64,000 nucleotides of DNA from a virus (Duplodnaviria; Heunggongvirae; Uroviricota; Caudoviricetes). The stretch is taken from the IMG/VR virus record IMGVR_UViG_3300021399_000096, one strand, 5' to 3'. Positions within the stretch are counted from its first letter, which is position 1. Each line of letters opens with the position of its first letter. Under the pieces are notes generated by a model. That model saw only the letters and a list, made by a program, of their open reading frames with translations. It was not told the DNA's origin and made no database searches. Below, one piece after another: positions 1-64,000 of the stretch. The position numbers and the translations under genes were made by a program.

Positions 1-563
1 AAATCACATTGTTCTATATCTCCAAGAAATATATATTTACTATTATATCCAATGCGCGTTATTAAAGATTTAAATATATCCATTGTAATATTCTAAGCTT
101 CATCCATTATTAAACCTGCATTATCAAATTGACAACCACGTATAAATGCTAATGGGACAACTTTAATTTTGTTCTATTCTATTAATTTTTTTCTTTGTTC
201 TTCACCAATTAATTTGTCAATATTATGAAAATATGATTGCATTGATGGCGATAATTTTTCTTCTAATGATCCTTTTAAAAATCCAACTTCTTCATGAGGA
301 ATTTGCGTAACAGATTTAACTAATAAAATTTGTTCTATTTGATTTTTTTCCAGCATTTTTAAAAATGAATACAAAGATAAAAATGTTTTTCCTGAACCTG
401 GTGTACCAGAACAAATAGTTACCTCATGTGTTTCGATAGATTTTAAAAATTCTTTTTGGCGAGGGTTCATGCATTTAATTTGTTTAACATGAAGCTTTTT
501 CTCTTCCTCAACAAATTCTAAAGTTTGTTTAGTTCCGTGAACTTTTTTACTTTTTCCACTCAT
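1..563 (-). CDS. phoH: PhoH-like ATPase. The gene is partial: it runs past the window start. It has 3 in-frame TAG sense codons at 174-176, 93-95 and 15-17.
   Basis: Walker A motif GTPGSGKTF is present. Reading through the TAGs in frame gives IRGCQFDNAGLIMDEA[TAG]NIT and FLGDIE[TAG]CD. These align with the PhoH motifs VDEAQN and GDIEQID, with each TAG on the conserved Gln. Confidence 0.8.
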
Positions 564-693
564 ATATAATTAAAATAATTTTGTTAATTTAGTTACCACT
601 GTAACTAAAATAAGTCAAATTTTATTATCAAAATATTTATTTTAATGTTTATAGAAAAACCAATCTCTATTTTTACTTTATAATATAAAATAT

Positions 694-1632
694 TTGTATA
701 TATTAAAAATGAAAAAAGAAATTAGTGTAGTTTTTATAGGGTTTTGGCCAACATTTAATATGAATGATAATATATTTCTCAATGTGCTAAAAATAAGATA
801 TGATGTAAATGTTTTAACTGAAGTAAATGAAAATACTAAAATAGATTTATTAATATATTCTTGTTTTTATAATAAAGACCAATATAATTTTATTAAAAAT
901 ACTAATTGTAAAAAATTATATTATTCTGGAGAAAATGATTTTCCTAATTTTAATGTTTGCGATTATGCAATGACGCAAAACAGGTTTGAATTCAATAATA
1001 GACATTTTTATCTTCCATACTGGTTTATGAGCCAATTACATTATGAAAATAATACATTATATGTTGATATAGATACCAATGGAGTAGATGATAGAAATTT
1101 ATTAAATCGAGATTTTTGCTCTTTTGTTGTTTCTAATAATTTTTGTTCTATGCCTATTAGAACTAAAATATTTAATGAAATTTCTAAATATAAACAAGTT
1201 GCAAGTGGTGGAAAATATTTGAATAATATAGGCAGTCTGGTTGATGACAAGAAAGAGTTTTTACAAAAATACAAATTTAATATTGCATCTGAAAATTCAA
1301 TAGTTAATGGATATATAACAGAAAAATTAATAGATGCATTTAATGCACATACTGTTCCAATTTATGCAGGGCCAAATGATGTTATAGATGAATTTAATCC
1401 GGATGCATTTATTAATTTGAATGACTTTGCTTCATTTGAAGAGATGCTTATGTATATTGAAAGAATTGATACAGATGATGAATTATATATGAATATGTTA
1501 AAAGCACCAAAAATTAAAGATAGAGTAATAGAATCTTTACAAAGACAATTTACAGATTTCCTGTTTTTTGTAGTTGAAGATAAAAGAAAATTCAATCATA
1601 AATACGGTCGAATTGGAATAATGAATAGATAA
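694..1632 (+). CDS. Glycosyltransferase family 10 (alpha-1,3-fucosyltransferase-like).
   Basis: The C-terminal motif FNIASENSIVNGYITEKLIDAF matches the GT10 signature FxxAFENS...DYVTEKL. The start may be the internal ATG at 709. Confidence 0.5.
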   Translation: MYILKMKKEISVVFIGFWPTFNMNDNIFLNVLKIRYDVNVLTEVNENTKIDLLIYSCFYNKDQYNFIKNTNCKKLYYSGENDFPNFNVCDYAMTQNRFEFNNRHFYLPYWFMSQLHYENNTLYVDIDTNGVDDRNLLNRDFCSFVVSNNFCSMPIRTKIFNEISKYKQVASGGKYLNNIGSLVDDKKEFLQKYKFNIASENSIVNGYITEKLIDAFNAHTVPIYAGPNDVIDEFNPDAFINLNDFASFEEMLMYIERIDTDDELYMNMLKAPKIKDRVIESLQRQFTDFLFFVVEDKRKFNHKYGRIGIMNR

Positions 1633-1876
1633 TAAACTTTATTTTTATAAATAAATATAATAATAAAACAGATAAACCAACGCAGAACTTTTTATTGGTT
1701 CTTGCAACTGGTTTTGATGTTTAGATTTAATGATTTGAGTGATTTATTTTATTTAAGTTTTTTGAATTTTATTTTAATAAGAATTTTTAAGTTTAAGTTT
1801 AATTTTATTGAACCTTTTTTGAAATATTTTATATAATTATTAAGTCGAAAATAATAAAAATTAATTTATATTTAAA

Positions 1877-2992
1877 ATGCAAGATTTTGATTCATTTTTT
1901 AATGCAAAACCAGTTGTTCAAGAACAACAACCAACACAATTAACAGAGTTTCGTCCTAATCCTAAAAAGGGGCAAAATGGAGTTTTTGAGGCGGTAGTTC
2001 GCTTCCTCCCTAATCCAAAGGATCCAGCAAACAAGTCTATTATTACTAAGTATTATGCTTATTTGACTCACCCGGTTTCACAAGTAAAGAAGACTATTGA
2101 TTGTCCTTCTACAGTTGGACAACAAGACCCAATTCAAAACACATTCTTTGCACTTCGCAATGCTGCTAATCCAGTTCTTCAAGAGAATTCTAAACAATTT
2201 TCTCGTAAGCAACAATTTGCGTCACTTGTTCAAGTTATCTCTTGTAAATCAGACCCAAGCCTCGTAAATAAGATTTTGGTTTGGAAATATGGTGTAAAGA
2301 TTTCTGAAAAGATTAATCAAGAAATGAATCCGCCTATGGGTGAAGGACATAACCCATTCAATCTTTTCACAGGACGTCCATTTAGCGTTCAGGTAAAAGA
2401 GGTTAGTGGATACCCAAATTATGACGCATGCCAATTTTTTGATTTAGCTCTCGAACAATCAGGTATGCGTATTGTAACGCCTAATGTGCAAGGTCAACCT
2501 CAAGTTTCTGTAGTAACTACTGCTACTATAGCAACGGAACAAGGTAAAGCTGCTGTATTTAATTATCTTAAGGAGAACGCTCCTGATACAGACAAATATG
2601 AATATCATCCTTGGACTACTGAGGAAACAGAATTTGTAAATGAGTGTATTCGAATTTATTCTAATCCTCAAGCATCTATTCAAGCTGCAGCAGCTGCTCA
2701 AAATCCTGGTGCACCACAAGTTGCAACACAACCAATGGCCGCTCAAACGGCTCAAGCACCAGTTCAACTTCCACAGATGCCAACACAAGTTGCTCAAGCA
2801 CCAACTCAAGCTACACCAGCACCACAATTTGGTCTTGACACTCTTGGTGTTGCACAAACTTCACCAGCAGGTTTCCAACCTACTAACATCCCTGGTGTAG
2901 ATGATTTGCTTAATCAAGCACCTCAACAAACAAATGCGGCACCAACTATGGCTCTTGATTTGAATGACGTTCTTAATGGACAGATTCTCTGA
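1877..2992 (+). CDS. ssDNA-binding protein, T4 gp32-like, with a Q/A/P-rich low-complexity C-terminal tail.
   Basis: GVFEAVVRFLPNPKDP...TIDCPS resembles the gp32 region AVIRFLPSKNDE plus the zinc-binding Cys cluster. The ORF is intact and GC-richer with biased codon usage, as expected for a highly expressed gene. Confidence 0.65.
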   Translation: MQDFDSFFNAKPVVQEQQPTQLTEFRPNPKKGQNGVFEAVVRFLPNPKDPANKSIITKYYAYLTHPVSQVKKTIDCPSTVGQQDPIQNTFFALRNAANPVLQENSKQFSRKQQFASLVQVISCKSDPSLVNKILVWKYGVKISEKINQEMNPPMGEGHNPFNLFTGRPFSVQVKEVSGYPNYDACQFFDLALEQSGMRIVTPNVQGQPQVSVVTTATIATEQGKAAVFNYLKENAPDTDKYEYHPWTTEETEFVNECIRIYSNPQASIQAAAAAQNPGAPQVATQPMAAQTAQAPVQLPQMPTQVAQAPTQATPAPQFGLDTLGVAQTSPAGFQPTNIPGVDDLLNQAPQQTNAAPTMALDLNDVLNGQIL

Positions 2993-3015
2993 TAATTGTT
3001 TTTAATAATTTATAA

Positions 3016-3050
3016 AAGACCCACTTAATAAAAGTGGGTCTTTATTTTTA
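3016..3050 (+). terminator. Rho-independent terminator.
   Basis: Perfect 11-bp stem aagacccactt / aagtgggtctt with loop aataa, followed by a T-rich tract. Confidence 0.7.
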
Positions 3051-3085
3051 ATAAATATATTGAAAAACAAGTAAATAAGATTATT

Positions 3086-5020
3086 ATGCAAAACTTTATT
3101 CCAGAAGAAGAAATACGAAGAGATTAGAAAATAGTTGATGATGGTTTTTATAATGAAGCATATTTAAGAGAAACTACTCCAATTGTTATAAAGAGAGAAA
3201 TTGGTCAGAAATATGGTCTTAACCCTAAGCAATGTTCAAAAGCAGAAACAATTGCACATGCAATATTATTATATTTAAGAACAATTAGAAATCAAAAAAC
3301 AATATTTACTTTAGATGATATTCATGATTTTTATAAATTGACTGACAATCTTGGTTCATATGACAAATTAAAACCATTTTTAGAATTAGAATCTAAATCA
3401 TTTATAGAATTTGTATTAAAGCACCAATATGATTATATTTTATCTAAATGTCCTGGAATTAAACCATACACATTAGATAATATAGATAAAATTACAATTA
3501 GCCGAGATCTCACTAATGGTTCTAGCAATGTTCGATTTTAGTTAGAACGATATAAAGCTATTAAAAAATATTATGATGAAACTTATGGAATAAAATAGAA
3601 TATAGCTAAAGAAACAAATAAATCTAAATATGATTTAGAAGTTTTATTTTCAGAAGAAACTTATGAAATTAGAGAATAGCTTGAAGAGATACTTGAAGAT
3701 TTTATAAATATGTGTTATGACACTTATGTATATTAGTCTCCTACACATATGAAAATATTACAATTATCTAAAAAATATAGAGAATTGCGTCGTGAAAAAA
3801 ATCCATATTACCATCCAAACCATATTCCAGATGAAGAAGAACAAAGATATATTAAATATAGTAATGCTTTATATCCTGTAACAGTTTTATATAATCATTT
3901 TGAGGATATTAATAAAAAAGAATAGAGAATAGAATACTCTATTAAATATTTTAATAAACAATTTAATGATTTAATTAATAAGAAAATTATTAGAACTTTA
4001 TTAGATAAGAATGTAAATATAGATGATATTAATATAAGTGAATTAAAGAAAGCTGATTTTGGATATTATTTTATTATTAATTATAGAAACGGAAAATTAT
4101 ATGCAAATTTTTTAATTTAGCCAGAGAGTTTAGATGTTTCAGATATGGATGAATACGTTAGAACAGCACATCATTTATTTCCAGAACATATTCATGGAGA
4201 TGCAATTAACTACGTGATGAAAGTAACAGTTAGACCTCTAAATAAAAGTTTAAATGAAGGTTTTGATTTTAATTAGATAAACTTAGCATTAGATGATTTT
4301 GATGATGAAGAACAAGTTCAACATGTAAAATCTAAACAAGTCTAGAATAGAGATTATACTAAAGAATATTTAGATTTGATGAATGCTGTTGTTGATTTAG
4401 GGCTTCCATCAGGTACTTTATGGTGCAAATATAATCTCGGTGTTAATCCAAATAAATTAAAATCTGCCAAAAAATGGTATGGTGATTTTTACGCATGGGG
4501 AGAAACAGAACCTAATAAATTAAAATATACATGGGATACATACACATTAGGAAATGAACAATTTGATTTATTTAAATATATGCGAGATAATTTTTATTCA
4601 AAATCTGGAAAAGCTGATAAATTATTAGCATTATTACCAGAAGATGATGCAGCTTATTAGAATATGCATATTGGCAATTATAAATTTCATATACCAACTA
4701 AAGAATAGTTTGAAGAACTAATATCTAATACAACTCATGAATATATTAAAAACTATAATGGGATTAATAAATTAAATGGGATGGCATTTATCAGTAAAAA
4801 TGGAAATACATTATTTTTACCGGGTAGTGGTATGATTGAGGAAAAATATTATGATAACCAATGCGGTTATTATTGGACATCGACTCTTGATGAAATTTCA
4901 TGTCATATGGCATTTAGATATTGGTTTAACCAAAATAGCATTTTTTATAGTTAGCGAAGAGACTATGAAGATCCAAGATATTATGGGTTTAATATCCGTC
5001 CGGTAATAAATTTAAGATAA
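3086..5020 (+). CDS. Large recoded protein of about 644 aa with about 12 in-frame TAG codons. It has a unique N-terminal region and a C-terminal FISUMP/DUF1566-like domain.
   Basis: A single frame is open from the ATG at 3086 to the TAA at 5018, apart from the TAGs. The motifs LGLPSGTLWCKYNLG, YGDFYAWGETE, YYWTSTL and GFNIRPV match the Fibrobacter-succinogenes-major-paralogous (DUF1566) domain. The ORF track shows only fragments 3338-3541 and 4376-4660. Confidence 0.65.
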
Positions 5021-5024
5021 AATT

Positions 5025-5798
5025 ATGAAAAAATATAAACAAATATTAGAAGCAATTAATAGAGGCATCTAGTTAGCACTAGATGATTTTGATGATGAAG
5101 AACCTATTATAAAAAATATTAAATCTAAACAAGTATAGAATAGAGACTATACTAAGGAATATTTAGATTTAATGAAAGAAGTTGTTGATTTAGGTTTGCC
5201 ATCAGGAACTTTATGGTGTAAATATAATCTTGGGTGTGATTGGAGGTTTTTAAATAAAGATCCTTATTATACTACATATTTAGATTGGTATGGTGATTAC
5301 TTTGCTTGGGGTGAAACAGAATTAGGGACAAAGCCAGAATATTCATGGGAAACATATAAATTTGGAAAAGAATTAACTAAATATAATAATAAAGATAATT
5401 TAAATACATTACTATCTGAAGATGATGCTGCGTATTAGAATAGTAATTTAAAGTTTTGCATACCAACACCTGAATAGTTTAATGAATTAATAAAAAATAC
5501 AATAAATAAACCAGTTGAAAAATATAGAAATGTATATTATTTAGATGGCTGGTTATTTATAGGGAAAAATGGTAATGAATTATTTTTTCCAGCATGTAAA
5601 AAATGTGGAGAAAAAGATGTAAATGAATATCCTACAAATGGAAATTATTGGACTAATACAGTTATTAATTCTAAAATTAATAATATGCAATATGGCATGA
5701 CATTAAATTTTAATACTAATAAATTAAAACCTGAAATTTTTTGTGCTTAGTGCGCTCGTTACAAAGGGCTTCCAATTCGTCCAGTAATAAATTTGTAA
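5025..5798 (+). CDS. Tandem paralog of the C-terminal half of the preceding gene: a FISUMP/DUF1566-like domain protein with 5 in-frame TAG codons.
   Basis: A single frame is open from the ATG at 5025 to the TAA at 5796. It carries LGLPSGTLWCKYNLG, GDYFAWGETE and GLPIRPVINL. Nucleotides 5087-5240 are a near-duplicate of 4293-4450. Confidence 0.65.
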
Positions 5799-5845
5799 AA
5801 ACAAAATTCTCTTTCATCATATAATTATTAACTAAATAATTAAAA

Positions 5846-7009
5846 ATGGAAGAGAATAATTTTTTAAAAATAGATTTTGATTCGTCAAGTTTGACAGCTG
5901 CTAATATAACTGAAGAACAATTTGAAGCTGGTATTCAAGAAAAAGTTCAGTTAATTCTACAAAAAGAATTTCCAGAAACTCGTCAAAAACAATATATTAA
6001 AAAGGAGACAACAGGAATTAATTTTGCTTGTCCTATTTGTCATGATTCTGCATTTGATCCAAGAAAGAAACGTGGGCATATTGCATTTAGAGGCCGTCAT
6101 GCAGGACTTTATACTTGTTTTAATAGTTGTGGATCTATGTCTCTAAAAAAGTTTTTTAAGTATTTCGGGACAGATCTTTCTTTGACAGATATAAATTATA
6201 TTTCAAATAATTATACTAATCCTGAAGCAAATTCTCAAGAACTTTCAAATAATATAACATCTAACATTATTAATAAAGAGGAAGCTTATAAATGGGCTAT
6301 AGACAGAAATTACATTAGGGATGTTTTAGGTTTGCAAGATATCGGGCGTGTAACAACACCAGTTGCATATAACTATTTAATTAATAGGTGTCAATATCAA
6401 AATCATGAGAGATTTTTATATTCAGACAAATATAATCAAATTCTTATATTGAATCTTGTTGATGACAGAGTTCTTGGAATGCAAATTAGAAATTTAACAC
6501 CAAGGCAAGGCCAACCTAAATATTTGACAATGACTATTGAAAAGATGCGTCAAACAATGCTTGGTGATAAAACACCAGTTCCAGAAACTATTCTCAAGCT
6601 CTCATTAATATTCAATATATTTAATGTTGATTTTGCACATACTTCATTTAAACCAATATTTGTGTGCGAAGGTCCATTTGATGCATTTTTATTACCAAAT
6701 TGTATAGCACTTGCTGGTGCTGGAAAAAACTTTGCAATGCAATTTCCATTTTGGTATATATTTGATAAAGATGATACTGGCAATGAACATGCAATGGATA
6801 AAATGAAACAGGGGTATAATGTTTTCTTATGGAGAAAATTTATGACAGAATTTAATATTCCGGAAATTAATCCATATATATCATCTGGAAATAAAAAGAA
6901 ATGGGATATAACAGATATTAAAAAGTATTTTAGAGATATAAAACTAAATCCACGAATAATATGGAGTAACTATTTTTCAAATAATTTATTAGATGCATTA
7001 AATGTTTAA
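5846..7009 (+). CDS. DNA primase, T4 gp61-like, with an N-terminal zinc ribbon and a TOPRIM domain.
   Basis: The CPICH...C motif forms the zinc ribbon. FVCEGPFDAFLL...DKDDTGNE gives the TOPRIM acidic residues. Confidence 0.6.
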   Translation: MEENNFLKIDFDSSSLTAANITEEQFEAGIQEKVQLILQKEFPETRQKQYIKKETTGINFACPICHDSAFDPRKKRGHIAFRGRHAGLYTCFNSCGSMSLKKFFKYFGTDLSLTDINYISNNYTNPEANSQELSNNITSNIINKEEAYKWAIDRNYIRDVLGLQDIGRVTTPVAYNYLINRCQYQNHERFLYSDKYNQILILNLVDDRVLGMQIRNLTPRQGQPKYLTMTIEKMRQTMLGDKTPVPETILKLSLIFNIFNVDFAHTSFKPIFVCEGPFDAFLLPNCIALAGAGKNFAMQFPFWYIFDKDDTGNEHAMDKMKQGYNVFLWRKFMTEFNIPEINPYISSGNKKKWDITDIKKYFRDIKLNPRIIWSNYFSNNLLDALNV

Positions 7010-7010
7010 A

Positions 7011-7047
7011 AGTGATTCAAAAATAACTGAATCACTTTTTATTTTTT
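7011..7047 (+). terminator. Rho-independent terminator.
   Basis: Stem agtgattca / tgaatcact followed by ttttatttttt. Confidence 0.65.
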
Positions 7048-7169
7048 CATTTTTCAAATAAAAATAAATAATAAAAGTATGATAATGCTTTAATTGCATA
7101 ATTGTATTTTTAATAGTTGTATATCTAAATAAATATAAAAAATAAAGATAAAAATATAAATTTAAAAAT

Positions 7170-10100
7170 ATGGGTAAAATTTCTATTGATTTAAATTCAT
7201 TTAAAGCTGCTGGTATTTATACTCTTGAGATTGATAATACTGCCAGAGTTGCAGATGAATCAGCTGAATCATTACGCATGTTAGTCGGTTTTTCTAATAA
7301 AGGCCCGTTCAATAGGCCCGTTCTTCTTACTGAAGATGCTGACCGACTTCGTATTTTTGGTGATGCTGATACAAAATTAGAGCATAAAGGCTGCTTCTTT
7401 AATAGAATGTTAAGAACCCTCGTAGCAGGCGGCCCTGTTATTGCACTTAATTTATTAAATGTTGACAAATCATATTCAGGTCCAGATCAAGTTAACCTTG
7501 CTGCAATGTCTATGGATGCAGGAACTGCAAATCCACGTGTTGCTGATGCAGGAACATATGGTGAATATGACTATTTAGCAGAGTCTATCGACAGTTCAGT
7601 ATATGGGACTAAAAAAGGCGATAATCTTCCTTATGTTGGTAAAACTCCATTTGCAAGTGTATATAACAGATCACGTTTCTGGGTTCCAGATAAAGATTTG
7701 TTAAATGCTGAAGCTGCGCGTTTATTAAATGCATAGGAAAATCCAACATCATACTCATTTGAAAATAGCAACTTGCTTAATTTTGTAAATGTTGGTACAG
7801 AAGAAATTTCTATTTTGGTATTTAAACCAACTAGTATGCCTGGGTATGAAGTAACTGCTGAATCATGGTTTGGCGGTCGTGAAAATATTCCATTTGGATG
7901 GGTTCGTCCATATGATAATATTTCTGATTACTTCCTTCAAGTAGTTTGTGTTAAAGGTAACTGGTCTAATTATCCAGTTCTTTCTACAGACCCAATATGG
8001 AAAGGATTCTTTAATAAGAACGGTATTATTAAGAGCCGTATTAATCAATTCATGAGTGCAGAAGGTGTTACTGTTTTAGGTTCATGGACAGGATGCATTA
8101 TTCCAGACTTTACTGACAAGCAAGGTAATATGCTTAACCTTGAAAAGAAAGTCAATGCTGCTACTGAAAGAACCGGTTTGTTAATGGCATTTAATAATGA
8201 TTTGGCAAATGTTCTTACATACGACTATTCTGGACTTGATACTACTTCTACAAATCCTGGTAAAGGATGTTGGGGATTAGATATTGATGGCAATAGCGAA
8301 GTCGGTGGCGGTGAAACTGAAGCTAAATATATCGTTGATATGGTTGGCCACCAAGTATTTATGGGTGCTGATAATATTTCTGGAGAAGATTGGAGTGAAG
8401 ATGCATCTGCAATTGCAAATGATCCTTCAATTAGTTCAGAATATAATTGGGTACTTAATAAATCCCGTAATAAACGTATTCATGTAGATCCTTCATTGTT
8501 TATATTTGAGATAACAGATTCATCTGTAGATATTAGTGTATATAATGCATCTACTGAAGGTAATTCAAATAAGCTAAATCCGGGTATTTATGTAAATAGT
8601 TCATTATTTTATAATCCAGCTCCAAAAAATGCAGATGATACATCAGTACAATATTCAGCAGCTGCAATTTTAGATAAAATTATGGTGTCTAAAATATATG
8701 TTATTGCTAATAGTGGTACTGTTTCTAAACCTTCTGCATTAAATATTACTAAAGTGGATAAAGTAAAGACACCAACTGGTGTAGATGCTTCTGTATTCTT
8801 TACATTAAATGAAAAAGAATATTGTCAATTACTTACTATTAATATTGATGGTAGCACTAATATTATTAATAGTGTTAATGGTAATGGATTAAAAAAGAAA
8901 AAAGAAACTGTTGATGGATCTGTTAATGGTATTAATTTCTTATCATACAATTATGTTGCAAATGCTTCTAATAGTATTCAAGAAACTATTAATGCCGTTA
9001 AATATTTCAATGATCCTTCACTTTGGACTATTAATGGTTCGGTAGGTGAAATGCCTATTTCAGAAGATACTAAAAATATGTTTATCATATATAGTGCAGA
9101 AGAATGGGTAGACAGCAAAATTAAATTAGGTGATTATGTAAAAAATATTACATATGAAAATAATGAAGGTGAAACTGAAGAATATCAACTTATCCCAGGT
9201 TTAACAAAAGTAATTAGAAAACAATTTGTTACTTTTAATGACGGAGAAATTACATATCAAGGTAAAAAATATAAATTTAATGCAGAGTACACTGATGTAA
9301 TTAATAATAAAAAAGGATTCTACTTAATTACTTGTACATCTCCAGTATTGATTAAAAAAGATAATAATAGTATTGATCGTTAGCTTCCAATTTCTGATGA
9401 TAGAATTTCAGGTTCATTGAGATTTATTCCAATGAAAGGTTTGACAATTACTTCTAAACATCGTCCTGGATATGATGCTAATGGTAATCTTAATATCGAA
9501 GAAGGTATTGAAAAAGTTTATTCAGTATTGAATGATGAAGGTATCAAACGTGGTTTAATGAATCCTGCAATGGTTGATTATCGCTACATTATCGACTCAA
9601 TGTCATATGGTCTTGCACCAGAACTTGGTGGTAAAGTATGGTTATCAAGAATAGCTGAAGAAAGAGGCAAATGTACTGCAATTCTTAACTTGCCATCAGC
9701 AAAACAATTTGCAGTAAGTTCTAATCCTTACTTCTGCGATACTTATACTCCAGGTGCTGAAGCTCGTCCATCAATGAATACTAAATATATTCCTGAAGGC
9801 GGTAATACTGAAATGGGTTCAACTGTTATTTTCAGCTTACCAAGTGAAGAAGATGGTGCTAAGTTTACTGCTTGCTTCTGGCCACACTTGATTTACCAAG
9901 AGAATGGTAAAGAGATTGTAGTTCCGCCAGCAGCTGATGTAGCAAATGTTTTGAATCGTAAATTTAATGGTATCAATGATCCATACGCAATTAGTGCTAA
10001 CCAAAATGGTATATTATCTAACAGATATCTCAAAGGTCTTGAGTTCTTAGCGGATTTAACAGATCGTGAATATCTTGAACCATTCGGTGTTAATACAATT

Positions 10101-10478
10101 ATTAAGGATCAAGGTTCTATCATGATTTATGGTAATCAAACAGCTTATCAGGCAATGAAGTCAGACTTTAATAAACTTCATGTTCGTGAAAATCTTAACA
10201 CTGCTGAAATTGAATGTGAGAAAGTTCTTAAGAAATATAACTTTAAATACAATACTCCTGCAGTTCGTGCAAATATTGTTCAACAGCTTACTCCAGTTCT
10301 TTCTGCAATGCAAATTTCTGGAGCATTAGTTAAATATGAAATTATTTGTGATGAAACTAATAACACTCCAGATGTTATTGAAGCAGATGCATGTGTTGTA
10401 GAAATCAACTTGTGGATGAATCACGGAATGGAGAAAATTATTCAAAAGTTCACACTTCAACGTTTATCGGATCAATAA
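7170..10478 (+). CDS. Contractile tail sheath protein, T4 gp18-like, about 1102 aa, with large insertions and two in-frame TAG codons at 7734-7736 and 9381-9383.
   Basis: Three ORF-track pieces (7170-7736, 7773-9383, 9417-10478) lie in one frame and are separated only by TAG. No ATG or RBS follows the TAGs. The C-terminus YEIICDETNNTPDVIEADACVVEINLW aligns with gp18 YRVVCDTTNNTPSVIDRNEFVATFYIQ. Confidence 0.75.
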
Positions 10479-10597
10479 TTCTGAAAAACATAATAAAGAA
10501 AAGAGAATCAAAGAAATTTGGTTCTCTTTTTATTTTATTAAAATTAAACTAAAATTAAAAATAAAGGAACCAAATTAAATGATTCCTTTTATTTTAA

Positions 10598-11044
10598 TTA
10601 AATATCAATATTTATTAGTGTAGAATTAATACCATATTCTTCAAGTGTTGTAGTCCAATCACATTCTCTCCATTCATATGGAAATGTATACCAGCCTTTA
10701 TTTGCTACATATAAATTTAATTCATAATATTCACTAATTAATTTTTTTAATGAAGGAATAATACCGCATGGTTTATCATCACCATAATAATTACGTGTCA
10801 TAAAACAACTGGGGTGTTCTTGATGAATAATTTCTCCATTTTTAATAACATAAAGGTATGCTGCATCACATGATAAATGATCACTATACACAAAATATAT
10901 TCCATCTCCATTTTCAATAAGTTGTTTTTTAATATCATTTAATGAATCTCTTAATGAAGTTGTCTCATTCAATGCTTTCTTAACTTCTTTAGCCACTGAT
11001 GCCATAATGCTTTCATATAAAGCTTTTTTGCTATCTTTTTTCAT
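10598..11044 (-). CDS. Leader-family paralog: a small protein with a conserved N-terminal motif ending in LNE.
   Basis: The N-terminus MKKDSKKALYESIMASVAKEVKKALNE is shared with the genes at 13234, 13666 and 52695. The ORF is intact and ends in TAA. Confidence 0.55.
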   Translation of the reverse strand: MKKDSKKALYESIMASVAKEVKKALNETTSLRDSLNDIKKQLIENGDGIYFVYSDHLSCDAAYLYVIKNGEIIHQEHPSCFMTRNYYGDDKPCGIIPSLKKLISEYYELNLYVANKGWYTFPYEWRECDWTTTLEEYGINSTLINIDI

Positions 11045-11144
11045 ATATTTAATTATGTTTTTTATTTATACAATATATTTATTTAGATTAAACCATTCCA
11101 AATTTTTGTATATAATTTATAATATAAAAATGTTTTATTAAATA

Positions 11145-12266
11145 ATGGAAACAAAACAAATAGATATTAAAGCATCACATATTTTAATGATTTCTGATAT
11201 TCATTTTGGCACTCATGTTAATTCAGAAGAGTGGCAAGAGAATATGAAAAACTATTTCTATGACTTTTTTATTCCAAAGGTTAAAGAACTTAAAACCTCA
11301 TTAAAAGATGGTGAGAGAATGATTCTGGTGAACCTTGGAGATACTTTTAATGATCGCAGAGCCACTGATATTAATGTTTATAATTTAGCAATTGATGTAT
11401 TTGAAGATATTGCTAAAGAAATAGAAACTTATATTATAAATGGAAATCATGATTTAGCAAAGAAAACTAATACAGGAAATACTTCACTTCGTGCAATTCA
11501 ATATATAAATAATGTTCATCTTATTACTGAACCAACTATATTGAATATAAATTATGAGGGTGTAAAACATACTAAAATAATTGCAATTCCATATTTAGGC
11601 GATCATTCACAAGAAACAAATTGTTTAATAGAAAACAATAAAGCCAAATATGCATTTATGCATACAGATTTAGCAAAAATGAGATTTGATAACGGAATGC
11701 TTATTACAGAAGGTGTAAATACAGATGCATTTAACGGAGTTGTTTATTCCGGACATATTCATAAACGGCAAGAAACAAAGAAATGTATATATGTTGGTTC
11801 ACCATATCATATGGATAAAAAAGATATTGGAAATCAAAAAGGATTATATTTGCTTAATCTTAAAACTAATAAACATGAATTTATTGAAAATCATTATAGC
11901 CCAATATATCACAGTTTATTAATGGAAAAATATGTTGAAATGTCTATTGGAGAACGACAAGAATTCCTAAACAACAATTATAATTATATTATCATTAAAG
12001 AAGAAAACATTCCAGAATATAAAAAGAAATTTGATATTTATAATTTAGGAATTGGAACAACTGCAAAATTTGTTAAACCTGTTATCAGCAAACAAACACT
12101 AAATATTAATGTTGATGAAAATATAGAATATAAAGAAAAAACGACAGCTGAACTAATAAACGAATCTATTAATGATTTAGATGTCAGTGAAGAATTCAAA
12201 TTGCAATTAATAAAAACAAGTGATCAGTATTTGAAAGATGCAGAAGCAGAAATTGCGAATGATTAA
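11145..12266 (+). CDS. Mre11/SbcD-like recombination nuclease, T4 gp47-like.
   Basis: The metallophosphoesterase motifs DIHFG, GDTFND, GNHD and GHIH are present. Confidence 0.75.
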   Translation: METKQIDIKASHILMISDIHFGTHVNSEEWQENMKNYFYDFFIPKVKELKTSLKDGERMILVNLGDTFNDRRATDINVYNLAIDVFEDIAKEIETYIINGNHDLAKKTNTGNTSLRAIQYINNVHLITEPTILNINYEGVKHTKIIAIPYLGDHSQETNCLIENNKAKYAFMHTDLAKMRFDNGMLITEGVNTDAFNGVVYSGHIHKRQETKKCIYVGSPYHMDKKDIGNQKGLYLLNLKTNKHEFIENHYSPIYHSLLMEKYVEMSIGERQEFLNNNYNYIIIKEENIPEYKKKFDIYNLGIGTTAKFVKPVISKQTLNINVDENIEYKEKTTAELINESINDLDVSEEFKLQLIKTSDQYLKDAEAEIAND

Positions 12267-12304
12267 AAATAAAGGAACCTTTGAATTGAGGCTCCTTTTA
12301 ATTA

Positions 12305-13234
12305 TTATCTAAATGTTGTTTTCTTTCCGGAGTTAACTATAGATTCAATATAAGATTTATCATCTCTAGTTAATCTGTTAGTTGGAGATTCTGTAAAGCC
12401 CATATGCCATCCAAGCCATTGAACCAAATCTGCATACTGCTATCCATTATCATAATGTATATAATATTTAAAAGAATAGCGTTTTTCTTCAATATTTACA
12501 CTAATACCATGGTTTCTTAACCATTTGATATGATTTTCTGCTGCAGCCATTGGAGAAGCAAATTCTCCAGCATCATAATTATAAGGAGAATATACAAAAT
12601 CTGTTATAAAATCTCCAGATTTTTCTTCAACAGAAGTAATCTCTTTAAATTCACAGGTTCTTCTCAAAATCATATTAACATCCATTTGAATTTGAGCTTC
12701 AGAACGGGTTTCCCATTTCCCAGATTTATCAATTTCTGCACGAATTGCTTCTGGTGTTGCTGGAATTTCTCCATTATTAATTTTTTGAATTATTTCAAAT
12801 TTAACTCTCTGACGTGGTGTTTTAATTTTATCAATTTGAATATATTGTTTCATTATATTCTATTTGTTCTCATTAACAGAATCATTAACAGAATTCTTAT
12901 TAACTTTTTGAATTGAAATTCTAGGAGATTGCCCAAGAGAATTATCAATATCTAAAACATTTGAATTAACTAATAAAGAAATAACTTTAATAACTTCTTC
13001 ATGAGTTTTGCATGTTACTCTGATAGAGCCAGAACCATAATTGTCAAATGCTGGTAATTTAGAAGATAATGCATCTAATGTTTTCTTATTCATTCCGTCA
13101 CAACGAACTAAATAAATTTCGCCTGAAACTTCTTGGCTAACTGGAGCAATATCATCAACTTCATTCAAAGAACGTTTAACTTCTTTGGCAACTTGCTCCA
13201 TTATTCTATTATATAAATCAGAATTTTTTTGCAT
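12305..13234 (-). CDS. Leader-family paralog of about 309 aa with two in-frame TAG codons at 12860-12862 and 12440-12442.
   Basis: Track ORFs 12860-13234 and 12440-12853 lie in one frame and are separated by TAG plus two codons. The frame continues to the TAA at 12302-12304. The N-terminus MQKNSDLYNRIMEQVAKEVKRSLNEV matches the family leader. Confidence 0.55.
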
Positions 13235-13330
13235 AATTATAATATATACTTTATTTCTTTTATTATTTATTTAAGAAATAATTAAACAAAATAAAAAGAG
13301 AACCAAATTTCTTCGATTCTCTTTTTAATA

Positions 13331-13666
13331 TTAAAGATCATCTTTATCTATTGTTCTATAGCATAATGGATATAAAATAGCATTAATTGCAAAAATTGGA
13401 GATACATGATGATCCAAATATACTCCATCAGTAATAGCATTCAACATAACTTGTAACTATCTTTCTGGTAGATTTTCTTTTATTATTTTTGCAATATTTA
13501 ATCCAATTTCATTAATTTCATATCTTGAATCTGGAGATTTATCAATTTTCTATCCACGTTCATTTGTATAAACTTCTGGATATTCACCTTCATTCAATGC
13601 CTTTTTAACTTCTTTAGCAACAGAAGCCATAATGCTTTCATATAAAGCTTTTTTGTCTCTTTTCAT
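13331..13666 (-). CDS. Leader-family paralog of 111 aa with two in-frame TAG codons.
   Basis: Manual translation gives MKRDKKALYESIMASVAKEVKKALNEGEYPEV..., a frame that is open only if TAG is read as sense. The gene was missed by the ORF track. Confidence 0.5.
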
Positions 13667-13756
13667 ATTCTATTATATTTTTTTTATACAATATATTTAT
13701 TTAAGAAACAATTCATTATTTTTATATATAATAATTAAGTAAAATTATAATTAGAT

Positions 13757-15427
13757 ATGAAATTTAAATCAATTGAGTGGAAAAATATTAGATCATTTGG
13801 GGAAGAAATCCAAAAAGTTGAATTTATTGATGGAGAATTAGTCTTATTAAAAGGAATTTCTGGTTCTGGAAAATCTACAATTCTCTCTCTTCCATGTATA
13901 GCATTATTTGGAAAAACTCCTGGATTGACAAAATCTGCAATTCATAATCGAATTAATAAACACGGCTGGATTAAAGCAGTTATTGAAAAGGGAGGGCATG
14001 AATATATTATTGAACGCTCATTCACACCCAATGATTTGCAGGTTTTCCGAGATGGTGTCAATATTAATTCATATGGCACTTCATCTGCACAAGATTATAT
14101 TGATAAAGAAATTGCAGATATTCCAATTAAAGCATTTTCTAATATGATTTCTATTTCTATGAAGAAATTCAAATCATTTTTAACTATGTCTCCGGCAGAT
14201 CGAAAAGAAATTATTGATAGAGTTTTCAATCTTGAAGTTGTCAATATTGCATTTGAAAAAATTAAAAAAGATGCTCGTGAAATTGGAAATATGATTAATT
14301 CCAATAATAATTCATTGTATCAATTAACTCAAACATTAAATAATGCTAATATTGAATTATCAAAACTTCAACAGTCTTCACAAACTGAAGAGAATAAAGA
14401 AATTATACGAACAAATACTGAAAAGATTTCAAAAGATAATGAGAATATTAAAAAATTGACAGATGCGTTGTCAACTTATACTCAAAAACAAACTGAAGCA
14501 TTAGGAAGCATTACAGAAATCAAGCAAAAACAATATGAGAATAATTACAATATTCAAGTTATTCAACAAAAAATAGATTTGTATTCTCAAGACAAATGTC
14601 CAACATGTGGAATGTCATTCTCTACAGAATCTGTTAAAGATTTGAAAACCAAACTTCTCAATCTTAAAATAGAAAAAGATAATATAACTACAGAACTTAA
14701 TGGACAATTAGAAAAAGCAAATGCAGATTATAATGCAATAACCGAATATATTGGAAAATTAAATACTGCAATATATCAATTAAATTCTGATATTCAACAA
14801 TTAACTGCACAAAATAATGCATTGAATGAACAACTTAAGAATAATGCAGAGTTCCAGGGAATTAATAATATTATCAATAATACAACAAAACAAATTGAAG
14901 ATATTAACAAACAACTTTCTGAAGATTCTGCAAAATTAAAAGAACTTCAAACATTGGCTATTGTTTATTCTATTGATGGAGTCAAACAAAAAGTTATTGT
15001 AAATTATTTGCCAATTTTGAATAAAGAAATTGAAGATAATTTGGATTTGGTTAATTTTCCGTATCAATTGGAAATTGACACTAAATTTGAACCACACCTT
15101 AAAGAACTTGGGGTTGAATTGACTCCAGAATCATTGTCAGACGGTGAAGAGACACGAGTTGATTTAATAGTTCTTTGTAGTTTATTTAAATTATTGAAGA
15201 GAAGATTTCCATCAATTAATATATTATCTATTGATGAAGTATTATCTTCACTTGACAATGAAACATCCGGATTAGTTCTTGATTTCTTGAGACATTTTGC
15301 ACAAGAAAATAATCTAAGTTGTTTTATTGTTTCACACACAGATTTGTATCTTGATAATTTTAATAAAATCATTAGTGTAACAAAAGACGGTTTTTCAAAA
15401 ATAGAAATAACAAAAGCAATTAACTAA
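13757..15427 (+). CDS. Rad50/SbcC-like ATPase, T4 gp46-like.
   Basis: Walker A GISGSGKST at the N-terminus, a long coiled-coil middle with a CPTCG zinc hook, and a C-terminal signature/Walker B LSIDEVLSSLD. Confidence 0.75.
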   Translation: MKFKSIEWKNIRSFGEEIQKVEFIDGELVLLKGISGSGKSTILSLPCIALFGKTPGLTKSAIHNRINKHGWIKAVIEKGGHEYIIERSFTPNDLQVFRDGVNINSYGTSSAQDYIDKEIADIPIKAFSNMISISMKKFKSFLTMSPADRKEIIDRVFNLEVVNIAFEKIKKDAREIGNMINSNNNSLYQLTQTLNNANIELSKLQQSSQTEENKEIIRTNTEKISKDNENIKKLTDALSTYTQKQTEALGSITEIKQKQYENNYNIQVIQQKIDLYSQDKCPTCGMSFSTESVKDLKTKLLNLKIEKDNITTELNGQLEKANADYNAITEYIGKLNTAIYQLNSDIQQLTAQNNALNEQLKNNAEFQGINNIINNTTKQIEDINKQLSEDSAKLKELQTLAIVYSIDGVKQKVIVNYLPILNKEIEDNLDLVNFPYQLEIDTKFEPHLKELGVELTPESLSDGEETRVDLIVLCSLFKLLKRRFPSINILSIDEVLSSLDNETSGLVLDFLRHFAQENNLSCFIVSHTDLYLDNFNKIISVTKDGFSKIEITKAIN

Positions 15428-15441
15428 AAACATTAAATATT

Positions 15442-16203
15442 ATGGAAACAAAAATGATTGAACAAAAAATTAAAGTTTCTGGATGGGATGAAATGTGTGA
15501 AACAACTATCAAATATCCAGAAGATTTAGAGTTTTATTATACTGCTGGTGAAATTGGCAAATGTAAGCATATTGAATGTGAGCATTATTATGCAATTTTT
15601 GAAAAATCCAGATATTCAGAAGAGATTATTAACGAAATTGTAAATAGTACGTGGCATATGTCAAAACGAGAATTTGGTGATTATATTATTTTAATAGTTA
15701 CTGAAGTCCATAATGATACACCACTTCCGAATATTAGTCGAGACGAATATTTCAAAAAATATAATATTGATTTTTCAAAATATACAGCAGTGTTATATAC
15801 AGAAGATATGTATGTTGCAAATCTGGCCAGAATTGTCAATTTTGAAAACCCGTATAGAATTGATACATTAAGCATCACCACAAAAAATTTATGGGATAGT
15901 TCAAGAAAAATTTTACAAATGGGAAAAGATACAATTGAGCTTTCTGCAATGATGCTTGACACATCTTCTCAGGCTTTTTCTAAATATAAAGTTGAAGTTC
16001 TTAATAATGATGAAAACGGAGATATTGTATGGAATATCGCATTGCGTGATGCTATGAAAGAATTTGGTTATAATCCGGATATTTTGAATCGTGTTGAAGA
16101 TGAATCTAAATATAATTTAGATTTAAAATATGAAAAAGAACATGAAGTAATTAAATTATGGGATAAACTACAAATTAAACAATTAGAACAAACAGATAAG
16201 TAA
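15442..16203 (+). CDS. Hypothetical protein.
   Basis: Intact ORF, tightly packed in the + strand operon with no overlap. Confidence 0.4.
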   Translation: METKMIEQKIKVSGWDEMCETTIKYPEDLEFYYTAGEIGKCKHIECEHYYAIFEKSRYSEEIINEIVNSTWHMSKREFGDYIILIVTEVHNDTPLPNISRDEYFKKYNIDFSKYTAVLYTEDMYVANLARIVNFENPYRIDTLSITTKNLWDSSRKILQMGKDTIELSAMMLDTSSQAFSKYKVEVLNNDENGDIVWNIALRDAMKEFGYNPDILNRVEDESKYNLDLKYEKEHEVIKLWDKLQIKQLEQTDK

Positions 16204-16208
16204 TAATT

Positions 16209-16676
16209 ATGAAAAAAGTATCAATCGAAATAGCTAAATTATTGCAAAAAGTTGGTTTTCACGAAAAAACCAATAGTTTCTATTTAGCAAAAACATCAAA
16301 TGCAGAATATGAATTATATGAAGAAGGCGAATATAGAGACTGGAATGAAGAATGTGAAAATGCAATCTATAATACAGTAATGTCTGCACCAACTTTATCA
16401 CAAATATGTGATTGGTTGAGAGAAAATAAAAATATGAAAATATGGGTTGAACCGCATAGGTTTATTGAAAGAAAAGAAATAGAAACTACTGAATATTTTT
16501 TTCCACTTTGGCATGGAATATGGTGGGTAAGTGAAAATGAAATATATAAATGTTCATGTCAAACATATAATGATTCAATGGAATCTATTGTTCTATTTGC
16601 ACTTAAAAAATTAGCAGAAGATAATAATGAAACTAAACAAAATATAGAGGGAACAAATTTGGAACAAATACAATAA
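16209..16676 (+). CDS. Hypothetical protein.
   Basis: Intact ORF in the operon. Confidence 0.4.
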   Translation: MKKVSIEIAKLLQKVGFHEKTNSFYLAKTSNAEYELYEEGEYRDWNEECENAIYNTVMSAPTLSQICDWLRENKNMKIWVEPHRFIERKEIETTEYFFPLWHGIWWVSENEIYKCSCQTYNDSMESIVLFALKKLAEDNNETKQNIEGTNLEQIQ

Positions 16677-17013
16677 ACACTGCGCATATTGTGGATGCGA
16701 ATTGGATTATAAAGATATGCAGGTAGATCACATTAAACCTGTATTTCATAATTGGTCTGAAAAAGATAAAGAAAAATTATTACCAAAAGATTATACAGGT
16801 GATGATTCTATAGAAAATCTAAATCCATCATGCAGAGCATGTAATTTTAGAAAAGGCTCCAATGATATAGAAGGATTTAGAGAAGAATTACAACATGGAT
16901 TGATATGTTGCTAGCGAAATTTTACATATCGAATGATGATTAAGTATGGTTTAGTAGAAGAACATCCGCAAGAAATAAAATTTTATTTTGAGAAATATAA
17001 TGGAAACAATTGA
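16627..17013 (+). CDS. HNH endonuclease. It probably extends through two in-frame TAGs at 16645 and 16912; the minimal core is 16702-16914.
   Basis: HCAYCGC...DHIKP...NLNPSCRACNFRKG gives the HNH motif with flanking CxxC zinc knuckles. The upstream Cys pair lies outside track ORF 16702-16914, so the real gene must start earlier, across a TAG. Confidence 0.5.
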
Positions 17014-17170
17014 TTTAGATTATTTTAAACAAAAAATATATGAGATTTCTGGAGTTCCAAAATCTAGTTTAGAAAAAATAGACGAAACATATAATGAAGT
17101 TTTACTTGAACATCGTTTTTGGAAGTTTATTGAATATTTAATTAAAACAAAAAGTAATAAAAACATATAA
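17000..17170 (+). CDS. Small hypothetical protein.
   Basis: ATG-initiated ORF between the HNH gene and the polymerase gene. Confidence 0.3.
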   Translation: METIDLDYFKQKIYEISGVPKSSLEKIDETYNEVLLEHRFWKFIEYLIKTKSNKNI

Positions 17171-17198
17171 TTATAAAATAAAAAATTAATAAAATTAC

Positions 17199-18746
17199 AT
17201 GGCAGTTTATAAGAGCAAATTTATAGAAATTGATCCAGATACTTGTTCTAAAGAAGAACTTTATAATGCAATTAAAGAGTGTAAGGATCTTTCTGGATAT
17301 TATGAAACCAAACAGCTTGCAGTTAAAACATTTATTAATTCAGTATATGGAGCTTGCGCTAGTAAGTATTTCGTTGGGCATAATACGGCAGTTGCAGAAT
17401 CAATTACACTTCAAGGACAGGATTTGAATCACTATTCAGAAAACTGTGTCAATAAGTATTTTAGAGGAATTTTTCAATCACAAGAGGAATATAATAGAGT
17501 TATTTATGTTCCTTTATTCGAGTGGATGGAAAAATATGATATTGAAACCACTGATGAATTTTATGCTAAAACACCGGATAAACAATGGGTTTTAGTTAAA
17601 TTGCCATTAAGCAAAAATGAAATTAAAGATCAAGATAATTTGTCAAAAGAAATGAAGGCTTTACTTAAAAAAGTTTCGGTTAAAACCACTTTTGGCGAGT
17701 ATCTTGGAGCACCATATGAAAAAATAAAAGAATTTGAAATCAATAAAGGAAAGATTACTCAAAATGAACCACTTAATTCTTTGGCATTAAAAGCTAAGAA
17801 TCCATTAGATTCTAAAGAAAACCCATTTGCATATATGGGTAAAACAACATATTTGGAAGATGATCCAACATGTAGTTGTACGGTGAATGGGGATACTGAC
17901 TCCATTTATGTCGAGTTTGGGAGGGTTACTACGTTTTTAGGAATACATGATTTTAATAAGGCTACTCGTTTTGTTGTTGATATGTGGAATTATGGAATCG
18001 GACCATATATGGATAAAAAATATGACGAATATGCACAAAAATATAATTGTGATGAAAATATAGAAAATCTTGAACTTGAAAAAATTGCAGATACCGCAAT
18101 ATTAATAGCAAAAAAACATTATGCAATGTCTGAATGTTGGAAAGAACCAAATATATATTTAAATCCAGGTGAAGAAGTTGCATATAAAGGTCTTGAATTA
18201 GTTCAAGGATCTACACCTCCATTTGCAAGAAAATGCCAAGATGAATTTATGAAATATGTTATGAATTGGTATATAAATCATAATGAATCTCCGGAATTTG
18301 ATGAAATTTATTCATTACTCAAAAAATTCAAAGATGATTTTATTAAACAAAACCCGGAAGATATTTGTAAAAGTGTATCAATTTCTGATTATGACAAATT
18401 TATTCTTGATGATAAAAATCAATTAGTGATTGCTGATAAATGTCCTATTCATGTTAGAGCAGCTGGAATTTATAATTATATTTTGAATAATCCAAAGAAT
18501 AAAAAATATAAAATGAAATATAATTCAATAAAGACCCGTGATAAAGTTAAATTTTATAAAACAACAGATCCAAATTATCCTGTCTTTGGTTTTATTCCGG
18601 GCAAATATTCTTTAGAGTTTGCACTTCCAATGGATTATAATCAACAATTTGAAGATTTGGTTTTGAAACCATTAAATCGTGTTATTGAGATTTTAGGTTA
18701 TCAACCATTTACATCAGATTTATGTTATGTTTCATCATTATTTTAA
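17199..18746 (+). CDS. Family B DNA polymerase, C-terminal half (motif B, motif C, thumb). This is a separate gene of a split polymerase.
   Basis: KTFINSVYGACAS is motif B (KxxxNSxYG). VNGDTDSIYV is motif C (YGDTDS). Confidence 0.8.
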   Translation: MAVYKSKFIEIDPDTCSKEELYNAIKECKDLSGYYETKQLAVKTFINSVYGACASKYFVGHNTAVAESITLQGQDLNHYSENCVNKYFRGIFQSQEEYNRVIYVPLFEWMEKYDIETTDEFYAKTPDKQWVLVKLPLSKNEIKDQDNLSKEMKALLKKVSVKTTFGEYLGAPYEKIKEFEINKGKITQNEPLNSLALKAKNPLDSKENPFAYMGKTTYLEDDPTCSCTVNGDTDSIYVEFGRVTTFLGIHDFNKATRFVVDMWNYGIGPYMDKKYDEYAQKYNCDENIENLELEKIADTAILIAKKHYAMSECWKEPNIYLNPGEEVAYKGLELVQGSTPPFARKCQDEFMKYVMNWYINHNESPEFDEIYSLLKKFKDDFIKQNPEDICKSVSISDYDKFILDDKNQLVIADKCPIHVRAAGIYNYILNNPKNKKYKMKYNSIKTRDKVKFYKTTDPNYPVFGFIPGKYSLEFALPMDYNQQFEDLVLKPLNRVIEILGYQPFTSDLCYVSSLF

Positions 18747-18778
18747 AACAAATAGAAAAAGAAATATAAAAAATATAC

Positions 18779-20308
18779 ATGATAATTAGTAAAGAACAAA
18801 TAGATAGCAATGATTCTAATGGAAATCCAATAAAATTATTGGTTATTTCATATGTCAATAAAGAAGGAAAGATTTCATATTTGAAATGGCAAATTCCAGC
18901 AACAGAAATGTTTGAATGGGTTTATACAAATAGGGCTAATGCAGATAAACCATTTCCAGCATATGATGTGAATACTCGTCAACCTATTATTGATGAAGTT
19001 ACTGGACAACCAAAAATAGTACAATGGAAATCTTATGACAATAAATGGGTTAGACGAAATCCAACTATTAAAAATCTTTCAGAAGGAAGATTGAATGAAA
19101 TTATTAATAGTTGGGGGAAAATTGCAGATCCTTTATTTGAAGCTAATACTCCAATAACATGGTTTTGTGATATTGAGGTAGATGTTTCTCCAGAAGGATT
19201 TCCGGATCCAGATTCTGCATCTATGCCAATTAATACAATAGCAATAACAAAATTTCCAAAAACTATTGTTTTTGGACGTAAGCATTTATCTGAAAAAGAA
19301 ATAAATGGTATTCAAGAAAATCTTAGAAATTATTCAGATTTAACAAAAGATTATGAATTTGAATATAGATATTATGAAACTGAATATCAAATGATTGAAG
19401 CCTTTATAGAATTTATAAAGGATATTCCTGCTATAACTGGATGGAACTTTTTAGGATATGACTGGAAATATATTAAAAATCGTTGTGAAAATATTGGAAT
19501 AACGGATTTAATTAAAATTTGTCCAACACAAGCATATACACGATTTAAATTAAATAGAAAAAATGTAATAGATGTTCAAGTTCCATTGCATAAAATCATA
19601 TATGACTATATGTTAGTTTATAGACAATGGGACAGATCAGTAGAAATTAAAGAAAGTGATACATTGGACTGGGTTTCTAACAAAGTTCTTGGAATTAAGA
19701 AAGTTGAACATGAATGGGGGTTTGAGGAATTTTATAGAGATCATTATATGGAATATGTTTTCTATAATGCTGTTGATACTATATTGGTTGAAAAAATCGA
19801 TGAGAAACTTAAAACCGCACAAATTTGGTATATGTTGGCAAGTGAACTTCGTGTATCATTAAATGATGCTTTTTCAACTATTTTGCCAACTGAAGTTGTT
19901 ATGACTAACTTTATTTATCCACAATATAAAGTGGTTCCAAAAAAGATTAATAATAACGATGATGTTGATACAGATTATGAAGGAGCTTTTGTTTGGCCAA
20001 CACAACCTGGAGTTTACAAATATATTGGTGGGCTAGATTTCGCTTCACTTTATCCTTCAACGATGATCCAATTTCAAATATCGCCAGAATCATTTTTATT
20101 TAAAGATCCAACATATGTTCCAAAAGATAATGAAATCAAAACAATTTCTGGGGCAGTTTATCAAAAAAGAGCTGATGCTATTCTTCCAGCTATTCTTAGA
20201 CACTATTTTGCTAAACGTAAAGCAGCTAAGGCAGATCGAAAAAGTGTAGATGTAGATATGGAAGTATTAATTAAAAAATATGAAGAACGATTTGGAAAAT
20301 TTGAATAA
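18779..20308 (+). CDS. Family B DNA polymerase, N-terminal half (3'-5' exonuclease domain plus motif A). It is encoded downstream of the C-terminal half.
   Basis: FCDIEVD is the Exo I motif. YIGGLDFASLYPSTMIQ is motif A (DxxSLYPS). The C-terminus ILPAILRHYFAKRK aligns with the T4 gp43 segment that immediately precedes motif B. Confidence 0.8.
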   Translation: MIISKEQIDSNDSNGNPIKLLVISYVNKEGKISYLKWQIPATEMFEWVYTNRANADKPFPAYDVNTRQPIIDEVTGQPKIVQWKSYDNKWVRRNPTIKNLSEGRLNEIINSWGKIADPLFEANTPITWFCDIEVDVSPEGFPDPDSASMPINTIAITKFPKTIVFGRKHLSEKEINGIQENLRNYSDLTKDYEFEYRYYETEYQMIEAFIEFIKDIPAITGWNFLGYDWKYIKNRCENIGITDLIKICPTQAYTRFKLNRKNVIDVQVPLHKIIYDYMLVYRQWDRSVEIKESDTLDWVSNKVLGIKKVEHEWGFEEFYRDHYMEYVFYNAVDTILVEKIDEKLKTAQIWYMLASELRVSLNDAFSTILPTEVVMTNFIYPQYKVVPKKINNNDDVDTDYEGAFVWPTQPGVYKYIGGLDFASLYPSTMIQFQISPESFLFKDPTYVPKDNEIKTISGAVYQKRADAILPAILRHYFAKRKAAKADRKSVDVDMEVLIKKYEERFGKFE

Positions 20309-20310
20309 TT

Positions 20311-21069
20311 ATGACATTAGATTTTAGTACATATAAGAATTTAATATTCATTGGGGACATTCATCATAAATTAAATGATGTAGTTAAACAAATGATTAAT
20401 TATTCTGATACTTTGTTTATTTCTACTGGAGATTGCAATATTGGAGTAAAGCCATTTGAAACTGATACAGATATGTTTGAAAATATTGAATATATTTTGG
20501 CATCTCATAATAATATGTTTTTAATTATTAGAGGTAATCATGATAATCCAAAATATTTCAAAAAGAATTCTTCAATGCGTTTATTCTTAGAGAATAATAC
20601 ATCGCATATTATATTAGTTCCGGATTATTCAGTTATTAAAACTGCTAATTATAATATATTATGTATAGGCGGTGCAAGATCCATTGACAGAGTTTTTAAT
20701 GTGAAGAATCTAGATTGGTTTCAAAATGAGAATATTCAAAAGCCAGATGATAATTTCTTTAATCAAAATGACAATATAGATATTATTGTTTCTCATTCTG
20801 CACCATTATTTGCACAACCACTTGAATTTTCAGATGAATTAAAATTTTATAATTCCTTTATTGTCAATTCATATGCACTATATGACAAAACAATGAAGAA
20901 TGATATTTATAAAGAACGTTTATTGCTTAAAGGTATATATGAAAAACTGAATAATAAACACCATATTCAATATTTGATATATGGACATTATCATAAACAT
21001 ATAGAAAGCCAATATAATAAAACTAAGTGTATTAGTTTAGAAATAGGAGAACTAAAACAAATTAATTAA
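20311..21069 (+). CDS. Calcineurin-like metallophosphoesterase.
   Basis: The motifs GDIHHK, GDCN, RGNHD and GHYH are present. Confidence 0.55.
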   Translation: MTLDFSTYKNLIFIGDIHHKLNDVVKQMINYSDTLFISTGDCNIGVKPFETDTDMFENIEYILASHNNMFLIIRGNHDNPKYFKKNSSMRLFLENNTSHIILVPDYSVIKTANYNILCIGGARSIDRVFNVKNLDWFQNENIQKPDDNFFNQNDNIDIIVSHSAPLFAQPLEFSDELKFYNSFIVNSYALYDKTMKNDIYKERLLLKGIYEKLNNKHHIQYLIYGHYHKHIESQYNKTKCISLEIGELKQIN

Positions 21070-21073
21070 AGTT

Positions 21074-21433
21074 ATGATTATTTATAAAATTTTTTACAAA
21101 GAACATCAAGTGTTTGATATTGAATTATTATTGAATGAATCTGATTATTCTGGCAGATATTATTCAGATTTACATATAATGCCATGTATTCCAGGTGTTG
21201 CACATTATATTTTTGAAAATGTAAAAACGCCAGAAGATTTAGAAATTGCAAGTGCAAGATGTGAACAAATTGCAGATATGCGTGTTATTTTATGGGAAGA
21301 TCCCGAATATGATAATTCACCATTGCCAGAAAAAGAGGCAGAAGAACGCCATTATAAAATTGTTAAACCAAGAGTTGAAGAGAATTTGAAAAATTTCTGC
21401 AAAACTATGAGTTTTTCAATGTTTACTGACTAA
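21074..21433 (+). CDS. Hypothetical protein.
   Basis: Intact ORF. Confidence 0.35.
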   Translation: MIIYKIFYKEHQVFDIELLLNESDYSGRYYSDLHIMPCIPGVAHYIFENVKTPEDLEIASARCEQIADMRVILWEDPEYDNSPLPEKEAEERHYKIVKPRVEENLKNFCKTMSFSMFTD

Positions 21434-21484
21434 AAAACAATAAGAAAAATTTAAAATAAAATAGATAAAAAATTAAATATATAA

Positions 21485-22039
21485 ATGGAAACTAATAGAA
21501 AAATTCAATTTACTAAAATTCGTGATGTGAAAACACCAAACAGAGCAAATCTTAATGATGCTGGAATGGATTTTTATATTCCTAGTTATTCAGAAGAATT
21601 TTTGAATGATTTGAAAGAAAAGAATAAAGCTAATAACCTTCAATATATTCTTGATGGTGAAGATGGAGAAAATCCAAATTATACTTTAAGAATTATTATT
21701 CCAGCTGGCGAACAAATCAATATTCCGTCAGGAATCAAAGTTAATATTCTTGATAAAAATACATATCTTGAAGCAAATAACAAATCTGGTATAGCAACTA
21801 AATATCATTTAGTGGTTGGCGCAAGTGTAGTTGATGCAGATTATCAAGGTGAAGTGCATCTTAATTTAATTAATACTGGAAATACAGATATTGAAGTTTT
21901 TTCTGGAATGAAAATTGTTCAATTTATTCATAAGTATTATATTCATACAGACCTTGAAGAAATTTCAGTAAATGAATATAATAATTTAAAAACCAGTGAT
22001 CGTGGGGATGGAGCTTTTGGACATAGCGGAATTAAATAA
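21485..22039 (+). CDS. dut: dUTPase (dUTP pyrophosphatase) / dCTP deaminase-fold protein.
   Basis: AGMDFYIP, GIATKYHLVVGASVVDADYQGEVHLNLINTG and SDRGDGAFGHSG are dUTPase motifs 1 to 5. Confidence 0.6.
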   Translation: METNRKIQFTKIRDVKTPNRANLNDAGMDFYIPSYSEEFLNDLKEKNKANNLQYILDGEDGENPNYTLRIIIPAGEQINIPSGIKVNILDKNTYLEANNKSGIATKYHLVVGASVVDADYQGEVHLNLINTGNTDIEVFSGMKIVQFIHKYYIHTDLEEISVNEYNNLKTSDRGDGAFGHSGIK

Positions 22040-22064
22040 TTAAATATTATTTTTATATTATTAT

Positions 22065-22100
22065 GAAAATGACTGAAGAAATTCAGTCATTTTTTGTTTT
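22065..22100 (+). terminator. Rho-independent terminator.
   Basis: Stem atgactgaa / ttcagtcat followed by tttttgtttt. Confidence 0.6.
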
Positions 22101-22174
22101 ATATTTTTTCATTTTTTATTCTTTAATAAATAATAAAAGAAAGAATATTTTAATCAACAAAATATCAATATCAC

Positions 22175-22903
22175 ATGGAAACAAAAATATCTGAGAATTT
22201 TTTAACAAAAGTGTTTGATAAATGGGGTGATAAATGGTGGTTCAAAACACTTTTCACTATTGCTGTGGTGTGGATCTTAATGGGCCCAGTAGTAACTTCC
22301 TTTATAAATAATTCAATGCAACAAAAATCTGTATCTGAAGCAGTAACTAATTCATTAGATGACAGAGATGAAAGAAATAAAGCTTCACATAGAGCAAATT
22401 TTGAAGCATCTCGTTAGGCATATGCATTAGCAAAACATACAATGCAAGAATATATTTCATTGACTAATTCAGAATATATATTTTTAATTGAATACCATAA
22501 TGGTTCTGAAAACGTAATGACTGGTGTTCAATTCTGTCGTTTTGATATGACTCTTGAAGTAGCAACAGATAATGCAAAATATGTAGCTATTGAAAAATTC
22601 CGTGATGATATTGTTGCACGTTATGATATTTTGTTATCAGAAGATTTAGGTAAAAATAAATTGCTTTATTATACACAAGAAGAATTTGAAAAAGCAGATA
22701 GATATTTAGCACAACAAATGGATTATGTAAATGCTAAATCATATGCAGTATTAAATCTTAAAGATATTCATGGTAAGGCCTTTGGTTCTATTCTATGCAT
22801 TTCTACAGATGATGAACAAATAAATTTATTAGCTGTTCGTGAATTAGCTATTGATTTAGAGAATATATTCAATAATGGTGGTATTGAAGATGAAGAAGAA
22901 TAA
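22175..22903 (+). CDS. Membrane-anchored protein of about 242 aa with one in-frame TAG at 22415-22417.
   Basis: Track ORFs 22175-22417 and 22442-22903 are in the same frame and joined through TAG. There is an N-terminal TM helix WWFKTLFTIAVVWILMGPVV. Confidence 0.5.
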
Positions 22904-23172
22904 AAATATGCATTTTTGCAATTTTAACGTTTTTTAAGAAAATAAATAAATAAAATACAAATATAATTATCTTTCTGTCTTAATTAATATGAAAGAGTAA
23001 TGTAAGAAACAAAAACACATCTCGTTCATTTTAGGGATTTATTAGTATAGAGAAAATAAATTTACGAAATAGACATATTAAATGATTAAGATTAATTAAA
23101 GATTTGAAAAATGATTATCCGTTACTTTATTATAGGTAACACATTAAATAAAAAATAACTAGAAAAAATAAT

Positions 23173-25080
23173 ATGAAAGTAAACAATCAAAAAGCTACTG
23201 CTAAAAATGCAGAGCAAATGATCAATGAAGCTTGGGCTCCAATGATTACTCGTACAACTGGTGTTAAGGATCCAGAAAAGCTTGCTTGGATGAGTCAACT
23301 TGCTCATAATACAGCTAAATCCTTAAATGAATCTGCTCCTGTAATGGGTGCAAACGACTTCTCTGAATTTGGCGGTGCTTATGCTCCATATAATAACCTT
23401 TATAACACTCTTGGTGTTGGTAACGTAGTTGCTCCATCACGTGTTGCTATGTCTGGTTCTGCATAGGCAGATGATCAAATTCTTGGTTCTGGCGATAAGT
23501 TCCCTGCACTTCTTCCATTAGCAATGAAAGTTGCTGCTAAAACTATTGGTTTTGAACTTGTAAATACTACTCCTCTTGCAGGTCCTAGCGGTGTTCTTCC
23601 TTATATGGACTATGTATACAGTGGTAGCAAACAACCATATGGTGCAACTCCTGCATATGATCCAAAATCTGCAAATCCTGCATATGCTCATAGTGCGCGT
23701 GTTCCAGAAGGTGGTGTAGGCCAAAATCCTGCATTTGCTCTTTATGGTCTTCCTCATGCGTTCAAAGCTACTCTTCTTCCTGCTAACAGCAATGCAGATC
23801 CAATGGTTAAATATAAACATGATCTTGAAGTAGCAGGTTTGAAAGCTGGTGTAGCATTTAGAATTGGTGGTGGACAATCTGGCGCTGGTGCTCTTGAAGT
23901 TGAATTCATTGGTTGGAGCCGTATTGATGGATGCCCAATGTTCAAAGTTGTTAATGGAGCTAAATCTCTTGGTGAATATTTCATGGAAGGTACAGTTGAA
24001 GCCGTTAGTGAAATTGCTACATTGAAACTTCAAGGTCCTAAATTAGTATCTATGTTGGAAGATTCACTTCTTGGTTTCGCTGGTGCTGGTGAAGTTGATA
24101 AAGATGCTTGGGCTGGTACATATCAAGATGGTACTGTTCTTTATGAACCAATGAGTCGTGCAACAGGTGAATTAACTCCTGCCCGTCAAATCTCATTACA
24201 ACTCTTCACAAAGAACATCGCAGTTGGTACAATCCAAGTTGCTTGTGCTGTTACACAAGAACAAGTTACTGACCTTCAAAAACAATGGGGTATTGATGTA
24301 TTGAAGATCGTTGAGAACGCTGGCGTAAACGAACTTTCTCAAACTATCAACCGTCACATCACATCTCGTTTGTTTGCTCTTGGTTGGAAGAACCATGCTA
24401 AGATGGTAGAAGTTGAAGGTCTTGAAGCTTGCTTGAATATGACTTTCCAACCTTGGGATAAAAATGATAATGGTACAGTAGATAATGGAGAAATCCAAAC
24501 TCGTGCATTTGCAATTCCTGAAGGACAATATCTTGAAACTGAACAACGTTATGAATCTCAAAAATTAGTTGAACTTCCTTTAATGCCTATGGGTGTTATT
24601 GAAGGCGCTAACTTCGAGAACCGTGACACTCTTATCAAGAGAATCTTTACAAATATCTTAGCTGCTTCTAACTGGATCCAACAACGTGGTCGTTACGGTG
24701 CTGCTACATTCGTTGTAACTAACATCCGTGTTGCTACATTGTTACAATCTGATGCGCACTATAGCTTCTCACCAATTGAGAATACTGTTAAACAAACTGC
24801 TGGTCAACTTTACCCAATCGGTACTGTATGCGGTTTAACTGTTTACGTTGATCCATTGATGAAGGCTAATGATACTCGTGTATTAGTTGGACGTAAAGGT
24901 GCTAAAGATGAACCAGGTGTTCACTTCTGCCCATACGTAATGGCTGAGGTTGTACGTATCATCGCTGAAGGTACAATGGCTCCAAAACTTATGATTAAAT
25001 CTCGTTACGCACTTGTAGATGCAGGTTTTTATCCAGAAACACAATATATTACATTCTTCGTAGATTGTCGTGGTCTTTAA
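23173..25080 (+). CDS. Major capsid protein, T4 gp23-like, about 635 aa, with one in-frame TAG at 23464-23466.
   Basis: Track ORFs 23173-23466 and 23524-25080 are in the same frame and joined by TAG. FPALLPLAMKVAAKTIGFELVNTTPLAGPSGVL aligns with the gp23 region around IPNLIAFDICGVQPMNSPTGQVFAL. AATFVVTNIRVATLL aligns with the gp23 segment GNFIIASRNVVNVLA. The gene has strong codon bias and GC enrichment. A 270-nt AT-rich leader lies upstream. Confidence 0.75.
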
Positions 25081-25126
25081 TTAATAAGTTAAAGCTTAAG
25101 AAATTATATAATAATTTCGATAATAA

Positions 25127-25160
25127 AAAGAGGAAACTCGAAATAGTTTCCTCTTTTTAT
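25127..25160 (+). terminator. Rho-independent terminator.
   Basis: Perfect stem aaagaggaaact / agtttcctcttt followed by a T-run. Confidence 0.65.
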
Positions 25161-25267
25161 TATGATTTTATTTAACTTATGTATTTGTTAATATATAATT
25201 CTATCTATTTATTAAAAAACTTTTTAAATAAATATAATATAATATATAAAGAAATATAATTTAAATT

Positions 25268-27424
25268 ATGACTATACTAGAAGAAACATTAGAAGAATTA
25301 AAAGCAGGTAAAATTTCGCAACGCCAATTTATTGGATATTGTAAATCAGATAATAACATTTATGGAGAAATTATAGAAAAAACTAAATTCCTAGATCAAT
25401 ATAATCCAGATATTCTTGAACGTCTTTATTATATAATTAATAATATTAATGAAGTAGTTAAATGTAAATATTGTAATAATAAAGCAATATGGACAGGACG
25501 TATAAATAATGGGTATAAAGATATTTGTAATTCTAAAGAATGTCGTACAAAACAATTAGCAGATGTTCATAAAGGAAAAACAATTATATCAAATAATAGA
25601 GATAATGATTTTATTATTAAACAATCAGCAATAGAAGAAGTTAATGATGATATTATAAAAGACATATTGAAATATGATAAATTTTTAGATTTAATTACAA
25701 ATGAAAATATTTTAAAATATCTCGATAATAGATTTAGTGATAGCTCATCTAGATTAGAATCTCTTCAACGTATTAGATTTGGAATAGAAGAAAAACCAAA
25801 ATGTCCAACATGTGGAAAACCTGTAGTGTGGGTAGGTAAAAAATCTAAAATGTTTACAACTTATTGTTGTAATGAATGCCGAGCACAAAATAAAGAAACT
25901 CATAAGAAAATGAAACAAACCCAACTAGAAAATTGGGGAAATGAATGTTGTTATCAATCAGAAAAATATAAACAAAAAATGCGTGAGAAATATGGTGTTG
26001 ATTATTATTGGCAACGTTCAGATATAAAAGAAAAAAGAAAAGTAGGTTTAATAGAACATTATGGCACAACAAAATTATATCAAGTAGAAGAAATTAGAAA
26101 TAAAATAATTGCTACTAATAGAGAAAAATTTGGATATGATAATCCAATGCAAAATCCAGAAATTAAACAGAAAACTTATGAGGCTATCAAAAAATCAATG
26201 AGATTTGGAACATCTAATGCTGAAGATAATGTATATAATTGGTTAATTGAGCTTGGATATAATGTAGAAAGATTTGTAAGATCTGAAAAATTCCCATTTA
26301 ATGTGGATTTTTATTTAAAAGAATATGATTTATATATTGAATATCAAGGTTCTCAATATCATCATGGATATTCTTTTCTCGGAACAAAAGATGATTTTAT
26401 TGAATTAGAAAATTTAAAGCAAAAGAATGAAAAATCTATATTAGAAAGTGGTAAAACTAAATCACAATATCAATCTATTATAGATACTTGGTCAATATAT
26501 GATGTAAATAAAAGAAATTATGCAAAAACCCATAATATAAAATTTTTGGAAATTTATAAATGTAATTCAAAAGAAGATTTACAATACCAATTAAATTTTT
26601 ATTTATGTTGTTTATATAATGAAAATATATTAAATTATAATAAAGAATTATTACAGAATGAATTTAATTTTTATAAAAAATTAAAAACTGAAAATTTATC
26701 AAATTCTGTAGGAAAATATCATATGATTATTAAGCAGTTCCAATGCAATAATTTCTTTAAACATGAAATAGAATTATTTGTTAATGATCCAATCATACGT
26801 AGAAAACTTATTCAAAACCGTGTAAAATATCTTAATAAAGAAGAAATACAACTTACACCAGAAGAAATTTTAACCGGCTTTAAAAAATCTGGGATTTATT
26901 ATGGTTATTCTCATTTTAATCCAAAATGGACAAATTGGTTTATTAACAAATATAATATTAAAACTATATATGATCCTTGTGGTGGATGGGGGCATCACTT
27001 ATTAGGAATGCTTTCATGTAATAAAATAATATATAATGATTTTTCACAATCAACCGTTGAAGGAGTTCAACAAATAAAAGATTATTTTAATATAGATAAC
27101 TTAGAAGTTCATTATGGAGATGGAACTGAATATATTCCAGAAGAGGTTGATGGATGGTTTATGTGTCCGCCTTATTATAATTTAGAACATTATGAATGCG
27201 GTGATTTTAAGTCATTAGAAGAATATAAAATATTCTTAAATAAAATTATTAAACTATGGCAAAATAGTTCATCTAGAGTCTTTGGAGTTATATTGAGAGA
27301 AGATTTAATAGATTATATAGATATTAAACCAAATGAAATACGTGATATGAAAATTCATAAAACATATTTAAATGGTGGAAAGAAAAACTTAGATGAAAAA
27401 TTTTATATTTTCAAAAAATAGTGA
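25268..27424 (+). CDS. Large multidomain protein: N-terminal Cys4 zinc ribbons, a central PD-(D/E)xK-like nuclease-fold segment, and a C-terminal SAM-dependent methyltransferase-like region.
   Basis: CKYCNN...CNSKEC and CPTCG...CCNECR are the zinc ribbons. VDFYLKEYDLYIEYQGSQYH is the nuclease-like segment. YDPCGGWGHHLL resembles MTase motif I. FMCPPYY resembles MTase motif IV, (D/N/S)PPY-like. The gene ends in tandem TAG-TGA. Confidence 0.4.
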
Positions 27425-27457
27425 GGAAATTCGAAAGAGTTTCCTCTTTTATTTTTT
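27423..27457 (+). terminator. Rho-independent terminator, nearly identical to the hairpin at 25127.
   Basis: gaggaaattcgaaagagtttcctc followed by ttttatttttt. Confidence 0.65.
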
Positions 27458-27514
27458 AACTTCTATTTTTTAGTTTGAAATAATTTTATTAATTTTGCAT
27501 CGTAATTAAAAATA
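27458..27514 (+). promoter_or_regulatory. Conserved promoter-like element, copy 1 of 6.
   Basis: aacttctattttttagtttgaaataattttattaattttgcatcgtaattaaaaataa lies about 10 nt upstream of the ATG at 27523. It contains a TAatTTTG element. Confidence 0.5.
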
Positions 27515-27522
27515 ATATAGTT

Positions 27523-28011
27523 ATGAGAACAACAGTTTATACACTTCTACCAAATGTTTTAAATAAAGAAGATTATGAAGAAATATATTTAAATAATGAA
27601 TATATTTATTTAGATATACGATTCGGATATATTAGAAAATTTAAATTAGAGTCAGATGATTCTAAACTTCGGTGTGTTGGAATTTTTGAAGAAAATAAAA
27701 TAGAATATTTTATTTTCAAAAAAGAAAATGATTCTAATTTATTGTTATGCAAAAATGATGGTATTCTTGAAAATGGTGATAAAATTATATGTTTGTCAAC
27801 AGGTTTTGAAAAAGGTGATTATGTTGCAAATGCACGTTTGGCAGGAATTGTAAAATTAACTATTATGGGCGAATCTTATTTAGAATATGCAGTAAACACT
27901 GCAAATCTATCGCCAGAATGGGAAACTGTTCATACAGATCATTGTTATCGTCTTGCAACAGAAGATGAAATAAAAGCAATTAATGAATTTAAAGAAGTTT
28001 TTAGCAAATAA
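27523..28011 (+). CDS. Hypothetical protein.
   Basis: Intact ORF immediately downstream of the conserved promoter element. Confidence 0.4.
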   Translation: MRTTVYTLLPNVLNKEDYEEIYLNNEYIYLDIRFGYIRKFKLESDDSKLRCVGIFEENKIEYFIFKKENDSNLLLCKNDGILENGDKIICLSTGFEKGDYVANARLAGIVKLTIMGESYLEYAVNTANLSPEWETVHTDHCYRLATEDEIKAINEFKEVFSK

Positions 28012-28022
28012 TTTATAGTTAT

Positions 28023-28460
28023 ATGGCACAACTAATTCAAAGAGACAGTGATGGAAAGAATCTTGCATTCCAATACAATGATGGAGGCAGATCACAGTAT
28101 TTTAAAGCACAAAAAGTCGGTGATTGTGTAACTCGCGCATTTGCAATTGCATCTGGTAAAGATTATAAAGAAGTATATAATCTTATATTCAAGACTGCAA
28201 AAGAAACACCACGCAATGGCGTCAAACGGACTATTTGTAAAAAAATTGCAAAACAACTCGGCGGTACATGGCATCCATTAATGGGTATTGGAACCGGTTG
28301 TAAAGCACACCTTCGTGTTAATGAAGTTCCTATGAAAGGAAAAATCGTATGTAGTGTCAGTAAGCACTTGACCGCGGTTATTGATGGTGTTATTAATGAT
28401 ACATATGATTGTGGCCGTGATGGTGAGCGTTGTGTTTACGGATATTGGGAATTCAAATAA
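28023..28460 (+). CDS. Hypothetical protein.
   Basis: Intact ORF. Confidence 0.4.
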   Translation: MAQLIQRDSDGKNLAFQYNDGGRSQYFKAQKVGDCVTRAFAIASGKDYKEVYNLIFKTAKETPRNGVKRTICKKIAKQLGGTWHPLMGIGTGCKAHLRVNEVPMKGKIVCSVSKHLTAVIDGVINDTYDCGRDGERCVYGYWEFK

Positions 28461-28508
28461 TTAGAAACTTTTTTGAATTTTGAAATAAAATTATAAACAA
28501 TAAAATTC

Positions 28509-28853
28509 ATGAAAACAATTGAAACCACATCTGCACAAGAAATCGCAGAATATTTGGAATATTTATATAATATAGCACGTGATAAAGCTTTTGAAAATAA
28601 TCATGATTATAGTAAAATATATAATGATACTGCATGGGAAAAATTATATCATAAAGTATTTTCAGATGAAATATCTCGAGTTATATGCAAAAGATTTCCT
28701 AATTTTGACTGGTATGATCCAGACACTTCATATTATGAAGATGTGAATGCATTTATTGAAGCATTTAAAAAATATGCAAAAAATATTAACAATGAAAATG
28801 ATGGGGAATTATTTCCAAGTATAAATACATATTTTGAAAATAAAAATATTTAA
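28509..28853 (+). CDS. Hypothetical protein.
   Basis: Intact ORF. Confidence 0.4.
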   Translation: MKTIETTSAQEIAEYLEYLYNIARDKAFENNHDYSKIYNDTAWEKLYHKVFSDEISRVICKRFPNFDWYDPDTSYYEDVNAFIEAFKKYAKNINNENDGELFPSINTYFENKNI

Positions 28854-28856
28854 AAC

Positions 28857-29624
28857 ATGAAAAGTCAAGTATTAAGTGAAAAAGGCATCAAAAGATTTAA
28901 TCTTGAAAATGCTAAACAATCAATTGAAAAAGCTAAAGAGGCTGTTCCGGTTAAGGAATGGACTAGTTTTGATGATTATTTTAAAGATGATTTTGAAGAT
29001 CGTCATAATAATAAAAAATGGTATGAAAAGATAAAAGATTTTTTTGTATTCAGTATTGGTTGGAATGTAAGAGATTGGTGGATTGATACAAAATGGTATT
29101 TTAGTAATTTGAAACGTTTTCAACCAATGATTAAATCATGGCGTTCATGGAGTTATGAATACCAATTGGATTTATTTGTATTTGGACTTAAACAACTTGC
29201 AAATACAATTGAATATTATGGTTATGAAGAAGAAACATCTCGTAATAAAAAAATAGCAGCAATTAAAGAGTTAATTGCCGAAATTAAGCGAGATTATGAA
29301 TTAGAAGTAGATGAGCGTTTTCCTCGAGATACATATCTTGAAAAAATCATAAAATATTCAGATGGTTCAGTATCATTCAATTATAAAGATGATGAAACCG
29401 TTGCAAAAGCTAAAGAACGTCATGCTAATGCATTAAAGAAAGCACGTAAAGCTCATTATGATAAAATATTTAAATTAATTCTCGGGCAAGATAATGATAA
29501 ACTTGGCCAAATGGTTAAAGAAAAATATGAATCATTATCTGAAGAGGAAAAGAAGAACTTTAGTTCTTATGATGCACAGGTAGAATTATTTGATGGATCT
29601 GGAATTGAAGGTTGGTGGGACTAA
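28857..29624 (+). CDS. Hypothetical protein.
   Basis: Intact ORF. Confidence 0.4.
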   Translation: MKSQVLSEKGIKRFNLENAKQSIEKAKEAVPVKEWTSFDDYFKDDFEDRHNNKKWYEKIKDFFVFSIGWNVRDWWIDTKWYFSNLKRFQPMIKSWRSWSYEYQLDLFVFGLKQLANTIEYYGYEEETSRNKKIAAIKELIAEIKRDYELEVDERFPRDTYLEKIIKYSDGSVSFNYKDDETVAKAKERHANALKKARKAHYDKIFKLILGQDNDKLGQMVKEKYESLSEEEKKNFSSYDAQVELFDGSGIEGWWD

Positions 29625-29691
29625 AAATAAATAAAAATTAAAATAAAAATATATGATTAGAACACTAGATTAGGCAGAAAAGGAATATTAT

Positions 29692-30105
29692 ATGACATAT
29701 TATAAATGTCATTGTGAATATTGTAATAGAGATTTTGTTGCAAGCATTGATGATATGCATGAGTCTGCTTTACAATTTGGAATGCCAAAAGTTGCAAATG
29801 ATGAATATGTATGGAAATGCCCAATATGTGGGCATCCAAATACCGGAAAAAATATTGATTTGGAACCATGTTATCAAAATGGTAAAACTAATAAAGTATT
29901 TGAATTGACTGATAATGAAACTAAAGCAGCCATGGAATTTGAAAATGCACATTGTCATATTAAAGATCCAGAACAATGTAAAACATTTTTATCTGCAGCG
30001 AAACAGCAATTTACATATGAAATTACTCTCGGAGGATTAGGACATTGCATAAGTATTAAATGCAATGAATGCGGAGAAACAAAAGATATTACAAATAATA
30101 ATTAA
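29692..30105 (+). CDS. Zinc-finger protein with three CxxC pairs. A possible alternative start at 29653 crosses a TAG.
   Basis: CHCEYCN, CPICGHPN and CNECGE are present. Confidence 0.4.
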   Translation: MTYYKCHCEYCNRDFVASIDDMHESALQFGMPKVANDEYVWKCPICGHPNTGKNIDLEPCYQNGKTNKVFELTDNETKAAMEFENAHCHIKDPEQCKTFLSAAKQQFTYEITLGGLGHCISIKCNECGETKDITNNN

Positions 30106-30132
30106 TTATAAATTTTAAAATTTTAAAAATTT

Positions 30133-30918
30133 ATGGGAAAATCCAAATTCAAAGTTGGCGATAAAGTTCGCTATAAAGGTAAAATATACACAATCGGTTG
30201 TGTAAAATATGATAATGGTGATAAACGAAATGTATATACACTTAAAGGGTTCCCAAATATATATTTCATTTATTCATACCAACTAGAGAAAGTAGATAAT
30301 TTTATACCTAAATCTAATAATGGAACTGTTAATTCTACTGTAACTTTGGAGTTTGATAAAACTACATTAAATACTATTGATGCTACAAATAAATTTAAAA
30401 ATTGTGCAAACAAAGTTATGGTAGATGGAGTAGTTATTAAAAATCGATATGGTGATGTAGATGAAAATACACGGGCATTTAAACTTACATTGGAAGAAGC
30501 ACAAGAAATGTATAATGCTGGTGGAAAACTTCGTGAATTTGCTCTTAGAGTTTTTACCGAAGATGAATTAAAGCCAAAATATCCAAAAACATGGGATGAT
30601 TACTGCGATAATTTTTATCCATATGAAAAGCATATGCATTATATTCCAAAATTTGCACATGGTTTTGATGGGGATGATGCAGATGCATTTATTGCATTTG
30701 GACGTTTAATTAGGTTACGTAAAGCATGGATTCGTGATTGGAAGCCTGTTTGGAATAATGTTGAAGTATACTGGTGTATTGGTTATCGGCTCAACAAAAT
30801 TAATATTATGCAGTATTCTTCAATATCACAACCATTATCTTTTCCAACAAAAGAAATGGCAGAGAATTTTATGAATTGTTTTAAAGATTTGTTAGAAAAA
30901 GCAAAAACATTAATTTAA
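30133..30918 (+). CDS. Hypothetical protein.
   Basis: Intact ORF. Confidence 0.4.
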   Translation: MGKSKFKVGDKVRYKGKIYTIGCVKYDNGDKRNVYTLKGFPNIYFIYSYQLEKVDNFIPKSNNGTVNSTVTLEFDKTTLNTIDATNKFKNCANKVMVDGVVIKNRYGDVDENTRAFKLTLEEAQEMYNAGGKLREFALRVFTEDELKPKYPKTWDDYCDNFYPYEKHMHYIPKFAHGFDGDDADAFIAFGRLIRLRKAWIRDWKPVWNNVEVYWCIGYRLNKINIMQYSSISQPLSFPTKEMAENFMNCFKDLLEKAKTLI

Positions 30919-30920
30919 TT

Positions 30921-31583
30921 ATGGAAAATAAGATTAAAGTTTTAGTAGTAGTTGATGCACAGAATGATTTTATTACTGGTACATTAGCAAATAAAGAGGC
31001 TCAACAGGCTGTTCCAAATATTGTTGACAAAATTTTATCATTTGATGGCGATGCAATTTATCTAACAATGGACACTCATTATTTTGATTATCTTAATACA
31101 TCTGAAGGTAAAAAACTTCCGGTTGAACATTGTATGGTCAATAGTGAAGGGTGGCGAATTGAAGAATCTATTTATCAAGCAGTCTTAGTAAAAGCTAAAC
31201 AAGGATGTGAAATTAAATATATTCGTAAAAATACATTTGGTTCTGTTGATCCAGTTTATATTGAAGATGGTGAAATTGCATCAACTCTTAAAGACGCCGT
31301 TTTAAATTTTGAAAAAGACCGAACATTTCAACATATTAAAAACAATGGATTTATTAATCATATTATTAAAAATAATGGGCATATTAATTATATTCCAATG
31401 GAAATTGAAATGTGTGGATTCTGTACAGATATTTGTGTAGTTTCTAATGCACTTATTCTTAAAGCATATACATATAATTTTGCAGAGATTACAGTGGATA
31501 GCAAATGTTGTGCTGGAGTTACTCCAGAAAAACATGAAGCTGCACTTGAAGTAATGAAATCATGTCAAATTAATATTATTTAA
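30921..31583 (+). CDS. pncA: Isochorismatase-family hydrolase, probably nicotinamidase (PncA).
   Basis: The N-terminus VLVVVDAQNDFITGTLAN matches the nicotinamidase VDxQNDF motif. A conserved Cys lies in CGFCTDICV. Confidence 0.6.
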   Translation: MENKIKVLVVVDAQNDFITGTLANKEAQQAVPNIVDKILSFDGDAIYLTMDTHYFDYLNTSEGKKLPVEHCMVNSEGWRIEESIYQAVLVKAKQGCEIKYIRKNTFGSVDPVYIEDGEIASTLKDAVLNFEKDRTFQHIKNNGFINHIIKNNGHINYIPMEIEMCGFCTDICVVSNALILKAYTYNFAEITVDSKCCAGVTPEKHEAALEVMKSCQINII

Positions 31584-31606
31584 AAACAATAAAATTTATT
31601 TTAATT

Positions 31607-32431
31607 ATGAAGAAAATTTTTTATTTTTTCAGTATTGCAGTATTTGCAATATTTACTTTGTCTTCATGTCATTCAGTAGAGGTTAATGCTGATGAGGAAG
31701 CTGTACTTGTTATGCAACCCTGGTTTTTTGGCCATGGCGGTGTAGATAAATCACCTGTTAGTACTGGTCTGGAATGGTGTGCAGTAACTACATATGGTGT
31801 TCCTTTTAAAATTGTTCCAGTACAATATGATGAAACATTTGATGATATTTTTTCAAATGATAATACTCCTTTGGATTTTAGTACCTATATTGTTATTCAG
31901 GTCGAGAAAGGTAAAACACCAATTCTATTACAAAATTATGGAAGCGATTGGTATAAAAATAATATTCAACAGGTTTATCGAAATAAAGTAAGGGATTGTG
32001 TTTCATTGTATAGCCCATTCGATTTGATTTCTAATCGTGAAGTAAATGCAAAAATTGACTCTATTGTATTAGAATATATGCGCAAATATGTCGAGTATAA
32101 ATCACAAGATGCTGATATGCCAATTAGAATTATTTCTGTCACAACAGGAAAAGCTAGTCCTAATGAGGAACAAAAGAAAGAAATGAATCTTACCGCGGCT
32201 GCTATTCAGAAAACTAAAACTCAAGAACGTTTAAAAGAAATGGAAACTGTTCGAGAATCAGCGGAAAAACAACGTGCAAAAGCTGATAAAGCGTATATGC
32301 GTGAAATGAATTTGTCTCCGGATCAATATATTCAATTACGTGCATGGTCTATTATCGAACAAAAGCAAGGCGCAAATATTGATGTATTGTTTGATGGTTC
32401 TTCACAACATATGTGGAATATTAGACGATAA
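31607..32431 (+). CDS. Lipoprotein with an SPFH/band-7-like region and a C-terminal coiled coil.
   Basis: Signal peptide plus lipobox FTLSSC. The C-terminal part is rich in charged heptad repeats. Confidence 0.45.
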   Translation: MKKIFYFFSIAVFAIFTLSSCHSVEVNADEEAVLVMQPWFFGHGGVDKSPVSTGLEWCAVTTYGVPFKIVPVQYDETFDDIFSNDNTPLDFSTYIVIQVEKGKTPILLQNYGSDWYKNNIQQVYRNKVRDCVSLYSPFDLISNREVNAKIDSIVLEYMRKYVEYKSQDADMPIRIISVTTGKASPNEEQKKEMNLTAAAIQKTKTQERLKEMETVRESAEKQRAKADKAYMREMNLSPDQYIQLRAWSIIEQKQGANIDVLFDGSSQHMWNIRR

Positions 32432-32454
32432 TGAAATAATTAATAGATAATAAA

Positions 32455-32484
32455 ACACTACCTAAAATTAGGTAGTGTTTTTTG
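32455..32484 (+). terminator. Rho-independent terminator.
   Basis: Stem acactacct / aggtagtgt followed by tttttt. Confidence 0.65.
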
Positions 32485-32494
32485 ATAATTTATT

Positions 32495-32552
32495 AACTTC
32501 TATTTTTTAATTTGAATAAAAAGTATTAATTTTGCATTGTAATTAAAAATAA
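32495..32552 (+). promoter_or_regulatory. Conserved promoter-like element, copy 2 of 6.
   Basis: aacttctattttttaatttgaataaaaagtattaattttgcattgtaattaaaaataa lies upstream of the ATG at 32561. Confidence 0.5.
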
Positions 32553-32560
32553 TATCAACT

Positions 32561-33169
32561 ATGGCAACAATTAAAACATTCGGAGAACAAGAAGTTTTCA
32601 CTACAAAAGAACTTAAAAAACTTCAAACAACTGAAGAAACCCGTAAGTATGTAATTCCATTGGAAATTAATATTTATGGAAATATTCTTCTTCATCATTA
32701 TTGGCCAACTGGAATGTTTAGAACGGTTAATGCTAAATATTTGCATGGCAATGTTAAATTTCATGATTTGAAATTGTATGATGAAGATAATAATAGTAAT
32801 GATACAATTACTATCAAATGTGGAAATTGCTTGCAAGAGATGCCATTGGTATTTGACCTTCAAATGACCAATGATAGCGCAAATATATTTAGTAATATTC
32901 TTTATAATATTGCGCGTTTTACCAAAACCTCTCATTATCCTGCAATCGGTATCGTAGAAGTTCCTGTTGGTACAAAATATGTAGATGTAACTGGTGTAGA
33001 CGGTTGTATGATGATTGCCGACAGTGAAATTAAAATAACTAATATTATTTGCGGTTTTGGTAATGAACCTGATTATTATAAACATTTTGCATTTACTGGA
33101 TATGATCAGGAAAATGTAAAAAAATTGCCTAAAGTTGTAAAGCTTCCATTAAATCACAATATGTATTAA
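32561..33169 (+). CDS. Hypothetical protein.
   Basis: Intact ORF. The antisense track ORF 32555-33085 is rejected. Confidence 0.4.
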   Translation: MATIKTFGEQEVFTTKELKKLQTTEETRKYVIPLEINIYGNILLHHYWPTGMFRTVNAKYLHGNVKFHDLKLYDEDNNSNDTITIKCGNCLQEMPLVFDLQMTNDSANIFSNILYNIARFTKTSHYPAIGIVEVPVGTKYVDVTGVDGCMMIADSEIKITNIICGFGNEPDYYKHFAFTGYDQENVKKLPKVVKLPLNHNMY

Positions 33170-33188
33170 ATTCAAAAATGTTATTATT

Positions 33189-33425
33189 ATGAATACAGAA
33201 AACAAAAAAGAGATTTACGATTTACTTTGTGAATTGAAAGAAAAAGGCAAGGTATTTAATGTGCTGACTGGTTCATTATATTCAAGCATATGCGCAGATG
33301 AAATGAACGATATCTATAATACATTAAAAGATAAACATTCAATTGATGTACAATTTTATCAACCTTGTGAAGGGAGAGTTGTATTCTATAATCTTGACGA
33401 GTTAATTAACGAATATAAATCGTGA
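33189..33425 (+). CDS. Hypothetical protein.
   Basis: Intact ORF. Confidence 0.35.
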   Translation: MNTENKKEIYDLLCELKEKGKVFNVLTGSLYSSICADEMNDIYNTLKDKHSIDVQFYQPCEGRVVFYNLDELINEYKS

Positions 33426-33432
33426 AACACAT

Positions 33433-33723
33433 ATGGAATCAAAGTATCAAATTAAAAATTTTGTGCTAAACATTGCACTTTTACAAACCAAGAGTAATGG
33501 TTTTAATCATAAACTGTCTATACACATACAAGATGTAATTCCTAACTTTGTAATTACTTGGATATGTGTAAACAATGGAGAGTTATCTTTTGATGGTATA
33601 AAATACGATATAGAAAAAAAGATATGGGTTGATGGACAAAATATCAAATCAACTGAAATTGCAAAAGAACAACTTGATAAAATATTGGACATATTAAAAT
33701 CAATAGATTTTTTTAAATATTAA
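33433..33723 (+). CDS. Hypothetical protein.
   Basis: Intact ORF. Confidence 0.35.
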   Translation: MESKYQIKNFVLNIALLQTKSNGFNHKLSIHIQDVIPNFVITWICVNNGELSFDGIKYDIEKKIWVDGQNIKSTEIAKEQLDKILDILKSIDFFKY

Positions 33724-33765
33724 ACATTATAGAAAACAAATTAAAAAATTCAATTATAATTTAAT

Positions 33766-35223
33766 ATGTTAACACAATTTGATAAAAATACAATTCTAAA
33801 AGAAATTCAAAAAACTCCAGATATTTTTGGGGTTCTTTGTAATATCCGAAAGGTTGCTGACACTTTACAATATCCATGTTATGTTGTCGGTGGTTATGTT
33901 CGTGATTTAATTCTTGGCAGGCCTAATGATGATATTGATGTTGTAGTAGTTGGAAAGGGACAGAAAATTGCAGAGGATTTTACAGAATATTTGAAGAGAG
34001 AATCAAATTTTGACAATATTAAATTATCAATATTTGAAAATTTTGGTACAGCCCAGGTTCATTTTGGAAATTGGGAAGTAGAATTTGTTGGTGCGCGTAA
34101 AGAATCATACGAGCGAGGTTCTCGTAAACCTATTGTAGAGGATGGAACTCTTGAAGACGATCAGCTTCGTCGTGATTTTACAATTAATGCGATGGCTATT
34201 CAACTTAATGCTGAACATTTTGGTGAGTTGATTGATCCATTTAACGGAATTGAAGATCTGAAGAATAAAATTATTCGGACTCCTGTAGATCCTGATACTA
34301 CATTCAGCGATGACCCACTACGTATGCTTCGGGCAGTTCGCTTTATGTGCAAGCTTGATTTCGGAATTGATCAGAAAACTCAAGATGGAATTATACGAAA
34401 TGTAGATCGTCTTGATATTATTTCCGCTGAGCGAATTACTACGGAGTTTATGAAAATCATGGCATCTGACCATGCAAAAGACGGAATTGAAATTCTGAAA
34501 AATTTTGGTTTGCTTAAAAAGTTTTTACCAGAATTGGTAGAAATGGATACTACTGGAGCTTCAACCGTATCTGAGTATGTACGCGGCCATAAAAATATTT
34601 TCTGGCATACATTATTTGTACTTGACAATGTTGTCAAACAGTCTGATAATGTATGGCTTCGTATTGCTGCTTTATTCCATGATATTGGTAAAATGAAAAC
34701 CAGATCTTGGAATGTCCATAAAGGTTGGTCTTTTGACAACCACGAATATGTAGGAGCTAAGATGATGAAATCTATATTTAGTCGTATGAAGATGCCTCTG
34801 GATGAAAATATGGATTTTGTAGAGACTATGGTTCGTATGCACATGAGACCTCAGGCTATTTGTGATGAAGGCGTAACTGATGCTGCTGTACGTCGTCTTG
34901 TTCATGATGCAAATGGTTATATTGATGAGCTACTTATTTTAGCTAAGGCTGATATTACAACAAAGCATGAAGATAAAAAGAAAAACTTCTGGAAGCAATA
35001 TGACGAATTGAAACAACGAATTGAAGAGTTGAAACAAAAAGATTATGTACGTTTATTCCAGCCATGTGTTTCAGGTGATGATATTATGATTCATTATCAT
35101 TTGACACCAAGTCGGCAAGTCGGTGAAATTAAACAACTTATTAAAGATGCTGTTCTTGATAATGTAGTTGAAAATACTCCAGATGCATTATATAAGTATA
35201 TTGATGAATATTACAAATTTTAA
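33766..35223 (+). CDS. cca: tRNA nucleotidyltransferase (CCA-adding enzyme) with a C-terminal HD domain.
   Basis: GGYVRDLILGRPNDDIDVVV is the pol-beta head motif GGxVRD...DxD. RRDFTINAMA is present. The HD domain shows HTLFVLD...AALFHDIGK. Confidence 0.8.
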   Translation: MLTQFDKNTILKEIQKTPDIFGVLCNIRKVADTLQYPCYVVGGYVRDLILGRPNDDIDVVVVGKGQKIAEDFTEYLKRESNFDNIKLSIFENFGTAQVHFGNWEVEFVGARKESYERGSRKPIVEDGTLEDDQLRRDFTINAMAIQLNAEHFGELIDPFNGIEDLKNKIIRTPVDPDTTFSDDPLRMLRAVRFMCKLDFGIDQKTQDGIIRNVDRLDIISAERITTEFMKIMASDHAKDGIEILKNFGLLKKFLPELVEMDTTGASTVSEYVRGHKNIFWHTLFVLDNVVKQSDNVWLRIAALFHDIGKMKTRSWNVHKGWSFDNHEYVGAKMMKSIFSRMKMPLDENMDFVETMVRMHMRPQAICDEGVTDAAVRRLVHDANGYIDELLILAKADITTKHEDKKKNFWKQYDELKQRIEELKQKDYVRLFQPCVSGDDIMIHYHLTPSRQVGEIKQLIKDAVLDNVVENTPDALYKYIDEYYKF

Positions 35224-35228
35224 AAAGT

Positions 35229-35510
35229 ATGAGTTATGAAGTTATTCCTGTAAAAATTGCAAAGTATGTAATGACTGCAAAAGAAATTGCAAAGTTTTTT
35301 AATAAAGGAGAAAAGTGGTATACATATGCAACACGAATACCATTGCCCGGTGAAATGATTCGGGTTAATGGAAAAACCACCGTTATTAATGATGGAGATG
35401 CACATTATATTAAGGATTGTTATTATGCTAAAGAACGTCGTAAATATTATGTATTGACGCGGAGAAAAACTTGGCATATGATATATAAAGTAATTTATGT
35501 AAATTTTTAA
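35229..35510 (+). CDS. Hypothetical protein.
   Basis: Intact ORF. Confidence 0.35.
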   Translation: MSYEVIPVKIAKYVMTAKEIAKFFNKGEKWYTYATRIPLPGEMIRVNGKTTVINDGDAHYIKDCYYAKERRKYYVLTRRKTWHMIYKVIYVNF

Positions 35511-35523
35511 AAATAATATTATT

Positions 35524-35784
35524 ATGATTAGAGGATTTGTAGAAATATCAAATAGAACTAAACAAATTATTTCCGCACAACGTTCAGAAGATGATATGTA
35601 TGTACATTGTCAATGCGGTGGGTCTGATGTGCGGGAGGCAACATATGAAGAAATGTTTGAAAACGCAGATTACTACGCAACACACGGCAAATGTAAATTT
35701 CATATCTTTGAAGATACACCAACCGGATGTGGATATTATAGTCGGGATTGTTTGGTTTGCGGTGAACATATTGGTTTAATCTAA
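35524..35784 (+). CDS. Hypothetical Cys-rich protein.
   Basis: Intact ORF. CQCGG...CKFH...CGYYSRDCLVCGEH is present. Confidence 0.35.
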   Translation: MIRGFVEISNRTKQIISAQRSEDDMYVHCQCGGSDVREATYEEMFENADYYATHGKCKFHIFEDTPTGCGYYSRDCLVCGEHIGLI

Positions 35785-35827
35785 AAACATTGGTAAACAT
35801 TATAAATTTTAAAAATTAAAGTTAATA

Positions 35828-36502
35828 ATGGAAAATTTAATTGAAGTTGATCCTAAAAATTTTGCGACATTTTCTCCAAAAGATTTATGTCCATATATTA
35901 AAGAGTTTGTATATAATTACATGCCTCCTGTTTGTGGACATGGATTTATTATTAGTGGTAAAAAACATATAGATTTATATATTAAAGAACGAGAAAATGA
36001 CGTAAATGCATTTTGCAAATATGTAAGTCTTGTTACTGGTATTTCAGCAGATATTATTAAGAATAATCTAACAAGTGATATATGGTCAATATATAAAAAT
36101 AGCAATAATGAAGCTGACAAATTGCACACAACATATAAATTTATAAATGTTGAATGCACAGAACCAATTTTTGTTGGCCATTATTATACTGAAAAATATT
36201 TTGGAAATAAATGGCTATATGGCAGTGATTATATAGAACGGATGGAATTCAAGTATTTTCAAGATATTGTATTGGATCATTCATGTGATTTGGGCATTAA
36301 TGCAAATATACAGGTTGTTGGATACAAACTTGATGAGTTTGATAAGTATATTAATAAACTAAAAACTGAAATATATGAATATCGTGTTGATGAATTAACA
36401 CATAAAATAAAGCAGTTAAATAAAATTATACGTAAAGCTGAGAATGCAAAAATACAACTTAAAAAAGTTGAAAATGAATTGAATGCATTAAAAGAAAAAT
36501 AA
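35828..36502 (+). CDS. Hypothetical protein with a C-terminal coiled coil.
   Basis: Intact ORF. Confidence 0.4.
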   Translation: MENLIEVDPKNFATFSPKDLCPYIKEFVYNYMPPVCGHGFIISGKKHIDLYIKERENDVNAFCKYVSLVTGISADIIKNNLTSDIWSIYKNSNNEADKLHTTYKFINVECTEPIFVGHYYTEKYFGNKWLYGSDYIERMEFKYFQDIVLDHSCDLGINANIQVVGYKLDEFDKYINKLKTEIYEYRVDELTHKIKQLNKIIRKAENAKIQLKKVENELNALKEK

Positions 36503-36519
36503 TTTAAATAAAGTGATTT

Positions 36520-37686
36520 ATGGGAGTAATTAAAAGTATTTTAGACACAGATTTGTATAAACTCAGTATGAGTTATGCATATATGAAGCTTTATCCTGAA
36601 GCTGAAGGAGTATTTGAGTTTTGTGATCGTAATCGAGTTAAACGGACGCAATCTGATGTAGAACAAATCCTTAATGAAATTAAAAAACTTGAGGATTTGC
36701 ATTTAACAGAAGATGAGTTTAATTGGTGTGTAAAACATATTCCTTATATTCCTGAATTTTACTGGGAGTGGCTTCGTGGTTTTAGATTTGATGCAAGTAA
36801 AGTTAAGGTATATCTTGATGATAATAAAATTCTTCATATCGAGGCAACCGATAAATTATATCGTCTGACTTTTTGGGAAATTGCATGTCTTGCTATTGTT
36901 TCCGAAGTATCAAATCGTGTTCATATAATTAATATGGCAGATATGTTGAAACGGCTTGATGCAAAGATTGCATTGTCAAATGAGTATAGCTTGGTATTTA
37001 GCGAGTTTGGTACCCGCCGCCGTTTTAGTTATAATGTTCAAGATGCTGTAGTAAAACGTCTTAAAGAAAATGCGCTTTATTGTGTAGGAACATCTAATGT
37101 TCATCTTGCAATGAAGTATGATATGAAACCGATTGGAACTGTTGCACATGAATGGATTATGTTCCATGCAGCACAGTTTGGTTATCGAAATGCGAATTAT
37201 AAATCATATGAAGATTGGGTTTCTGTTTATGATGGAAATCTTGGAATTGCATTAACTGATACATATGGTTCTAAAGCATTCTTTGATACATTTACAATGA
37301 AACATGCAAAATTATTTGATGGTGTTCGTCATGATTCTGGGGATGAATATGAATACACACAAATGGTAATTGATGCATATAAATCTAAGGGAATTGATCC
37401 TAAAGATAAAACTATTGTATTTTCAAATGCATTGACATTCCCGAAATATAAAGAGATTGCCGATTATTGTAAAGGTAAAATTAAATGTTCTGCCGGTATT
37501 GGAACAAATCTTACATGTGATACGAATACGCCAAGCCAGAATATTGTAATGAAATTAATGCAATGCAGAATGAATGCAAATAGTCCATGGGTTCATTGCA
37601 TTAAAGTGAGTGATGATGCCGGAAAGGTAATGGGAGATGAAACAGAAATCCAACAATGTTTTCATGATTTGAATATCAAAAAGTGA
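36520..37686 (+). CDS. pncB: Nicotinate phosphoribosyltransferase.
   Basis: ILDTDLYKLSM, FGTRRRFS, GTSNVHLA, GTVAHEW, GIALTDTYG and GVRHDSGD match conserved PncB blocks. Confidence 0.8.
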   Translation: MGVIKSILDTDLYKLSMSYAYMKLYPEAEGVFEFCDRNRVKRTQSDVEQILNEIKKLEDLHLTEDEFNWCVKHIPYIPEFYWEWLRGFRFDASKVKVYLDDNKILHIEATDKLYRLTFWEIACLAIVSEVSNRVHIINMADMLKRLDAKIALSNEYSLVFSEFGTRRRFSYNVQDAVVKRLKENALYCVGTSNVHLAMKYDMKPIGTVAHEWIMFHAAQFGYRNANYKSYEDWVSVYDGNLGIALTDTYGSKAFFDTFTMKHAKLFDGVRHDSGDEYEYTQMVIDAYKSKGIDPKDKTIVFSNALTFPKYKEIADYCKGKIKCSAGIGTNLTCDTNTPSQNIVMKLMQCRMNANSPWVHCIKVSDDAGKVMGDETEIQQCFHDLNIKK

Positions 37687-37718
37687 AAAATGATATTATT
37701 TTTAATTATATATTGGGT

Positions 37719-37750
37719 GGGAAGATGTTGTGAAACATTTTCCCATTTTA
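37719..37750 (+). terminator. Putative rho-independent terminator.
   Basis: Stem gggaagatgtt / aacattttccc with one G-U pair, followed by a weak T-run. Confidence 0.45.
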
Positions 37751-37772
37751 AATTATAATAATTAAAATAATA

Positions 37773-37830
37773 AACTTCTATTTTTTAATTTAAATAAAAA
37801 GTATTATTTTTGCAACATAAAAATTATAAA
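37773..37830 (+). promoter_or_regulatory. Conserved promoter-like element, copy 3 of 6 (more divergent).
   Basis: aacttctattttttaatttaaataaaaagtattatttttgcaacataaaaatta lies upstream of the ATG at 37843. Confidence 0.45.
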
Positions 37831-37842
37831 AAATTATAAAAT

Positions 37843-38130
37843 ATGATAATACAAAAATTAATAGCAATACTTGGATTTATAACTTTTATTATTATATGTA
37901 TTACTACTATTAAAGATCATATATGGTATGAAGAAGAATATAAAATTCAAGGCTGGAAATATTGTGGCCCTATTGGAAAAATAACTATACATTGTAGTGA
38001 TGAGGAAAGAAAAAGATTAATTGAAAAACATAATAAAATTAATAAAGAACGTGCTGAACAATATAGAAAAAGTCAAGAACGCAAAGAAAAATTTTGTAAA
38101 AAATTTTGTAAATTTATTTGTGGAAAATAA
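37843..38130 (+). CDS. Small membrane protein with an N-terminal TM helix and a K/R/E-rich tail.
   Basis: ILGFITFIIICITTI forms the TM helix. This is the first ORF after the conserved element. Confidence 0.4.
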   Translation: MIIQKLIAILGFITFIIICITTIKDHIWYEEEYKIQGWKYCGPIGKITIHCSDEERKRLIEKHNKINKERAEQYRKSQERKEKFCKKFCKFICGK

Positions 38131-38163
38131 AAAATACAATATATTAAAAAGAAAACATGCTTT

Positions 38164-38805
38164 ATGAGTTTTAATGTATACACTGGAATTAAATTCCGAA
38201 CAAAGAGTTTTGAAAAGGCAGTAGATTCTTTGAAATCTATTAGAAAGCAGGCCTTAAAAAATATGGCCAATTCATTATTACATGGTAATTATATCAGTCT
38301 TCTTGTGGGACTTGACTATAAAATGAATCAATACCTTAAAGAAGATATTATTGCATATAAAAATGATCCATCTGAACAAAACCTTTTAAAAGCAAAGTTT
38401 GAAATTATTCGATATCTGGGTAGTCGTAAAGATGATGAAGCACGGTTAAATGGTGATTTAGATTATTCTTTCCAAGTAATGATATATCCATACCATGGAA
38501 ATTTATATGGAAATTATTTTGGATGTGATCATTGCCAAGAAAATAAAGATTTACTAATGACTATTGTTGATGATTATTGGTATGGTGATTCTGGAGATCC
38601 CGACCCAAATTTATCATGGAAACAATGGGGGCAACGCAGTAAAGTTTGGAATGGAATTTTTGACGAATATTGGAAACCGACAGAAAACGGAGCAGTATTT
38701 TATATTGCAAAATGGGATTGGCTTGATTGGCATGATATTTCAGATGAACTGATAGAAAGATTAGCAAAAGTTCCGATGTTTAATGAAACTAATGAAGAAA
38801 AATGA
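38164..38805 (+). CDS. Hypothetical protein.
   Basis: Intact ORF. Confidence 0.4.
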   Translation: MSFNVYTGIKFRTKSFEKAVDSLKSIRKQALKNMANSLLHGNYISLLVGLDYKMNQYLKEDIIAYKNDPSEQNLLKAKFEIIRYLGSRKDDEARLNGDLDYSFQVMIYPYHGNLYGNYFGCDHCQENKDLLMTIVDDYWYGDSGDPDPNLSWKQWGQRSKVWNGIFDEYWKPTENGAVFYIAKWDWLDWHDISDELIERLAKVPMFNETNEEK

Positions 38806-39383
38806 CTATAATTTATTCAAATTTTGGCGATCAAGATACTCAACTTCTTCAATTAATATGGGAGGGTTTGAATCCTGATCGAATTATTGAAATAACTCAT
38901 GACACAGAAGATTATGAGGATATTGTTGATGCGGCCCTTATGTCAGAAAATGATACATTAATTATGTGTGGACATGGAACCACACAAGGATTGCTTCATC
39001 CAAATTTGAATTCAGGACAATACATTATTCATGAAAATAATGTGCATTTAATTCATGCACGGAATGTTATTGGTTCATGGTGTTATGCAGCAGATTTTGC
39101 CGAAACACATCATTTGCATGGGTTTTTTACTGGAATGTTTATTTCAAATAAAAGTGAAGCAGAACAATACGGAATAACATTTGCACAAAGTGAATACGAT
39201 GACATTAATATAGAAATTACTCAATATGAAACATATTTTAATTTAATGATTCATAATTTTTTAGAAAGCGGTGTTCCATTATCTGAATGGGTAAATATGT
39301 TAAATAATGATGGAATAAACCATAGCAATATAATTGGATATTTTAATTTTAATAGAATGCGGTATTTTAATAATGAAATATGA
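38802..39383 (+). CDS. Hypothetical protein.
   Basis: Intact ORF with an ATGA overlap to the upstream gene. Confidence 0.4.
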   Translation: MTIIYSNFGDQDTQLLQLIWEGLNPDRIIEITHDTEDYEDIVDAALMSENDTLIMCGHGTTQGLLHPNLNSGQYIIHENNVHLIHARNVIGSWCYAADFAETHHLHGFFTGMFISNKSEAEQYGITFAQSEYDDINIEITQYETYFNLMIHNFLESGVPLSEWVNMLNNDGINHSNIIGYFNFNRMRYFNNEI

Positions 39384-39676
39384 AACAAGAAAATGAATAT
39401 TACTATCAAGAATTACACTCATATCATGCTGGTATGAAAAGAATGCTTTACGGGAAATTAGAAGTATTAAAACACGTATTGATGTTTTTAAATGATCCTG
39501 CATGTTTGCATATAGAAATAAAAAAATTAAATAACTATGAAATTAAACCAAATCAGTGGTTTGATGAAAAACATAACTTGATTGAAGATTGTGGAGATTT
39601 AGAAAAAACCGGAACCATTGATGAAAATGGAAATCTTATAACAGAAAAATATGGAGTGTTAACTAAAATATTGTAA
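39380..39676 (+). CDS. Hypothetical protein.
   Basis: Intact ORF with a 4-nt overlap. Confidence 0.35.
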   Translation: MKQENEYYYQELHSYHAGMKRMLYGKLEVLKHVLMFLNDPACLHIEIKKLNNYEIKPNQWFDEKHNLIEDCGDLEKTGTIDENGNLITEKYGVLTKIL

Positions 39677-39679
39677 ATT

Positions 39680-40147
39680 ATGACGTATAATAAAATGCTT
39701 AAAGAAATTCGTCAACTTGCCATACAATTTGGTGAGGATTTTGAGGTTATTTGGTTAATTGATACTTGGGGTATTAGTTATACTGGAAATATGGGTATTA
39801 AACGAACAAATGATTTACGAGAGATTATTACCATTGCTGATTTATATGCACAGTTTGTTGAAAAGGCAGGTGAATTTTATGAAAAATATAAGTTTACTGA
39901 TAAATTTAGAGAATTTTCTAAAATGATTCAAGACAAATACTTTGAACCTATCCAAGTTCCGAAGATTTATCAAGATTCTCATAATAAGTTTATTGAAGAA
40001 TGGAACAAAATTCATCCAGAAATATCTTATACTGATTATCTTAAGAAAGATGCAGAAATGAATCATAGAAGATTTGATTATATGAATGCAATGCTTGGGG
40101 AACCATACCCGGTATATTCAACATATTTTATAAAAAATTACAATTAA
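39680..40147 (+). CDS. Hypothetical protein.
   Basis: Intact ORF. Confidence 0.4.
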   Translation: MTYNKMLKEIRQLAIQFGEDFEVIWLIDTWGISYTGNMGIKRTNDLREIITIADLYAQFVEKAGEFYEKYKFTDKFREFSKMIQDKYFEPIQVPKIYQDSHNKFIEEWNKIHPEISYTDYLKKDAEMNHRRFDYMNAMLGEPYPVYSTYFIKNYN

Positions 40148-40149
40148 TT

Positions 40150-40548
40150 ATGATTAATGGAAAAAAGATAAATCTTCCTATTGAAGATATGGATGAAGAA
40201 TGTATTGAGTTGTGTGAGAAACTTAATTCATTAGATGGTATTGAAACTTGGGAAAGTTGTTGTGGACATTTAAAAGAAAGATATATGATATTTTTCTTTT
40301 GTAATGATTTTGTTAGACTTGGAAAACTTTCTCGGTGTGTAAATAGAAATTATAGTGATGGAAAATGGGAAATATTAGTAGATGATTCAGATCATTATCC
40401 TTCATATCTATTTTGGTTACGAAGTAAAAAGCCATTTAGAAGTTATAAAGCAATGGAAAAATCTGTTAAAAGTCTAATTGATAATATCAATTGGTGGGAA
40501 CAGGAAAAATTTGATAATTATTTTAAAACAAATCCAACAGAAAAATGA
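40150..40548 (+). CDS. Hypothetical protein.
   Basis: Intact ORF. Confidence 0.35.
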   Translation: MINGKKINLPIEDMDEECIELCEKLNSLDGIETWESCCGHLKERYMIFFFCNDFVRLGKLSRCVNRNYSDGKWEILVDDSDHYPSYLFWLRSKKPFRSYKAMEKSVKSLIDNINWWEQEKFDNYFKTNPTEK

Positions 40549-40922
40549 AAACAAATATTAAACATTATAGTGAAAAAACAAAGCAATCATTGTTTGCTCA
40601 GTTGCATTCATTAATTCCTGAAAAGCATAATGGTTTACAAAATATTGTAGATGTTTGTGAAGATATTATTATTAATGGAGATGATAATATGCAATATTGG
40701 TTTATTAATATATTTTCTAAAATTATTCATGAAACGGGTATATATTATAATTGCCTTCCGAAAAATGTTAGACATTATTATAGAGATGCATTTATTGAAA
40801 AGCTAAATTGCAAATTTTTTAAACATTTAGAAAATAATATTACTGATAAAAATGCATTAACACATTTTAAATGTTTATTAAATGCATATTTACAAGAAAA
40901 CATTTACAAGTATAAAAAATAA
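40545..40922 (+). CDS. Hypothetical protein.
   Basis: Intact ORF with a 4-nt overlap. Confidence 0.35.
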   Translation: MKTNIKHYSEKTKQSLFAQLHSLIPEKHNGLQNIVDVCEDIIINGDDNMQYWFINIFSKIIHETGIYYNCLPKNVRHYYRDAFIEKLNCKFFKHLENNITDKNALTHFKCLLNAYLQENIYKYKK

Positions 40923-40933
40923 AATTAAATAAA

Positions 40934-41236
40934 ATGATACAAATAGATAATAAATATGATTTTAACCAACATGTAAATTATCATATTTGGGAACCATTAG
41001 CACAAAAATATAGTAATTATTCAGGACATATTGTTGGGATAAATTACATAAATATGCAGAATCGTATTACTATAATGTATGGACTTATAGAGGATATTGA
41101 TTGGACAAATGATGAAGAAATAAAATCACTTGGTGTTCATTCTGATTATGAATATTATATGAAATATTGTGTAAATAGTAATGAACGTCCGAATGTTAAA
41201 ATAGATTGGGTTGAAGAAAATGGTATATGGGAATGA
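40934..41236 (+). CDS. Hypothetical protein.
   Basis: Intact ORF. Confidence 0.35.
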   Translation: MIQIDNKYDFNQHVNYHIWEPLAQKYSNYSGHIVGINYINMQNRITIMYGLIEDIDWTNDEEIKSLGVHSDYEYYMKYCVNSNERPNVKIDWVEENGIWE

Positions 41237-42333
41237 AAATGTTAAATTCAAATATTAATGTTAAAGAACTTCGAAAGCGATTTGAATATTTAAAAAATTG
41301 TATCCAATTTGAAGATAAAAAGAATCAAGAAAATGAGCTGAATATGCGAATGCACGATCCAGCTTTTTGGAATGATGCAAAAATGGCAGAAAAAATTTCG
41401 AAAGATTGGAAAAATTTATCTAAATTGATATGTGATATTAATTTAACTGATGATGACATTACATATTTAGAATTATTATCTGATGAAGAATTATCTCAAG
41501 ACTGGGCAAAAACATTATATAATACATGTATAGAAACAATTTCTAAATATGAAATGCAAACCATGCTAAATAAGGACGAGGATAAGATGCCGGCAGTTTT
41601 AAAAATTGTGGCTGGAGCCGGTGGAACTGAAGCACAAGATTGGGCTGAAATGTTAATGCGGATGTATCTATCTTATTTTGCAAATCATAATTTTACAGGA
41701 GAAATAACAAACTATCAAAAAGGTGATACGGCAGGAATTAAAACTGTTTCATTTAATGTATATGGAGATTTTGCATATGGGTATCTTAAAAGCGAAACTG
41801 GAATACACCGATTAGTAAGAGTAAGTCCATATAATGCACAAGGAAAACGTATGACAAGTTTTGCAAGTGTATTTGTGTGTCCATTGGTAGATGACTCCAT
41901 TGAAGTTAATATTAATCCTGCAAATATTACAATGGATACATTTAGATCTTCTGGCGCAGGCGGACAGAATGTTAATAAAGTTGAATCTGGAGTAAGACTT
42001 CATTATAAGTTTATTAATCTATTAACAGGACAGGAAGATGAATTAGTAGCAGAAAGTACAGAATCTAGAGATCAACCTAAAAACAGAGAAATTGCAATGC
42101 AACATTTGCGCAGTCAATTGTATGAATTAGAACTTGAAAAACGACGTCAAATTCAAGCAGAAATAGAAAATAAAAAGATGCCAATTGGCTGGGGTGCACA
42201 AATTAGAAGTTATGTTTTTGATGATAAACGTGTAAAAGATCATAGAACAAATTATCAGACATCTGATGTAAGTTCAGTAATGAATGGGCATATTGATGAA
42301 TTTATTAAAGCATATTTAATGGAAACTAATTAA
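41227..42333 (+). CDS. prfB: Peptide chain release factor 2. The gene is uninterrupted, with no programmed frameshift site.
   Basis: The GGQ motif is in SSGAGGQNVNKVESGVRL. The RF2-type tripeptide region LVRVSPYNAQGKRMTSFASVFV carries an SPY variant of SPF. AGAGGTEAQDWAEMLMRMY and GWGAQIRSYVFDD are also present. Confidence 0.85.
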   Translation: MGMKMLNSNINVKELRKRFEYLKNCIQFEDKKNQENELNMRMHDPAFWNDAKMAEKISKDWKNLSKLICDINLTDDDITYLELLSDEELSQDWAKTLYNTCIETISKYEMQTMLNKDEDKMPAVLKIVAGAGGTEAQDWAEMLMRMYLSYFANHNFTGEITNYQKGDTAGIKTVSFNVYGDFAYGYLKSETGIHRLVRVSPYNAQGKRMTSFASVFVCPLVDDSIEVNINPANITMDTFRSSGAGGQNVNKVESGVRLHYKFINLLTGQEDELVAESTESRDQPKNREIAMQHLRSQLYELELEKRRQIQAEIENKKMPIGWGAQIRSYVFDDKRVKDHRTNYQTSDVSSVMNGHIDEFIKAYLMETN

Positions 42334-42390
42334 GCTTCTATTTTTTAATTTAAGAAAAATGTATTAAATTTGCATCGAAATTAAAAATAA
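42334..42390 (+). promoter_or_regulatory. Conserved promoter-like element, copy 4 of 6.
   Basis: agcttctattttttaatttaagaaaaatgtattaaatttgcatcgaaattaaaaataa lies upstream of the ATG at 42400. Confidence 0.5.
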
Positions 42391-42399
42391 AGTAATTTT

Positions 42400-44388
42400 A
42401 TGGATAACAATATTGAAAAATATCAAAGTAAAGAATTAGTTACAAGAGACGCGCAGATTGCAAATGCTCTTGAAACTCATCCAAAAGACTGGCAGAAGGA
42501 TATTCAGCCTGGCAATTATATTATTGATATGTCTTGGCATGATCCGCGTTGTTATCGTATTGTATCTATTGAACCAGAAAAAGACATCAAATTAGAATTT
42601 GAAAATGGTGAACGTAAAGAAATTGAATTAGATACATATCACCTTAATGTAAAGGGTGTAGGATTTGATCCATTTATAGATAAAGAATATGAAGTTGGTT
42701 CTGGAGGTTATAATCCTGAAAGAACCGAAGTTAGAGCATTGTCAATTAATGGCACAGATTATGGAAGAAATTATTTGGTTTTTAAAAATAAAGAGGAATT
42801 AGTTGCATATGTAAATCGAGGTATGGATGCAATTAATGGTAAAGATGATGAGTTTTTACAAACAGATAATATAAGTGATGATGACACCAACGAGGAAAGT
42901 ACAGCGCTTGTTAGTATGTCTGCATCAAAACAAACATATTTAAATGCACAAAATACTACACTTGCTCTTAAAGAAGAAATGGATCGAAAGCTCGCTATTG
43001 TTAAAATGTGTATTGCAGAACAACGTGAAAAAGTTGAAGCAATACAACGTAAATATAGAGATGCAATAATGGTTGTTGAACGTAAGTTGACACGTATTCG
43101 CAGGGTTCTTGGTCAGCTTGAATTGTATACAGGTGTCAATGAAGATGTTATTCAAATTCAAGAAGGTACGCCTGCGCCGATTGATGAACCTATTCAATTC
43201 TTCCAAGAGGTTCTTTATATGGATGAAGAGGTTGGTGATTGGAAAGATGGCGGTCTTGATTTTACAAAAATTGAGCAATTTGACGAATGGCTTCTTAGAA
43301 ATAACCACCTTGATTTATTTGTATCTAAGAAAGGTGTTCGCGTATTCCGTGTTCGCAGAAATGGAAAACAAGGCGGTGAAATTAAATATGGACATCATTA
43401 TGTTTATAATCCATATTTAATAAATGAATTAGATGAGAATGATGTAAAAACATATATTATTGTTAGAAACGGCGATAACGTATATCGAATTTGGGCAGAT
43501 TTAATTATCCATCCATATTTGTTTCCAAAGCAAGATGAGCTTCAAAAACTTGTAGATGAATTGGAGAAGGAAGGTATACACTATATAAGAAAAAATAAAC
43601 AAGAACAAATTGAAGATTTTATAGACAGATATAAATTTAATTTCTGTTTACTTCAGGGTTTGCTTGATCATTCAGATGTTTTGGCTCCGCATAATCCAGT
43701 TAACCTATTCAAAGAAGGATTAGAATCTCCATATGTTGAATTTGTGTATGATGCCGAATATAAACGTGTTAGCGATGGACATCCTGATTATTGGCATTTT
43801 GTAACAGAAATTAATAAAGACATTAAAGTTGGTTCTCGTATATTATTTTTACAAAATTATGTAATGGGTGTTCAAGATCGTTTTGATGAAAGATATTATT
43901 CTTGGAACCGTGATAAAGATGACACATGGGGTCTTCCGAATGTTCCAGACACCGGTTTATATACGATAGAGAAAAATTCGCATGGTGATTTTGTAATTAA
44001 ATACATGCCAGATAAAACATGGCATTATGATCCAGATAGAAAAAACCGTATATCATTTAAGGTTTATACTGATGCGCGTGAAGTTCTTAATTATGATGCA
44101 TTAGATATTGAAACAGTAGAATATTACCTTAATAATAGAATTAATCGTGCAGATTATCTAAGCATTATGCCAATGTTGGAAAATGTTCATAAACAATTAT
44201 TAGAAGAAATGAAACAAGAGGAATCTTTTATACTATTATTAAAGGGACAAGTTCCTAATGTAAGTGACGAGCTTATTAAAGAAACCATTAAATGGTGGAA
44301 ACTTAAAAATAAGGTTAAACGTCCTATTACATCTAATGATGCATTGGCATATAAACAAATTTTAAACAAACTTCAAAAATTCAATTAA
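42400..44388 (+). CDS. Large hypothetical protein of 662 aa.
   Basis: Intact ORF immediately after the conserved element. Its central coiled-coil segment is visible. Confidence 0.45.
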   Translation: MDNNIEKYQSKELVTRDAQIANALETHPKDWQKDIQPGNYIIDMSWHDPRCYRIVSIEPEKDIKLEFENGERKEIELDTYHLNVKGVGFDPFIDKEYEVGSGGYNPERTEVRALSINGTDYGRNYLVFKNKEELVAYVNRGMDAINGKDDEFLQTDNISDDDTNEESTALVSMSASKQTYLNAQNTTLALKEEMDRKLAIVKMCIAEQREKVEAIQRKYRDAIMVVERKLTRIRRVLGQLELYTGVNEDVIQIQEGTPAPIDEPIQFFQEVLYMDEEVGDWKDGGLDFTKIEQFDEWLLRNNHLDLFVSKKGVRVFRVRRNGKQGGEIKYGHHYVYNPYLINELDENDVKTYIIVRNGDNVYRIWADLIIHPYLFPKQDELQKLVDELEKEGIHYIRKNKQEQIEDFIDRYKFNFCLLQGLLDHSDVLAPHNPVNLFKEGLESPYVEFVYDAEYKRVSDGHPDYWHFVTEINKDIKVGSRILFLQNYVMGVQDRFDERYYSWNRDKDDTWGLPNVPDTGLYTIEKNSHGDFVIKYMPDKTWHYDPDRKNRISFKVYTDAREVLNYDALDIETVEYYLNNRINRADYLSIMPMLENVHKQLLEEMKQEESFILLLKGQVPNVSDELIKETIKWWKLKNKVKRPITSNDALAYKQILNKLQKFN

Positions 44389-44542
44389 TATGAAGGTAGA
44401 ACAAATTGATGCAGAGTTTGCATTTAAAGAAATTCTTAATGAAATAATAAACAGTAAATTTGATATGTCTATTAATTTGAATCAAAAATTTAAAGAAAAA
44501 TTAAATTATTTTGGTACACAACGTTCAAATGATGATTAAACC

Positions 44543-44803
44543 ATGACAAAAGAAGAATTTAAAACGCTGAAAAGGGGAGATATTATCTCTAATAAATATG
44601 AAACTCATAAAGGTTCTATTTGTGGTTATGATTATTTAGTTGATTCTGATTATGTATGGGATGAAGTTAAACAGGATGGATATATTTTATATAGAATCAT
44701 TTTGGAAATTAATGGGAAAATTGAATATGGAAATCAAAATCAATTATATGAATCCGGAATAGAAAAATGTTTGAATATGCATATTAAAGTACATGGATTA
44801 TGA
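44543..44803 (+). CDS. Hypothetical protein.
   Basis: Intact ORF. Confidence 0.35.
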   Translation: MTKEEFKTLKRGDIISNKYETHKGSICGYDYLVDSDYVWDEVKQDGYILYRIILEINGKIEYGNQNQLYESGIEKCLNMHIKVHGL

Positions 44804-44919
44804 AAAAGGTAAAATTTGAATTTGAATTCCCTGTGTGGGTATTGGCAATTCTATATATTTTAGGTTGCGGGGCAATTGGAGCAATATTAGGTGTAATTGT
44901 GGGTTTATTTTTGGGTTAA
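44800..44919 (+). CDS. Small hydrophobic peptide of 39 aa, possibly a membrane protein.
   Basis: ATGA start/stop overlap with the upstream gene. The sequence is MKKVKFEFEFPVWVLAILYILGCGAIGAILGVIVGLFLG. Confidence 0.3.
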   Translation: MKKVKFEFEFPVWVLAILYILGCGAIGAILGVIVGLFLG

Positions 44920-44936
44920 AATAATTTAATAAAGTT

Positions 44937-45158
44937 ATGAAATATATTGTTGAATATCTTGAACAAGAAATGAATATTCATCCTATCGGTGATGTTACAT
45001 TTATACCATGTGCAGAGGGTGAAGAAGTTGGTTATACTATTGTTATTGGTGGAAAAACTACAACTCTTAATGTTTGGTGGACTGATTATGCTACATGGCT
45101 TGAAAAAAAGTTAAAAGAAGAAAAAAGCTATATGAAAATTACAGGGCCTAATAAATAA
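44937..45158 (+). CDS. Hypothetical protein.
   Basis: Intact ORF. Confidence 0.35.
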   Translation: MKYIVEYLEQEMNIHPIGDVTFIPCAEGEEVGYTIVIGGKTTTLNVWWTDYATWLEKKLKEEKSYMKITGPNK

Positions 45159-45163
45159 AAATT

Positions 45164-45745
45164 ATGAAGCATAAAATTACATTAAAAAATACATTAGCGC
45201 ATTTTAAGAAAATTTGTGTACATAAATTCTGGGTAGCATATTATTGCTTTAAGGCTGGATTGTATTGGCAAGGTATTACTCACGATTTGTCTAAATTTTC
45301 ATGGGTTGAATTTTGGGAATCTGTAAGATATTATCAAGGAACAAGTTCGCCAATCAATGTATGTAAGGCAGATAAAGGGTATTCATTAGCATGGCAGCAT
45401 CATAAAGGCCGTAATCCTCATCATTATGAATATTGGACAGATAGATATGATGAAGGCACGGTTTGCATAAAAATGCCCTATAAATATGCAGTTGAGATGG
45501 TTTGCGATTATATTGGTGCGGCAAAAGCATATCTTGGTAACAATTTTACATATAAAGGCGAATTTGAGTGGTGGGAAAACAAAAAGAAAATTGCAAAAAT
45601 GCATAAAGATACCGCACACTTTTTGACAGTGGTATTTAATGATTTAGCTGAAAAGGAAATATTAGGATTAGATCCTGAATCATACATTAATAAAAAATGT
45701 ATTAAAGAAATATGGGATTTTGCTGAGCTCAGAATACGTAAATAA
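45164..45745 (+). CDS. Hypothetical protein.
   Basis: Intact ORF. Confidence 0.4.
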   Translation: MKHKITLKNTLAHFKKICVHKFWVAYYCFKAGLYWQGITHDLSKFSWVEFWESVRYYQGTSSPINVCKADKGYSLAWQHHKGRNPHHYEYWTDRYDEGTVCIKMPYKYAVEMVCDYIGAAKAYLGNNFTYKGEFEWWENKKKIAKMHKDTAHFLTVVFNDLAEKEILGLDPESYINKKCIKEIWDFAELRIRK

Positions 45746-45894
45746 TAAAATTAAAATACAATAATTAATTATGGAATCTCAGTATTGTAAAATATGCAAC
45801 TTATTTAATAACTGCAAAAAATCAAAAAATTGTAGTTGTGAATTATTTGAAACTAATGTTAGTTTAAAACCTGAAAGAAAACAAAGAAATTATT

Positions 45895-45945
45895 AACTTC
45901 CATTTTTATTATTTTTACGTTGTAATTAAAAAATATTAACAATTT
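45895..45945 (+). promoter_or_regulatory. Conserved promoter-like element, copy 5 of 6 (degenerate).
   Basis: aacttccatttttattatttttacgttgtaattaaaaaata lies upstream of the ATG at 45961. Confidence 0.35.
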
Positions 45946-45960
45946 AAATAGTTTAAAATT

Positions 45961-46191
45961 ATGAATTGGAAAAACCCAGCAATAGATGAACCAGAACCCA
46001 ATAAAGATTATTTAGTTCGTATGTGGTTTAGAGATGGGTCTTATACTGATGTTGTTGAGACTTGGAGGCCGGCCTATCAAATTTGGTGTAATCAAGATAA
46101 AAGAGATACATGTGAACGTACGCGATATTGTGAAATACCTGAATTTGATGGTGAACCAGTAAGTACTTGGGCAATTAATTTTGAATATTAA
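45961..46191 (+). CDS. Hypothetical protein.
   Basis: Intact ORF. Confidence 0.35.
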   Translation: MNWKNPAIDEPEPNKDYLVRMWFRDGSYTDVVETWRPAYQIWCNQDKRDTCERTRYCEIPEFDGEPVSTWAINFEY

Positions 46192-46301
46192 GAAACTAAA
46201 AAAGAGAATAAGAATTATGAAAGAAGAACAAAAGTGGTTAAAAACATCAGAGCAATTACCAAAAAAAGGTTAATGGACGAATACGATCAAATGCAGTATT
46301 A

Positions 46302-46868
46302 GTGTCAATTACAGGAAATGATTGGACAGTTGCAGAATATCATTTTGGTGATAAACGTTGGATAAACTTGCTCGGTGAAAGAGAAACTATTGAACCAAAA
46401 TATTGGCAAGAAGTTAATTTACCTGAAGAAATTTTAAGTATGCAAAATAAAAATCAAGAATTTGTAAATACTGTTTGGGATAAAACAGTTGAGGATATAA
46501 GTAAAAATCCTGACATAAAGAATTGGTTTGATGGATTACATAGTGAAGACAAAGCTGCATTAGAAGCAATTACAAAAGGTATTGCAATGACAACAAGACA
46601 ACCCGAGTTGTTACCTATTGATATTGAAAACTGTCCGAAAGCTGATATAAAATATTTTGATTGTAAAATTATGGAAGATAATTTTATATTAACAATAGAA
46701 TGGAAAAATGCAGATGTTTATTTTCCAGAATTAGAAAATGAACCCATTATTTATTGTACTGCAAATAAAAAGATAGGAACTCTTAAATCAGTAGAAAATC
46801 ATTGGAGTTGGCTTAAAGAAAAATACAATATCAAATGGTGGTGTTATCAATGGAAAATAGTACCATAA
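46302..46868 (+). CDS. Hypothetical protein with a GTG start.
   Basis: Intact ORF. A short 18-codon uORF lies upstream. Confidence 0.35.
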   Translation: MSITGNDWTVAEYHFGDKRWINLLGERETIEPKYWQEVNLPEEILSMQNKNQEFVNTVWDKTVEDISKNPDIKNWFDGLHSEDKAALEAITKGIAMTTRQPELLPIDIENCPKADIKYFDCKIMEDNFILTIEWKNADVYFPELENEPIIYCTANKKIGTLKSVENHWSWLKEKYNIKWWCYQWKIVP

Positions 46869-46896
46869 TAATAATTATAAAAAGAGAAAATAAGAT

Positions 46897-47172
46897 ATGA
46901 CATTAACTGATTATAATAATTTATATTTGGAATTTTGTGAATTCGAAACTAAACCAATGTCTCTTGTATATGAAAAATTATCAACATTGACAGAAGGCAA
47001 AGATTATGATTTTGATTATGAAAAAGAACATTTATTTTGTGAACCAGAATATCCAGAAGATACAAAAGTAATTATTCATAGTTATAAATTTTATCTTGAT
47101 GATTATGATAAGCCTGCTTGCATGAGGTTTTGGTATGGCAATAATACTAAAATTTTAGGAGTTGTCGATTAA
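46897..47172 (+). CDS. Hypothetical protein.
   Basis: Intact ORF. Confidence 0.35.
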   Translation: MTLTDYNNLYLEFCEFETKPMSLVYEKLSTLTEGKDYDFDYEKEHLFCEPEYPEDTKVIIHSYKFYLDDYDKPACMRFWYGNNTKILGVVD

Positions 47173-47289
47173 TGAATGTAATAAACCGATTGAAACAAAA
47201 TATAAATAATAATTATAATAATAAATTGCGATAAAAATATCGTTGGTGGCGGAGAAAATAAAAATTAACAATTAAAAACATTTAAAATT

Positions 47290-48972
47290 ATGAGAAATTT
47301 ACTATCACAATCTAAAGACATGTCACATGAATATTGTGCCACTGTTGTTCAATTGGGTGAATTGACTCCAATTGAAGAAACTGATTTTCTCGCCACTGTA
47401 ATGGTTGAAGGTCGAGAAATTGTAGTTCGTAAAGATCGCGTTAAAGAGGGCGATATTATGATTTATGTATCTAATGAGTGTCAGCTTGATCAACTTTTTT
47501 TGCATTATAACAATGAGTTCCAGGATGAAGAGCTTAATGCAAATTATTCTGAAGTCCAAAAACATGTTGAGCAAATGAAATCTGAAGGTGCATCTGAAGA
47601 TGATATTAAATCATATATTGCAGCTAATCGTGGATACTTTGATAAGAAATGCCGTGTTCGTATGAAGCGAATTAAAGGTGTTATGTCAATGGGTTATCTT
47701 ATTTCACCTGATCAAATGAGCACATATAATGAACAATTTCTTATAGAGCATTTTGATTGGGCTCAACATATCGGTGAGGATTTTGATACTATTGATGGAG
47801 AACTATTTGTAAAGGCATATGTTCCTGAAGTTAAAGAAGAAAAACGTAGAAATCGAGTTGGACGATATGAAAAACAAATTAAAAAATATGATCGTATGAT
47901 TCCTGGACAATTTGCATTCCACTATGATACTCAACAACTTCAACGTGAGATTGGAAGATTGCAGCCTGAAACTTCAGTTGCAATTTCAGTAAAGCTTCAT
48001 GGAACATCAGCAATTTTTGGTAATGTAAAAGTTAATAAGCCGAAATATGGAGGGTTATATTCAAAACTATTTGTATATTTGCCAAAGTTCTTGCAATTTA
48101 CTACTGAAGATTATGATGTAATTTATAGTTCTCGTAGTGTAATTAAAAATCAAAATATGCTTGCAACTGTATATCAATACATTTATACTTGGTATAATCA
48201 TATTACACGTACGCTGCATTCATTGTTTAAGAAAAACAAACGTGTATTGAATGAAGACGGAACACCTAAAACTTTCTGGGATAAAATTAAAGATTTGTTT
48301 AAAAATCCTATTCAATCTAAAAAAGACGGTTTTTATGGAGTTGATGTATGGAAGCAATACTATGATATCCTTAAAGGTATTATTCCACAAGGAATGACTT
48401 TATATGGTGAAATTGTAGGCTATCTTCCTGACAGTACTTCTGGTATTCAATCTCTTGGAGGTAAGGTTTACGATTATGGTTGCAAACCAGGTGAGAATAA
48501 ACTTATGATTTATCGTATCAAACGAGTAATGGAAGATGGACAAGTATTTGAGTTCAACGTTCAAGATGTTCATGATTATACTGAGCGATCACTTATTTTT
48601 ACTCTTAAAGAGCTTGATAATATGCATGGAACTCATTATGCAGATCAAATTATTCCTATTCCGATTTTGTATAATGGAGATATGAAGAATTTGTATCCTG
48701 AAATTGATATTAAAAATCATTGGCATGAAAATATTTTGAATGCAATGAAATCCGATAAGAAATTCTGTATGGAAATGGATGAGCCATTGTGTAAAAACAA
48801 ACTTCCTCGCGAGGGCATTGTTCTTCGAATTAATGATGATCCAATGGCAGAGGCATTTAAACTTAAGTGCTTAAAGTTCCTCGGAAAAGAAGCAGAAGAT
48901 ATTGATAAAGGACGTTCTAATGATATTGAAATGCAAGAACGATACACGGACGATTCTTCTGAAGAAAATTAA
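47290..48972 (+). CDS. RNA ligase, T4 Rnl2-like nucleotidyltransferase domain, with an N-terminal extension of about 230 aa.
   Basis: SVKLHGTSAIFGN is motif I (KxHGT, as in Rnl2 KIHGTN). EGIVLRIND is motif IV (EGYVLK). AFKLKC is motif V (K-x-K). Confidence 0.6.
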   Translation: MRNLLSQSKDMSHEYCATVVQLGELTPIEETDFLATVMVEGREIVVRKDRVKEGDIMIYVSNECQLDQLFLHYNNEFQDEELNANYSEVQKHVEQMKSEGASEDDIKSYIAANRGYFDKKCRVRMKRIKGVMSMGYLISPDQMSTYNEQFLIEHFDWAQHIGEDFDTIDGELFVKAYVPEVKEEKRRNRVGRYEKQIKKYDRMIPGQFAFHYDTQQLQREIGRLQPETSVAISVKLHGTSAIFGNVKVNKPKYGGLYSKLFVYLPKFLQFTTEDYDVIYSSRSVIKNQNMLATVYQYIYTWYNHITRTLHSLFKKNKRVLNEDGTPKTFWDKIKDLFKNPIQSKKDGFYGVDVWKQYYDILKGIIPQGMTLYGEIVGYLPDSTSGIQSLGGKVYDYGCKPGENKLMIYRIKRVMEDGQVFEFNVQDVHDYTERSLIFTLKELDNMHGTHYADQIIPIPILYNGDMKNLYPEIDIKNHWHENILNAMKSDKKFCMEMDEPLCKNKLPREGIVLRINDDPMAEAFKLKCLKFLGKEAEDIDKGRSNDIEMQERYTDDSSEEN

Positions 48973-48975
48973 ATG

Positions 48976-49004
48976 AAGGGTGGGTAATTCCACCTTTTAT
49001 TTTT
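48976..49004 (+). terminator. Rho-independent terminator.
   Basis: Stem aagggtgg / ccaccttt with loop gtaatt, followed by tttatttttt. Confidence 0.55.
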
Positions 49005-49062
49005 AACTTCTATTTTTTAATTTAAGAAAAAAGTATTAATTTTGCATCGTAATTAAAAAAGA
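49005..49062 (+). promoter_or_regulatory. Conserved promoter-like element, copy 6 of 6.
   Basis: aacttctattttttaatttaagaaaaaagtattaattttgcatcgtaattaaaaaaga lies upstream of the ATG at 49090. Confidence 0.5.
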
Positions 49063-49089
49063 TAGTATTAACATTTAAATATTAAAAGT

Positions 49090-49239
49090 ATGAAAACCCT
49101 TAAATTTTTAAGTCTTATAACAATTGCAATTTCTATTTTTGCTATTGGATGTTTTTTAATAGATAAAGAATGGCAATCAGCCGCATGGACAGCAAATACA
49201 TTATTTTGGGCTTTTGTATTTTTTATTTTAAGTAAATAA
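49090..49239 (+). CDS. Small membrane protein of 49 aa.
   Basis: MKTLKFLSLITIAISIFAIGCFLIDKEWQSAAWTANTLFWAFVFFILSK has two hydrophobic segments. It is the first ORF after the conserved element. Confidence 0.3.
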   Translation: MKTLKFLSLITIAISIFAIGCFLIDKEWQSAAWTANTLFWAFVFFILSK

Positions 49240-49256
49240 TTTTAATTTTATATAAA

Positions 49257-49625
49257 ATGATACAAAACATATTTTTTGATAACTCATTTAGATTATTGTC
49301 TGAGATAATTAAGTGGTATGAAGATGGTTCATTTATTGCAGATGACCAATATAATATTCCGGAAGTGTTATCACATCTTTCTGATGATGATTTCAAAATA
49401 ATGTTCTATGGAGGACTTATTAGAATATTTGGTGTACAAGATAATAAAGGATATGTGCATATTAATAAAAATGATATTGAAAAATTAATTGCCTTTAAAA
49501 ATGACTCAAATATAAACATAGGTGAACGAAATCTGAGAGCAAGAACAACGGTTCAATGTGTTTTCATTGATTATAACAGTGATGAAGATATAAAGAAACA
49601 TTTTTTTGAACGTATTTTAAAATAA
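49257..49625 (+). CDS. Hypothetical protein.
   Basis: Intact ORF. Confidence 0.4.
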   Translation: MIQNIFFDNSFRLLSEIIKWYEDGSFIADDQYNIPEVLSHLSDDDFKIMFYGGLIRIFGVQDNKGYVHINKNDIEKLIAFKNDSNINIGERNLRARTTVQCVFIDYNSDEDIKKHFFERILK

Positions 49626-49627
49626 TT

Positions 49628-49999
49628 ATGGCTAATCAATCATTTTACGATATGAAAGATGTTCCTCAATTTCAAGAGGATGTTTGTAAGAAAACATGCA
49701 TAATGAAAGGTAAATGCATTGAAGAGGGGCAAGATACGCATTGGTTTTTAATGTGCCCGCACTATCATAGTTGGAAACTTGGTTATGGAAGTTTTGTATG
49801 GGACCAAATTCAATGGGAACGTGAACATCCTAAGGAAGCTGAACAAAAACATAAAGAACTTGTAGAAAGAGCAAAGGAGTGGGGTGATAAACAACGAAAG
49901 TTGAAACGTGAAGCTAAGGCTAAAGAAAAAGCAGAAAAGATTGCTAAAGGTGAAATTGAAGAAAAACCAAAGAAAACAAGAACTAAAAAATCAAAATAA
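49628..49999 (+). CDS. Hypothetical protein with a highly charged K/E-rich C-terminus.
   Basis: Intact ORF. Confidence 0.4.
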   Translation: MANQSFYDMKDVPQFQEDVCKKTCIMKGKCIEEGQDTHWFLMCPHYHSWKLGYGSFVWDQIQWEREHPKEAEQKHKELVERAKEWGDKQRKLKREAKAKEKAEKIAKGEIEEKPKKTRTKKSK

Positions 50000-50000
50000 T

Positions 50001-50303
50001 ATGAAGAAAATTTTTATTTTAATAAGTATTTTATTTGCAATGGTTTCTTGCAGTGAACAACCTGATACGAATATATATCATGAAGTTGAAAAAACAAATG
50101 ATGTATATAAAGTAAAAGCAGATATTATTAATGTAAATGAACAATACGGAGACCTTTGTCTTAGAACTGTAGTTATTGATAGTTGTGAGTATCTTATTGG
50201 TAATAGATACGAGCCGGGTACTGGCTATGGATATTTGGCTCACAAAGGCAATTGTAAATACTGTGCAGAACGTAGAAAACGCGAATTACAAAATCTTAAA
50301 TAA
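50001..50303 (+). CDS. Small lipoprotein.
   Basis: Signal peptide MKKIFILISILFAMVSC with lipobox. The track ORF 49908-50303 is an upstream read-through of the same frame. Confidence 0.45.
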   Translation: MKKIFILISILFAMVSCSEQPDTNIYHEVEKTNDVYKVKADIINVNEQYGDLCLRTVVIDSCEYLIGNRYEPGTGYGYLAHKGNCKYCAERRKRELQNLK

Positions 50304-50305
50304 TT

Positions 50306-50923
50306 ATGAAAGAAATTAATAACTTTGACAAACTAAGACGATTCCTTTGTGATGACACTACATTTGTAGCAGATAATAAGAAATCCATTATTTGGATTTG
50401 GGTTGTTATGCGTGCAAAGGATAACACAGAACATAAAGAGCGAACTATTAAATCTTATCATATTCAAAGTCTTGAGGATTTTGATTATAAAAAAGATGAG
50501 ATTATTGAACTTTGTAAGCATTATCAGTGCCGGGCATATATTTGTGTTAATCCGAAACCAATTCTTAATGTTCTTTTTTCGTTGCAATCTATTGTAATGG
50601 AAAATATTAAGAATGAGGTTAATGGCGGTTCTTCAATGCTTCTTAAAGGAATGCTTGATTCTGCTGTTATGAAATCCGGTTCGAACGGAAACAAATTTTG
50701 GGTTATTGATGTTGATTCTGAAGATGAAACAATTCAAATTGAAATTATTAATAAAGTAAATCGTGCACAATCCGGACATGACTATAATATTATTGAATGT
50801 GTAAAAACAGTTCATGGTGTGCATTTTATTACACATCCATTTGATACTAGAGTTTTGGAAGGTACTGGTGTCGAAGCTAAAAAAGAAGGTTTAACTTTGC
50901 TTTATGCATATTTAAATAAGTAA
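50306..50923 (+). CDS. Hypothetical protein.
   Basis: Intact ORF. Confidence 0.4.
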   Translation: MKEINNFDKLRRFLCDDTTFVADNKKSIIWIWVVMRAKDNTEHKERTIKSYHIQSLEDFDYKKDEIIELCKHYQCRAYICVNPKPILNVLFSLQSIVMENIKNEVNGGSSMLLKGMLDSAVMKSGSNGNKFWVIDVDSEDETIQIEIINKVNRAQSGHDYNIIECVKTVHGVHFITHPFDTRVLEGTGVEAKKEGLTLLYAYLNK

Positions 50924-50929
50924 TAAATT

Positions 50930-51133
50930 ATGTCAACGAATTGGAAAATATTTTTAGGTATTGTATTTGTTATAATTGGAATTCTATTATTTATGATTTT
51001 TGAAATTGCAATAGATAGCCATAATATTGCTATTGAAAACCAAAATAAAGTAGATTCACTTGAACATAAGATTGTTTTATTAGAAGAAATGCAAAAACAA
51101 AATACAACAATTAAAGTAATAATGGTGAAGTAA
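50930..51133 (+). CDS. Small membrane protein.
   Basis: TM helix IFLGIVFVIIGILLFMIFEIAI. Confidence 0.35.
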   Translation: MSTNWKIFLGIVFVIIGILLFMIFEIAIDSHNIAIENQNKVDSLEHKIVLLEEMQKQNTTIKVIMVK

Positions 51134-51136
51134 GTT

Positions 51137-51499
51137 ATGACAAAGCCAGAAAAAACAATGGAACAATTCGAGAAATTATCTCAAGATAAAAAAGATAGAA
51201 TTGTAAAACATCATCTTGAAAGACTTGAACAAGAAGCTAAGAATATTGAAAAGAGAGAACAATTGTTAGCAGATCCAAACCAAAATAAACTAGCAAAAGA
51301 ACTTCAAAACCGATTGGTTCAATGTTGTATTGACTATATTAAAGAAACTGGAGATACAAATATTGATCGAGTAACATTTACTGTAGATGCATTGCAAGAA
51401 TCTTCAAAATATGGAAGTTGGCAACCATGCACGGATTCTACATGTGAATTAGAAAAATTGACAGATGATGGATATGAAACTATAAGTTTTAGTGCGTAA
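51137..51499 (+). CDS. Hypothetical protein.
   Basis: Intact ORF. Confidence 0.4.
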   Translation: MTKPEKTMEQFEKLSQDKKDRIVKHHLERLEQEAKNIEKREQLLADPNQNKLAKELQNRLVQCCIDYIKETGDTNIDRVTFTVDALQESSKYGSWQPCTDSTCELEKLTDDGYETISFSA

Positions 51500-51502
51500 G
51501 AA

Positions 51503-51536
51503 AAGGTTGAAAAATTAATTCCAACCTTTGTTTTTT
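51503..51536. terminator. Bidirectional terminator hairpin between convergent genes.
   Basis: Stem aaggttg / caacctt flanked by an A-run upstream and a T-run downstream. Confidence 0.55.
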
Positions 51537-52695
51537 AATCTTCTTCATCAAAACACCATTTTAATGTATGAACATCAGATGTTGCATTAAATAGCCGTTT
51601 ATAATCATCAAAATCATATAATGTAATTTTGCTTTTATAAAAACGTCCAACAAAGTTTCCAGCTTTTTGTCTATATACATAATATAATTCTACTTCAGAA
51701 TTATCAAAAAGCTCAAAAGTTACTTTAGCCTAATCTATAGTTCCCTGAGGAACCATTTTATATCTATATCTTTGAGTTCTATATTCTTTTACTGGTGCAG
51801 AATCAATTAATTCAATTTTATAAGAATTAATTTTATTATTCTAATGTATATATTTTTTAAGATTTTCTGGGAATATTTCAGAATGTGCGGCTTCATTAAA
51901 TCCACCCTTTCCGTCATATTCTTGAAGATCATCTATTAATTCTTTTATATCTTCAGGAATATTATATGTTGCATATTTTCTTCTATATGCTTCAAGCTGT
52001 GCATCATTTAATATATTCAACTCATATATTCTATCTTTAAATGCTTTAACTGCTTCTTTCCAACCTAATGTATTTGCAATAATATATCTGGCAACTATTT
52101 TATTATTATCTTTGCATGAATTTGCAACTCTTTCTGGATTTGAATGTCTATTTTTATAATCAATCATCTTCATCCAGTCTCTTACAGTTGGGGCATATTC
52201 ATCAGTATTAGTTGCATCAACTTCCATATCAAATTTTCTTTCGGCATCTGCTAGTGCAAGTTGTAAATCATCATCCTTTTTAAAATTATATTCAACTTGT
52301 ATTTGCTGTATTGTTTGAATTTTAGAAGATATAATTTTAAATTCTTTATGTTTTTTAATATATTCTTGAATTTTCTATAAATCTTCTCTAATATTATAAT
52401 AACCAAACTAAGGAGAGATTGTTAGTCTTATAGGTTGATTTGAATATACCGAACCAATATAAAGAGTCAATTTGCCATAAGGTTCATATGTAAAACTATA
52501 AAATCTATTTGTTAAATTTGGAATAGATGTAAATTTTTTATAAATCCATTCCTGTATAGTCATTTTTAAAAATTGTTTAAGATCTGCTATATCTATATTA
52601 TGTTCAGGCGTGGCAGTTCTATACTCATTAAGAGCGGTTTTTACTTGCTTAGCAACTGACCTCATTATGTTTTCATATAATATATTTTTATTCAT
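51535..52695 (-). CDS. Leader-family paralog of about 386 aa with four in-frame TAG codons at 52408, 52375, 51841 and 51730.
   Basis: Track ORFs 52408-52695 and 51841-52227 lie in one frame. The whole interval 51538-52695 has no TAA or TGA in that frame. The N-terminus MNKNILYENIMRSVAKQVKTALNEY matches the family leader. The C-terminus reads ...HTLKWCFDEED. Confidence 0.55.
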
Positions 52696-52793
52696 AATTT
52701 TAATAATAATTTTTCAATATATTTATTAAAAAATGAAACAATTTTATTATTACTTATAAAATATTTAAACACAAAAAATAATTTAAAGAAAAT

Positions 52794-53111
52794 ATGAAAA
52801 CATTAATTGTAAAAGCGACAACACAAGACAGAGAAAAAATTACTACATTTATTAAAAAACTAGAAAAATACGCAGACCGTCAAATTAAAGATGCAGTTAT
52901 TTGTACACGTTATCTTAATACCGATAATTACAATACTATTACTGGTGAATTGAAAGATGCAACTAGTTTAGATGACTATGATTTGTTTATTATAGGTTCA
53001 GTAAATCCAACTCTTGAGGTTCTTTCACTTCAAACTATCAATCGTGCACATACTCTTGTTTGTGAAGATAATGATCTTGATTCTGCTAAAAACTTTGTTA
53101 TTATGATCTAA
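52794..53111 (+). CDS. Hypothetical protein.
   Basis: Intact ORF. Confidence 0.35.
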   Translation: MKTLIVKATTQDREKITTFIKKLEKYADRQIKDAVICTRYLNTDNYNTITGELKDATSLDDYDLFIIGSVNPTLEVLSLQTINRAHTLVCEDNDLDSAKNFVIMI

Positions 53112-53121
53112 TAAGATATAT

Positions 53122-54222
53122 ATGAATTATAATTATCCAAATATAGAAGAATCAAGAAACAAAATAAATGATTTGTTTAATGGAAAATCTATAGTATATT
53201 TTCCAATTGTTTCTATGCAAAACAGAGAAACTGGAAATTATAAATTAGATCAAGATGGAAATGTTAATAGATTTATTACATTTTTTTCAAAATGCAACAC
53301 AATGAAACAATTATATATTACACTTCCATCTAATAAAGAAAGCTGCAAATATTATACAGATTTTACTAAATCTAAAAATAATATTACAACAATTTATAAT
53401 ACTAATTTTGGACAACATGCATTAGATCAAAGAGTAAATAAAGATATTATTACTGATCAATATAATGCAAGTAAAGAAATAATAGATCATTCTGATATTA
53501 TAATAGTTGAAAGTCAAGGATTGGCAAATTTGATATTGTCTAATAATCAAAATAAAACCATTATATATTGGTGCCCAGTTTCAGTAACTAATAAAAAATC
53601 TAGATCATTTATTGAGCAATATCGAGAAATAGATAAAGAACTGTTTAATAAAGTAAATTATATAATTGTTGTATCTCCAGAACAATATGATTATTTGATA
53701 GAATTAGGAATCAATTCAGAAAAAATATTATATTATTATGAATTGATGGATCGAAGTCTCCCAGTTTTTAATCGCTATAATCATATAGATACAATATCAT
53801 CTAAGAAAATAATATATCTTCCATTCAGACTTACAGATGAAGGTTACAAATCTGAACAAATTTTAGATATTTTAGAACAATTATCTATTAAATACCCAAA
53901 TAAATTTGTTATTGTTTATTCGGATCCAAATAATTCAAAATTCGAGAGAGTAACAAAAAATCCAAATTTATATTTTAAAATATCTTCAGACAGAGATACA
54001 TATTATTCATATTTGGATTCCAAAAATGTATTGATTCCATATTTTGAAGATATTAATTATGTTAATCATGCATCAATTCATGAGTTTAATAATGAGCAAT
54101 CTAAATGTACAGTTCTATTAAACAATACTGAATATCATGCATATAATATAAAACGAAAAGATATATTATATATTGACTTCGAAGACCTTTATAAAAATTT
54201 AGAGAAATTTATAAATGAATAA
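53122..54222 (+). CDS. Hypothetical protein, possibly a glycosyltransferase-like Rossmann-fold protein.
   Basis: Intact ORF. It alternates beta-alpha patterns, but no diagnostic motif is seen. Confidence 0.35.
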   Translation: MNYNYPNIEESRNKINDLFNGKSIVYFPIVSMQNRETGNYKLDQDGNVNRFITFFSKCNTMKQLYITLPSNKESCKYYTDFTKSKNNITTIYNTNFGQHALDQRVNKDIITDQYNASKEIIDHSDIIIVESQGLANLILSNNQNKTIIYWCPVSVTNKKSRSFIEQYREIDKELFNKVNYIIVVSPEQYDYLIELGINSEKILYYYELMDRSLPVFNRYNHIDTISSKKIIYLPFRLTDEGYKSEQILDILEQLSIKYPNKFVIVYSDPNNSKFERVTKNPNLYFKISSDRDTYYSYLDSKNVLIPYFEDINYVNHASIHEFNNEQSKCTVLLNNTEYHAYNIKRKDILYIDFEDLYKNLEKFINE

Positions 54223-55246
54223 GAATAAAATAATTTGTGGACCGTGTTCAGCAGAAACTAGAGAACAAATCTTAGAAACTGCTATGTAGCTGACATCTTT
54301 AGGATATTATAATTTTAGAGCTGGTGTATGGAAGCCAAGAACTAAACCAGGCGGTTTTGAAGGTCATGGCGAAGAAGCATTAAAATGGTTGGTAGAAGCC
54401 AGAAAACTATATAATATTATTCCATATGTTGAAGTTGCAAATCCATCTCATGTTGAATTATGTAAAAAATATGGAATTAATCATTTGTGGGTTGGTGCAA
54501 GAACATCATCAGATCCATTTGCCACTCAAGAACTTGCTAATTCATTAGTAGATTTTGATTGTGAAGTTTTAGTTAAAAATCCGGTTTCTGCTGATTTAGA
54601 ATTATGGATTGGTGCAATTCAAAGAATCAAAAATGCCGGTGTAAAAACAGTTAAAGCAATTCATAGAGGATTTTCTGATTATAATGAAAAGATTTATAGA
54701 AATAGTCCAATATGGACAATTCCTCTTGAATTAAAATCAAGAATGCCTGAATTAGAAATATATTGTGATCCATCACATATATCTGGAAATTCTCAATTGA
54801 TTCCAAGTTTAATAAATCAAGCATATAATTATGGATTTGATGGATTTATTATTGAATCTCATTGTGATCCAAAAGCAGCTTGGACTGATGCAAAACAACA
54901 ATTGGTTCCATCTGATATGAATACATTAATTTCAGCATTGGAAGAAAAACCAGAAATTTCTTTGGATGAGTATGATAAATTATTATTAAGTTCATATCGT
55001 GAAACTATTAATAATATTGATACGCAACTAATTAAATTCTTTAGTGAGCGAATGAAAATTAGTAAAGAAATTGGAGAATTGAAAGGTGAACATAATATGC
55101 CAGCTTTACAATATGACAGATGGAAAGAATTGTTATCAAAAAATATTGAGTTAGGTAAAACATATAATTTAGATGAAGAATTTATTTCAAAGATTTGGAA
55201 TATTATTCATGAGGAATCTATTAAAATTCAATCAACACAAAAATAA
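54215..55246 (+). CDS. 3-deoxy-7-phosphoheptulonate (DAHP) synthase, KDO8PS-like class I-beta, fused to a C-terminal chorismate mutase. It has one in-frame TAG at 54287-54289.
   Basis: The N-terminus MNKNKIICGPCSAETREQILETAM[TAG]LTSLG...PRTKPGGFEGHGEEALKWL lies upstream of track ORF 54389-55246 in the same frame. IAGPCS-type motif, CDPSH, and a C-terminal AroQ-class CM segment LIKFFSERMKISKEIGELK are present. Confidence 0.7.
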
Positions 55247-55259
55247 AAAATATTAATAT

Positions 55260-56369
55260 ATGAATTTATATAAAGTAGGATGTAATTTTGATTTTGAACT
55301 AATTAAAATAGTCAAAAATCTAAATGAAAAATATAAAGGCAAAGCCCAAGTAAAAGAATTTTTTGGATCTGATGCGGCACATGAAGAAATCACAGCTAGA
55401 CCAGGTTGGAGACTTCCAGATATTTCAATGACCGATTTAGAAAAATTTGTAAAAGAAGCTAAAGAAGCTGGAATATTGTTTAATTATACAATGAATAGTA
55501 TTCAACCATATGGAAGCAAAATTGAAATGATCAATCATAAACAAGATATTCAAAATTTTGTTAAATGGCTTGAAGAAATTGGTGTATATCGTATTACAAT
55601 TGCAAATCCAATGATGGCATTGTTTATTCGTGAAGTATCTAATATTGAATTGGAATGTTCAACTATAATGCATATTGATACTGTTACTCAACTAAAATAT
55701 TATCATGAGACTTTTGGAATTAATAAATTCTGTTGTTCTATTCTTAAGAATCGTAATAAAAAATTCTTAGAGAATGCTGCAAAATATTGTAATGATAATG
55801 GTTTAATATTTGAGCTGCTTTGTCAAGAATTTTGTGGAGTTGCTGGCGAGGATAAAAATGGTGTACCATATGCAACACATTGTGCTTTTAGAGATTCTTG
55901 TTATTTGTGCCATGCAACTAATAGAACTAAAGATGATTCAATGGCATATAATAATTATCCAATGGGATATTGTATGATGGCCAGAGCTAAGAACGAACAA
56001 AATTGGTTAAGAATGAGATGGATTCGTCCAGAAGATCAAAAAGTATATAATGAAATTGGAATTAATTATTTCAAAGTGAGCGGAAGAACTGGAACTACTG
56101 AATATTTAAAAACCGTATTAGAGGCATACATGTCTGAAAACTTTGACGGAAATCTATTAACATTATGGAAGCCTCTTCAAACAATTTTCTCAAAAGAAGC
56201 AGAATTAACATATCAACATCCAGAATATATTGATAATAAAAAACTAGATGGTTTTATAGATCATTGGTTCAAAGGCGATGGATTTGAATGTGAAAATGAA
56301 ATGTGTGGAGTGACATGTAAATATTGCGAAAATTTTTGGAACTCTCATTTTAAAAAAGATGTTGAATAA
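55260..56369 (+). CDS. Hypothetical Cys-rich protein embedded in the aromatic-pathway cluster.
   Basis: Intact ORF with CQEFCG, HCAFRDSCYLCH and CENEMCGVTCKYCE clusters. There is no confident family assignment. Confidence 0.4.
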   Translation: MNLYKVGCNFDFELIKIVKNLNEKYKGKAQVKEFFGSDAAHEEITARPGWRLPDISMTDLEKFVKEAKEAGILFNYTMNSIQPYGSKIEMINHKQDIQNFVKWLEEIGVYRITIANPMMALFIREVSNIELECSTIMHIDTVTQLKYYHETFGINKFCCSILKNRNKKFLENAAKYCNDNGLIFELLCQEFCGVAGEDKNGVPYATHCAFRDSCYLCHATNRTKDDSMAYNNYPMGYCMMARAKNEQNWLRMRWIRPEDQKVYNEIGINYFKVSGRTGTTEYLKTVLEAYMSENFDGNLLTLWKPLQTIFSKEAELTYQHPEYIDNKKLDGFIDHWFKGDGFECENEMCGVTCKYCENFWNSHFKKDVE

Positions 56370-56375
56370 TTAAAA

Positions 56376-56404
56376 AGAACCATTAAAACTAATGGTTCTT
56401 TTTG
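56376..56404 (+). terminator. Rho-independent terminator.
   Basis: Stem agaaccatt / aatggttct followed by a T-run. Confidence 0.65.
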
Positions 56405-56436
56405 CTATAAAATATACAAAATTAATTAAATTAGTA

Positions 56437-56967
56437 ATGACAAATTTATTTGTTATAGAAGGTCAAGATAGAGCCGGTAAAGATACATTACTTCATGATT
56501 TAGAAAAAATAGGATTAACAATATTTAGTCCAGATACAAGTTATCTTCCAAATTATCATAATGCTGATGAATTTAGAGCTGCATTAAAATTATATTTGGA
56601 AAAACAAACTAATGATATGATTAATCTAAATGTAAAAGATTTATATATTGCAAGGTATCAATTGAGTGAATATGTTTATGCTGAATTATTTAATCGACCA
56701 AATTTGTTTGAAGATTATATTAATGGTATATTAAAGGATCATTTTAAAATCAAAAACATTATTTTATTATGGGATACATATCAAGATTATTTGGATAGAT
56801 TAAAAATGATTAATGATGATTATATTGAATATACTGAAGAAGATTTTAATAAAATTAAAAATTTATATTTAAAATATAAACAACCTAATGATGTTGTTAT
56901 TTATGTAAAAACAAATACAACTCGTGAAGATTTAATAACAAAAGCAAAGTAGATAATATGCATGTAA
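56437..56967 (+). CDS. Deoxynucleoside monophosphate kinase, T4 gp1-like / thymidylate kinase-like P-loop kinase. It reads through a TAG at 56950-56952.
   Basis: VIEGQDRAGKDTL resembles T4 gp1 LSGVKRSGKDT and Tmk EGxDGAGKTT. The start is moved to the ATG after the terminator. Confidence 0.5.
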
Positions 56968-57470
56968 GAACATATGGCCATCATGGTTTTGGATCAAAAT
57001 TATTTGATGGAGAATTATCAGAAAAAACTATTTTAGATTTTTTAAGTAAATTAGCTATTGGTGATTGGACATCTGCTAATAATTTGCCAATTATTGGTTA
57101 TTTAGATGGAATTGTATTAAAGCCACATATATATTCTCAATTTTCAAAACCATATACAAGCAGAAACAAATTGAGAACTGGATTTCATACATTAAAACTA
57201 ATTGGACGCATAATAAATTTGAGAGCTGCCACTGGTTCCTGTACAGAAATAGAATTTGACAATGAAGAAGATGCATTAAAGATATGGCAAATGAAATTTC
57301 CAAATGCAGAAATTTGTACAAATGACAATTATATATTTGGAAATATAATAAATGGAAAGGAAGCTGGATTTAAATTTAATGGAAATATATTTGAAATGCC
57401 AGAATGGGACATTAATGTAATTAAAACCCATGGTTATGCAAGAATATATATTGGAAATGCAATTATCTAA
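56958..57470 (+). CDS. Hypothetical protein.
   Basis: Intact ORF. Confidence 0.4.
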   Translation: MHVRTYGHHGFGSKLFDGELSEKTILDFLSKLAIGDWTSANNLPIIGYLDGIVLKPHIYSQFSKPYTSRNKLRTGFHTLKLIGRIINLRAATGSCTEIEFDNEEDALKIWQMKFPNAEICTNDNYIFGNIINGKEAGFKFNGNIFEMPEWDINVIKTHGYARIYIGNAII

Positions 57471-57486
57471 AATAATTAATTAGAAC

Positions 57487-58473
57487 ATGAATTTTGAAGA
57501 AACAATAAAGAAATATATAAATGAACCAAATACTTTTGTATTTGTGGATCAAAATGTTTATAATTTTTGGAAAGATGGATTAGAATTGAATAATGTAATA
57601 ATTATAAAATCATCTGAAGAAAATAAAACATTAAAAACTATTGAAGAACTTTATAGTAAAGTTATGGAAGTTGGTGCTAATAGAGCATCAACTTTTATTG
57701 GAATTGGTGGAGGCATAGTGACAGATATGGTTGGGTATTTAGCTTCTACTTATATGCGTGGTATAAAATTTAAATTTATTCCAACTACTTTATTAGCAAT
57801 GGTGGATGCGGCAATTGGAGGAAAGAATGGCGTAAATTTCAATGGATATAAAAATATGATAGGAACTATTAACCAACCATCTGATGTTCTTGTATATACA
57901 GAATTTTTAGAAACCTTGCCAATTGAAGAAATATATTCGGCTTTTGGAGAAATATTAAAATATGGAATTGGCTTTGACAAAGATATATTTGATATATTAG
58001 AATCACATACTATTACTGAAATAATAAATGACAAAGAACTTTTATCAGAACTAATAGATAAATGCATTTATATAAAGAAAAATATAGTTAAACAAGATGA
58101 AACTGAGCATGAATTGAATGGGCGTCGTCTTTTGAATCTTGGACATACAATGGGACACGCACTTGAAAAATTCTATTCAGAAAATAAGCAATATTCAGAA
58201 TTAAAACATCATGGTTATGCAGTAATATTAGGATTATATTATATTGCTAGATTTATTGAAGACGAAACATATAAAAAACAGGTTATAAAATTATTAAACA
58301 AATATATTAGTGAAATTGGATTTGAAATTGAAGATATAGAACAATTATACAAAGATTCTATTAAATATATGATTAATGACAAAAAGAAAATAGATAATCA
58401 TTTGGTTAATTTTATAATTCCAATTTCAAAAGGAGAATGTAAAGAAAAAATAATAGATACTAATTCATTATGA
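57487..58473 (+). CDS. aroB: 3-dehydroquinate synthase.
   Basis: GIGGGIVTDMVGYLASTYMRGIKFKFIPTTLLAMVDAAIGGKNGVNF matches the AroB nucleotide-binding and metal-binding region. Confidence 0.8.
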   Translation: MNFEETIKKYINEPNTFVFVDQNVYNFWKDGLELNNVIIIKSSEENKTLKTIEELYSKVMEVGANRASTFIGIGGGIVTDMVGYLASTYMRGIKFKFIPTTLLAMVDAAIGGKNGVNFNGYKNMIGTINQPSDVLVYTEFLETLPIEEIYSAFGEILKYGIGFDKDIFDILESHTITEIINDKELLSELIDKCIYIKKNIVKQDETEHELNGRRLLNLGHTMGHALEKFYSENKQYSELKHHGYAVILGLYYIARFIEDETYKKQVIKLLNKYISEIGFEIEDIEQLYKDSIKYMINDKKKIDNHLVNFIIPISKGECKEKIIDTNSL

Positions 58474-58964
58474 TATTCTTTTTTATAGGATATATGGGCT
58501 GTGGAAAATCATATGTGGTTAATAAACTTGCTAATGATTTTAAAGATGCCAAAGTTATTGATATGGATTCAGAAATTGAAAAGCAAGAAGGAAAATCAAT
58601 AACTGAAATATTTGAAACAAAGGGTGAAAAATATTTTAGGAAGAAAGAAACTAAATTTATAGAATCTTTAATTGGATCTAAACCACAAGAAATAATATTT
58701 GTGGCAACTGGCGGTGGAGCACCAATTAAAAATATAGATTTAATGAATGAGATAGGAACTACAATTTATATAAAACTAACCCCAGAAGAAATATATAATA
58801 ATTTAAAGAATGATGATTTAAACAAAAGGCCATTACTAAAAAATCTTAGTGATGAAGAACTTATGAATAAAATCAAAAATGATTTAAAGAAACGAGAAAA
58901 GTATTATAAAAAAGCTAAATACACATATGAAGAAACCAAAAATTCTAATTTTAAATGGCCCTAA
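58470..58964 (+). CDS. aroK: Shikimate kinase.
   Basis: Walker A FFIGYMGCGKS, with ATGGG in the LID region, and a small size of 164 aa. Confidence 0.7.
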   Translation: MIFFFIGYMGCGKSYVVNKLANDFKDAKVIDMDSEIEKQEGKSITEIFETKGEKYFRKKETKFIESLIGSKPQEIIFVATGGGAPIKNIDLMNEIGTTIYIKLTPEEIYNNLKNDDLNKRPLLKNLSDEELMNKIKNDLKKREKYYKKAKYTYEETKNSNFKWP

Positions 58965-60756
58965 TCTAAATTATTTAGGAAAACGAGAACCGGATATATA
59001 TGGCAAAGGATCTTTTATTGATTATTTGAATAATCTTAGAAATCAATATAAAGATATAGATATTAAATATTTCCAAAATAATATTGAGGGAGAATTAATC
59101 AATAAACTTTATGAAGTGAATGAATTTAAAAACTATATTGGTGTAGTTTTTAATGCTGGAGCATATACTCATACATCAATTGCACTTCATGATTGTATAA
59201 AGGCAATTAGTATTCCAGTTATTGAGGTTCATATATCTAATGTAGCAGCCAGAGAAGATTATAGAAAGGTTTCTTATTTGTCTGATGTTTGTAAAGGAAC
59301 AATAACTGGATTTGGTTATGATTCATATAAATTAGGAATTGAGTATTTAGCTAGTAAAATAGATAAGAAAATATATAAACCACTTGAATTAGTAATGCCA
59401 ACATCTAAAAGTGAATTACAAAGAGCATTATTAATTGGAGCTTGTGAAAATACTAAAGTATCTGTTTTAGCATTAAATATAAATTTTCCATTATGTGATG
59501 ATGTATATTCATGTTTAAATACATTATCAAATATGGATTGCAAATCTGCTTTATTAGAAAACAGAATTGTAATTCATGGTGGAAATATTATCAATAGCGG
59601 AAAAGAATATAATGTAAATGTTGGAGAATCTGGAACAACTCTTAGAATGCTAATTGGCATTATGATATTTTCTAAATCTAAAATTACTATTCATCGTGAA
59701 GGAACTTTGGCAAAAAGAAATATTGCATATGCAGAAACATTGGCAAATACTTTTGGAGCTAAATTAGAATATAATGGAGATGATGTAATATTATATGGCT
59801 TACAACATGAAGAGAATAAAAGTACTTTTGGAGATATTTTATCTAAACATGAATTTATATTAGATGGTTCAAAATCATCTCAATACATTTCAGGAATTTT
59901 AATTGGATTTACATTTTGTAATTTATTCAAAGAAATAAATTTATCAATCAAAAATGTAGTATCTCGAGAATATATTGATATAACAAAGACAATGTTGCAA
60001 ACAAATAATAACATCATCAATATTGATAAAAGTGATAATAATGATATGAATTTATATTTGCGTTTTGATATAGAATCAATTGCTCAATCAAGATACAAAC
60101 AAATTATAATAAATCCAGATTTTAGTTCTATAGCGGCAATTACTACAGCAGCATATGGATTAAAAGTTGACAATTTTAAAATAACTCAAAACCCATCTAT
60201 AGGATATTTGCCAGATTTATCTATGTGTGAACAACCAGATAAAATATTTTTAGGAATTTTAAAAGAACATAATTTATTAAATATTGAACTTAATGGATTT
60301 ATGAAAACAGAAATGGAGATAACATATAATGGACAGAATGAAACTCCATTTGAGATATCAATTAAACAATTCCCAGATTTATTTCCATATTTGGCAACTA
60401 TTGCAATATTATCTAATAGAGGCATATATATAATTCATGATATAGATAGATTAGCTAATAAAGAAAGTAATAGAGCTTTAGCTATATTAAATGAATTTAA
60501 TAAATTTGGTGCTAATTGTACTATTGAAAATAATGATTTTATCATTAAACCATTAAACAAAGAATTATTAATTCCAGACAATTATATAATTAATACATAT
60601 AATGATCATAGAATTGCAATGGCTTTAGCAATATTAATATTGTCAATAACTAATAATTTTGACAAAATAAAATTTGATAATGAAAAATGTCTGAATAAAA
60701 GCTACCCATCTTTTATGGAAGATCTGAAAAAATTATTTGAATACAAAAATGCATAA
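58927..60756 (+). CDS. aroA: Bifunctional type II 3-dehydroquinate dehydratase (N-terminal) fused to EPSP synthase (C-terminal).
   Basis: ILILNGPNLNYLGKREPDIYG and HISNV are AroQ type II motifs. GESGTTLRMLIG, the KSSQYISGILIG-like segment and NDHRIAMALAIL are EPSP synthase motifs. Confidence 0.8.
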   Translation: MKKPKILILNGPNLNYLGKREPDIYGKGSFIDYLNNLRNQYKDIDIKYFQNNIEGELINKLYEVNEFKNYIGVVFNAGAYTHTSIALHDCIKAISIPVIEVHISNVAAREDYRKVSYLSDVCKGTITGFGYDSYKLGIEYLASKIDKKIYKPLELVMPTSKSELQRALLIGACENTKVSVLALNINFPLCDDVYSCLNTLSNMDCKSALLENRIVIHGGNIINSGKEYNVNVGESGTTLRMLIGIMIFSKSKITIHREGTLAKRNIAYAETLANTFGAKLEYNGDDVILYGLQHEENKSTFGDILSKHEFILDGSKSSQYISGILIGFTFCNLFKEINLSIKNVVSREYIDITKTMLQTNNNIINIDKSDNNDMNLYLRFDIESIAQSRYKQIIINPDFSSIAAITTAAYGLKVDNFKITQNPSIGYLPDLSMCEQPDKIFLGILKEHNLLNIELNGFMKTEMEITYNGQNETPFEISIKQFPDLFPYLATIAILSNRGIYIIHDIDRLANKESNRALAILNEFNKFGANCTIENNDFIIKPLNKELLIPDNYIINTYNDHRIAMALAILILSITNNFDKIKFDNEKCLNKSYPSFMEDLKKLFEYKNA

Positions 60757-61714
60757 TAGTTTTGGACAAAATATTAAAATAGAAATTTATGGAGGTTCAC
60801 ATACTAAAACTTTAGGAATTAAAGTATATGGACTTCCAAAAGATTTTACAATAGAATTATCAGAATTTGAATTTGATTTAAGCAGGCGGCGTCCAGGTGC
60901 ATTAGGGACCACTAATAGAATTGAATCAGACATTCCGTGTTTAATATGGAATGATGATAATTTACAGATAGAATTTTTGAATGAAAACATTGATGATAGT
61001 GCATATTTGAAATTTGTGGATCATCCACGTCCATCTCATGCAGATTTAGTTCAATATAAAAAATATGGAACAGAATATAATATGTATGGTGGAGGAATGG
61101 CAAGTGGAAGAATGACATTGCCATTAGTTGCTCTTGGAGTAATATGTAAAAAACTATTAAAAGAAAAATATCCAAATATTTCTATAGATGCAAATATTAT
61201 TCAAATCAAAGATGAAACCAATCCAGATAATTTTGAATCTATTATTTCAAAGGCAATTAAAGAAAAAACTTCATTGGGTGCTATTATCAAATGTGTAGTT
61301 TCTAATATGCCAAAATATGTTGGAGAACCATTTTTTGATTCATTAGAAAGTATTATATCTCATTTAGTATTTAGTATTCCGGGAATTAAAGGAATAGAAT
61401 TTGGAGATGGATTTGGTGGAGTTCTAAAAACTGGAATAGAACGAAATGATTTGATTATTGATAAAGATGGAAAAACATTAACAAATAATGAAGGTGGAAT
61501 AAATGGCGGAATCAGTAATGGAATGCCAGTAGAATTTAATGTAGCAGTAAAACCTACTGCATCTATATATAATCCACAAGATACTTTTAATTTCAAAGAT
61601 AATAAAATAGAATCATTACAAATAACTGGACGTCATGATATTTGTTTTGCAAGACGGGTTTCGGTAATTATTGAAGCCATTACAGCATATGCAATATTAG
61701 AATTAATTAGTTGA
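60737..61714 (+). CDS. aroC: Chorismate synthase.
   Basis: FGQNIKIEIYGGSHT, DLSRRRPG, GGGMASGR and ITGRHDICFA match AroC blocks. Confidence 0.75.
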   Translation: MNTKMHNSFGQNIKIEIYGGSHTKTLGIKVYGLPKDFTIELSEFEFDLSRRRPGALGTTNRIESDIPCLIWNDDNLQIEFLNENIDDSAYLKFVDHPRPSHADLVQYKKYGTEYNMYGGGMASGRMTLPLVALGVICKKLLKEKYPNISIDANIIQIKDETNPDNFESIISKAIKEKTSLGAIIKCVVSNMPKYVGEPFFDSLESIISHLVFSIPGIKGIEFGDGFGGVLKTGIERNDLIIDKDGKTLTNNEGGINGGISNGMPVEFNVAVKPTASIYNPQDTFNFKDNKIESLQITGRHDICFARRVSVIIEAITAYAILELIS

Positions 61715-62475
61715 TTATGAAGAAATATGGTTTAATAGGAAAAAATATTAGTTATTCATTATCTAAAGAAATATTTGATAATAATTGTTTTAAAGATAGT
61801 GAATATTTTTTATATAGCATTTCAGAAGATGAAATCACTAAAGAATTTTTAAATCAGTTTAATGGACTGAATGTAACGATTCCATATAAAAATGTGGTAG
61901 GACAATTTCTTGATGAAATTAGAATCCCAAAAATAAATGGAGTTGAATTTAATGCAATTAATTGTATATCTAATGAAAATGGAAAATTGATTGGATATAA
62001 TACTGATGTATATGGAATAGAAAAAACATTAGACCAATTTATCAAATCTGATAAAAAAGCATTAATATGTGGAAATGGAGGAGCATCTGAAGCACTTCAA
62101 TATTATTTTACTAGTAATAATATAAAATATATTGTGGTAACTAGAAGTGAATATACTCCAATTTCATGTTTTGGCTTTAGTATAACATATGATGAATTGT
62201 TTGAATGCAATTCAGAGTTTTTCGAAAATATCAATATTGTTGTTAATGCAACTCCAGTAGGAACAATAAATTATCTAGGCAAAGTAAATATTCCATATGA
62301 AAAATTTAAAAATATTGATATTGCATTTGATTTAGTTTATAATCCATGGGAAACAGAATTTTTAAAAACTTTTAAAGATTTAGGAAAACAAATAATAAAT
62401 GGGTACACAATGCTTCAAAATCAAGCATTAAAGTCATATAAAATTTGGAAATTGCTGAAAAACAAATCCATTTAA
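61711..62475 (+). CDS. aroE: Shikimate dehydrogenase.
   Basis: The N-terminus YGLIGKNISYSLSKEIF is a substrate-binding motif. GYNTDVYG and GNGGASEA (NADP-binding) are present. Confidence 0.65.
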   Translation: MIMKKYGLIGKNISYSLSKEIFDNNCFKDSEYFLYSISEDEITKEFLNQFNGLNVTIPYKNVVGQFLDEIRIPKINGVEFNAINCISNENGKLIGYNTDVYGIEKTLDQFIKSDKKALICGNGGASEALQYYFTSNNIKYIVVTRSEYTPISCFGFSITYDELFECNSEFFENINIVVNATPVGTINYLGKVNIPYEKFKNIDIAFDLVYNPWETEFLKTFKDLGKQIINGYTMLQNQALKSYKIWKLLKNKSI

Positions 62476-62514
62476 AAACTCTATAATAGTTAGAAAAAGA
62501 AATAAAATATCAAA

Positions 62515-63189
62515 ATGGAAACTAATTTGAAGATTAAGATTAATACAATGTTTCAAATGCTTGATGATTTAATTGATAGTAAGGAATACAATCAAATTAA
62601 AGATTATGCATTTAATATTTGGAAAGAAACTGGAAAATTCCCTCATTTTATTTTAGCTGGTGTAGGAAAGAATTGGTATATTTGTGAAAAAGTAGAAAAG
62701 ACATTTATTTCTATGGGATTGAAATGTACAGCATTAGATTGCACACATGCATTACATGGTGATTTAGGTTTAATTACTTTGACAGATGAACCAAAGATCA
62801 TTATTTTTATTTCTAAATCAGGAACAACAGAAGAACTTATAAAGCTTGTAAAGATTTGCAATTATCTTAAAAATGAAAATAGAATTAAAAATAGTTTGTT
62901 TGTATCATTTTATTTGAATGTTGAAGCTGCTGAAAAGTATAATGATTTATATGATATTTGTTTACATCCAGATATTACTAAATATAATGGTATGCATCTT
63001 TCTGAATTTGATTCCAGAAATTTGGTTCCAAGTTTATCAATTAATATTATGCAATTGACACTGGATTCTCTTGGAGTTGCATTATTTGAAGCAGATAAAA
63101 AATTAATAGAAAATTATAAATATAACCATTTAGCTGGTAATAATGGGAAAATACTTGGTGGTGATAAAATTATAAATTCTATAAAATGA
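62515..63189 (+). CDS. SIS-domain phosphosugar isomerase, GmhA/KpsF-like.
   Basis: HFILAGVGKNWYICEKV...LHGDLGLIT...IIIFISKSGTTEEL is the SIS-domain pattern. Confidence 0.5.
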   Translation: METNLKIKINTMFQMLDDLIDSKEYNQIKDYAFNIWKETGKFPHFILAGVGKNWYICEKVEKTFISMGLKCTALDCTHALHGDLGLITLTDEPKIIIFISKSGTTEELIKLVKICNYLKNENRIKNSLFVSFYLNVEAAEKYNDLYDICLHPDITKYNGMHLSEFDSRNLVPSLSINIMQLTLDSLGVALFEADKKLIENYKYNHLAGNNGKILGGDKIINSIK

Positions 63190-63250
63190 AAACATAAACA
63201 TTTTAAATTTTATCAATATAATTATTATATTAAGAAACTAATTTGAAAAT

Positions 63251-64000
63251 ATGAGTAAGACAAATATCGTTATTGTGGCTGGCGGTCTTGGAACTCGTTT
63301 TAATGAGTTATCGGTATTTCCAAAGATTTTATTGCCAACAAGTACACATAATTCTATCTTGAATGAAATTCAGGATAGTTTTTGTGATTATACAGGAACC
63401 ATATCATTAATTATCAATGAGAAATTTTATGATATGGTTGACAATTATATTAAAGTCAATGGAATTAAAAATATAAATCTTATTAAATCTACAAAGATTA
63501 ATGGTTCTTTGAACAGTATAATGGATGTTTATAATGAACTTCCAAAAAAGAATGTGTTGTTTATTTGGTCTGATTTGATTTTTGATAAAGAAACTTCATC
63601 ATTTATTTTAGATACATGTGAAAAAACCAATAAAGATTATATTGTATTTTGTTATGAAAATGGACAATACCGATATAATTTAACTGATGATTTAGTTTTT
63701 GAAGCTAATGTAAAGGATGGAAACATTCCTGGCATTTACTATATTAATAATTTTGAATATGTGTATAATAATTTGAATATGCTTCAAAAGAAAGATAATT
63801 TAGATTTATTAGATTTTATTATTAATGATTTTGAACATACAGATTGTAATCTTGAAAAACAAAATATTGAAAAATTAACAGAATATCGTGATCTTGATAC
63901 TTATATTGATATATTAAAAAATCATAAAAGAGAATTGGCACAAACTAGATTCTTTAATAAACTTATTATTGATAAAGAAAATAAAATTGTTACTAAACAA
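63251..64000 (+). CDS. Sugar-phosphate nucleotidyltransferase. The gene is partial and continues past the window end.
   Basis: The N-terminus NIVIVAGGLGTRFNEL gives the GGxGTR(L/F) signature. The frame is open to position 64000. Confidence 0.5.
   Translation, partial: MSKTNIVIVAGGLGTRFNELSVFPKILLPTSTHNSILNEIQDSFCDYTGTISLIINEKFYDMVDNYIKVNGIKNINLIKSTKINGSLNSIMDVYNELPKKNVLFIWSDLIFDKETSSFILDTCEKTNKDYIVFCYENGQYRYNLTDDLVFEANVKDGNIPGIYYINNFEYVYNNLNMLQKKDNLDLLDFIINDFEHTDCNLEKQNIEKLTEYRDLDTYIDILKNHKRELAQTRFFNKLIIDKENKIVTKQ

What the first reader, a model, noticed from the sequence alone, without database searches (positions are those of the whole stretch)
27458..49062. Conserved ~55-nt promoter-like element repeated six times at 3-5 kb intervals
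Six near-identical intergenic elements precede + strand genes at 27523, 32561, 37843, 42400, 45961 and 49090. The consensus is AACTTCTATTTTTTAATTTRAnAAAAAGTATTAATTTTGCATCGTAATTAAAAATA. Most sit directly after a rho-independent terminator hairpin and about 10-30 nt before an ATG. They therefore punctuate the genome into regularly spaced transcription units. The element contains TAATTTTG, which matches the Bacteroidetes sigma-A -7 consensus TAnnTTTG. The usual TTTG at -33 is not at canonical spacing, so it may be recognised by a phage-modified or phage-encoded factor. The first gene after three of the six copies is a tiny membrane protein.
Basis: seen in the sequence. Interest (0 to 1): 0.65.

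Follow-up and report, generated by a model that had tools for sequence, protein, structure and literature searches.

The report
Megaphage early promoter–leader cassette
The repeated 58-base element is most likely the early-gene promoter plus short mRNA leader of a Lak-type gut/rumen megaphage; across the clade it sits in front of genes readable in the standard genetic code, while genes that use the stop codon TAG as a sense codon carry a different, T4-late-like motif.

Summary
There are five near-identical + strand copies (starts 27458, 32495, 37773, 42333, 49005) and one degenerate copy (45895). Chance expectation is zero.

The window belongs to a relative of the Prevotella Lak megaphages: TAG is a sense codon, the major capsid protein is 62% identical to Lak, and RF2 is encoded.

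The element is clade-wide. I found about 100 unique copies in IMG/VR jumbo-phage contigs and 51 homologous copies in the complete Lak-A1 genome.

Its anatomy matches the Bacteroidota primary-sigma promoter:
- an invariant TAHHTTTG -7 box;
- a purine at the predicted +1;
- A/T tracts near -18 and -28, and a T-run at -33;
- an extra invariant AACTTC box at about -42;
- a 21-23 nt unstructured A-rich leader before the ATG.

It also precedes tRNA clusters. Genes directly behind it almost never contain in-frame TAG (1 of 68 in this clade, 1 of 42 in Lak-A1). Genes behind an AATAAATAT motif mostly do (31 of 38; 76 of 105).

Comparison with a 95%-identical relative shows recombination inside one copy. 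Bacterial contigs of about 40% GC carry positions 1-44 ahead of defence genes.

Best reading: a host-RNA-polymerase early promoter cassette, the Bacteroidota counterpart of the T4 PeSL. No transcript data were available.

The parts
27458..27515 (+). Element copy 1. AACTTC box at 27458-27463, -7 box TAATTTTG at 27490-27497, predicted +1 G at 27502, leader running to the ATG at 27523.
   Evidence: nhmmer E = 2e-13; coordinates; orthologous copies in L036 and L025.
27423..27446 (+). Terminator-like hairpin plus T-run immediately upstream of copy 1.
   Evidence: 10-bp stem with 4 G-C pairs, followed by TTTTATTTTT.
32495..32552 (+). Element copy 2. -7 box TAATTTTG at 32527-32534, predicted +1 G at 32539, ATG at 32561.
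32452..32481 (.). Palindromic terminator-like hairpin upstream of copy 2, followed by a T-run on the + strand.
   Evidence: 13-bp stem; sequence seen.
37773..37830 (+). Element copy 3. -7 box TATTTTTG at 37805-37812, predicted +1 A at 37817, divergent leader, ATG at 37843. It heads the unit that ends with the RF2 gene.
   Evidence: nhmmer E = 8.5e-11.
37719..37744 (+). Hairpin (GGGAAGATG...CATTTTCCC) followed by a T-run, upstream of copy 3.
   Evidence: Sequence; coordinates.
42333..42390 (+). Element copy 4, with the AGCTTC variant of the upstream box. -7 box TAAATTTG at 42365-42372, predicted +1 G at 42377, ATG at 42400. It overlaps the RF2 stop codon and has no hairpin upstream.
   Evidence: Lak-A1 has the same arrangement, with RF2 followed 63 nt later by an element.
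45895..45935 (+). Degenerate copy. The upstream box is retained (AACTTCC), about 16 nt are deleted, the -7 box is damaged (TATTTTTA) and the leader GTAATTAAAAAA is retained. Probably weak or dead.
   Evidence: nhmmer E = 1; the identical sequence is present in the relative UViG_3300001487_000119.
49005..49062 (+). Element copy 5. -7 box TAATTTTG at 49037-49044, predicted +1 G at 49049, longer leader, ATG at 49090. It is a chimera of the two copies that flank a 254-nt cassette in the relative.
   Evidence: nhmmer E = 5e-16; recombination evidence.
48979..48994 (+). Hairpin GGTGGGTAATTCCACC followed by a T-run, upstream of copy 5.
27523..51499 (+). Block of about 40 + strand genes served by the elements. 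It is essentially free of TAG codons, whether as stop or as sense. It includes a CCA-adding enzyme, NAPRTase, an isochorismatase-family protein, RF2 (41227-42333), an RNA ligase and many genes with no database match.
   Evidence: 1 TAG in 7332 codons inside the block against 36 in 11888 outside it, p = 5.6e-7; Pfam and PHROG hits.

Best explanation
Each copy is a compact early-expression cassette of a Lak-type megaphage that infects Prevotella or other Bacteroidales. I number positions from the first A of AACTTC.

Proposed parts:
- Positions 1-44 are a promoter read by the unmodified host RNA polymerase with its primary sigma factor.
- The TAHHTTTG box at positions 33-40 is the -7 element.
- The A-tract at positions 24-28 and the AATTT at positions 15-19 are the A/T-rich helical-phase contacts near -18 and -28.
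- The T-run at positions 9-14 occupies the -33 position.
- The invariant AACTTC at about -44 to -39 acts as an upstream, UP-like contact. This last assignment is inferred.

Transcription is predicted to start at the purine at position 45. That gives window coordinates 27502, 32539, 37817, 42377 and 49049.

Positions 45-58 form an unstructured, A-rich leader with no Shine-Dalgarno sequence. In the commonest layout the leader is 21-23 nt long and places an A-run 9-15 nt before the ATG, which is where Bacteroidota ribosomes favour adenines.

A terminator hairpin often sits just upstream and insulates the units from one another. The cassette switches on genes that can be translated in the host's standard code before the phage reassigns TAG. 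These include RF2 and tRNA clusters. Genes that contain TAG as a sense codon use a separate, T4-late-like motif (AATAAATAT).

Because the copies are near-identical direct repeats, they also serve as crossover points that add or remove small gene cassettes.

Shown by sequence analysis: the anatomy, the conservation, the partition by codon usage and one recombination chimera. Inferred: that the host polymerase recognises the element, the exact start site, the timing of expression and the role of the AACTTC box.
For: 1. Real and clade-wide.
- 110 profile hits, 101 of them unique, in the window plus IMG/VR tiles from 88-381 kb contigs.
- 51 homologous copies in the complete Lak-A1 genome.
- The window's major capsid protein is 62% identical to Lak over 99% of its length.

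2. Promoter anatomy (rule from PMC6847099).
- TA and TTTG are present in 92 of 92 aligned copies (these bases were required by the retrieval patterns and the alignment filter, so this is expected by construction). The two middle positions, which the searches left free, vary with no G in 92 copies.
- The spacing from the upstream box to the -7 box is fixed at 32 in 92 of 95 copies.
- The base 5 nt after the G of the -7 box is a purine in 90 of 92 copies.
- Information content falls to background before position -5 and after position 58.

3. The two halves co-occur. A search with the downstream half alone returned 22 sites, of which 21 carry the upstream box with at most one mismatch.

4. Orientation and distance.
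- 95 of 101 copies have a co-oriented ORF within 400 nt.
- The distance from the -7 box to the ATG has a mode of 26-28 nt.
- The exceptions precede tRNA or non-coding RNA clusters, which argues for a transcriptional role.

5. No RNA structure (z-scores about 0; the leader is less structured than shuffles) and no Rfam match.

6. Partition by genetic code.
- This clade: 1 of 68 element-preceded genes has in-frame TAG, against 31 of 38 genes preceded by AATAAATAT. Odds ratio 297, p = 6.5e-19.
- Lak-A1 genome-wide: 1 of 42 against 76 of 105. Odds ratio 107, p = 2.8e-16.
- This fits the early standard-code / late recoded model of Borges et al. (10.1101/2021.08.26.457843).

7. Use in host-type DNA. 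Positions 1-44 occur in ~40% GC contigs from Bacteroidales MAGs and metagenomes, ahead of a GmrSD-like gene and a PD-(D/E)XK nuclease gene. Neighbouring promoters in the same contig share the T-run, the A-rich spacer and TAnnTTTGCA.

8. Terminator-like hairpins are enriched upstream: 16 of 100 against 11 of 506 controls, p = 3e-7.

9. Recombination. Copy 49005 is a chimera of the two copies that flank a 254-nt cassette in a 95%-identical relative.
Against: - No transcript 5' ends, expression timing or in vitro transcription data were available. Promoter activity and the +1 position are inferred from consensus rules established in Flavobacterium johnsoniae, not in Prevotella.
- The canonical -33 TTTG is absent; the sequence there is invariantly TTTT.
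- The AACTTC box is far more conserved than a typical UP element, and Lak-A1 lacks it although it keeps the rest of the element. That pattern would also fit a lineage-specific protein partner.
- Lak phages are reported to encode sigma factors (PMC6784885).
- Most copies were retrieved with patterns that required parts of the element, so conservation of those parts is partly an effect of how the copies were found.
- The bacterial copies all lie in defence-island-like contexts and could derive from phage.
- The suppressor tRNA-CUA genes of Lak-A1 are not next to an element.
Confidence: 0.72

Rival explanations
1. It is a phage-factor-dependent promoter, of the 'middle' or sigma-appropriation type. 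Host polymerase still reads the -7 box. The invariant AACTTC box, together with T rather than G at -32, would be the binding site of a phage-encoded or virion-delivered activator, a sigma-remodelling protein or a phage sigma factor. T4 MotA/AsiA works this way at middle promoters.
For: - C3 and C6 of the upstream box are 97-100% conserved and its spacing to the -7 box is fixed.
- The canonical -33 TTTG is never present.
- Lak-A1 keeps the T-run, the -7 box and the leader but has a different sequence in place of AACTTC. This is what co-evolution with a lineage-specific factor would produce.
- Lak genomes are reported to encode sigma factors (PMC6784885).
Against: - The downstream genes are the most TAG-free in the genome, as expected for the first genes expressed.
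- Positions 1-44, including AACTTC, occur in ~40% GC contigs binned as Bacteroidales or from metagenomes, ahead of bacterial defence-type genes.
- The -33 box is weak in Bacteroidota generally (PMC6847099).
- No sigma factor or transcription-factor domain was found in the window. The window is only a small part of the genome, so this is weak evidence.
Confidence: 0.17
2. The primary role is as a recombination module. On this view the repeats are maintained mainly as portable homology blocks, like the T4 PeSL, that shuffle gene cassettes. Their near-identity would come from gene conversion rather than from constraints of transcription.
For: - The chimeric copy at 49005 and the cassette insertion/deletion bounded by two copies in the relative.
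- Near-identity over 58 nt, which exceeds what polymerase contacts usually need.
- The genes downstream are mostly short and have no database match.
- The PeSL precedent in T4-type phages (PMC2839356, PMC4122927).
Against: - Variation within the element is position-specific and follows promoter rules. The middle of the -7 box is free but never G, and +1 is a purine. Simple homogenisation would not produce this.
- Orientation and distance to the ATG are fixed.
- The architecture is conserved out to Lak-A1, where capsid identity is only 62%.
- Only one clear recombination event was seen among the six sites. The other two insertions/deletions do not use element homology.
- The two roles are compatible. 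This rival only fails as the sole explanation.
Confidence: 0.06
3. It is an RNA-level signal. On this view the conserved part that matters is the transcribed leader (positions 45-58, GTAATTAAAAATA). It would serve as a binding or cleavage site for a phage translational repressor or RNase, like T4 RegA or RegB acting on early mRNAs, or as a translation enhancer. The upstream part would be incidental.
For: - The leader is conserved between this clade and Lak-A1 (TATTGTAAATAATAAA) but is missing from the bacterial copies.
- In the commonest layout its A-run lies 9-15 nt before the ATG, where adenines promote initiation in Bacteroidota (PMC6847099).
- The leader is unstructured.
Against: - The leader keeps its position relative to the -7 box, not relative to the ATG. 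The distance to the ATG ranges from 5 to more than 100 nt.
- The same element precedes tRNA and non-coding RNA clusters that have no start codon.
- The upstream 44 nt are at least as conserved as the leader.
- This reading is plausible as an added function of positions 45-58. It does not explain the whole element.
Confidence: 0.04
4. It is a miniature mobile element or a chance low-complexity repeat in an AT-rich genome.
For: It is a short AT-rich repeat present in many copies. TAnnTTTG alone occurs 124 times in the window.
Against: - Zero matches are expected in shuffles.
- There are no terminal inverted repeats or duplicated flanks, and conservation ends sharply at both edges.
- The element is strictly intergenic and co-oriented with genes.
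- Orthologous copies sit at syntenic positions in relatives.
Confidence: 0.01

Closest known systems
PeSL (promoter-early stem-loop) regulatory cassettes of T4-type phages (Arbiol et al. 2010, PMC2839356; Comeau et al. 2014, PMC4122927)
   Same: - Tens of copies per genome in a phage with a gp23-type capsid protein.
- The layout runs: upstream stop codon, A/T-rich stretch, host primary-sigma consensus promoter, translation start signals, ATG.
- Often combined with a terminator stem-loop.
- Mostly sits ahead of short genes with no database match.
- Copies act as crossover points for cassette gain and loss between close relatives.
   Different: - The promoter is of the Bacteroidota -33/-7 type rather than the -35/-10 type.
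- The leader lacks a Shine-Dalgarno sequence and is A-rich.
- The stem-loop lies upstream of the promoter rather than inside it, and is present in only 16% (strict criteria) to about 40% (loose criteria) of copies.
- There is an extra invariant AACTTC box at about -42.
- The copies are much more alike than PeSLs are.
- The class is tied to standard-code genes in a TAG-recoded phage.
- Mini-circles were not tested.
Bacteroidota primary-sigma (sigma-A-Bfr) promoters, -33 TTTG / -7 TAnnTTTG (Bayley et al. 2000; Chen et al. 2007; refined to TAHHTTTG by Baez et al. 2019, PMC6847099)
   Same: - A -7 box with invariant TA and TTTG and no G in the two middle positions.
- A purine 5 nt downstream of the box.
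- A/T-rich tracts about one and two helical turns upstream.
- A short A-rich leader with no Shine-Dalgarno sequence.
   Different: - TTTT instead of TTTG at -33.
- An additional conserved box at -44 to -39.
- Near-identity among copies over 58 nt, including about 14 transcribed bases.
T4 early promoters (own knowledge: Miller et al. 2003 review of the T4 genome; Wilkens and Rueger). They have an extended consensus with an A-rich region near -42 and are stimulated by the virion-delivered ADP-ribosyltransferase Alt.
   Same: - A phage-specific, unusually uniform and extended version of the host consensus.
- Conserved sequence near -42.
- Used for the first wave of genes.
   Different: The host phylum and sigma type differ. 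No Alt homologue was looked for here. The comparison rests on recalled knowledge and is a lead, not a test.
T4 middle promoters (MotA box plus AsiA sigma appropriation; own knowledge)
   Same: The host's downstream promoter element is kept, while the upstream element is replaced by a conserved phage-specific box.
   Different: The conserved box lies at about -42, not -30. The T-run at -33 is kept. The element occurs in bacterial DNA and ahead of the most TAG-free genes. MotA and AsiA homologues were not searched for.

Membership tests
Bacteroidota primary-sigma (-33/-7) promoter | -7 box TAnnTTTG (TAHHTTTG: no G at the two middle positions) | tested here: met
   TA and TTTG are present in 92 of 92 aligned copies (G replaced by A in 5). 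The middle positions are A/T and T/C/A, with no G. The rule is from PMC6847099.
Bacteroidota primary-sigma (-33/-7) promoter | -33 TTTG about 19-20 nt upstream of the -7 box | tested here: not met
   The position is occupied by an invariant TTTT(TT) run. The TTTG/TTTA at positions 17-20 lies only 12 nt from the -7 box and is G in only 25% of copies. The -33 box is weak in F. johnsoniae promoters, so its absence is not disqualifying.
Bacteroidota primary-sigma (-33/-7) promoter | A/T-rich motifs near -18 and -28 | tested here: met
   An A-tract at positions 24-28 (-21 to -17) and A(A/G)TTT at positions 15-19 (-30 to -26) are conserved.
Bacteroidota primary-sigma (-33/-7) promoter | Transcription starts about 5 nt after the G of the -7 box, by host holoenzyme | not testable with these tools
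   Only indirect evidence is available: position 45 is a purine in 90 of 92 copies. No transcript data were available.
PeSL-type cassette of T4-like phages | Repeated host-consensus early promoter ahead of short genes without database matches, in a T4-like phage | tested here: met
   The capsid protein matches Pfam Gp23 (E = 4e-32) and a tail sheath is present. There are at least 13-21 copies per partial genome and 51 in Lak-A1. The first genes have a median length of 117 aa, and the six in this window have no Pfam or PHROG hit.
PeSL-type cassette of T4-like phages | A stem-loop terminator as an integral part of the cassette | tested here: inconclusive
   Present at 4 of the 6 copies in the window. 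Across the clade it is present at 16 of 100 copies by strict criteria, against 2% of controls, and at 41 of 101 with an upstream fold of -5 kcal/mol or better. It is enriched but not constant, and it lies upstream of the promoter rather than inside it.
PeSL-type cassette of T4-like phages | Recombination between copies creates cassette insertions/deletions between close relatives | tested here: met
   One clear case. The relative has two copies that flank a 254-nt cassette, and the window has a single chimeric copy at 49005. Two other insertions/deletions nearby do not use element homology.
PeSL-type cassette of T4-like phages | Excised mini-circles | not testable with these tools
   This needs PCR or read-level evidence.
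T4 middle-type (activator-dependent) promoter | A phage activator or co-activator that recognises the upstream box | not tested
   No MotA/AsiA-like or sigma domain was found among the window's proteins. The rest of the genome was not available.
Miniature transposable element | Terminal inverted repeats and target-site duplication; insertion without regard to gene orientation | tested here: not met
   Conservation ends sharply with no inverted termini or duplicated flanks. All copies are intergenic and co-oriented with the downstream gene.
Structured cis-regulatory RNA | Conserved secondary structure, or a match to a known RNA family | tested here: not met
   Fold z-scores range from -0.25 to +1.35 for the element copies and the copy-1 leader; the copy-2 stretch gives -1.0 because of a hairpin in the coding sequence. 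There is no Rfam hit in the window.

The most novel reading that the evidence does not exclude
The most novel reading has two parts.

First, promoter class and genetic code together form a two-key timing system in Lak-type megaphages. The AACTTC / TAHHTTTG cassette turns on standard-code genes, including RF2 and tRNA clusters. A T4-late-like AATAAATAT promoter drives genes that also need TAG read as a sense codon.

Second, the invariant AACTTC box is the docking site of a factor delivered or made by the phage. Rumen Bacteroidales defence islands (cassettes carrying GmrSD/HEC-05 and PD-(D/E)XK/PDC-S26 genes) would then have captured this same promoter, so that their nucleases are induced by the infecting megaphage's own transcription machinery. 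Alternatively those islands could be satellites that listen for the helper phage.

The sequence-level partition in the first part is already shown here. The factor dependence and the infection-sensing defence promoters are speculation that the data do not exclude.
Probability: 0.1. Interest if true: 0.85.

Novelty: new member of a known kind. Interest (0 to 1): 0.55.

Why it matters
Lak megaphages are uncultured, so their gene-expression programme is unknown. The Lak genome papers, the stop-codon recoding preprint and a 2026 jumbo-phage review that I searched say nothing about Lak promoters.

This element gives a concrete early-promoter and leader consensus that can be searched for, with predicted start sites. 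Paired with the AATAAATAT motif, it splits the genome into standard-code and TAG-recoded gene sets with odds ratios above 100 in two lineages.

That turns the model of 'early genes in the host code, late genes in the recoded code' into something directly testable:
- by mapping 5' ends in existing metatranscriptomes;
- with reporter assays in Bacteroides or Prevotella.

It also offers a rule for predicting the timing class of the hundreds of megaphage genes that have no database match.

The cassette is a candidate strong, compact expression part for Bacteroidales engineering. Its presence ahead of defence genes in host-type (~40% GC) contigs is a lead on exchange of regulatory DNA between phage and host.

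Tried and rejected
- **Near-identity DNA search** of 20 kb of the window against GenBank phages found no match. Relatives had to be found through proteins and patterns.
- **tRNA scan** of the window found none.
- **Sigma-70 consensus scan** gave no more sites than shuffles (156 against 150), so E. coli-type promoters are irrelevant here.
- **Enrichment of TAnnTTTG alone** is not informative in this AT-rich DNA: 124 sites, only 17 of them intergenic.
The results had to be filtered again with the nhmmer profile.
- **The TTTG 12 nt upstream of the -7 box as a shifted -33 box**: rejected, because that position is G in only 25% of copies.
- **An ECF-sigma reading** (AAC as a -35 element): rejected, because nothing CGT-like lies 16-17 nt downstream. 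This was judged by reading the sequence.
- **RNA structure or a known RNA family**: none found.
- **A direct link to suppressor tRNA genes**: not found. tRNAs downstream of elements in relatives are Trp, Val, Phe, Cys, Leu and an intron-containing Arg. The tRNA-CUA genes of Lak-A1 lie 14-15 kb from the nearest element.
- **'Tiny membrane protein' as the usual first gene**: rejected. Only 9 of 91 first genes have a membrane-spanning-like segment.
- **Regular spacing**: rejected across the clade.
- **Literature searches** for a described Lak or megaphage promoter found nothing.

Full report

The 34-nt core of the reported consensus, allowing up to 3 mismatches, matches three sites. Dinucleotide-preserving shuffles give 0.00 expected matches. 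A regular-expression scan and an nhmmer profile built from the copies find five strong + strand copies, with E-values from 5e-16 to 9e-11. They start at 27458, 32495, 37773, 42333 and 49005. There is one weak copy at 45895 (E = 1) and nothing comparable elsewhere in the 64 kb on either strand.

All copies are intergenic or overlap the stop codon of the gene upstream. Each lies 10-30 nt, measured from the end of the stated consensus, before an ATG on the same strand. Four of the six follow a terminator-like hairpin with a T-run: 27423-27446, 32452-32481, 37719-37744 and 48979-48994. Copy 42333 overlaps the stop codon of a release-factor gene.

The sixth copy has lost about 16 nt between the upstream box and the -7 box, and its -7 box is damaged. 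The same degenerate sequence is present in a close relative. Only two of the six first genes (37843 and 49090) are small membrane proteins.

**2. What genome is this?**

The window is 23-33% G+C. It contains many genes that only make sense if TAG is read as a sense codon. With TAG as sense, coding density rises from 0.879 to 0.922 and fragments fuse into long genes. One example is 3086-5020, with 12 in-frame TAGs. Others are the tail sheath gene 7170-10478 and the gp23-type major capsid gene 23173-25080.

The window encodes a class-I release factor with PCRF and RF-1 domains (41227-42333). Its capsid protein is 62% identical, over 99% of its length, to the capsid proteins of the Prevotella phages Lak-A, Lak-B and Lak-C. 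TAG recoding together with a phage RF2 is the published signature of Lak megaphages (PMC6784885 and PMC8346664; Borges et al. preprint). The window is therefore from a Lak-related megaphage whose host is expected to be Prevotella or another member of the Bacteroidales.

**3. Distribution of the element**

- The exact 19-mer of the upstream half occurs 56 times in IMG/VR. Nearly all hits are in a handful of contigs of 88-381 kb, and 53 of the 56 carry the same downstream architecture.
- A search with only the downstream half returned 22 sites. Of these, 21 carry the upstream half with at most one mismatch. The two halves therefore form one unit.
- A profile search over the window plus all fetched tiles gives 110 hits, 101 of them unique. 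At least 21, 18, 13 and 10 copies lie in four large contigs, on both strands.
- In the complete Lak-A1 genome (541,664 bp), a lineage-specific profile finds 51 homologous copies. Their consensus is ATTTTTTTATTTRRAATAAAATRTG-TATCTTTG-TATTGTTAAT...ATG, and their strand follows the local direction of the genes.

**4. Anatomy**

I number positions from the first A of AACTTC.

- Positions 1-19: A(A/G)CTTCTATTTTTTA(A/G)TTT.
- Positions 20-32: an A-rich spacer.
- Positions 33-40: TAnnTTTG. TA and TTTG are present in all 92 aligned copies. The middle positions are A/T and T/C/A and are never G.
- Positions 41-42: C (82%) and A (100%).
- Positions 43-58: YCGWAATTAAAAAAA.

Information content falls to background before position -5 and after position 58. 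The distance from position 1 to the -7 box is 32 in 92 of 95 copies.

Baez et al. 2019 aligned 241 Flavobacterium johnsoniae promoters (PMC6847099). They found the following:
- The invariant bases are T-12, A-11, T-8, T-7, T-6 and G-5.
- G is absent from the two middle positions.
- The -33 motif is weak.
- A/T-rich motifs at -18 and -28 are more pronounced than the -33 motif.

Mapped onto the element, G40 is at -5. The predicted start is then position 45, which is a purine in 90 of 92 copies. The A-tract and the AATTT fall near -19 and -28, the T-run falls at -36 to -31, and AACTTC falls at -44 to -39.

The ATG most often lies 26-28 nt after G40. That gives a leader of 21-23 nt and puts the conserved A-run 9-15 nt before the ATG. 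Adenines at those positions favour initiation in this phylum, which lacks Shine-Dalgarno sequences.

The element and its leader have no more secondary structure than shuffled sequence. Nothing in the window matches Rfam.

Six copies have no ORF downstream. Four of them precede tRNA clusters or tRNA-like and intron-containing tRNA regions. In Lak-A1, elements head tRNA-Tyr, tRNA-Leu and the large cluster of about 20 tRNA genes. A signal that serves both protein-coding and RNA genes, and that keeps its position relative to the -7 box rather than the ATG, is a transcription signal.

**5. Link to the genetic code**

*Within the window.* The block served by the elements (27523-51499) has 1 TAG in 7332 codons. 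The rest of the window has 36 in 11888 (p = 5.6e-7).

*Across the window and the clade tiles.*

| Gene class | Genes | With in-frame TAG | TAG per 1000 codons |
|---|---|---|---|
| Directly preceded by the element | 68 | 1 | 0.09 |
| AATAAATAT / TAAATAAATA motif 15-65 nt upstream | 38 | 31 | 7.0 |
| Neither | 553 | 133 | 3.1 |

Element-preceded against motif-preceded genes gives an odds ratio of 297 (p = 6.5e-19).

*Genome-wide in Lak-A1.*

| Gene class | Genes | With in-frame TAG | TAG per 1000 codons |
|---|---|---|---|
| Directly preceded by the element | 42 | 1 | 0.13 |
| AATAAATA / TATAAATA motif upstream | 105 | 76 | 11.1 |
| Neither | 414 | 138 | 7.5 |

Here the odds ratio is 107 (p = 2.8e-16). 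The result replicates in an independent, published, complete genome.

The second motif resembles the T4 late promoter TATAAATA (own knowledge). In the window it precedes the tail sheath gene and other TAG-containing genes.

In both lineages RF2 lies inside an element-headed unit and is followed at once by the next element. This is what the model of Borges et al. predicts: early genes readable in the host code, including the code-switch machinery, and late genes gated by recoded stops. The one exception is the suppressor tRNA-CUA genes of Lak-A1, which are not near an element.

**6. Who reads the promoter?**

Three points favour unmodified host polymerase:
- The fit to the phylum's promoter rules, described in section 4.
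- The TAG-free status of the downstream genes.
- The occurrence of positions 1-44, without the phage leader, in DNA of about 40% G+C from rumen Bacteroidales genome bins (RUG552, RUG225) and from metagenome contigs.

In those bacterial contigs the sequence heads variable cassettes. These include a GmrSD-like nuclease (PADLOC HEC-05, E = 7e-133) and a PD-(D/E)XK nuclease (Pfam PDDEXK_4; PADLOC PDC-S26). Neighbouring promoters in the same bacterial contig share the T-run, the A-rich spacer and TAnnTTTGCA.

Four points argue the other way:
- The AACTTC box is invariant in this clade, yet a different sequence replaces it in Lak-A1, which keeps everything else.
- The -33 G is never present.
- Lak genomes are reported to encode sigma factors.
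- The bacterial copies all sit in defence-island-like contexts and could be of phage origin.

I put host-polymerase early promoter at about 0.72 and a factor-dependent promoter at about 0.17.

**7. A second role in genome plasticity**

I compared the window with a 95%-identical relative, UViG_3300001487_000119.

- At the 49005 site the relative has two element copies that flank a 254-nt cassette encoding a 56-aa ORF. The window has a single copy. Its 5' part, with TAATTTTG, matches the relative's first copy. Its 3' leader, AAGATAGTATTAAC, matches the second. This is the product of a crossover inside the element.
- Two other differences nearby do not use element homology. One is a 2.2-kb insertion carrying a 717-aa gene, which duplicated the capsid-gene terminator. 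The other is a 537-nt deletion that starts in the leader of the degenerate copy.

The combination seen here is what Arbiol, Comeau and Krisch described as PeSLs in T4-type phages. That combination is a host-consensus early promoter, often paired with a terminator hairpin, placed ahead of short unknown genes, and used as a crossover point. Hairpins are enriched upstream of the elements, at 16 of 100 against 11 of 506 controls, but they are not constant.

**8. Comparison and novelty**

The element works like a phage early promoter and like a PeSL. Its core meets the test for a Bacteroidota primary-sigma promoter on the -7 box and on the A/T tracts, but not on the -33 TTTG. That box is weak in the phylum anyway.

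It differs from known examples in four ways:
- the AACTTC box near -42;
- the conserved transcribed leader;
- its uniformity over 58 nt;
- its tight association with the standard-code half of a recoded genome.

The Lak papers, the recoding preprint and a 2026 jumbo-phage review that I searched do not describe Lak promoters. I therefore file it as a new member of a known kind, a phage early promoter / PeSL-type cassette, and not as a new kind of system.

**9. Limits**

- Everything about activity, start site and timing is inferred from sequence.
- Most clade copies were retrieved with patterns that required part of the element. This inflates the apparent conservation of those parts. The half-element search and the Lak-A1 whole-genome scan are the least biased checks.
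- Gene calls were made with a simple greedy ORF caller with TAG read as sense.
- The late-motif class was defined by a short regular expression and will include some chance matches.

Noticed in passing
window 3086-5020, 5025-5798, 7170-10478, 12305-13234 (-), 13331-13666 (-), 22175-22903, 23173-25080, 51535-52695 (-), 54215-55246: TAG is used as a sense codon (a code-15-like recoding). Reading TAG as sense fuses fragments into long genes, including the tail sheath and the gp23-type capsid gene, and raises coding density from 0.879 to 0.922. Under the TAG-as-sense gene call every gene ends in TAA or TGA; a few standard-code ORFs end at TAG, and these fuse into longer genes when TAG is read through.
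   Followed up: yes
window + 3050, + 7126, + 25225; - 52727, - 13701, - 13273, - 11083: A second repeated upstream motif, (C/T)T(A/T)AATAAATATA(T/A), lies 32-44 nt before the ATG of TAG-containing genes. It resembles the T4 late promoter TATAAATA and is a candidate late-promoter class. In the clade 31 of 38 such genes contain TAG, and in Lak-A1 76 of 105 do.
   Followed up: partly
window 54215-62475: A complete shikimate pathway is encoded by the phage. It comprises a DAHP synthase fused to chorismate mutase, 3-dehydroquinate synthase, shikimate kinase, a type II dehydroquinase fused to EPSP synthase, chorismate synthase and shikimate dehydrogenase (Pfam). The word 'shikimate' does not occur in the two Lak papers, and a literature search found no report of a phage with the full pathway.
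   Followed up: partly
window 41227-42333: A phage-encoded class-I release factor (PCRF and RF-1 domains), 48% identical to the release-factor homologue in Lak-A1 at 368082-369155, which the Lak papers describe as RF2. In both phages the gene is followed immediately by an early-type element.
   Followed up: yes
window 25162-27416 (gene 25268-27421); hairpins 25130-25153 and 27423-27446: A 717-aa gene (PHROG homing-endonuclease-like, Pfam DUF7487) is inserted between the capsid-gene terminator and element copy 1. The 95%-identical relative lacks it. The terminator hairpin is duplicated on both sides of the insertion.
   Followed up: partly
L187 2832 and 4781; L240 4721; L263 2750 (-); L267-L272: Contigs of about 40% GC from Bacteroidales MAGs (RUG552, RUG225) and from metagenomes carry positions 1-44 of the element. 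It is preceded by a conserved GGCTAATTAGGGCGAATTGC...AAAAATT stretch and sits ahead of variable cassettes. These include a GmrSD-like nuclease (PADLOC HEC-05), a PD-(D/E)XK nuclease (PDC-S26) and unknown ORFs. The region looks like an array in a defence island.
   Followed up: partly
L031 4575-5800; L033 5600-6530; L018 7657-9634; L037 2413-3200: In relatives the element precedes non-coding stretches with tRNA-like 3' ends, an intron-containing tRNA-Arg(CCT) of about 157 nt, and ordinary tRNA clusters. One region of about 140 nt between two elements in L031 ends in a T-arm-like GGTTCGAATCC, but neither ARAGORN nor Rfam calls it a tRNA.
   Followed up: partly
window 10598-11044 (-), 12305-13234 (-), 13331-13666 (-), 51535-52695 (-): A paralogous family of proteins shares an N-terminus like M..(K/N)..LYE(S/N)IM(A/R)SVAKEVK.ALNE. 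Each gene is preceded by the late-type motif, and three of the four contain in-frame TAG.
   Followed up: no
window 16537-20308: Two adjacent ORFs, 17199-18746 and 18779-20308; the second matches Pfam family-B DNA polymerase (the first was read by eye), suggesting a polymerase split in two. An HNH-endonuclease ORF (16537-17013) that contains TAG lies just upstream. The layout recalls the variable gene-43 locus of T4-type phages.
   Followed up: no
window 30921-31583, 33766-35223, 36520-37686, 47290-48972: The early block carries genes for NAD salvage and for RNA or tRNA repair: an isochorismatase-family protein, a CCA-adding tRNA nucleotidyltransferase with an HD domain, a nicotinate phosphoribosyltransferase and an RNA ligase.
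   Followed up: no
window 45945-46481 compared with L140: The 95%-identical relative lacks 537 nt. The missing stretch starts in the leader of the degenerate copy 45895 and ends inside gene 46440-46868. It removes the 76-aa gene 45961-46191.
   Followed up: partly

What the first reader, a model, noticed from the sequence alone, without database searches (positions are those of the whole stretch)
41227..42333. Phage-encoded release factor 2 alongside TAG recoding
The gene is a complete RF2, with the GGQ motif, an SPF-type (here SPY) tripeptide region and conserved N-terminal blocks. RF2 reads UAA and UGA but not UAG. A phage that uses TAG as a sense codon benefits from supplying RF2: TAA/TGA termination is kept, while host RF1 is the only competitor at TAG codons. 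Unlike bacterial prfB, there is no in-frame UGA autoregulatory +1 frameshift site at the N-terminus; the ORF is continuous.
Basis: partly seen in the sequence, partly recalled or inferred. Interest (0 to 1): 0.75.

Follow-up and report, generated by a model that had tools for sequence, protein, structure and literature searches.

The report
Phage release factor 2, TAG recoding
A jumbo gut phage related to the Lak megaphages carries a working copy of a bacterial stop-codon reader (RF2) that ignores TAG, while some of its virion genes use TAG to encode glutamine; this pairing is real here but has already been described for Lak and other recoded phages.

Summary
Window 41227..42333 (+) is an uninterrupted 368-codon gene for a full-length class-I release factor. 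It scores as RF2 (TIGR00020 415 bits, cutoff 370) and falls below both RF1 cutoffs. The window is phage DNA: it has a gp23-type capsid protein and a tail sheath that are 61% and 56% identical to those of Lak megaphages. TAG is a sense codon in at least six genes, with 12, 5, 2, 2, 3 and 4 in-frame TAGs. Ortholog comparisons point to glutamine.

Two details in the finding are not special to the phage. The SPY tripeptide, an 8-residue insertion after GGQ, and the missing +1 frameshift site are all shared with chromosomal RF2 genes of Bacteroidales, the closest being Paludibacteraceae at 60-62%, and with Lak RF2.

The gene is conserved in at least six related phage contigs, with dN/dS of 0.07-0.11. 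It sits in a roughly 22-kb TAG-free block alongside a CCA-adding enzyme and an RNA ligase. No suppressor tRNA, RF1 or other release factor lies in the 64 kb.

RF2 with TAG recoding is already published for Lak and Agate phages (Devoto 2019; Borges 2021). This is a new member of a known kind and of low interest. A complete shikimate pathway next to a U32-family gene (54.2-62.5 kb) may be the more novel feature of the window.

The parts
41227..42333 (+). prfB-like gene: full-length release factor 2, 368 aa, a continuous ORF with no in-frame TAG and a TAA stop
   Evidence: dN/dS of 0.07-0.11 against relatives
41824..41832 (+). SPY tripeptide (residues 200-202), at the position of the RF2 SPF 'peptide anticodon', within VRVSPYNAQGKRMTSF
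   Evidence: the same motif is present in Bacteroidales and Lak RF2
41959..41967 (+). GGQ catalytic motif (residues 245-247). An 8-residue Bacteroidales-type insertion follows it (HYKFINLLTGQEDELVAE).
38164..42333 (+). Tightly packed or overlapping array of eight same-strand genes ending in RF2 (likely one transcription unit). All are TAG-free, and the seven upstream genes have no recognisable family.
   Evidence: the same order is seen in relatives L001 and L002
33766..35223 (+). CCA-adding tRNA nucleotidyltransferase (PolyA_pol head + HD), in the same TAG-free block as RF2
47290..48972 (+). RNA ligase (phrog_968), in the same TAG-free block
3086..5020 (+). Tail-fibre-like gene with 12 in-frame TAG codons
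5025..5798 (+). Paralog of the C-terminal part of the preceding gene, with 5 in-frame TAGs. Three of them align with TAGs in the paralog (48% identity, E 3e-62).
7170..10478 (+). Tail sheath gene with in-frame TAGs at 7734 and 9381. It matches single sheath genes in Lak, Flavobacterium phage MaF61 and Tenacibaculum phage pT24.
12305..13234 (-). Minus-strand gene with 2 in-frame TAGs
16537..17013 (+). HNH endonuclease gene with 3 in-frame TAGs
51535..52695 (-). Minus-strand gene with 4 in-frame TAGs. Orthologs swap TAG with CAG/CAA at four positions.
23524..25080 (+). gp23-type major capsid protein, 61% identical over its full length to Lak megaphage MCP. This identifies the phage lineage.

Best explanation
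The gene encodes a functional RF2 of Bacteroidales origin, carried by a jumbo phage related to the Lak megaphages. Close relatives are on contigs of 204-263 kb.

Shown:
- It is a complete RF2 under strong purifying selection.
- It is written in standard code, inside a roughly 22-kb stretch with no in-frame TAG that also holds a CCA-adding enzyme and an RNA ligase.
- The phage reads TAG as a sense codon, most likely Gln, in a minority of genes. Those that can be identified are a tail sheath, tail-fibre-like proteins and an HNH endonuclease.
- The 70 plus-strand genes called with TAG read as sense end in TAA (56) or TGA (14), the two codons RF2 reads. Because those calls allow only TAA and TGA as stops, this shows the TAA:TGA split, not that TAG is never used as a stop.

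Inferred:
- Unmodified host ribosomes can translate the RF2 gene before any code change takes place.
- The extra RF2 gives the infected cell termination capacity at UAA and UGA that does not depend on RF1. A suppressor tRNA(CUA), encoded elsewhere in the genome, can then outcompete RF1 at UAG, or RF1 can be neutralised, without the phage's own termination suffering.
- The TAG-containing late genes are then translated.

This is the 'code-switch' model already proposed for Lak and other recoded phages.
For: -
- Phage identity and Lak relationship: MCP is 61% identical over 100% coverage, and the sheath is 56% identical.
- TAG as sense is shown. The sheath pieces match single annotated sheath genes in standard-code phages.
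- TAG as Gln: ortholog swaps are TAG<->CAG/CAA at 5 sites, against 1 TAT and 1 TGG. Lak has Q at the sheath TAG at 9381.
- Among genes called with TAG as sense, 56 end in TAA and 14 in TGA.
- RF2 and every gene tested between 25.3 and 51.5 kb (except 38164..38805) and between 52.8 and 62.5 kb show no TAG difference against the relatives.
- Conservation and selection: the RF2 orthologs P0001, P0002, P0003, P0005 and P0006 are 78-94% identical on phage-like contigs with the same gene order. dN/dS is 0.07-0.11.
- Association with recoding: all 13 IMG/VR viral contigs carrying this RF2 type have 25-29% GC. Twelve of them hold long ORFs with 2-44 in-frame TAGs within 10 kb.
- In the GenBank phage collection, the only full-length RF2 hits on large phage genomes with viral context are the Lak genomes. 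The other hits are mostly short fragments named after their hosts, which I take to be host DNA; four of them are 94-214 kb records (Acinetobacter phage MD-2021a, Pseudomonas phage Y1, Staphylococcus phage SA 1306 Kay) that I did not examine.
Against: - No suppressor tRNA was found in the window, even with intron and relaxed ARAGORN settings and Rfam. None lies within 10 kb of RF2 in any relative. The decoding side of the switch is therefore unverified for this lineage.
- No anti-RF1 function was identified.
- Supplying RF2 does not in itself lower RF1 activity at UAG, so the benefit is indirect.
- TAG use is sparse. Most structural genes, including the capsid gene, have no TAG or only one ambiguous TAG.
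- Two sister genomes carry N-terminal lesions in RF2, so full-length RF2 may not be strictly required.
- Expression timing and stop-codon specificity are untested.
Confidence: 0.75

Rival explanations
1. RF2 is a general translation-capacity gene with no specific link to TAG recoding. Jumbo phages often carry translation factors, and this AT-rich phage ends 80% of its genes in UAA. The RF2 would simply add termination capacity during heavy phage protein synthesis.
For: - The gene sits with other RNA and translation maintenance genes, a CCA-adding enzyme and an RNA ligase.
- It is not next to a suppressor tRNA or a lysis cassette.
- Recoding in this phage is sparse.
Against: - Every viral contig found with this RF2 type also shows TAG recoding or belongs to the Lak-like low-GC group.
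- No RF1 accompanies it. A pure capacity boost would be expected to include RF1, or to appear in standard-code jumbo phages.
- Borges et al. report the mirror case, RF1 in TGA-recoded phages.
Confidence: 0.15
2. RF2 is a weapon or necessity in a host that reads UGA as sense (the Ivanova 2014 idea). The phage brings RF2 to terminate at UGA in a host that lacks RF2, truncating host proteins and allowing its own TGA-ending genes to terminate.
For: The phage does use TGA as a stop in 14 of 70 genes. The idea is cited in the literature.
Against: - The RF2 is of Bacteroidales type, 60-62% identical to Paludibacteraceae, with shared SPY and insertion signatures.
- Lak relatives infect Prevotella.
- Every Bacteroidales locus examined carries its own RF2 gene, which argues that these bacteria use UGA as a stop.
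Confidence: 0.03
3. The gene is a recently captured or decaying host passenger, or an assembly chimera, with no role for the phage.
For: Two sister genomes have lesions in the first 52 codons: an in-frame TGA in L001/L104 and a 1-nt deletion in L002/L003.
Against: - The GC content and codon style match the phage.
- Gene order is conserved in at least five distinct contigs.
- dN/dS is 0.07-0.11, even against the lesion-bearing copies.
- The protein is only 60-67% identical to any bacterial RF2, so the capture is old.
Confidence: 0.03

Closest known systems
RF2 of Lak megaphages (Prevotella phages Lak-A1/B/C; Devoto et al. 2019, PMC6784885)
   Same: - It is a phage-encoded full-length RF2 in a TAG->Gln recoded, roughly 26-29% GC gut phage.
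- It has the same Bacteroidales-type signatures: SPY, KRM in place of RRH, an 8-residue insertion after GGQ, and a continuous ORF with no +1 frameshift.
- The phages are related: MCP is 61% and the sheath 56% identical.
- Nine of 17 substitutions specific to the window clade are shared with Lak RF2.
   Different: - The RF2 proteins are only 48-51% identical, less than either is to bacterial RF2.
- The gene neighbourhood differs. The conserved downstream 662-aa gene has no Lak homolog.
- Relatives have contigs of about 204-263 kb, against about 540 kb for Lak.
- TAG use is far sparser: 2-12 per gene in a few genes, against 8-44 per gene next to RF2 in Lak-like contigs.
Chromosomal prfB of Bacteroidales without the programmed frameshift (e.g. 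Paludibacteraceae MAGs from ruminant and horse gut; Bacteroides rodentium, B. heparinolyticus, Phocaeicola massiliensis)
   Same: They are 60-62% identical over the full length (64-67% in the trimmed alignment). They share the N-terminal layout (MITxEQLK...), SPYNAQGKRMTSF, the insertion after GGQ, and a continuous ORF.
   Different: The window's gene is encoded in a phage with AT-rich codons. It sits on a long branch in the tree, and 17 positions are fixed differently from an otherwise at least 95% conserved bacterial residue.
Classical RF2 with +1 PRF autoregulation (E. coli prfB; also B. xylanisolvens, Parabacteroides, Tannerella, Barnesiella)
   Same: Same family and domain order. It aligns with E. 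coli RF2 residues 8-361. The residue before SGAGGQ (E. coli position 246) is Ser.
   Different: - There is no CUU UGA C shift site.
- SPY replaces SPF.
- Met replaces the His that follows RR in E. coli (RRHTSF versus KRMTSF).
- There is an 8-residue insertion after GGQ.
RF1 'code-change module' of TGA-recoded Jade phages (Borges et al., preprint 10.1101/2021.08.26.457843)
   Same: The logic is mirrored: the phage supplies the release factor that does not read its recoded stop codon, encoded in standard code.
   Different: [quoted passage not shown] Here no tRNA lies within 41 kb upstream or 22 kb downstream of RF2, and no aaRS or lysis gene was recognised nearby.

Membership tests
Bacterial class-I release factor RF2 (prfB, TIGR00020) | Whole-protein score above the curated prfB cutoff and below the RF1 cutoffs | tested here: met
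   TIGR00020 scores 415.5 bits against a cutoff of 370. The RF1 models score 227.6 and 204.1 bits against cutoffs of 400 and 423.
Bacterial class-I release factor RF2 (prfB, TIGR00020) | Full domain architecture (PCRF codon-recognition part plus the RF-1/GGQ domain), not a GGQ-only protein such as ArfB or RF-H | tested here: met
   PCRF covers residues 33-215 and RF-1 covers 224-340. The protein aligns end to end with solved RF2 chains. ArfB and RF-H match only partially and far below their cutoffs.
Bacterial class-I release factor RF2 (prfB, TIGR00020) | GGQ catalytic motif | tested here: met
   SGAGGQNVNK, with GGQ at residues 245-247
Bacterial class-I release factor RF2 (prfB, TIGR00020) | SPF tripeptide at the codon-recognition loop (RF1 has PxT) | tested here: inconclusive
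   The motif is SPY, not SPF. The same SPY is found in chromosomal RF2 of many Bacteroidales, including cultured Bacteroides, Parabacteroides and Phocaeicola, and in Lak RF2. It is therefore a lineage variant of RF2 and not an RF1-type PxT. The genome scan used the peptide YNAQGKRM as one of its patterns, which biases that sample towards SPY.
Bacterial class-I release factor RF2 (prfB, TIGR00020) | Programmed +1 frameshift at an in-frame UGA near codon 25 (common but not universal in prfB) | tested here: not met
   The ORF is continuous with no CTTTGA. This feature is not required for membership. About 60 of 80 Bacteroidales prfB loci also lack it.
Bacterial class-I release factor RF2 (prfB, TIGR00020) | Peptide release at UAA and UGA but not UAG | not testable with these tools
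   This needs a biochemical release assay.
Code-15 (TAG->Gln) phage 'code-switch' toolkit as described for Lak phages | In-frame TAG codons in real genes, concentrated in structural or late genes | tested here: met
Code-15 (TAG->Gln) phage 'code-switch' toolkit as described for Lak phages | TAG decoded as glutamine | tested here: met
   Five of 7 ortholog swaps are TAG<->CAG/CAA. Lak has Q at one sheath TAG. This is comparative evidence only, with no peptide data.
Code-15 (TAG->Gln) phage 'code-switch' toolkit as described for Lak phages | Phage-encoded suppressor tRNA with anticodon CUA | tested here: inconclusive
   None is in the 64-kb window or in about 20-kb stretches of relatives.
Code-15 (TAG->Gln) phage 'code-switch' toolkit as described for Lak phages | The release factor that does not read the recoded codon is itself encoded in standard code | tested here: met
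   The RF2 ORF has no TAG, and its orthologs show no TAG at any aligned position.
Lak-like phage lineage | Hallmark virion proteins closest to Lak megaphages | tested here: met
   MCP is 61% identical over 100% coverage, and the next best hit is 38%. The sheath is 56% identical, and the next best is 33%.

The most novel reading that the evidence does not exclude
In this phage lineage the canonical prfB +1 frameshift autoregulation may have been replaced, in some members, by other 5'-proximal recoding signals in the RF2 gene. One is an in-frame UGA at codon 16 (L001/L104). The other is a site at codon 52 that needs a -1 shift on A-AAA (L002/L003). Under this reading, full-length RF2 would be made only when RF2 is scarce. 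The window's own copy has neither signal. The evidence is two genomes, each possibly seen twice from the same reads. Mutation, or reinitiation at Met38/40/53, is the simpler reading.
Probability: 0.06. Interest if true: 0.6.

Novelty: new member of a known kind. Interest (0 to 1): 0.25.

Why it matters
The finding adds a second, smaller-genome branch of Lak-related phages in which RF2 travels with TAG->Gln recoding, and in which recoding is much sparser than in Lak. That makes the lineage a useful comparison for asking what comes first in a code change: the release factor, the suppressor tRNA or the recoded late genes. It also shows that the features a sequence reader might take as phage adaptations (SPY, no frameshift site) are inherited from the Bacteroidales donor. 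This points to a Bacteroidales host. It does not change the current picture of phage stop-codon recoding.

Tried and rejected
1. I looked for tRNA-Sup(CUA) with ARAGORN (standard, intron-aware and relaxed settings) and with Rfam on the window. I also ran ARAGORN on all fetched relatives. The only credible tRNA was a tRNA-Leu(taa) in two Lak-like loci. The hits at relaxed settings lie inside coding genes.

2. I tried to reach the rest of the genome. The exact RF2 protein is not on record. The window's first gene and its chorismate synthase have no close relatives in IMG/VR. An exact 44-mer found only a 2-kb locus of a relative. The rest of the genome therefore could not be scanned.

3. I looked for a second release factor or a GGQ protein in six-frame translations and found none.

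4. I tested whether SPY or the lack of a frameshift is phage-specific. This was rejected.

5. I tested whether RF2 was inherited vertically from a Lak ancestor or acquired independently. The result is unresolved:
   - Both phage clades sit on long basal branches of the NJ tree.
   - Nine of 17 clade-specific substitutions are shared with Lak.
   - There is no shared gene neighbourhood.

6. Sigma-70 and Bacteroidetes TAnnTTTG promoter scans and terminator scans around RF2 showed no enrichment over shuffles, so no timing inference can be drawn.

7. The conserved 662-aa gene downstream of RF2 (42400..44388) has no match in Pfam, PHROGs or NCBIfam. I could not test the idea that it is an RF1 antagonist.

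8. The 'Bacteriophage sp.' records MT839727 and MT836638, the best GenBank hits at 53-56%, have 47-51% GC and look bacterial, so I did not use them as phage evidence.
Full report
**1. The observation**

Window 41227..42333 (+) is an uninterrupted 368-codon ORF with an ATG start and a TAA stop. Its first 10 nt overlap the stop of the upstream ORF. Further in-frame ATGs lie at 41233 and 41239.

Pfam finds a PCRF domain (residues 33-215, E 4e-47) and an RF-1 domain (224-340, E 8e-31). NCBIfam places the protein in prfB/TIGR00020 at 415.5 bits, above the curated cutoff of 370. The two RF1 models reach only 228 and 204 bits against cutoffs of 400 and 423. RF-H and ArfB match a fragment only.

Against solved structures the protein aligns from residue 9 to 364 with E. 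coli RF2 residues 8-361 (E 8e-83). RF1 chains reach E 6e-42. SPY is at residues 200-202 (nt 41824..41832) and GGQ at 245-247 (nt 41959..41967). The residue before SGAGGQ, E. coli position 246, is Ser.

There is no in-frame stop and no CTTTGA shift site. The gene is therefore a complete RF2, not RF1 and not a GGQ-only rescue factor.

**2. The surroundings are a phage that reads TAG as sense**

The window has 28% GC, and almost all genes are on one strand. It encodes several phage genes:
- a gp23-type major capsid protein (23524..25080), 61% identical over its full length to the Lak megaphage capsid protein, with the next best phage hit at 38%;
- a tail sheath (7170..10478), 56% identical to Lak;
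- an HNH endonuclease;
- tail-fibre-like proteins.

Reading TAG as a stop breaks several of these genes. With TAG read through:
- 3086..5020 becomes one 644-aa ORF with 12 TAGs;
- 5025..5798 becomes one 257-aa ORF with 5 TAGs;
- the sheath becomes one 1102-aa ORF with 2 TAGs;
- the HNH gene has 3 TAGs;
- the minus-strand genes 12305..13234 and 51535..52695 have 2 and 4.

The chance of 663 codons free of TAA/TGA in this DNA is about 4e-20. Reading TGA through yields no ORF like the long multi-TAG ones found when TAG is read through.

Two independent lines show that these are real coding sequences. First, the two tail-fibre-like genes are paralogs (48% identity, E 3e-62) that align across three shared TAG positions. 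Second, the three 'fragments' of the sheath match single annotated sheath genes in the standard-code phages MaF61 and pT24.

Orthologs in related contigs exchange TAG with CAG or CAA at five positions, with TAT once and with TGG once. Lak has Gln at the sheath TAG at 9381. TAG most likely encodes glutamine, as published for Lak.

Among 70 plus-strand gene calls made with TAG as sense, 56 end in TAA and 14 in TGA. Because those calls allow only TAA and TGA as stops, they show the TAA:TGA split, not that TAG is never a stop. Two genes, 25268.. and 56392.., have a TAG followed within 1-5 codons by TGA or TAA.

**3. Where RF2 sits**

RF2 is the last gene of a tightly packed same-strand array (38164..42333). 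The other members of the array have no recognisable family.

From about 29.7 to 51.5 kb no called gene contains a TAG. This block also holds a CCA-adding tRNA nucleotidyltransferase (33766..35223), a nicotinate phosphoribosyltransferase (36520..37686) and an RNA ligase (47290..48972).

The window contains no tRNA, even with intron-aware or relaxed ARAGORN settings. It has no Rfam family hit and no second class-I release factor. RF2 is therefore not part of a compact 'code-change operon' of the kind described for Jade phages.

**4. Relatives and selection**

The protein database holds orthologs at 76-94% identity (P0001-P0010) on phage-like contigs up to 212.6 kb, with the same gene order. IMG/VR holds 13 viral contigs with this RF2 type:
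- two belong to the window's own lineage (204 and 263 kb; the 204-kb one is 95-97% identical in DNA to the window);
- eleven are Lak-like contigs of 40-554 kb with 45-55% identity.

All 13 have 25-29% GC. Twelve carry long ORFs with 2-44 in-frame TAGs within 10 kb of RF2. Pairwise dN/dS of the RF2 body against three relatives is 0.07-0.11. No relative has a TAG anywhere in the RF2 gene. The gene is therefore a conserved, selected component of these phages.

**5. Origin, and what is not phage-specific**

The closest bacterial RF2 proteins are from Paludibacteraceae genomes assembled from ruminant and horse gut samples (60-62% identity). Bacteroides, Prevotella, Muribaculaceae and others follow at 54-59%.

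These bacterial proteins, and Lak RF2, share three features with the window's protein:
- the exact loop SPYNAQGKRMTSF, so SPY and the Met in place of the E. coli His are lineage traits;
- the 8-residue insertion after GGQ;
- the same N-terminal layout.

The genome scan used YNAQGKRM as one of its search peptides. That biases the sample towards SPY, but the loci include complete genomes of cultured species.

Of the 80 Bacteroidales prfB loci, about 19 carry the classical site GGGGGTATCTTTGAC. About 60, including all the nearest Paludibacteraceae, are continuous ORFs. The two kinds are interleaved in the tree. The continuous ORF in the phage is therefore inherited and is not a phage adaptation.

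The evidence does not settle whether the window's RF2 and Lak RF2 descend from one ancient capture:
- They are only about 50% identical, and each is closer to bacterial RF2.
- Both sit on long basal branches of the tree.
- Nine of 17 substitutions specific to the window clade are shared with Lak.
- There is no shared gene neighbourhood.

**6. Mechanism**

Shown: a complete, selected RF2 written in standard code, in a phage that uses TAG as a sense codon in a subset of genes. Those that can be identified encode a tail sheath, tail-fibre-like proteins and an HNH endonuclease.

Inferred, from established knowledge that RF2 reads UAA and UGA while RF1 reads UAA and UAG:
- The host machinery can make the phage RF2 before any code change.
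- The phage RF2 supplies termination capacity at UAA and UGA that does not depend on RF1.
- A suppressor tRNA(CUA) can then win at UAG, or RF1 can be disabled, without starving UAA termination.

This is the model already published for Lak phages and generalised by Borges et al.. Because the gene has no frameshift site, it would escape the RF2-dependent feedback that limits prfB expression in bacteria that have one. The donor lineage lacks that site as well.

The main rival is a general termination-capacity role unrelated to recoding, which I put at about 0.15. The idea of a UGA-recoded host is unlikely, given the Bacteroidales origin of the gene and the Prevotella hosts of Lak. A passenger or pseudogene is unlikely, given the conservation and the dN/dS values.

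**7. Comparison with what is known, and novelty**

Several papers already report RF2 in TAG-recoded phages:
- Devoto et al. 2019 state that all complete Lak genomes encode RF2 together with a tRNA(CUA).
- Crisci et al. 2021 repeat this.
- A 2026 survey notes RF2 in code-15 jumbo phages.

The present case is a new member of that kind. It is a Lak-related lineage with contigs of about 200-260 kb, an RF2 only about 50% identical to Lak's, sparser recoding and a different neighbourhood. A specialist would not be surprised by it. I score interest at 0.25.

**8. Noticed in passing**

- In the sister genome L001, which is identical to L104 over 20,987 nt, the RF2 gene has an in-frame TGA at codon 16 where the window has CGA.
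- In L002/L003 a 1-nt deletion in an A-run at codon 52 puts the N-terminus in another frame. A -1 slip on A-AAA would restore it.
- Both lesions lie in the first 52 codons and the rest of each gene is intact. Mutation with reinitiation at Met38/40/53 is the simple reading. An autoregulatory recoding signal is a long shot.
- Window 54.2-62.5 kb encodes what looks like a complete shikimate pathway plus chorismate mutase, wrapped around a U32-family protein.
  - The block is conserved in related contigs.
  - In a more distant 293-kb phage contig the U32 gene is directly followed by a stand-alone chorismate mutase.
  - U32-family enzymes such as TrhP and UbiU/V use prephenate as the oxygen donor for hydroxylation (PMC6599085 and PMC10990095).
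  - The phage may therefore make prephenate for an anaerobic hydroxylation of tRNA, rRNA or DNA.
  - A literature search found no report of a complete shikimate pathway in a phage.

Noticed in passing
window 54215..62475 (+), with flanking genes 53122..54222 and 62515..63189; relatives L116/L117 9068..19311; L118 10001..11447: The phage encodes an apparently complete shikimate/chorismate pathway:
- a DAHP synthase + chorismate mutase fusion, 54215..55246;
- DHQ synthase, 57487..58473;
- shikimate kinase, 58470..58964;
- a DHQase II + EPSP synthase fusion, 58927..60756;
- chorismate synthase, 60749..61714;
- shikimate dehydrogenase, 61717..62475.

The pathway surrounds a peptidase-U32-family gene (55260..56369). 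That U32 gene has more than 370 homologs at E <= 1e-5, and the 120 best are 61-97% identical, on phage-like contigs up to 293 kb. The whole block recurs in relatives. In a distant 293-kb phage contig the U32 gene is directly followed by a stand-alone chorismate mutase. U32 enzymes (TrhP, UbiU/V) use prephenate as an oxygen donor, so this may be a phage prephenate-dependent hydroxylation system for tRNA, rRNA or DNA. No paper describing a complete phage shikimate pathway was found.
   Followed up: partly
L001 9936..9938 (= L104; ENA ERZ3810914 NODE_5 / IMGVR_UViG_3300011005_000050), aligned with window 41278..41280: The sister phage's RF2 gene has an in-frame TGA at codon 16 (AAG TGA TTT) where the window has CGA (Arg). 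The frame continues unshifted, and the rest of the gene is 92-94% identical in protein to the window's. L001 and L104 are 100% identical over 20,987 nt, so this is one genome seen in two assemblies.
   Followed up: partly
L002 about 4430..4445 and L003 (ENA ERZ28633895 scaffold_1202; Logan SRR12711498), aligned with window 41374..41385: Another relative has one A fewer in the run GCAAAAATGG, so RF2 codons 1-51 are in a different frame from the body. A -1 slip on A-AAA would restore the protein exactly. The body is intact, with dN/dS of 0.07 against the window.
   Followed up: partly
loci L005-L084 (Bacteroidales prfB): Within Bacteroidales the classical prfB +1 frameshift site (GGGGGTATCTTTGAC) is present in about 19 and absent in about 60 of 80 species-level loci. 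The two states are interleaved among close relatives. For example, B. xylanisolvens has the site, while B. rodentium and Phocaeicola massiliensis lack it. This implies repeated loss or gain.
   Followed up: partly
window 42400..44388 (+): A 662-aa protein with no match in Pfam, PHROGs or NCBIfam is conserved downstream of RF2, immediately so in L001 and L002. In L004 two small ORFs intervene before the 667-aa ortholog. It has no Lak homolog and only weak hits to hypothetical proteins of other large phages. Its function is unknown.
   Followed up: partly
window 25268..27424 and 56392..56967: Two genes have a TAG followed almost at once by a second stop (TAG TGA at 27419..27424; TAG plus 4 codons, then TAA, at 56950..56967). 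These could serve as stops while RF1 is active and as Gln plus a short tail after the code switch.
   Followed up: no
window 36520..37686 (+): The phage encodes a nicotinate phosphoribosyltransferase (NAPRTase N-terminal and catalytic domains) inside the TAG-free block. The 212-kb relative L001 has no counterpart at this position.
   Followed up: no
window 16537..17013 (+); L116/L117 11169..12170: The HNH endonuclease gene carries 3 in-frame TAGs. A different HNH gene sits inside the shikimate block of the relatives. This fits the published observation that homing endonucleases in recoded phages are themselves recoded.
   Followed up: no

What the first reader, a model, noticed from the sequence alone, without database searches (positions are those of the whole stretch)
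51535..52695. Fourth leader-family member, far from the cluster, with a large cargo domain and four TAG codons
This gene has the same N-terminal leader as the 10.6-13.7 kb cluster, LYENIMRSVAKQVKTALNEY. It is 386 aa long and again sits on the minus strand inside a + strand region. It ends at a bidirectional hairpin shared with the convergent upstream gene. Its dispersal suggests the leader is a portable module attached to different cargos. Standard-code callers split it into two unrelated-looking ORFs and leave a gap.
Basis: seen in the sequence. Interest (0 to 1): 0.6.

Follow-up and report, generated by a model that had tools for sequence, protein, structure and literature searches.

The report
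Capsid-targeting-like leader on megaphage gene
This is one real 386-residue gene of a Lak-related gut megaphage that reads TAG as glutamine, and its 24-residue N-terminal leader is shared by about a thousand unrelated small proteins and most likely sends them into the phage head before being cut off.

Summary
Window 51535-52695 (-) is one 386-codon gene with four in-frame TAGs. It is antiparallel to its neighbours and ends at an 11-bp hairpin shared with the convergent gene. Its N-terminus matches exactly three other ORFs in the window. TAG is glutamine here: orthologues swap TAG and CAG at three aligned codons. A syntenic orthologue has no TAG at all. Identity is higher after the first TAG than before it. 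The window also encodes RF2. The phage's closest named relatives are Prevotella Lak megaphages, where TAG=Gln is already published, so the recoding is not new. The leader is the interesting part. It is almost invariant up to L-N-E, and sequences diverge completely right after it. It heads 1174 protein clusters at 50% identity, nearly all without a known domain. Among 50,697 phage records it occurs only in Lak genomes, at 7-10 places each. All four window genes carry a T4-late-promoter-like AATAAATA box that is also found before the tail sheath gene. The gp23-family capsid protein keeps an LNE near its N-terminus. Relatives encode a T4 gp21-type prohead protease with [LIVM]NE-rich scaffold tails. 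My best reading, inferred and not demonstrated, is a T4-style capsid targeting propeptide removed at LNE. The cargo's function is unknown.

The parts
51535..52695 (-). Leader-cargo gene, 386 aa when TAG is read as Gln; the stop codon is TAA
   Evidence: It has 30 homologues, most of them full-length at 395 aa. A TAG-free syntenic orthologue exists.
52624..52695 (-). Leader, residues 1-24 (MNKNILYENIMRSVAKQVKTALNE), ending in L22-N23-E24, the proposed prohead protease site
   Evidence: The leader profile hits this ORF with E 1e-17. Entropy jumps from 1 bit or less to more than 3 bits right after E across 87 distinct cargos. The AF2 model shows a detached helix 3-27, with pLDDT below 50 at residues 18-32.
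52408..52410 (-). In-frame TAG, codon 96
   Evidence: The orthologues have TAG (L003) or TAT (L001) at this column.
52375..52377 (-). In-frame TAG, codon 107
   Evidence: TAG is present in all three recoded orthologues at this column. The TAG-free orthologue L006 aligns GAA (Glu) here.
51841..51843 (-). In-frame TAG, codon 285
   Evidence: TAG is present in the window, L001 and L003, and AGT in the TAG-free orthologue L006.
51730..51732 (-). In-frame TAG, codon 322
   Evidence: The aligned codon in L003 is CAG (Gln).
52715..52728 (-). Late-promoter-like box TAATAAATATATTG, 33 nt before the ATG
   Evidence: The same box sits 28-51 nt upstream of the tail sheath gene, g3086, 22175, 25268, 29653 and all four leader genes. 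Its association with in-frame TAG has Fisher p 2.6e-6.
51502..51529 (.). Bidirectional terminator-like hairpin between the convergent genes 51137-51499 (+) and 51535-52695 (-)
   Evidence: RNA fold: 11-bp stem, -12 kcal/mol, z -4.4. T-runs are present on both strands.
10598..11044 (-). Leader-family paralogue, 148 aa, no TAG
12305..13234 (-). Leader-family paralogue, 309 aa, 2 TAG
13331..13666 (-). Leader-family paralogue, 111 aa, 2 TAG
   Evidence: Its truncated form, P0047, is in public databases.
23173..25080 (+). Major capsid protein of the T4 gp23 family. It has a conserved S-L-N-E|S at residues 50-54 (nt 23320-23334), the proposed maturation site with the same motif as the leader
   Evidence: Pfam PF07068, E 1e-34. 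An (L/V)NE is kept near the N-terminus in 16 of the 17 relatives shown, down to 54% identity; in the 17th the printed excerpt ends at LNED.
41227..42333 (+). Release factor 2 (prfB), part of the TAG-reassignment machinery
   Evidence: NCBIfam TIGR00020, 415 bits against a cut-off of 370. Pfam PCRF plus RF-1.

Best explanation
The gene encodes a late-expressed protein of a Lak-related, TAG=Gln-recoded huge myovirus. I propose that its first 24 residues form an amphipathic helix that works like the capsid targeting sequence (CTS) of the phage T4 internal proteins. In this model the helix binds the scaffolding core of the assembling prohead, so the cargo is enclosed. A T4 gp21-type prohead protease then cuts after L22-N23-E24. 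The mature cargo, starting at Y25, stays in the head and is presumably ejected into the host with the DNA.

Shown here: it is one gene; TAG means Gln; the leader is a portable N-terminal module with a sharp boundary at LNE; it is co-regulated with virion genes through a shared promoter-like box and through TAG use; the capsid is of the T4 type; and relatives carry a T4-type protease.

Inferred, not shown: binding to the scaffold, cleavage at LNE, presence in virions and ejection. The biochemical activity of the 362-residue cargo is unknown. By analogy with T4 IPI it could be an early-acting effector, for example against host defence, but that is speculation.
For: 1. One gene, with TAG read as Gln. 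Orthologues exchange TAG and CAG at aligned codons 48, 130 and 322/331. Identity to L003 is 89.5% before the first TAG and 90.7% after it. For the TAG-free syntenic orthologue L006 the figures are 27.5% and 52%. RF2 is encoded in the window. In Lak phages TAG=Gln, a CTA suppressor tRNA and RF2 are published (PMC6784885).
2. The leader is modular. A profile of it finds 1174 representative proteins with E<=1e-3, and the leader starts at residue 1 in about 143 of the best 150. Across 87 distinct cargos, 22 leader positions have about 0-1 bit of entropy (3 of them 1.6-2.4 bits), and every position after E has more than 3 bits. Of 91 cargos of at least 100 aa, only 1 has a solid Pfam domain.
3. Selection acts on the peptide, not the DNA. 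g10598 and g13331 show 0 amino-acid changes and 6 synonymous codon differences in 19 codons.
4. The clade has a T4-type head. The MCP matches Pfam Gp23 with E 1e-34. Lak phages and relative L024 encode a gp21-like protease, with E 4e-24 to the annotated PTm1 protease and the His and Ser columns invariant.
5. LNE recurs where T4 has L/I-x-E sites. MCP propeptides of the relatives keep (L/V)NE at about residues 45-75. The protease N-termini read LTLNE|A and LVLNE|S. The L024 protease-scaffold protein has 10 [LIVM]NE sites where 1.2 are expected. In T4 the CTS is a 10-19-residue propeptide, cleavage follows L/I-X-E, and the cargos are diverse (PMC9026906; PMC3012670).
6. Late co-regulation. The AATAAATA box lies 28-51 nt upstream of all four leader genes, the tail sheath gene and other TAG-bearing genes; 8 of 9 such ORFs carry TAG against 6 of 61 others. 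The same box precedes a leader gene in a relative. Recoded codons mark late and structural genes in Lak and other recoded phages.
7. In the model the leader is a detached, low-confidence helix, and the region around LNE has pLDDT below 50, so it would be accessible.
Against: There is no proteomic, structural or genetic evidence that any leader protein is in a virion or is cleaved; Lak-like phages are uncultivated. The prohead protease is not in the 64-kb window, so its presence in this genome is inferred from relatives. No gp55-type late sigma factor was found in the window or in the Lak-like loci held, so the promoter assignment rests on resemblance and on which genes the box precedes. The leader has no significant sequence similarity to the T4 CTS and is longer, 24-27 residues against 10-19. 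The residue after the proposed cut is variable (Y, D, G and others), whereas known T4 sites mostly have small residues there. A three-residue motif is weak evidence by itself. The L and E of LNE were fixed by the anchoring pattern used for the entropy analysis, although 114 of 120 hits matched that pattern.
Confidence: 0.6

Rival explanations
1. The leader is kept in the mature protein. It would act as a common adaptor or oligomerisation helix, for example docking many different proteins onto one phage or host partner or onto a membrane surface, with no capsid packaging and no cleavage.
For: The leader is a regular amphipathic, lysine-rich helix. It is followed by an acidic, low-complexity linker in many family members. 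Nothing here demonstrates cleavage.
Against: This does not explain why conservation stops exactly at a Glu in an L-x-E context. Nor does it explain why the same LNE occurs in the MCP propeptide region, at the protease N-terminus and at 10 sites in a scaffold tail. It also leaves unexplained why the genes share the promoter box and TAG use of virion genes.
Confidence: 0.17
2. The conserved feature is a nucleic-acid element, such as a translation-initiation or regulatory RNA region, or the result of recent duplication or gene conversion. On this view it is not a functional peptide.
For: The upstream promoter-like box and the first codons are conserved together.
Against: The paralogues differ mostly at synonymous sites. 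One pair has 0 amino-acid changes and 6 synonymous ones, and nucleotide identity is only 67-89% while the peptide is kept. More than a thousand diverged proteins keep the peptide.
Confidence: 0.03
3. The leader is an export or secretion signal, or a signal that targets the proteins to some compartment of the infected cell.
For: It is N-terminal, shared by many unrelated cargos and followed by a possible processing site.
Against: The leader has no hydrophobic core. Charged residues occur every 2-4 positions (KKALYESIMASVAKEVKKALNE), and there is no lipobox or twin-arginine motif (read directly from the sequence). The family occurs only in T4-type-capsid phages of the Lak clade among 50,697 phage records.
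Confidence: 0.05
4. The locus is two or more separate genes. Translation would stop at the first TAG, giving a 95-aa product, and the downstream ORFs would be independent genes or non-coding.
For: Standard-code ORF calling gives this picture. No suppressor tRNA is present in the window.
Against: TAG and CAG interchange at three aligned codons, and conservation is higher downstream of the first TAG. A TAG-free full-length orthologue sits at the same syntenic position. RF2 is encoded in the window. In-frame TAG also occurs in the tail sheath gene, the MCP gene and a 644-aa gene with 12 TAGs. None of the 70 TAA/TGA-delimited ORFs kept would need TAG as its stop: 58 end in TAA and 12 in TGA.
Confidence: 0.01

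Closest known systems
Capsid targeting sequences (CTS) of phage T4 internal proteins IPI, IPII, IPIII and Alt, removed by the gp21 prohead protease
   Same: Both are short N-terminal propeptide-like leaders shared by otherwise unrelated, fast-evolving small proteins. Both end in an (L/I)-x-E motif. Both phages have a gp23-family capsid, and the clade has a gp21-type protease. The genes belong to the late, virion-gene regulon.
   Different: There is no detectable sequence similarity to MKTYQEFIAE. The leader is longer, 24-27 aa. The family is far larger, with 7-10 or more places per Lak genome and 1174 clusters in metagenomes. The genes are dispersed and transcribed against their neighbours. 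Targeting and cleavage have not been tested here.
Propeptide-bearing inner-body and ejection proteins of phiKZ-like giant phages (phiKZ, 201phi2-1, SPN3US)
   Same: These are huge myoviruses with many head-internal proteins that are processed after Glu by a diverged gp21-like protease. Paralogous families and redundant cleavage sites are described for them (PMC9026906).
   Different: Their cleavage motif is S/A-x-E. Their propeptides are not one near-invariant leader. There is no sequence relation to them, and Lak-type phages are a separate clade.
TAG-to-glutamine recoding (code 15) in Lak megaphages and other gut phages
   Same: In-frame TAG is concentrated in late and structural genes, RF2 is phage-encoded, and TAG behaves as Gln.
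   Different: Nothing differs materially; this part is already known. The window phage is not one of the published Lak genomes. Its MCP is about 62% identical to theirs, and its closest contigs are 262-380 kb.
Cargo-loading peptides of encapsulins
   Same: Both are short peptide tags that load diverse cargo into an HK97-fold shell.
   Different: As far as I know, encapsulin tags are usually C-terminal, are not cleaved and are unrelated in sequence. This is only a conceptual analogy.

Membership tests
T4-type capsid targeting sequence / internal (ejected) head protein | An N-terminal leader shared by proteins whose mature parts are unrelated | tested here: met
   87 distinct cargos follow a near-invariant leader. 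There are 1174 clusters. Almost none of the cargos share a Pfam domain.
T4-type capsid targeting sequence / internal (ejected) head protein | The leader ends at a prohead protease site, (L/I)-x-E followed by the cut | tested here: met
   LNE is found in 85 of 87 leaders and LLE in the other 2; the L and E were fixed by the anchor pattern, which 114 of 120 hits matched. The same motif occurs in the MCP propeptide and in the protease-scaffold proteins. Only the motif was tested, not the cleavage.
T4-type capsid targeting sequence / internal (ejected) head protein | The phage has a gp23-type capsid and a gp21-type prohead protease | tested here: inconclusive
   A gp23-family MCP is in the window. 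The protease was found in Lak genomes and in relative L024, but it is not in the window and no contig of this exact phage was recovered.
T4-type capsid targeting sequence / internal (ejected) head protein | The leader is necessary and sufficient for incorporation into proheads, and the protein is present in virions and ejected | not testable with these tools
   This needs virion proteomics or reporter fusions. The phages are uncultivated.
T4-type capsid targeting sequence / internal (ejected) head protein | Sequence homology to the T4 CTS (MKTYQEFIAE) | tested here: not met
   A tblastn search with the leader against 50,697 phage records hits only Lak genomes and no T-even phage. I therefore file it as working like a CTS, not as a homologue.
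Genetic code 15 (TAG=Gln) gene of a Lak-type phage | In-frame TAG aligns with Gln codons in orthologues, and the reading frame is conserved beyond it | tested here: met
Genetic code 15 (TAG=Gln) gene of a Lak-type phage | Phage-encoded RF2 and a CTA-anticodon suppressor tRNA | tested here: inconclusive
   RF2 is present. No tRNA was found in the window or in 24 related loci. A suppressor tRNA is reported for complete Lak genomes (PMC6784885).
Lak megaphage clade | Hallmark proteins are closest to Prevotella phage Lak | tested here: met
   The MCP is 62% identical over 99% of its length to Lak-A, -B and -C, and the next best named phage is at 29%. The leader is found only in Lak records. The genome size of this particular phage is unknown; its closest contigs are 262-380 kb.

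The most novel reading that the evidence does not exclude
The leader is not a capsid-packaging propeptide. Instead it would be a new kind of universal address tag by which Lak-type megaphages route about a thousand different small effectors to one cellular or viral machine, such as a phage-specific compartment, an export route or a shared activating protease. That would be a targeting system with no described counterpart in phages.
Probability: 0.12. Interest if true: 0.85.

Novelty: new variant of a known kind. Interest (0 to 1): 0.55.

Why it matters
Lak-type megaphages are widespread in human and animal guts, but they are uncultivated and most of their genes have no assigned function. If the leader is a capsid targeting signal, one 27-residue profile labels about a thousand otherwise unannotatable proteins as candidate head-packaged, host-injected effectors. 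In T4 that class includes anti-restriction proteins. The prediction can be tested directly in existing metaproteomes by looking for peptides that begin right after LNE. The leader would also be a candidate tag for loading foreign proteins into very large capsids. In practical terms, standard-code gene callers cut these genes into pieces, and public databases are full of 30-70-aa leader stubs that should be merged.

Tried and rejected
1. Pfam and PHROGs scans of the four leader proteins found nothing significant.
3. blastn of the locus against the phage collection gave no match.
4. The literature search for the leader string returned only unrelated word matches. The Lak diversity paper does not mention leaders, paralogues or a protease.
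5. I tried to recover the prohead protease of this exact phage. It is not in the window or in loci L001-L023. Two IMG/VR scans were saturated by other T4-like phages. The genome-contig scan returned only a 49%-identical relative.
6. No gp55 late sigma factor was found in the window or in the Lak-like loci.
7. No suppressor tRNA was found in the window or in 24 related loci.
8. I rejected the nucleotide-element and recent-duplication idea, the signal-peptide idea (from composition) and the two-gene reading.

Full report
**1. What is at the coordinates.** Window 51535-52695 on the minus strand is an ATG-to-TAA frame of 386 codons. It contains four in-frame TAGs, at codons 96, 107, 285 and 322. 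Under the standard code it breaks into a 95-aa ORF and a 128-aa ORF, and the last third is left uncalled. Residues 6-25 are LYENIMRSVAKQVKTALNEY. A profile built from the four leaders hits exactly four of 987 TAA/TGA-delimited ORFs in the window: 10598-11044, 12305-13234, 13331-13666 and 51535-52695. All four score E about 1e-18 and all lie on the minus strand of an otherwise plus-strand region; the next best hit has E 0.37. Between this gene's stop codon and that of the convergent gene 51137-51499 lies an 11-bp hairpin at 51502-51529, with -12 kcal/mol and z -4.4.

**2. One gene, with TAG read as glutamine.** The full-length translation has 30 homologues, most of them 395 aa and covering 100% of the query.
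- The DNA of three orthologues shows that they carry in-frame TAGs too, partly at other positions. TAG in one genome aligns with CAG in another at codons 48, 130 and 322/331, and with TAT at codon 96.
- Identity to orthologue L003 is 89.5% before the first TAG and 90.7% after it.
- The syntenic orthologue P0025/L006 has no TAG at all and translates as one 351-aa protein under the standard code. Its identity to the window protein is 27.5% before the first TAG and 52% after it.
- The invariant core of the family, residues about 140-290, lies downstream of the first two TAGs.
- The window encodes release factor 2: TIGR00020, 415 bits against a cut-off of 370.
- None of the 70 retained TAA/TGA-delimited ORFs would need TAG as a stop.

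The finder's refutation condition, termination at 52408, is therefore not met.

**3. What genome this is.**
- The window carries a T4 gp23-family major capsid protein at 23173-25080 (Pfam PF07068, E 1e-34). From its N-terminal sequence, the 1102-aa ORF at 7170-10478 looks like a tail sheath protein; I did not test this with a profile.
- It also carries SbcCD, a primase, a split family-B polymerase and an RNA ligase.
- The MCP is 62% identical over 99% of its length to all 15 Prevotella phage Lak records. The next named phage, Tenacibaculum PTm1, is at 29%.
- The closest uncultivated contigs, at 85-88% MCP identity, are 262 and 380 kb.

For Lak phages, TAG=Gln, a CTA suppressor tRNA, RF2 and TAG use in structural regions are published (PMC6784885). 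Recoding of late genes is a general theme (Borges et al. preprint). The four TAG codons are therefore an expected property of this clade, not a discovery.

**4. The leader is a very large, clade-specific, portable module.**
- A profile of the leader searched against 1.84 billion representative proteins finds 1174 with E<=1e-3 and 174 with E<=1e-10. The match starts at residue 1 in about 143 of the best 150.
- Among 87 hits with different downstream sequence, the 22 leader positions have about 0-1 bit of entropy (three of them 1.6-2.4 bits), and every position after the Glu of LNE has more than 3 bits. The L and E were fixed by the anchor pattern, but 114 of 120 hits matched it.
- Of 91 leader proteins of at least 100 aa, Pfam recognises one methyltransferase and PHROGs essentially nothing.
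- Cargo length ranges from about 30 aa (P0062, a genuine 58-aa gene) to more than 400 aa.
- A tblastn search with the 27-aa leader against 50,697 phage records hits only the 15 Lak genomes, at 7-10 places each.
- The cargo of this particular gene belongs to a small family of 35 proteins, all from such contigs. Two distant members, P0026 and P0027, carry the conserved core behind different N-termini. Leader and cargo are therefore separable.
- Many database entries are 30-70-aa stubs truncated at the first TAG.

Over the 19 core codons, g10598 and g13331 have identical peptides but six synonymous codon differences. The finding's gene differs from them by 7 synonymous and 4 amino-acid-changing codons, at 74% nucleotide identity. 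The paralogues are old, and the peptide, not the DNA, is under selection. This rules out recent duplication or gene conversion and rules out an RNA element.

**6. Regulation.** All four leader genes have [T/A]AATAAATA, mostly extended to ...TATTG, 33-40 nt before the ATG. From my own knowledge, the T4 late promoter is TATAAATA. In the window the same box lies 28-51 nt before the tail sheath gene, the 12-TAG gene at 3086, and the genes at 22175, 25268 and 29653. Eight of nine ORFs with the box contain in-frame TAG, against 6 of 61 without it (Fisher p 2.6e-6). The box also precedes a leader gene in a relative. The leader genes therefore belong to the regulon of virion genes. I did not find a gp55-type sigma factor in the sequences held, so the late-promoter label is an inference.

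**7. Why a capsid targeting propeptide is the best reading.** In T4, the internal proteins and Alt carry 10-19-residue N-terminal propeptides that bind the scaffolding core. The gp21 protease removes them after L/I-x-E. The mature parts are unrelated to each other, and the CTS has been proposed as an evolutionary device for packaging varied proteins (PMC9026906; PMC3012670). The following parallels hold here.
- (a) The capsid is gp23-type.
- (b) Lak genomes and relative L024 encode a gp21-like protease. It scores E 4e-24 against the annotated PTm1 protease, the His and Ser columns are invariant, and the Lak and L024 proteins are 60% identical.
- (c) These proteases begin with LTLNE|A or LVLNE|S, much as T4 gp21 has LIE near its N-terminus. 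The L024 protease-scaffold protein has 10 [LIVM]NE sites where 1.2 are expected.
- (d) The MCP N-terminal region keeps (L/V)NE at about residues 45-75 in relatives down to 54% identity. In the window it reads S-L-N-E|S at residues 50-54, a position comparable to the T4 gp23 cut, which from my own knowledge follows residue 65.
- (e) The leader's conservation ends exactly at LNE.
- (f) The AF2 model shows the leader as a detached helix, with pLDDT below 50 around the motif.

Each item is circumstantial, but together they point the same way. Binding, cleavage, virion location and ejection are all inferred. I put this reading at about 0.6.

**8. The cargo.** The model of orthologue P0001 has pLDDT 79. 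It shows an alpha/beta domain at residues 36-136, a highly conserved helical domain at 142-285 and a long beta-hairpin domain at 289-362. No sequence or fold search gave a convincing relative, so its activity is unknown.

**9. Verdict.** The recoding is already known for this clade. The leader family appears undescribed: the literature searches for its sequence found nothing. It is best classed as a new variant of the T4-type capsid-targeting-propeptide principle, greatly expanded in Lak-type megaphages. It is moderately interesting now. It would become more so if metaproteomics confirms processing at LNE.

Noticed in passing
window 54215-62475 (+): The window holds a complete shikimate pathway. 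It consists of a DAHP synthase-chorismate mutase fusion with one in-frame TAG, aroB, shikimate kinase, a DHQase II-EPSP synthase fusion, chorismate synthase and shikimate dehydrogenase. The block is absent from the syntenic position of relatives L001, L003 and L006. The library holds no paper that links shikimate with Lak phages.
   Followed up: partly
L024:5-2116 (+) and L024:5578-9693 (-), flanking the protease gene at L024:2186-4576: These are two large head-module proteins built of 3 and 8 repeat units. All but the first unit of the larger protein are preceded by (L/I/V)-x-E|S, and every unit begins with a conserved LGLSKKVQKKH-like motif. They look like polyproteins cut by the prohead protease, with a different, internal leader.
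   Followed up: partly
L107:14073-15323 (-) (Prevotella phage Lak-C1): This 416-aa helical protein lies 5 kb from the protease gene. Its N-terminus, QKALYNAIMESV..., shares the first half of the leader and then diverges. It may be a core or scaffold protein related to the origin or the docking partner of the leader.
   Followed up: no
window 17199-18746 and 18779-20308 (+): The family-B DNA polymerase is encoded as two ORFs in inverted order. The C-terminal polymerase part comes first and the N-terminal exonuclease part second.
   Followed up: no
window 3086-5020 and 5025-5798 (+): These two adjacent late genes, with 12 and 5 in-frame TAGs, share a C-terminal domain (…LGLPSGTLWCKYNLG…) and a repeated LALDDFDDEE…KSKQV(TAG)NRDYTKEYLDLM segment. 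g5025 starts with a different short helix, KQILEAINRGI. They may be tail-fibre or host-recognition paralogues.
   Followed up: no
proteins P0151, P0073 and P0223 (leader-family hits): Some family members carry two leaders in one ORF or an internal half-leader (…KEVKKSLNE…). This suggests either polyproteins with internal cleavage sites or fused neighbouring genes.
   Followed up: no
window 22940-23172: The late-promoter-like box for the major capsid gene lies about 230 nt upstream of its ATG, against 28-51 nt for the other genes. This implies a long 5' leader or an unrecognised small ORF.
   Followed up: no
window 25268-27424 (+) and 56392-56967 (+): A TAG sits at the very end of these ORFs: it is the last codon before TAA in the first, and 5 codons before the stop in the second. 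It is ambiguous whether TAG is read through there.
   Followed up: no
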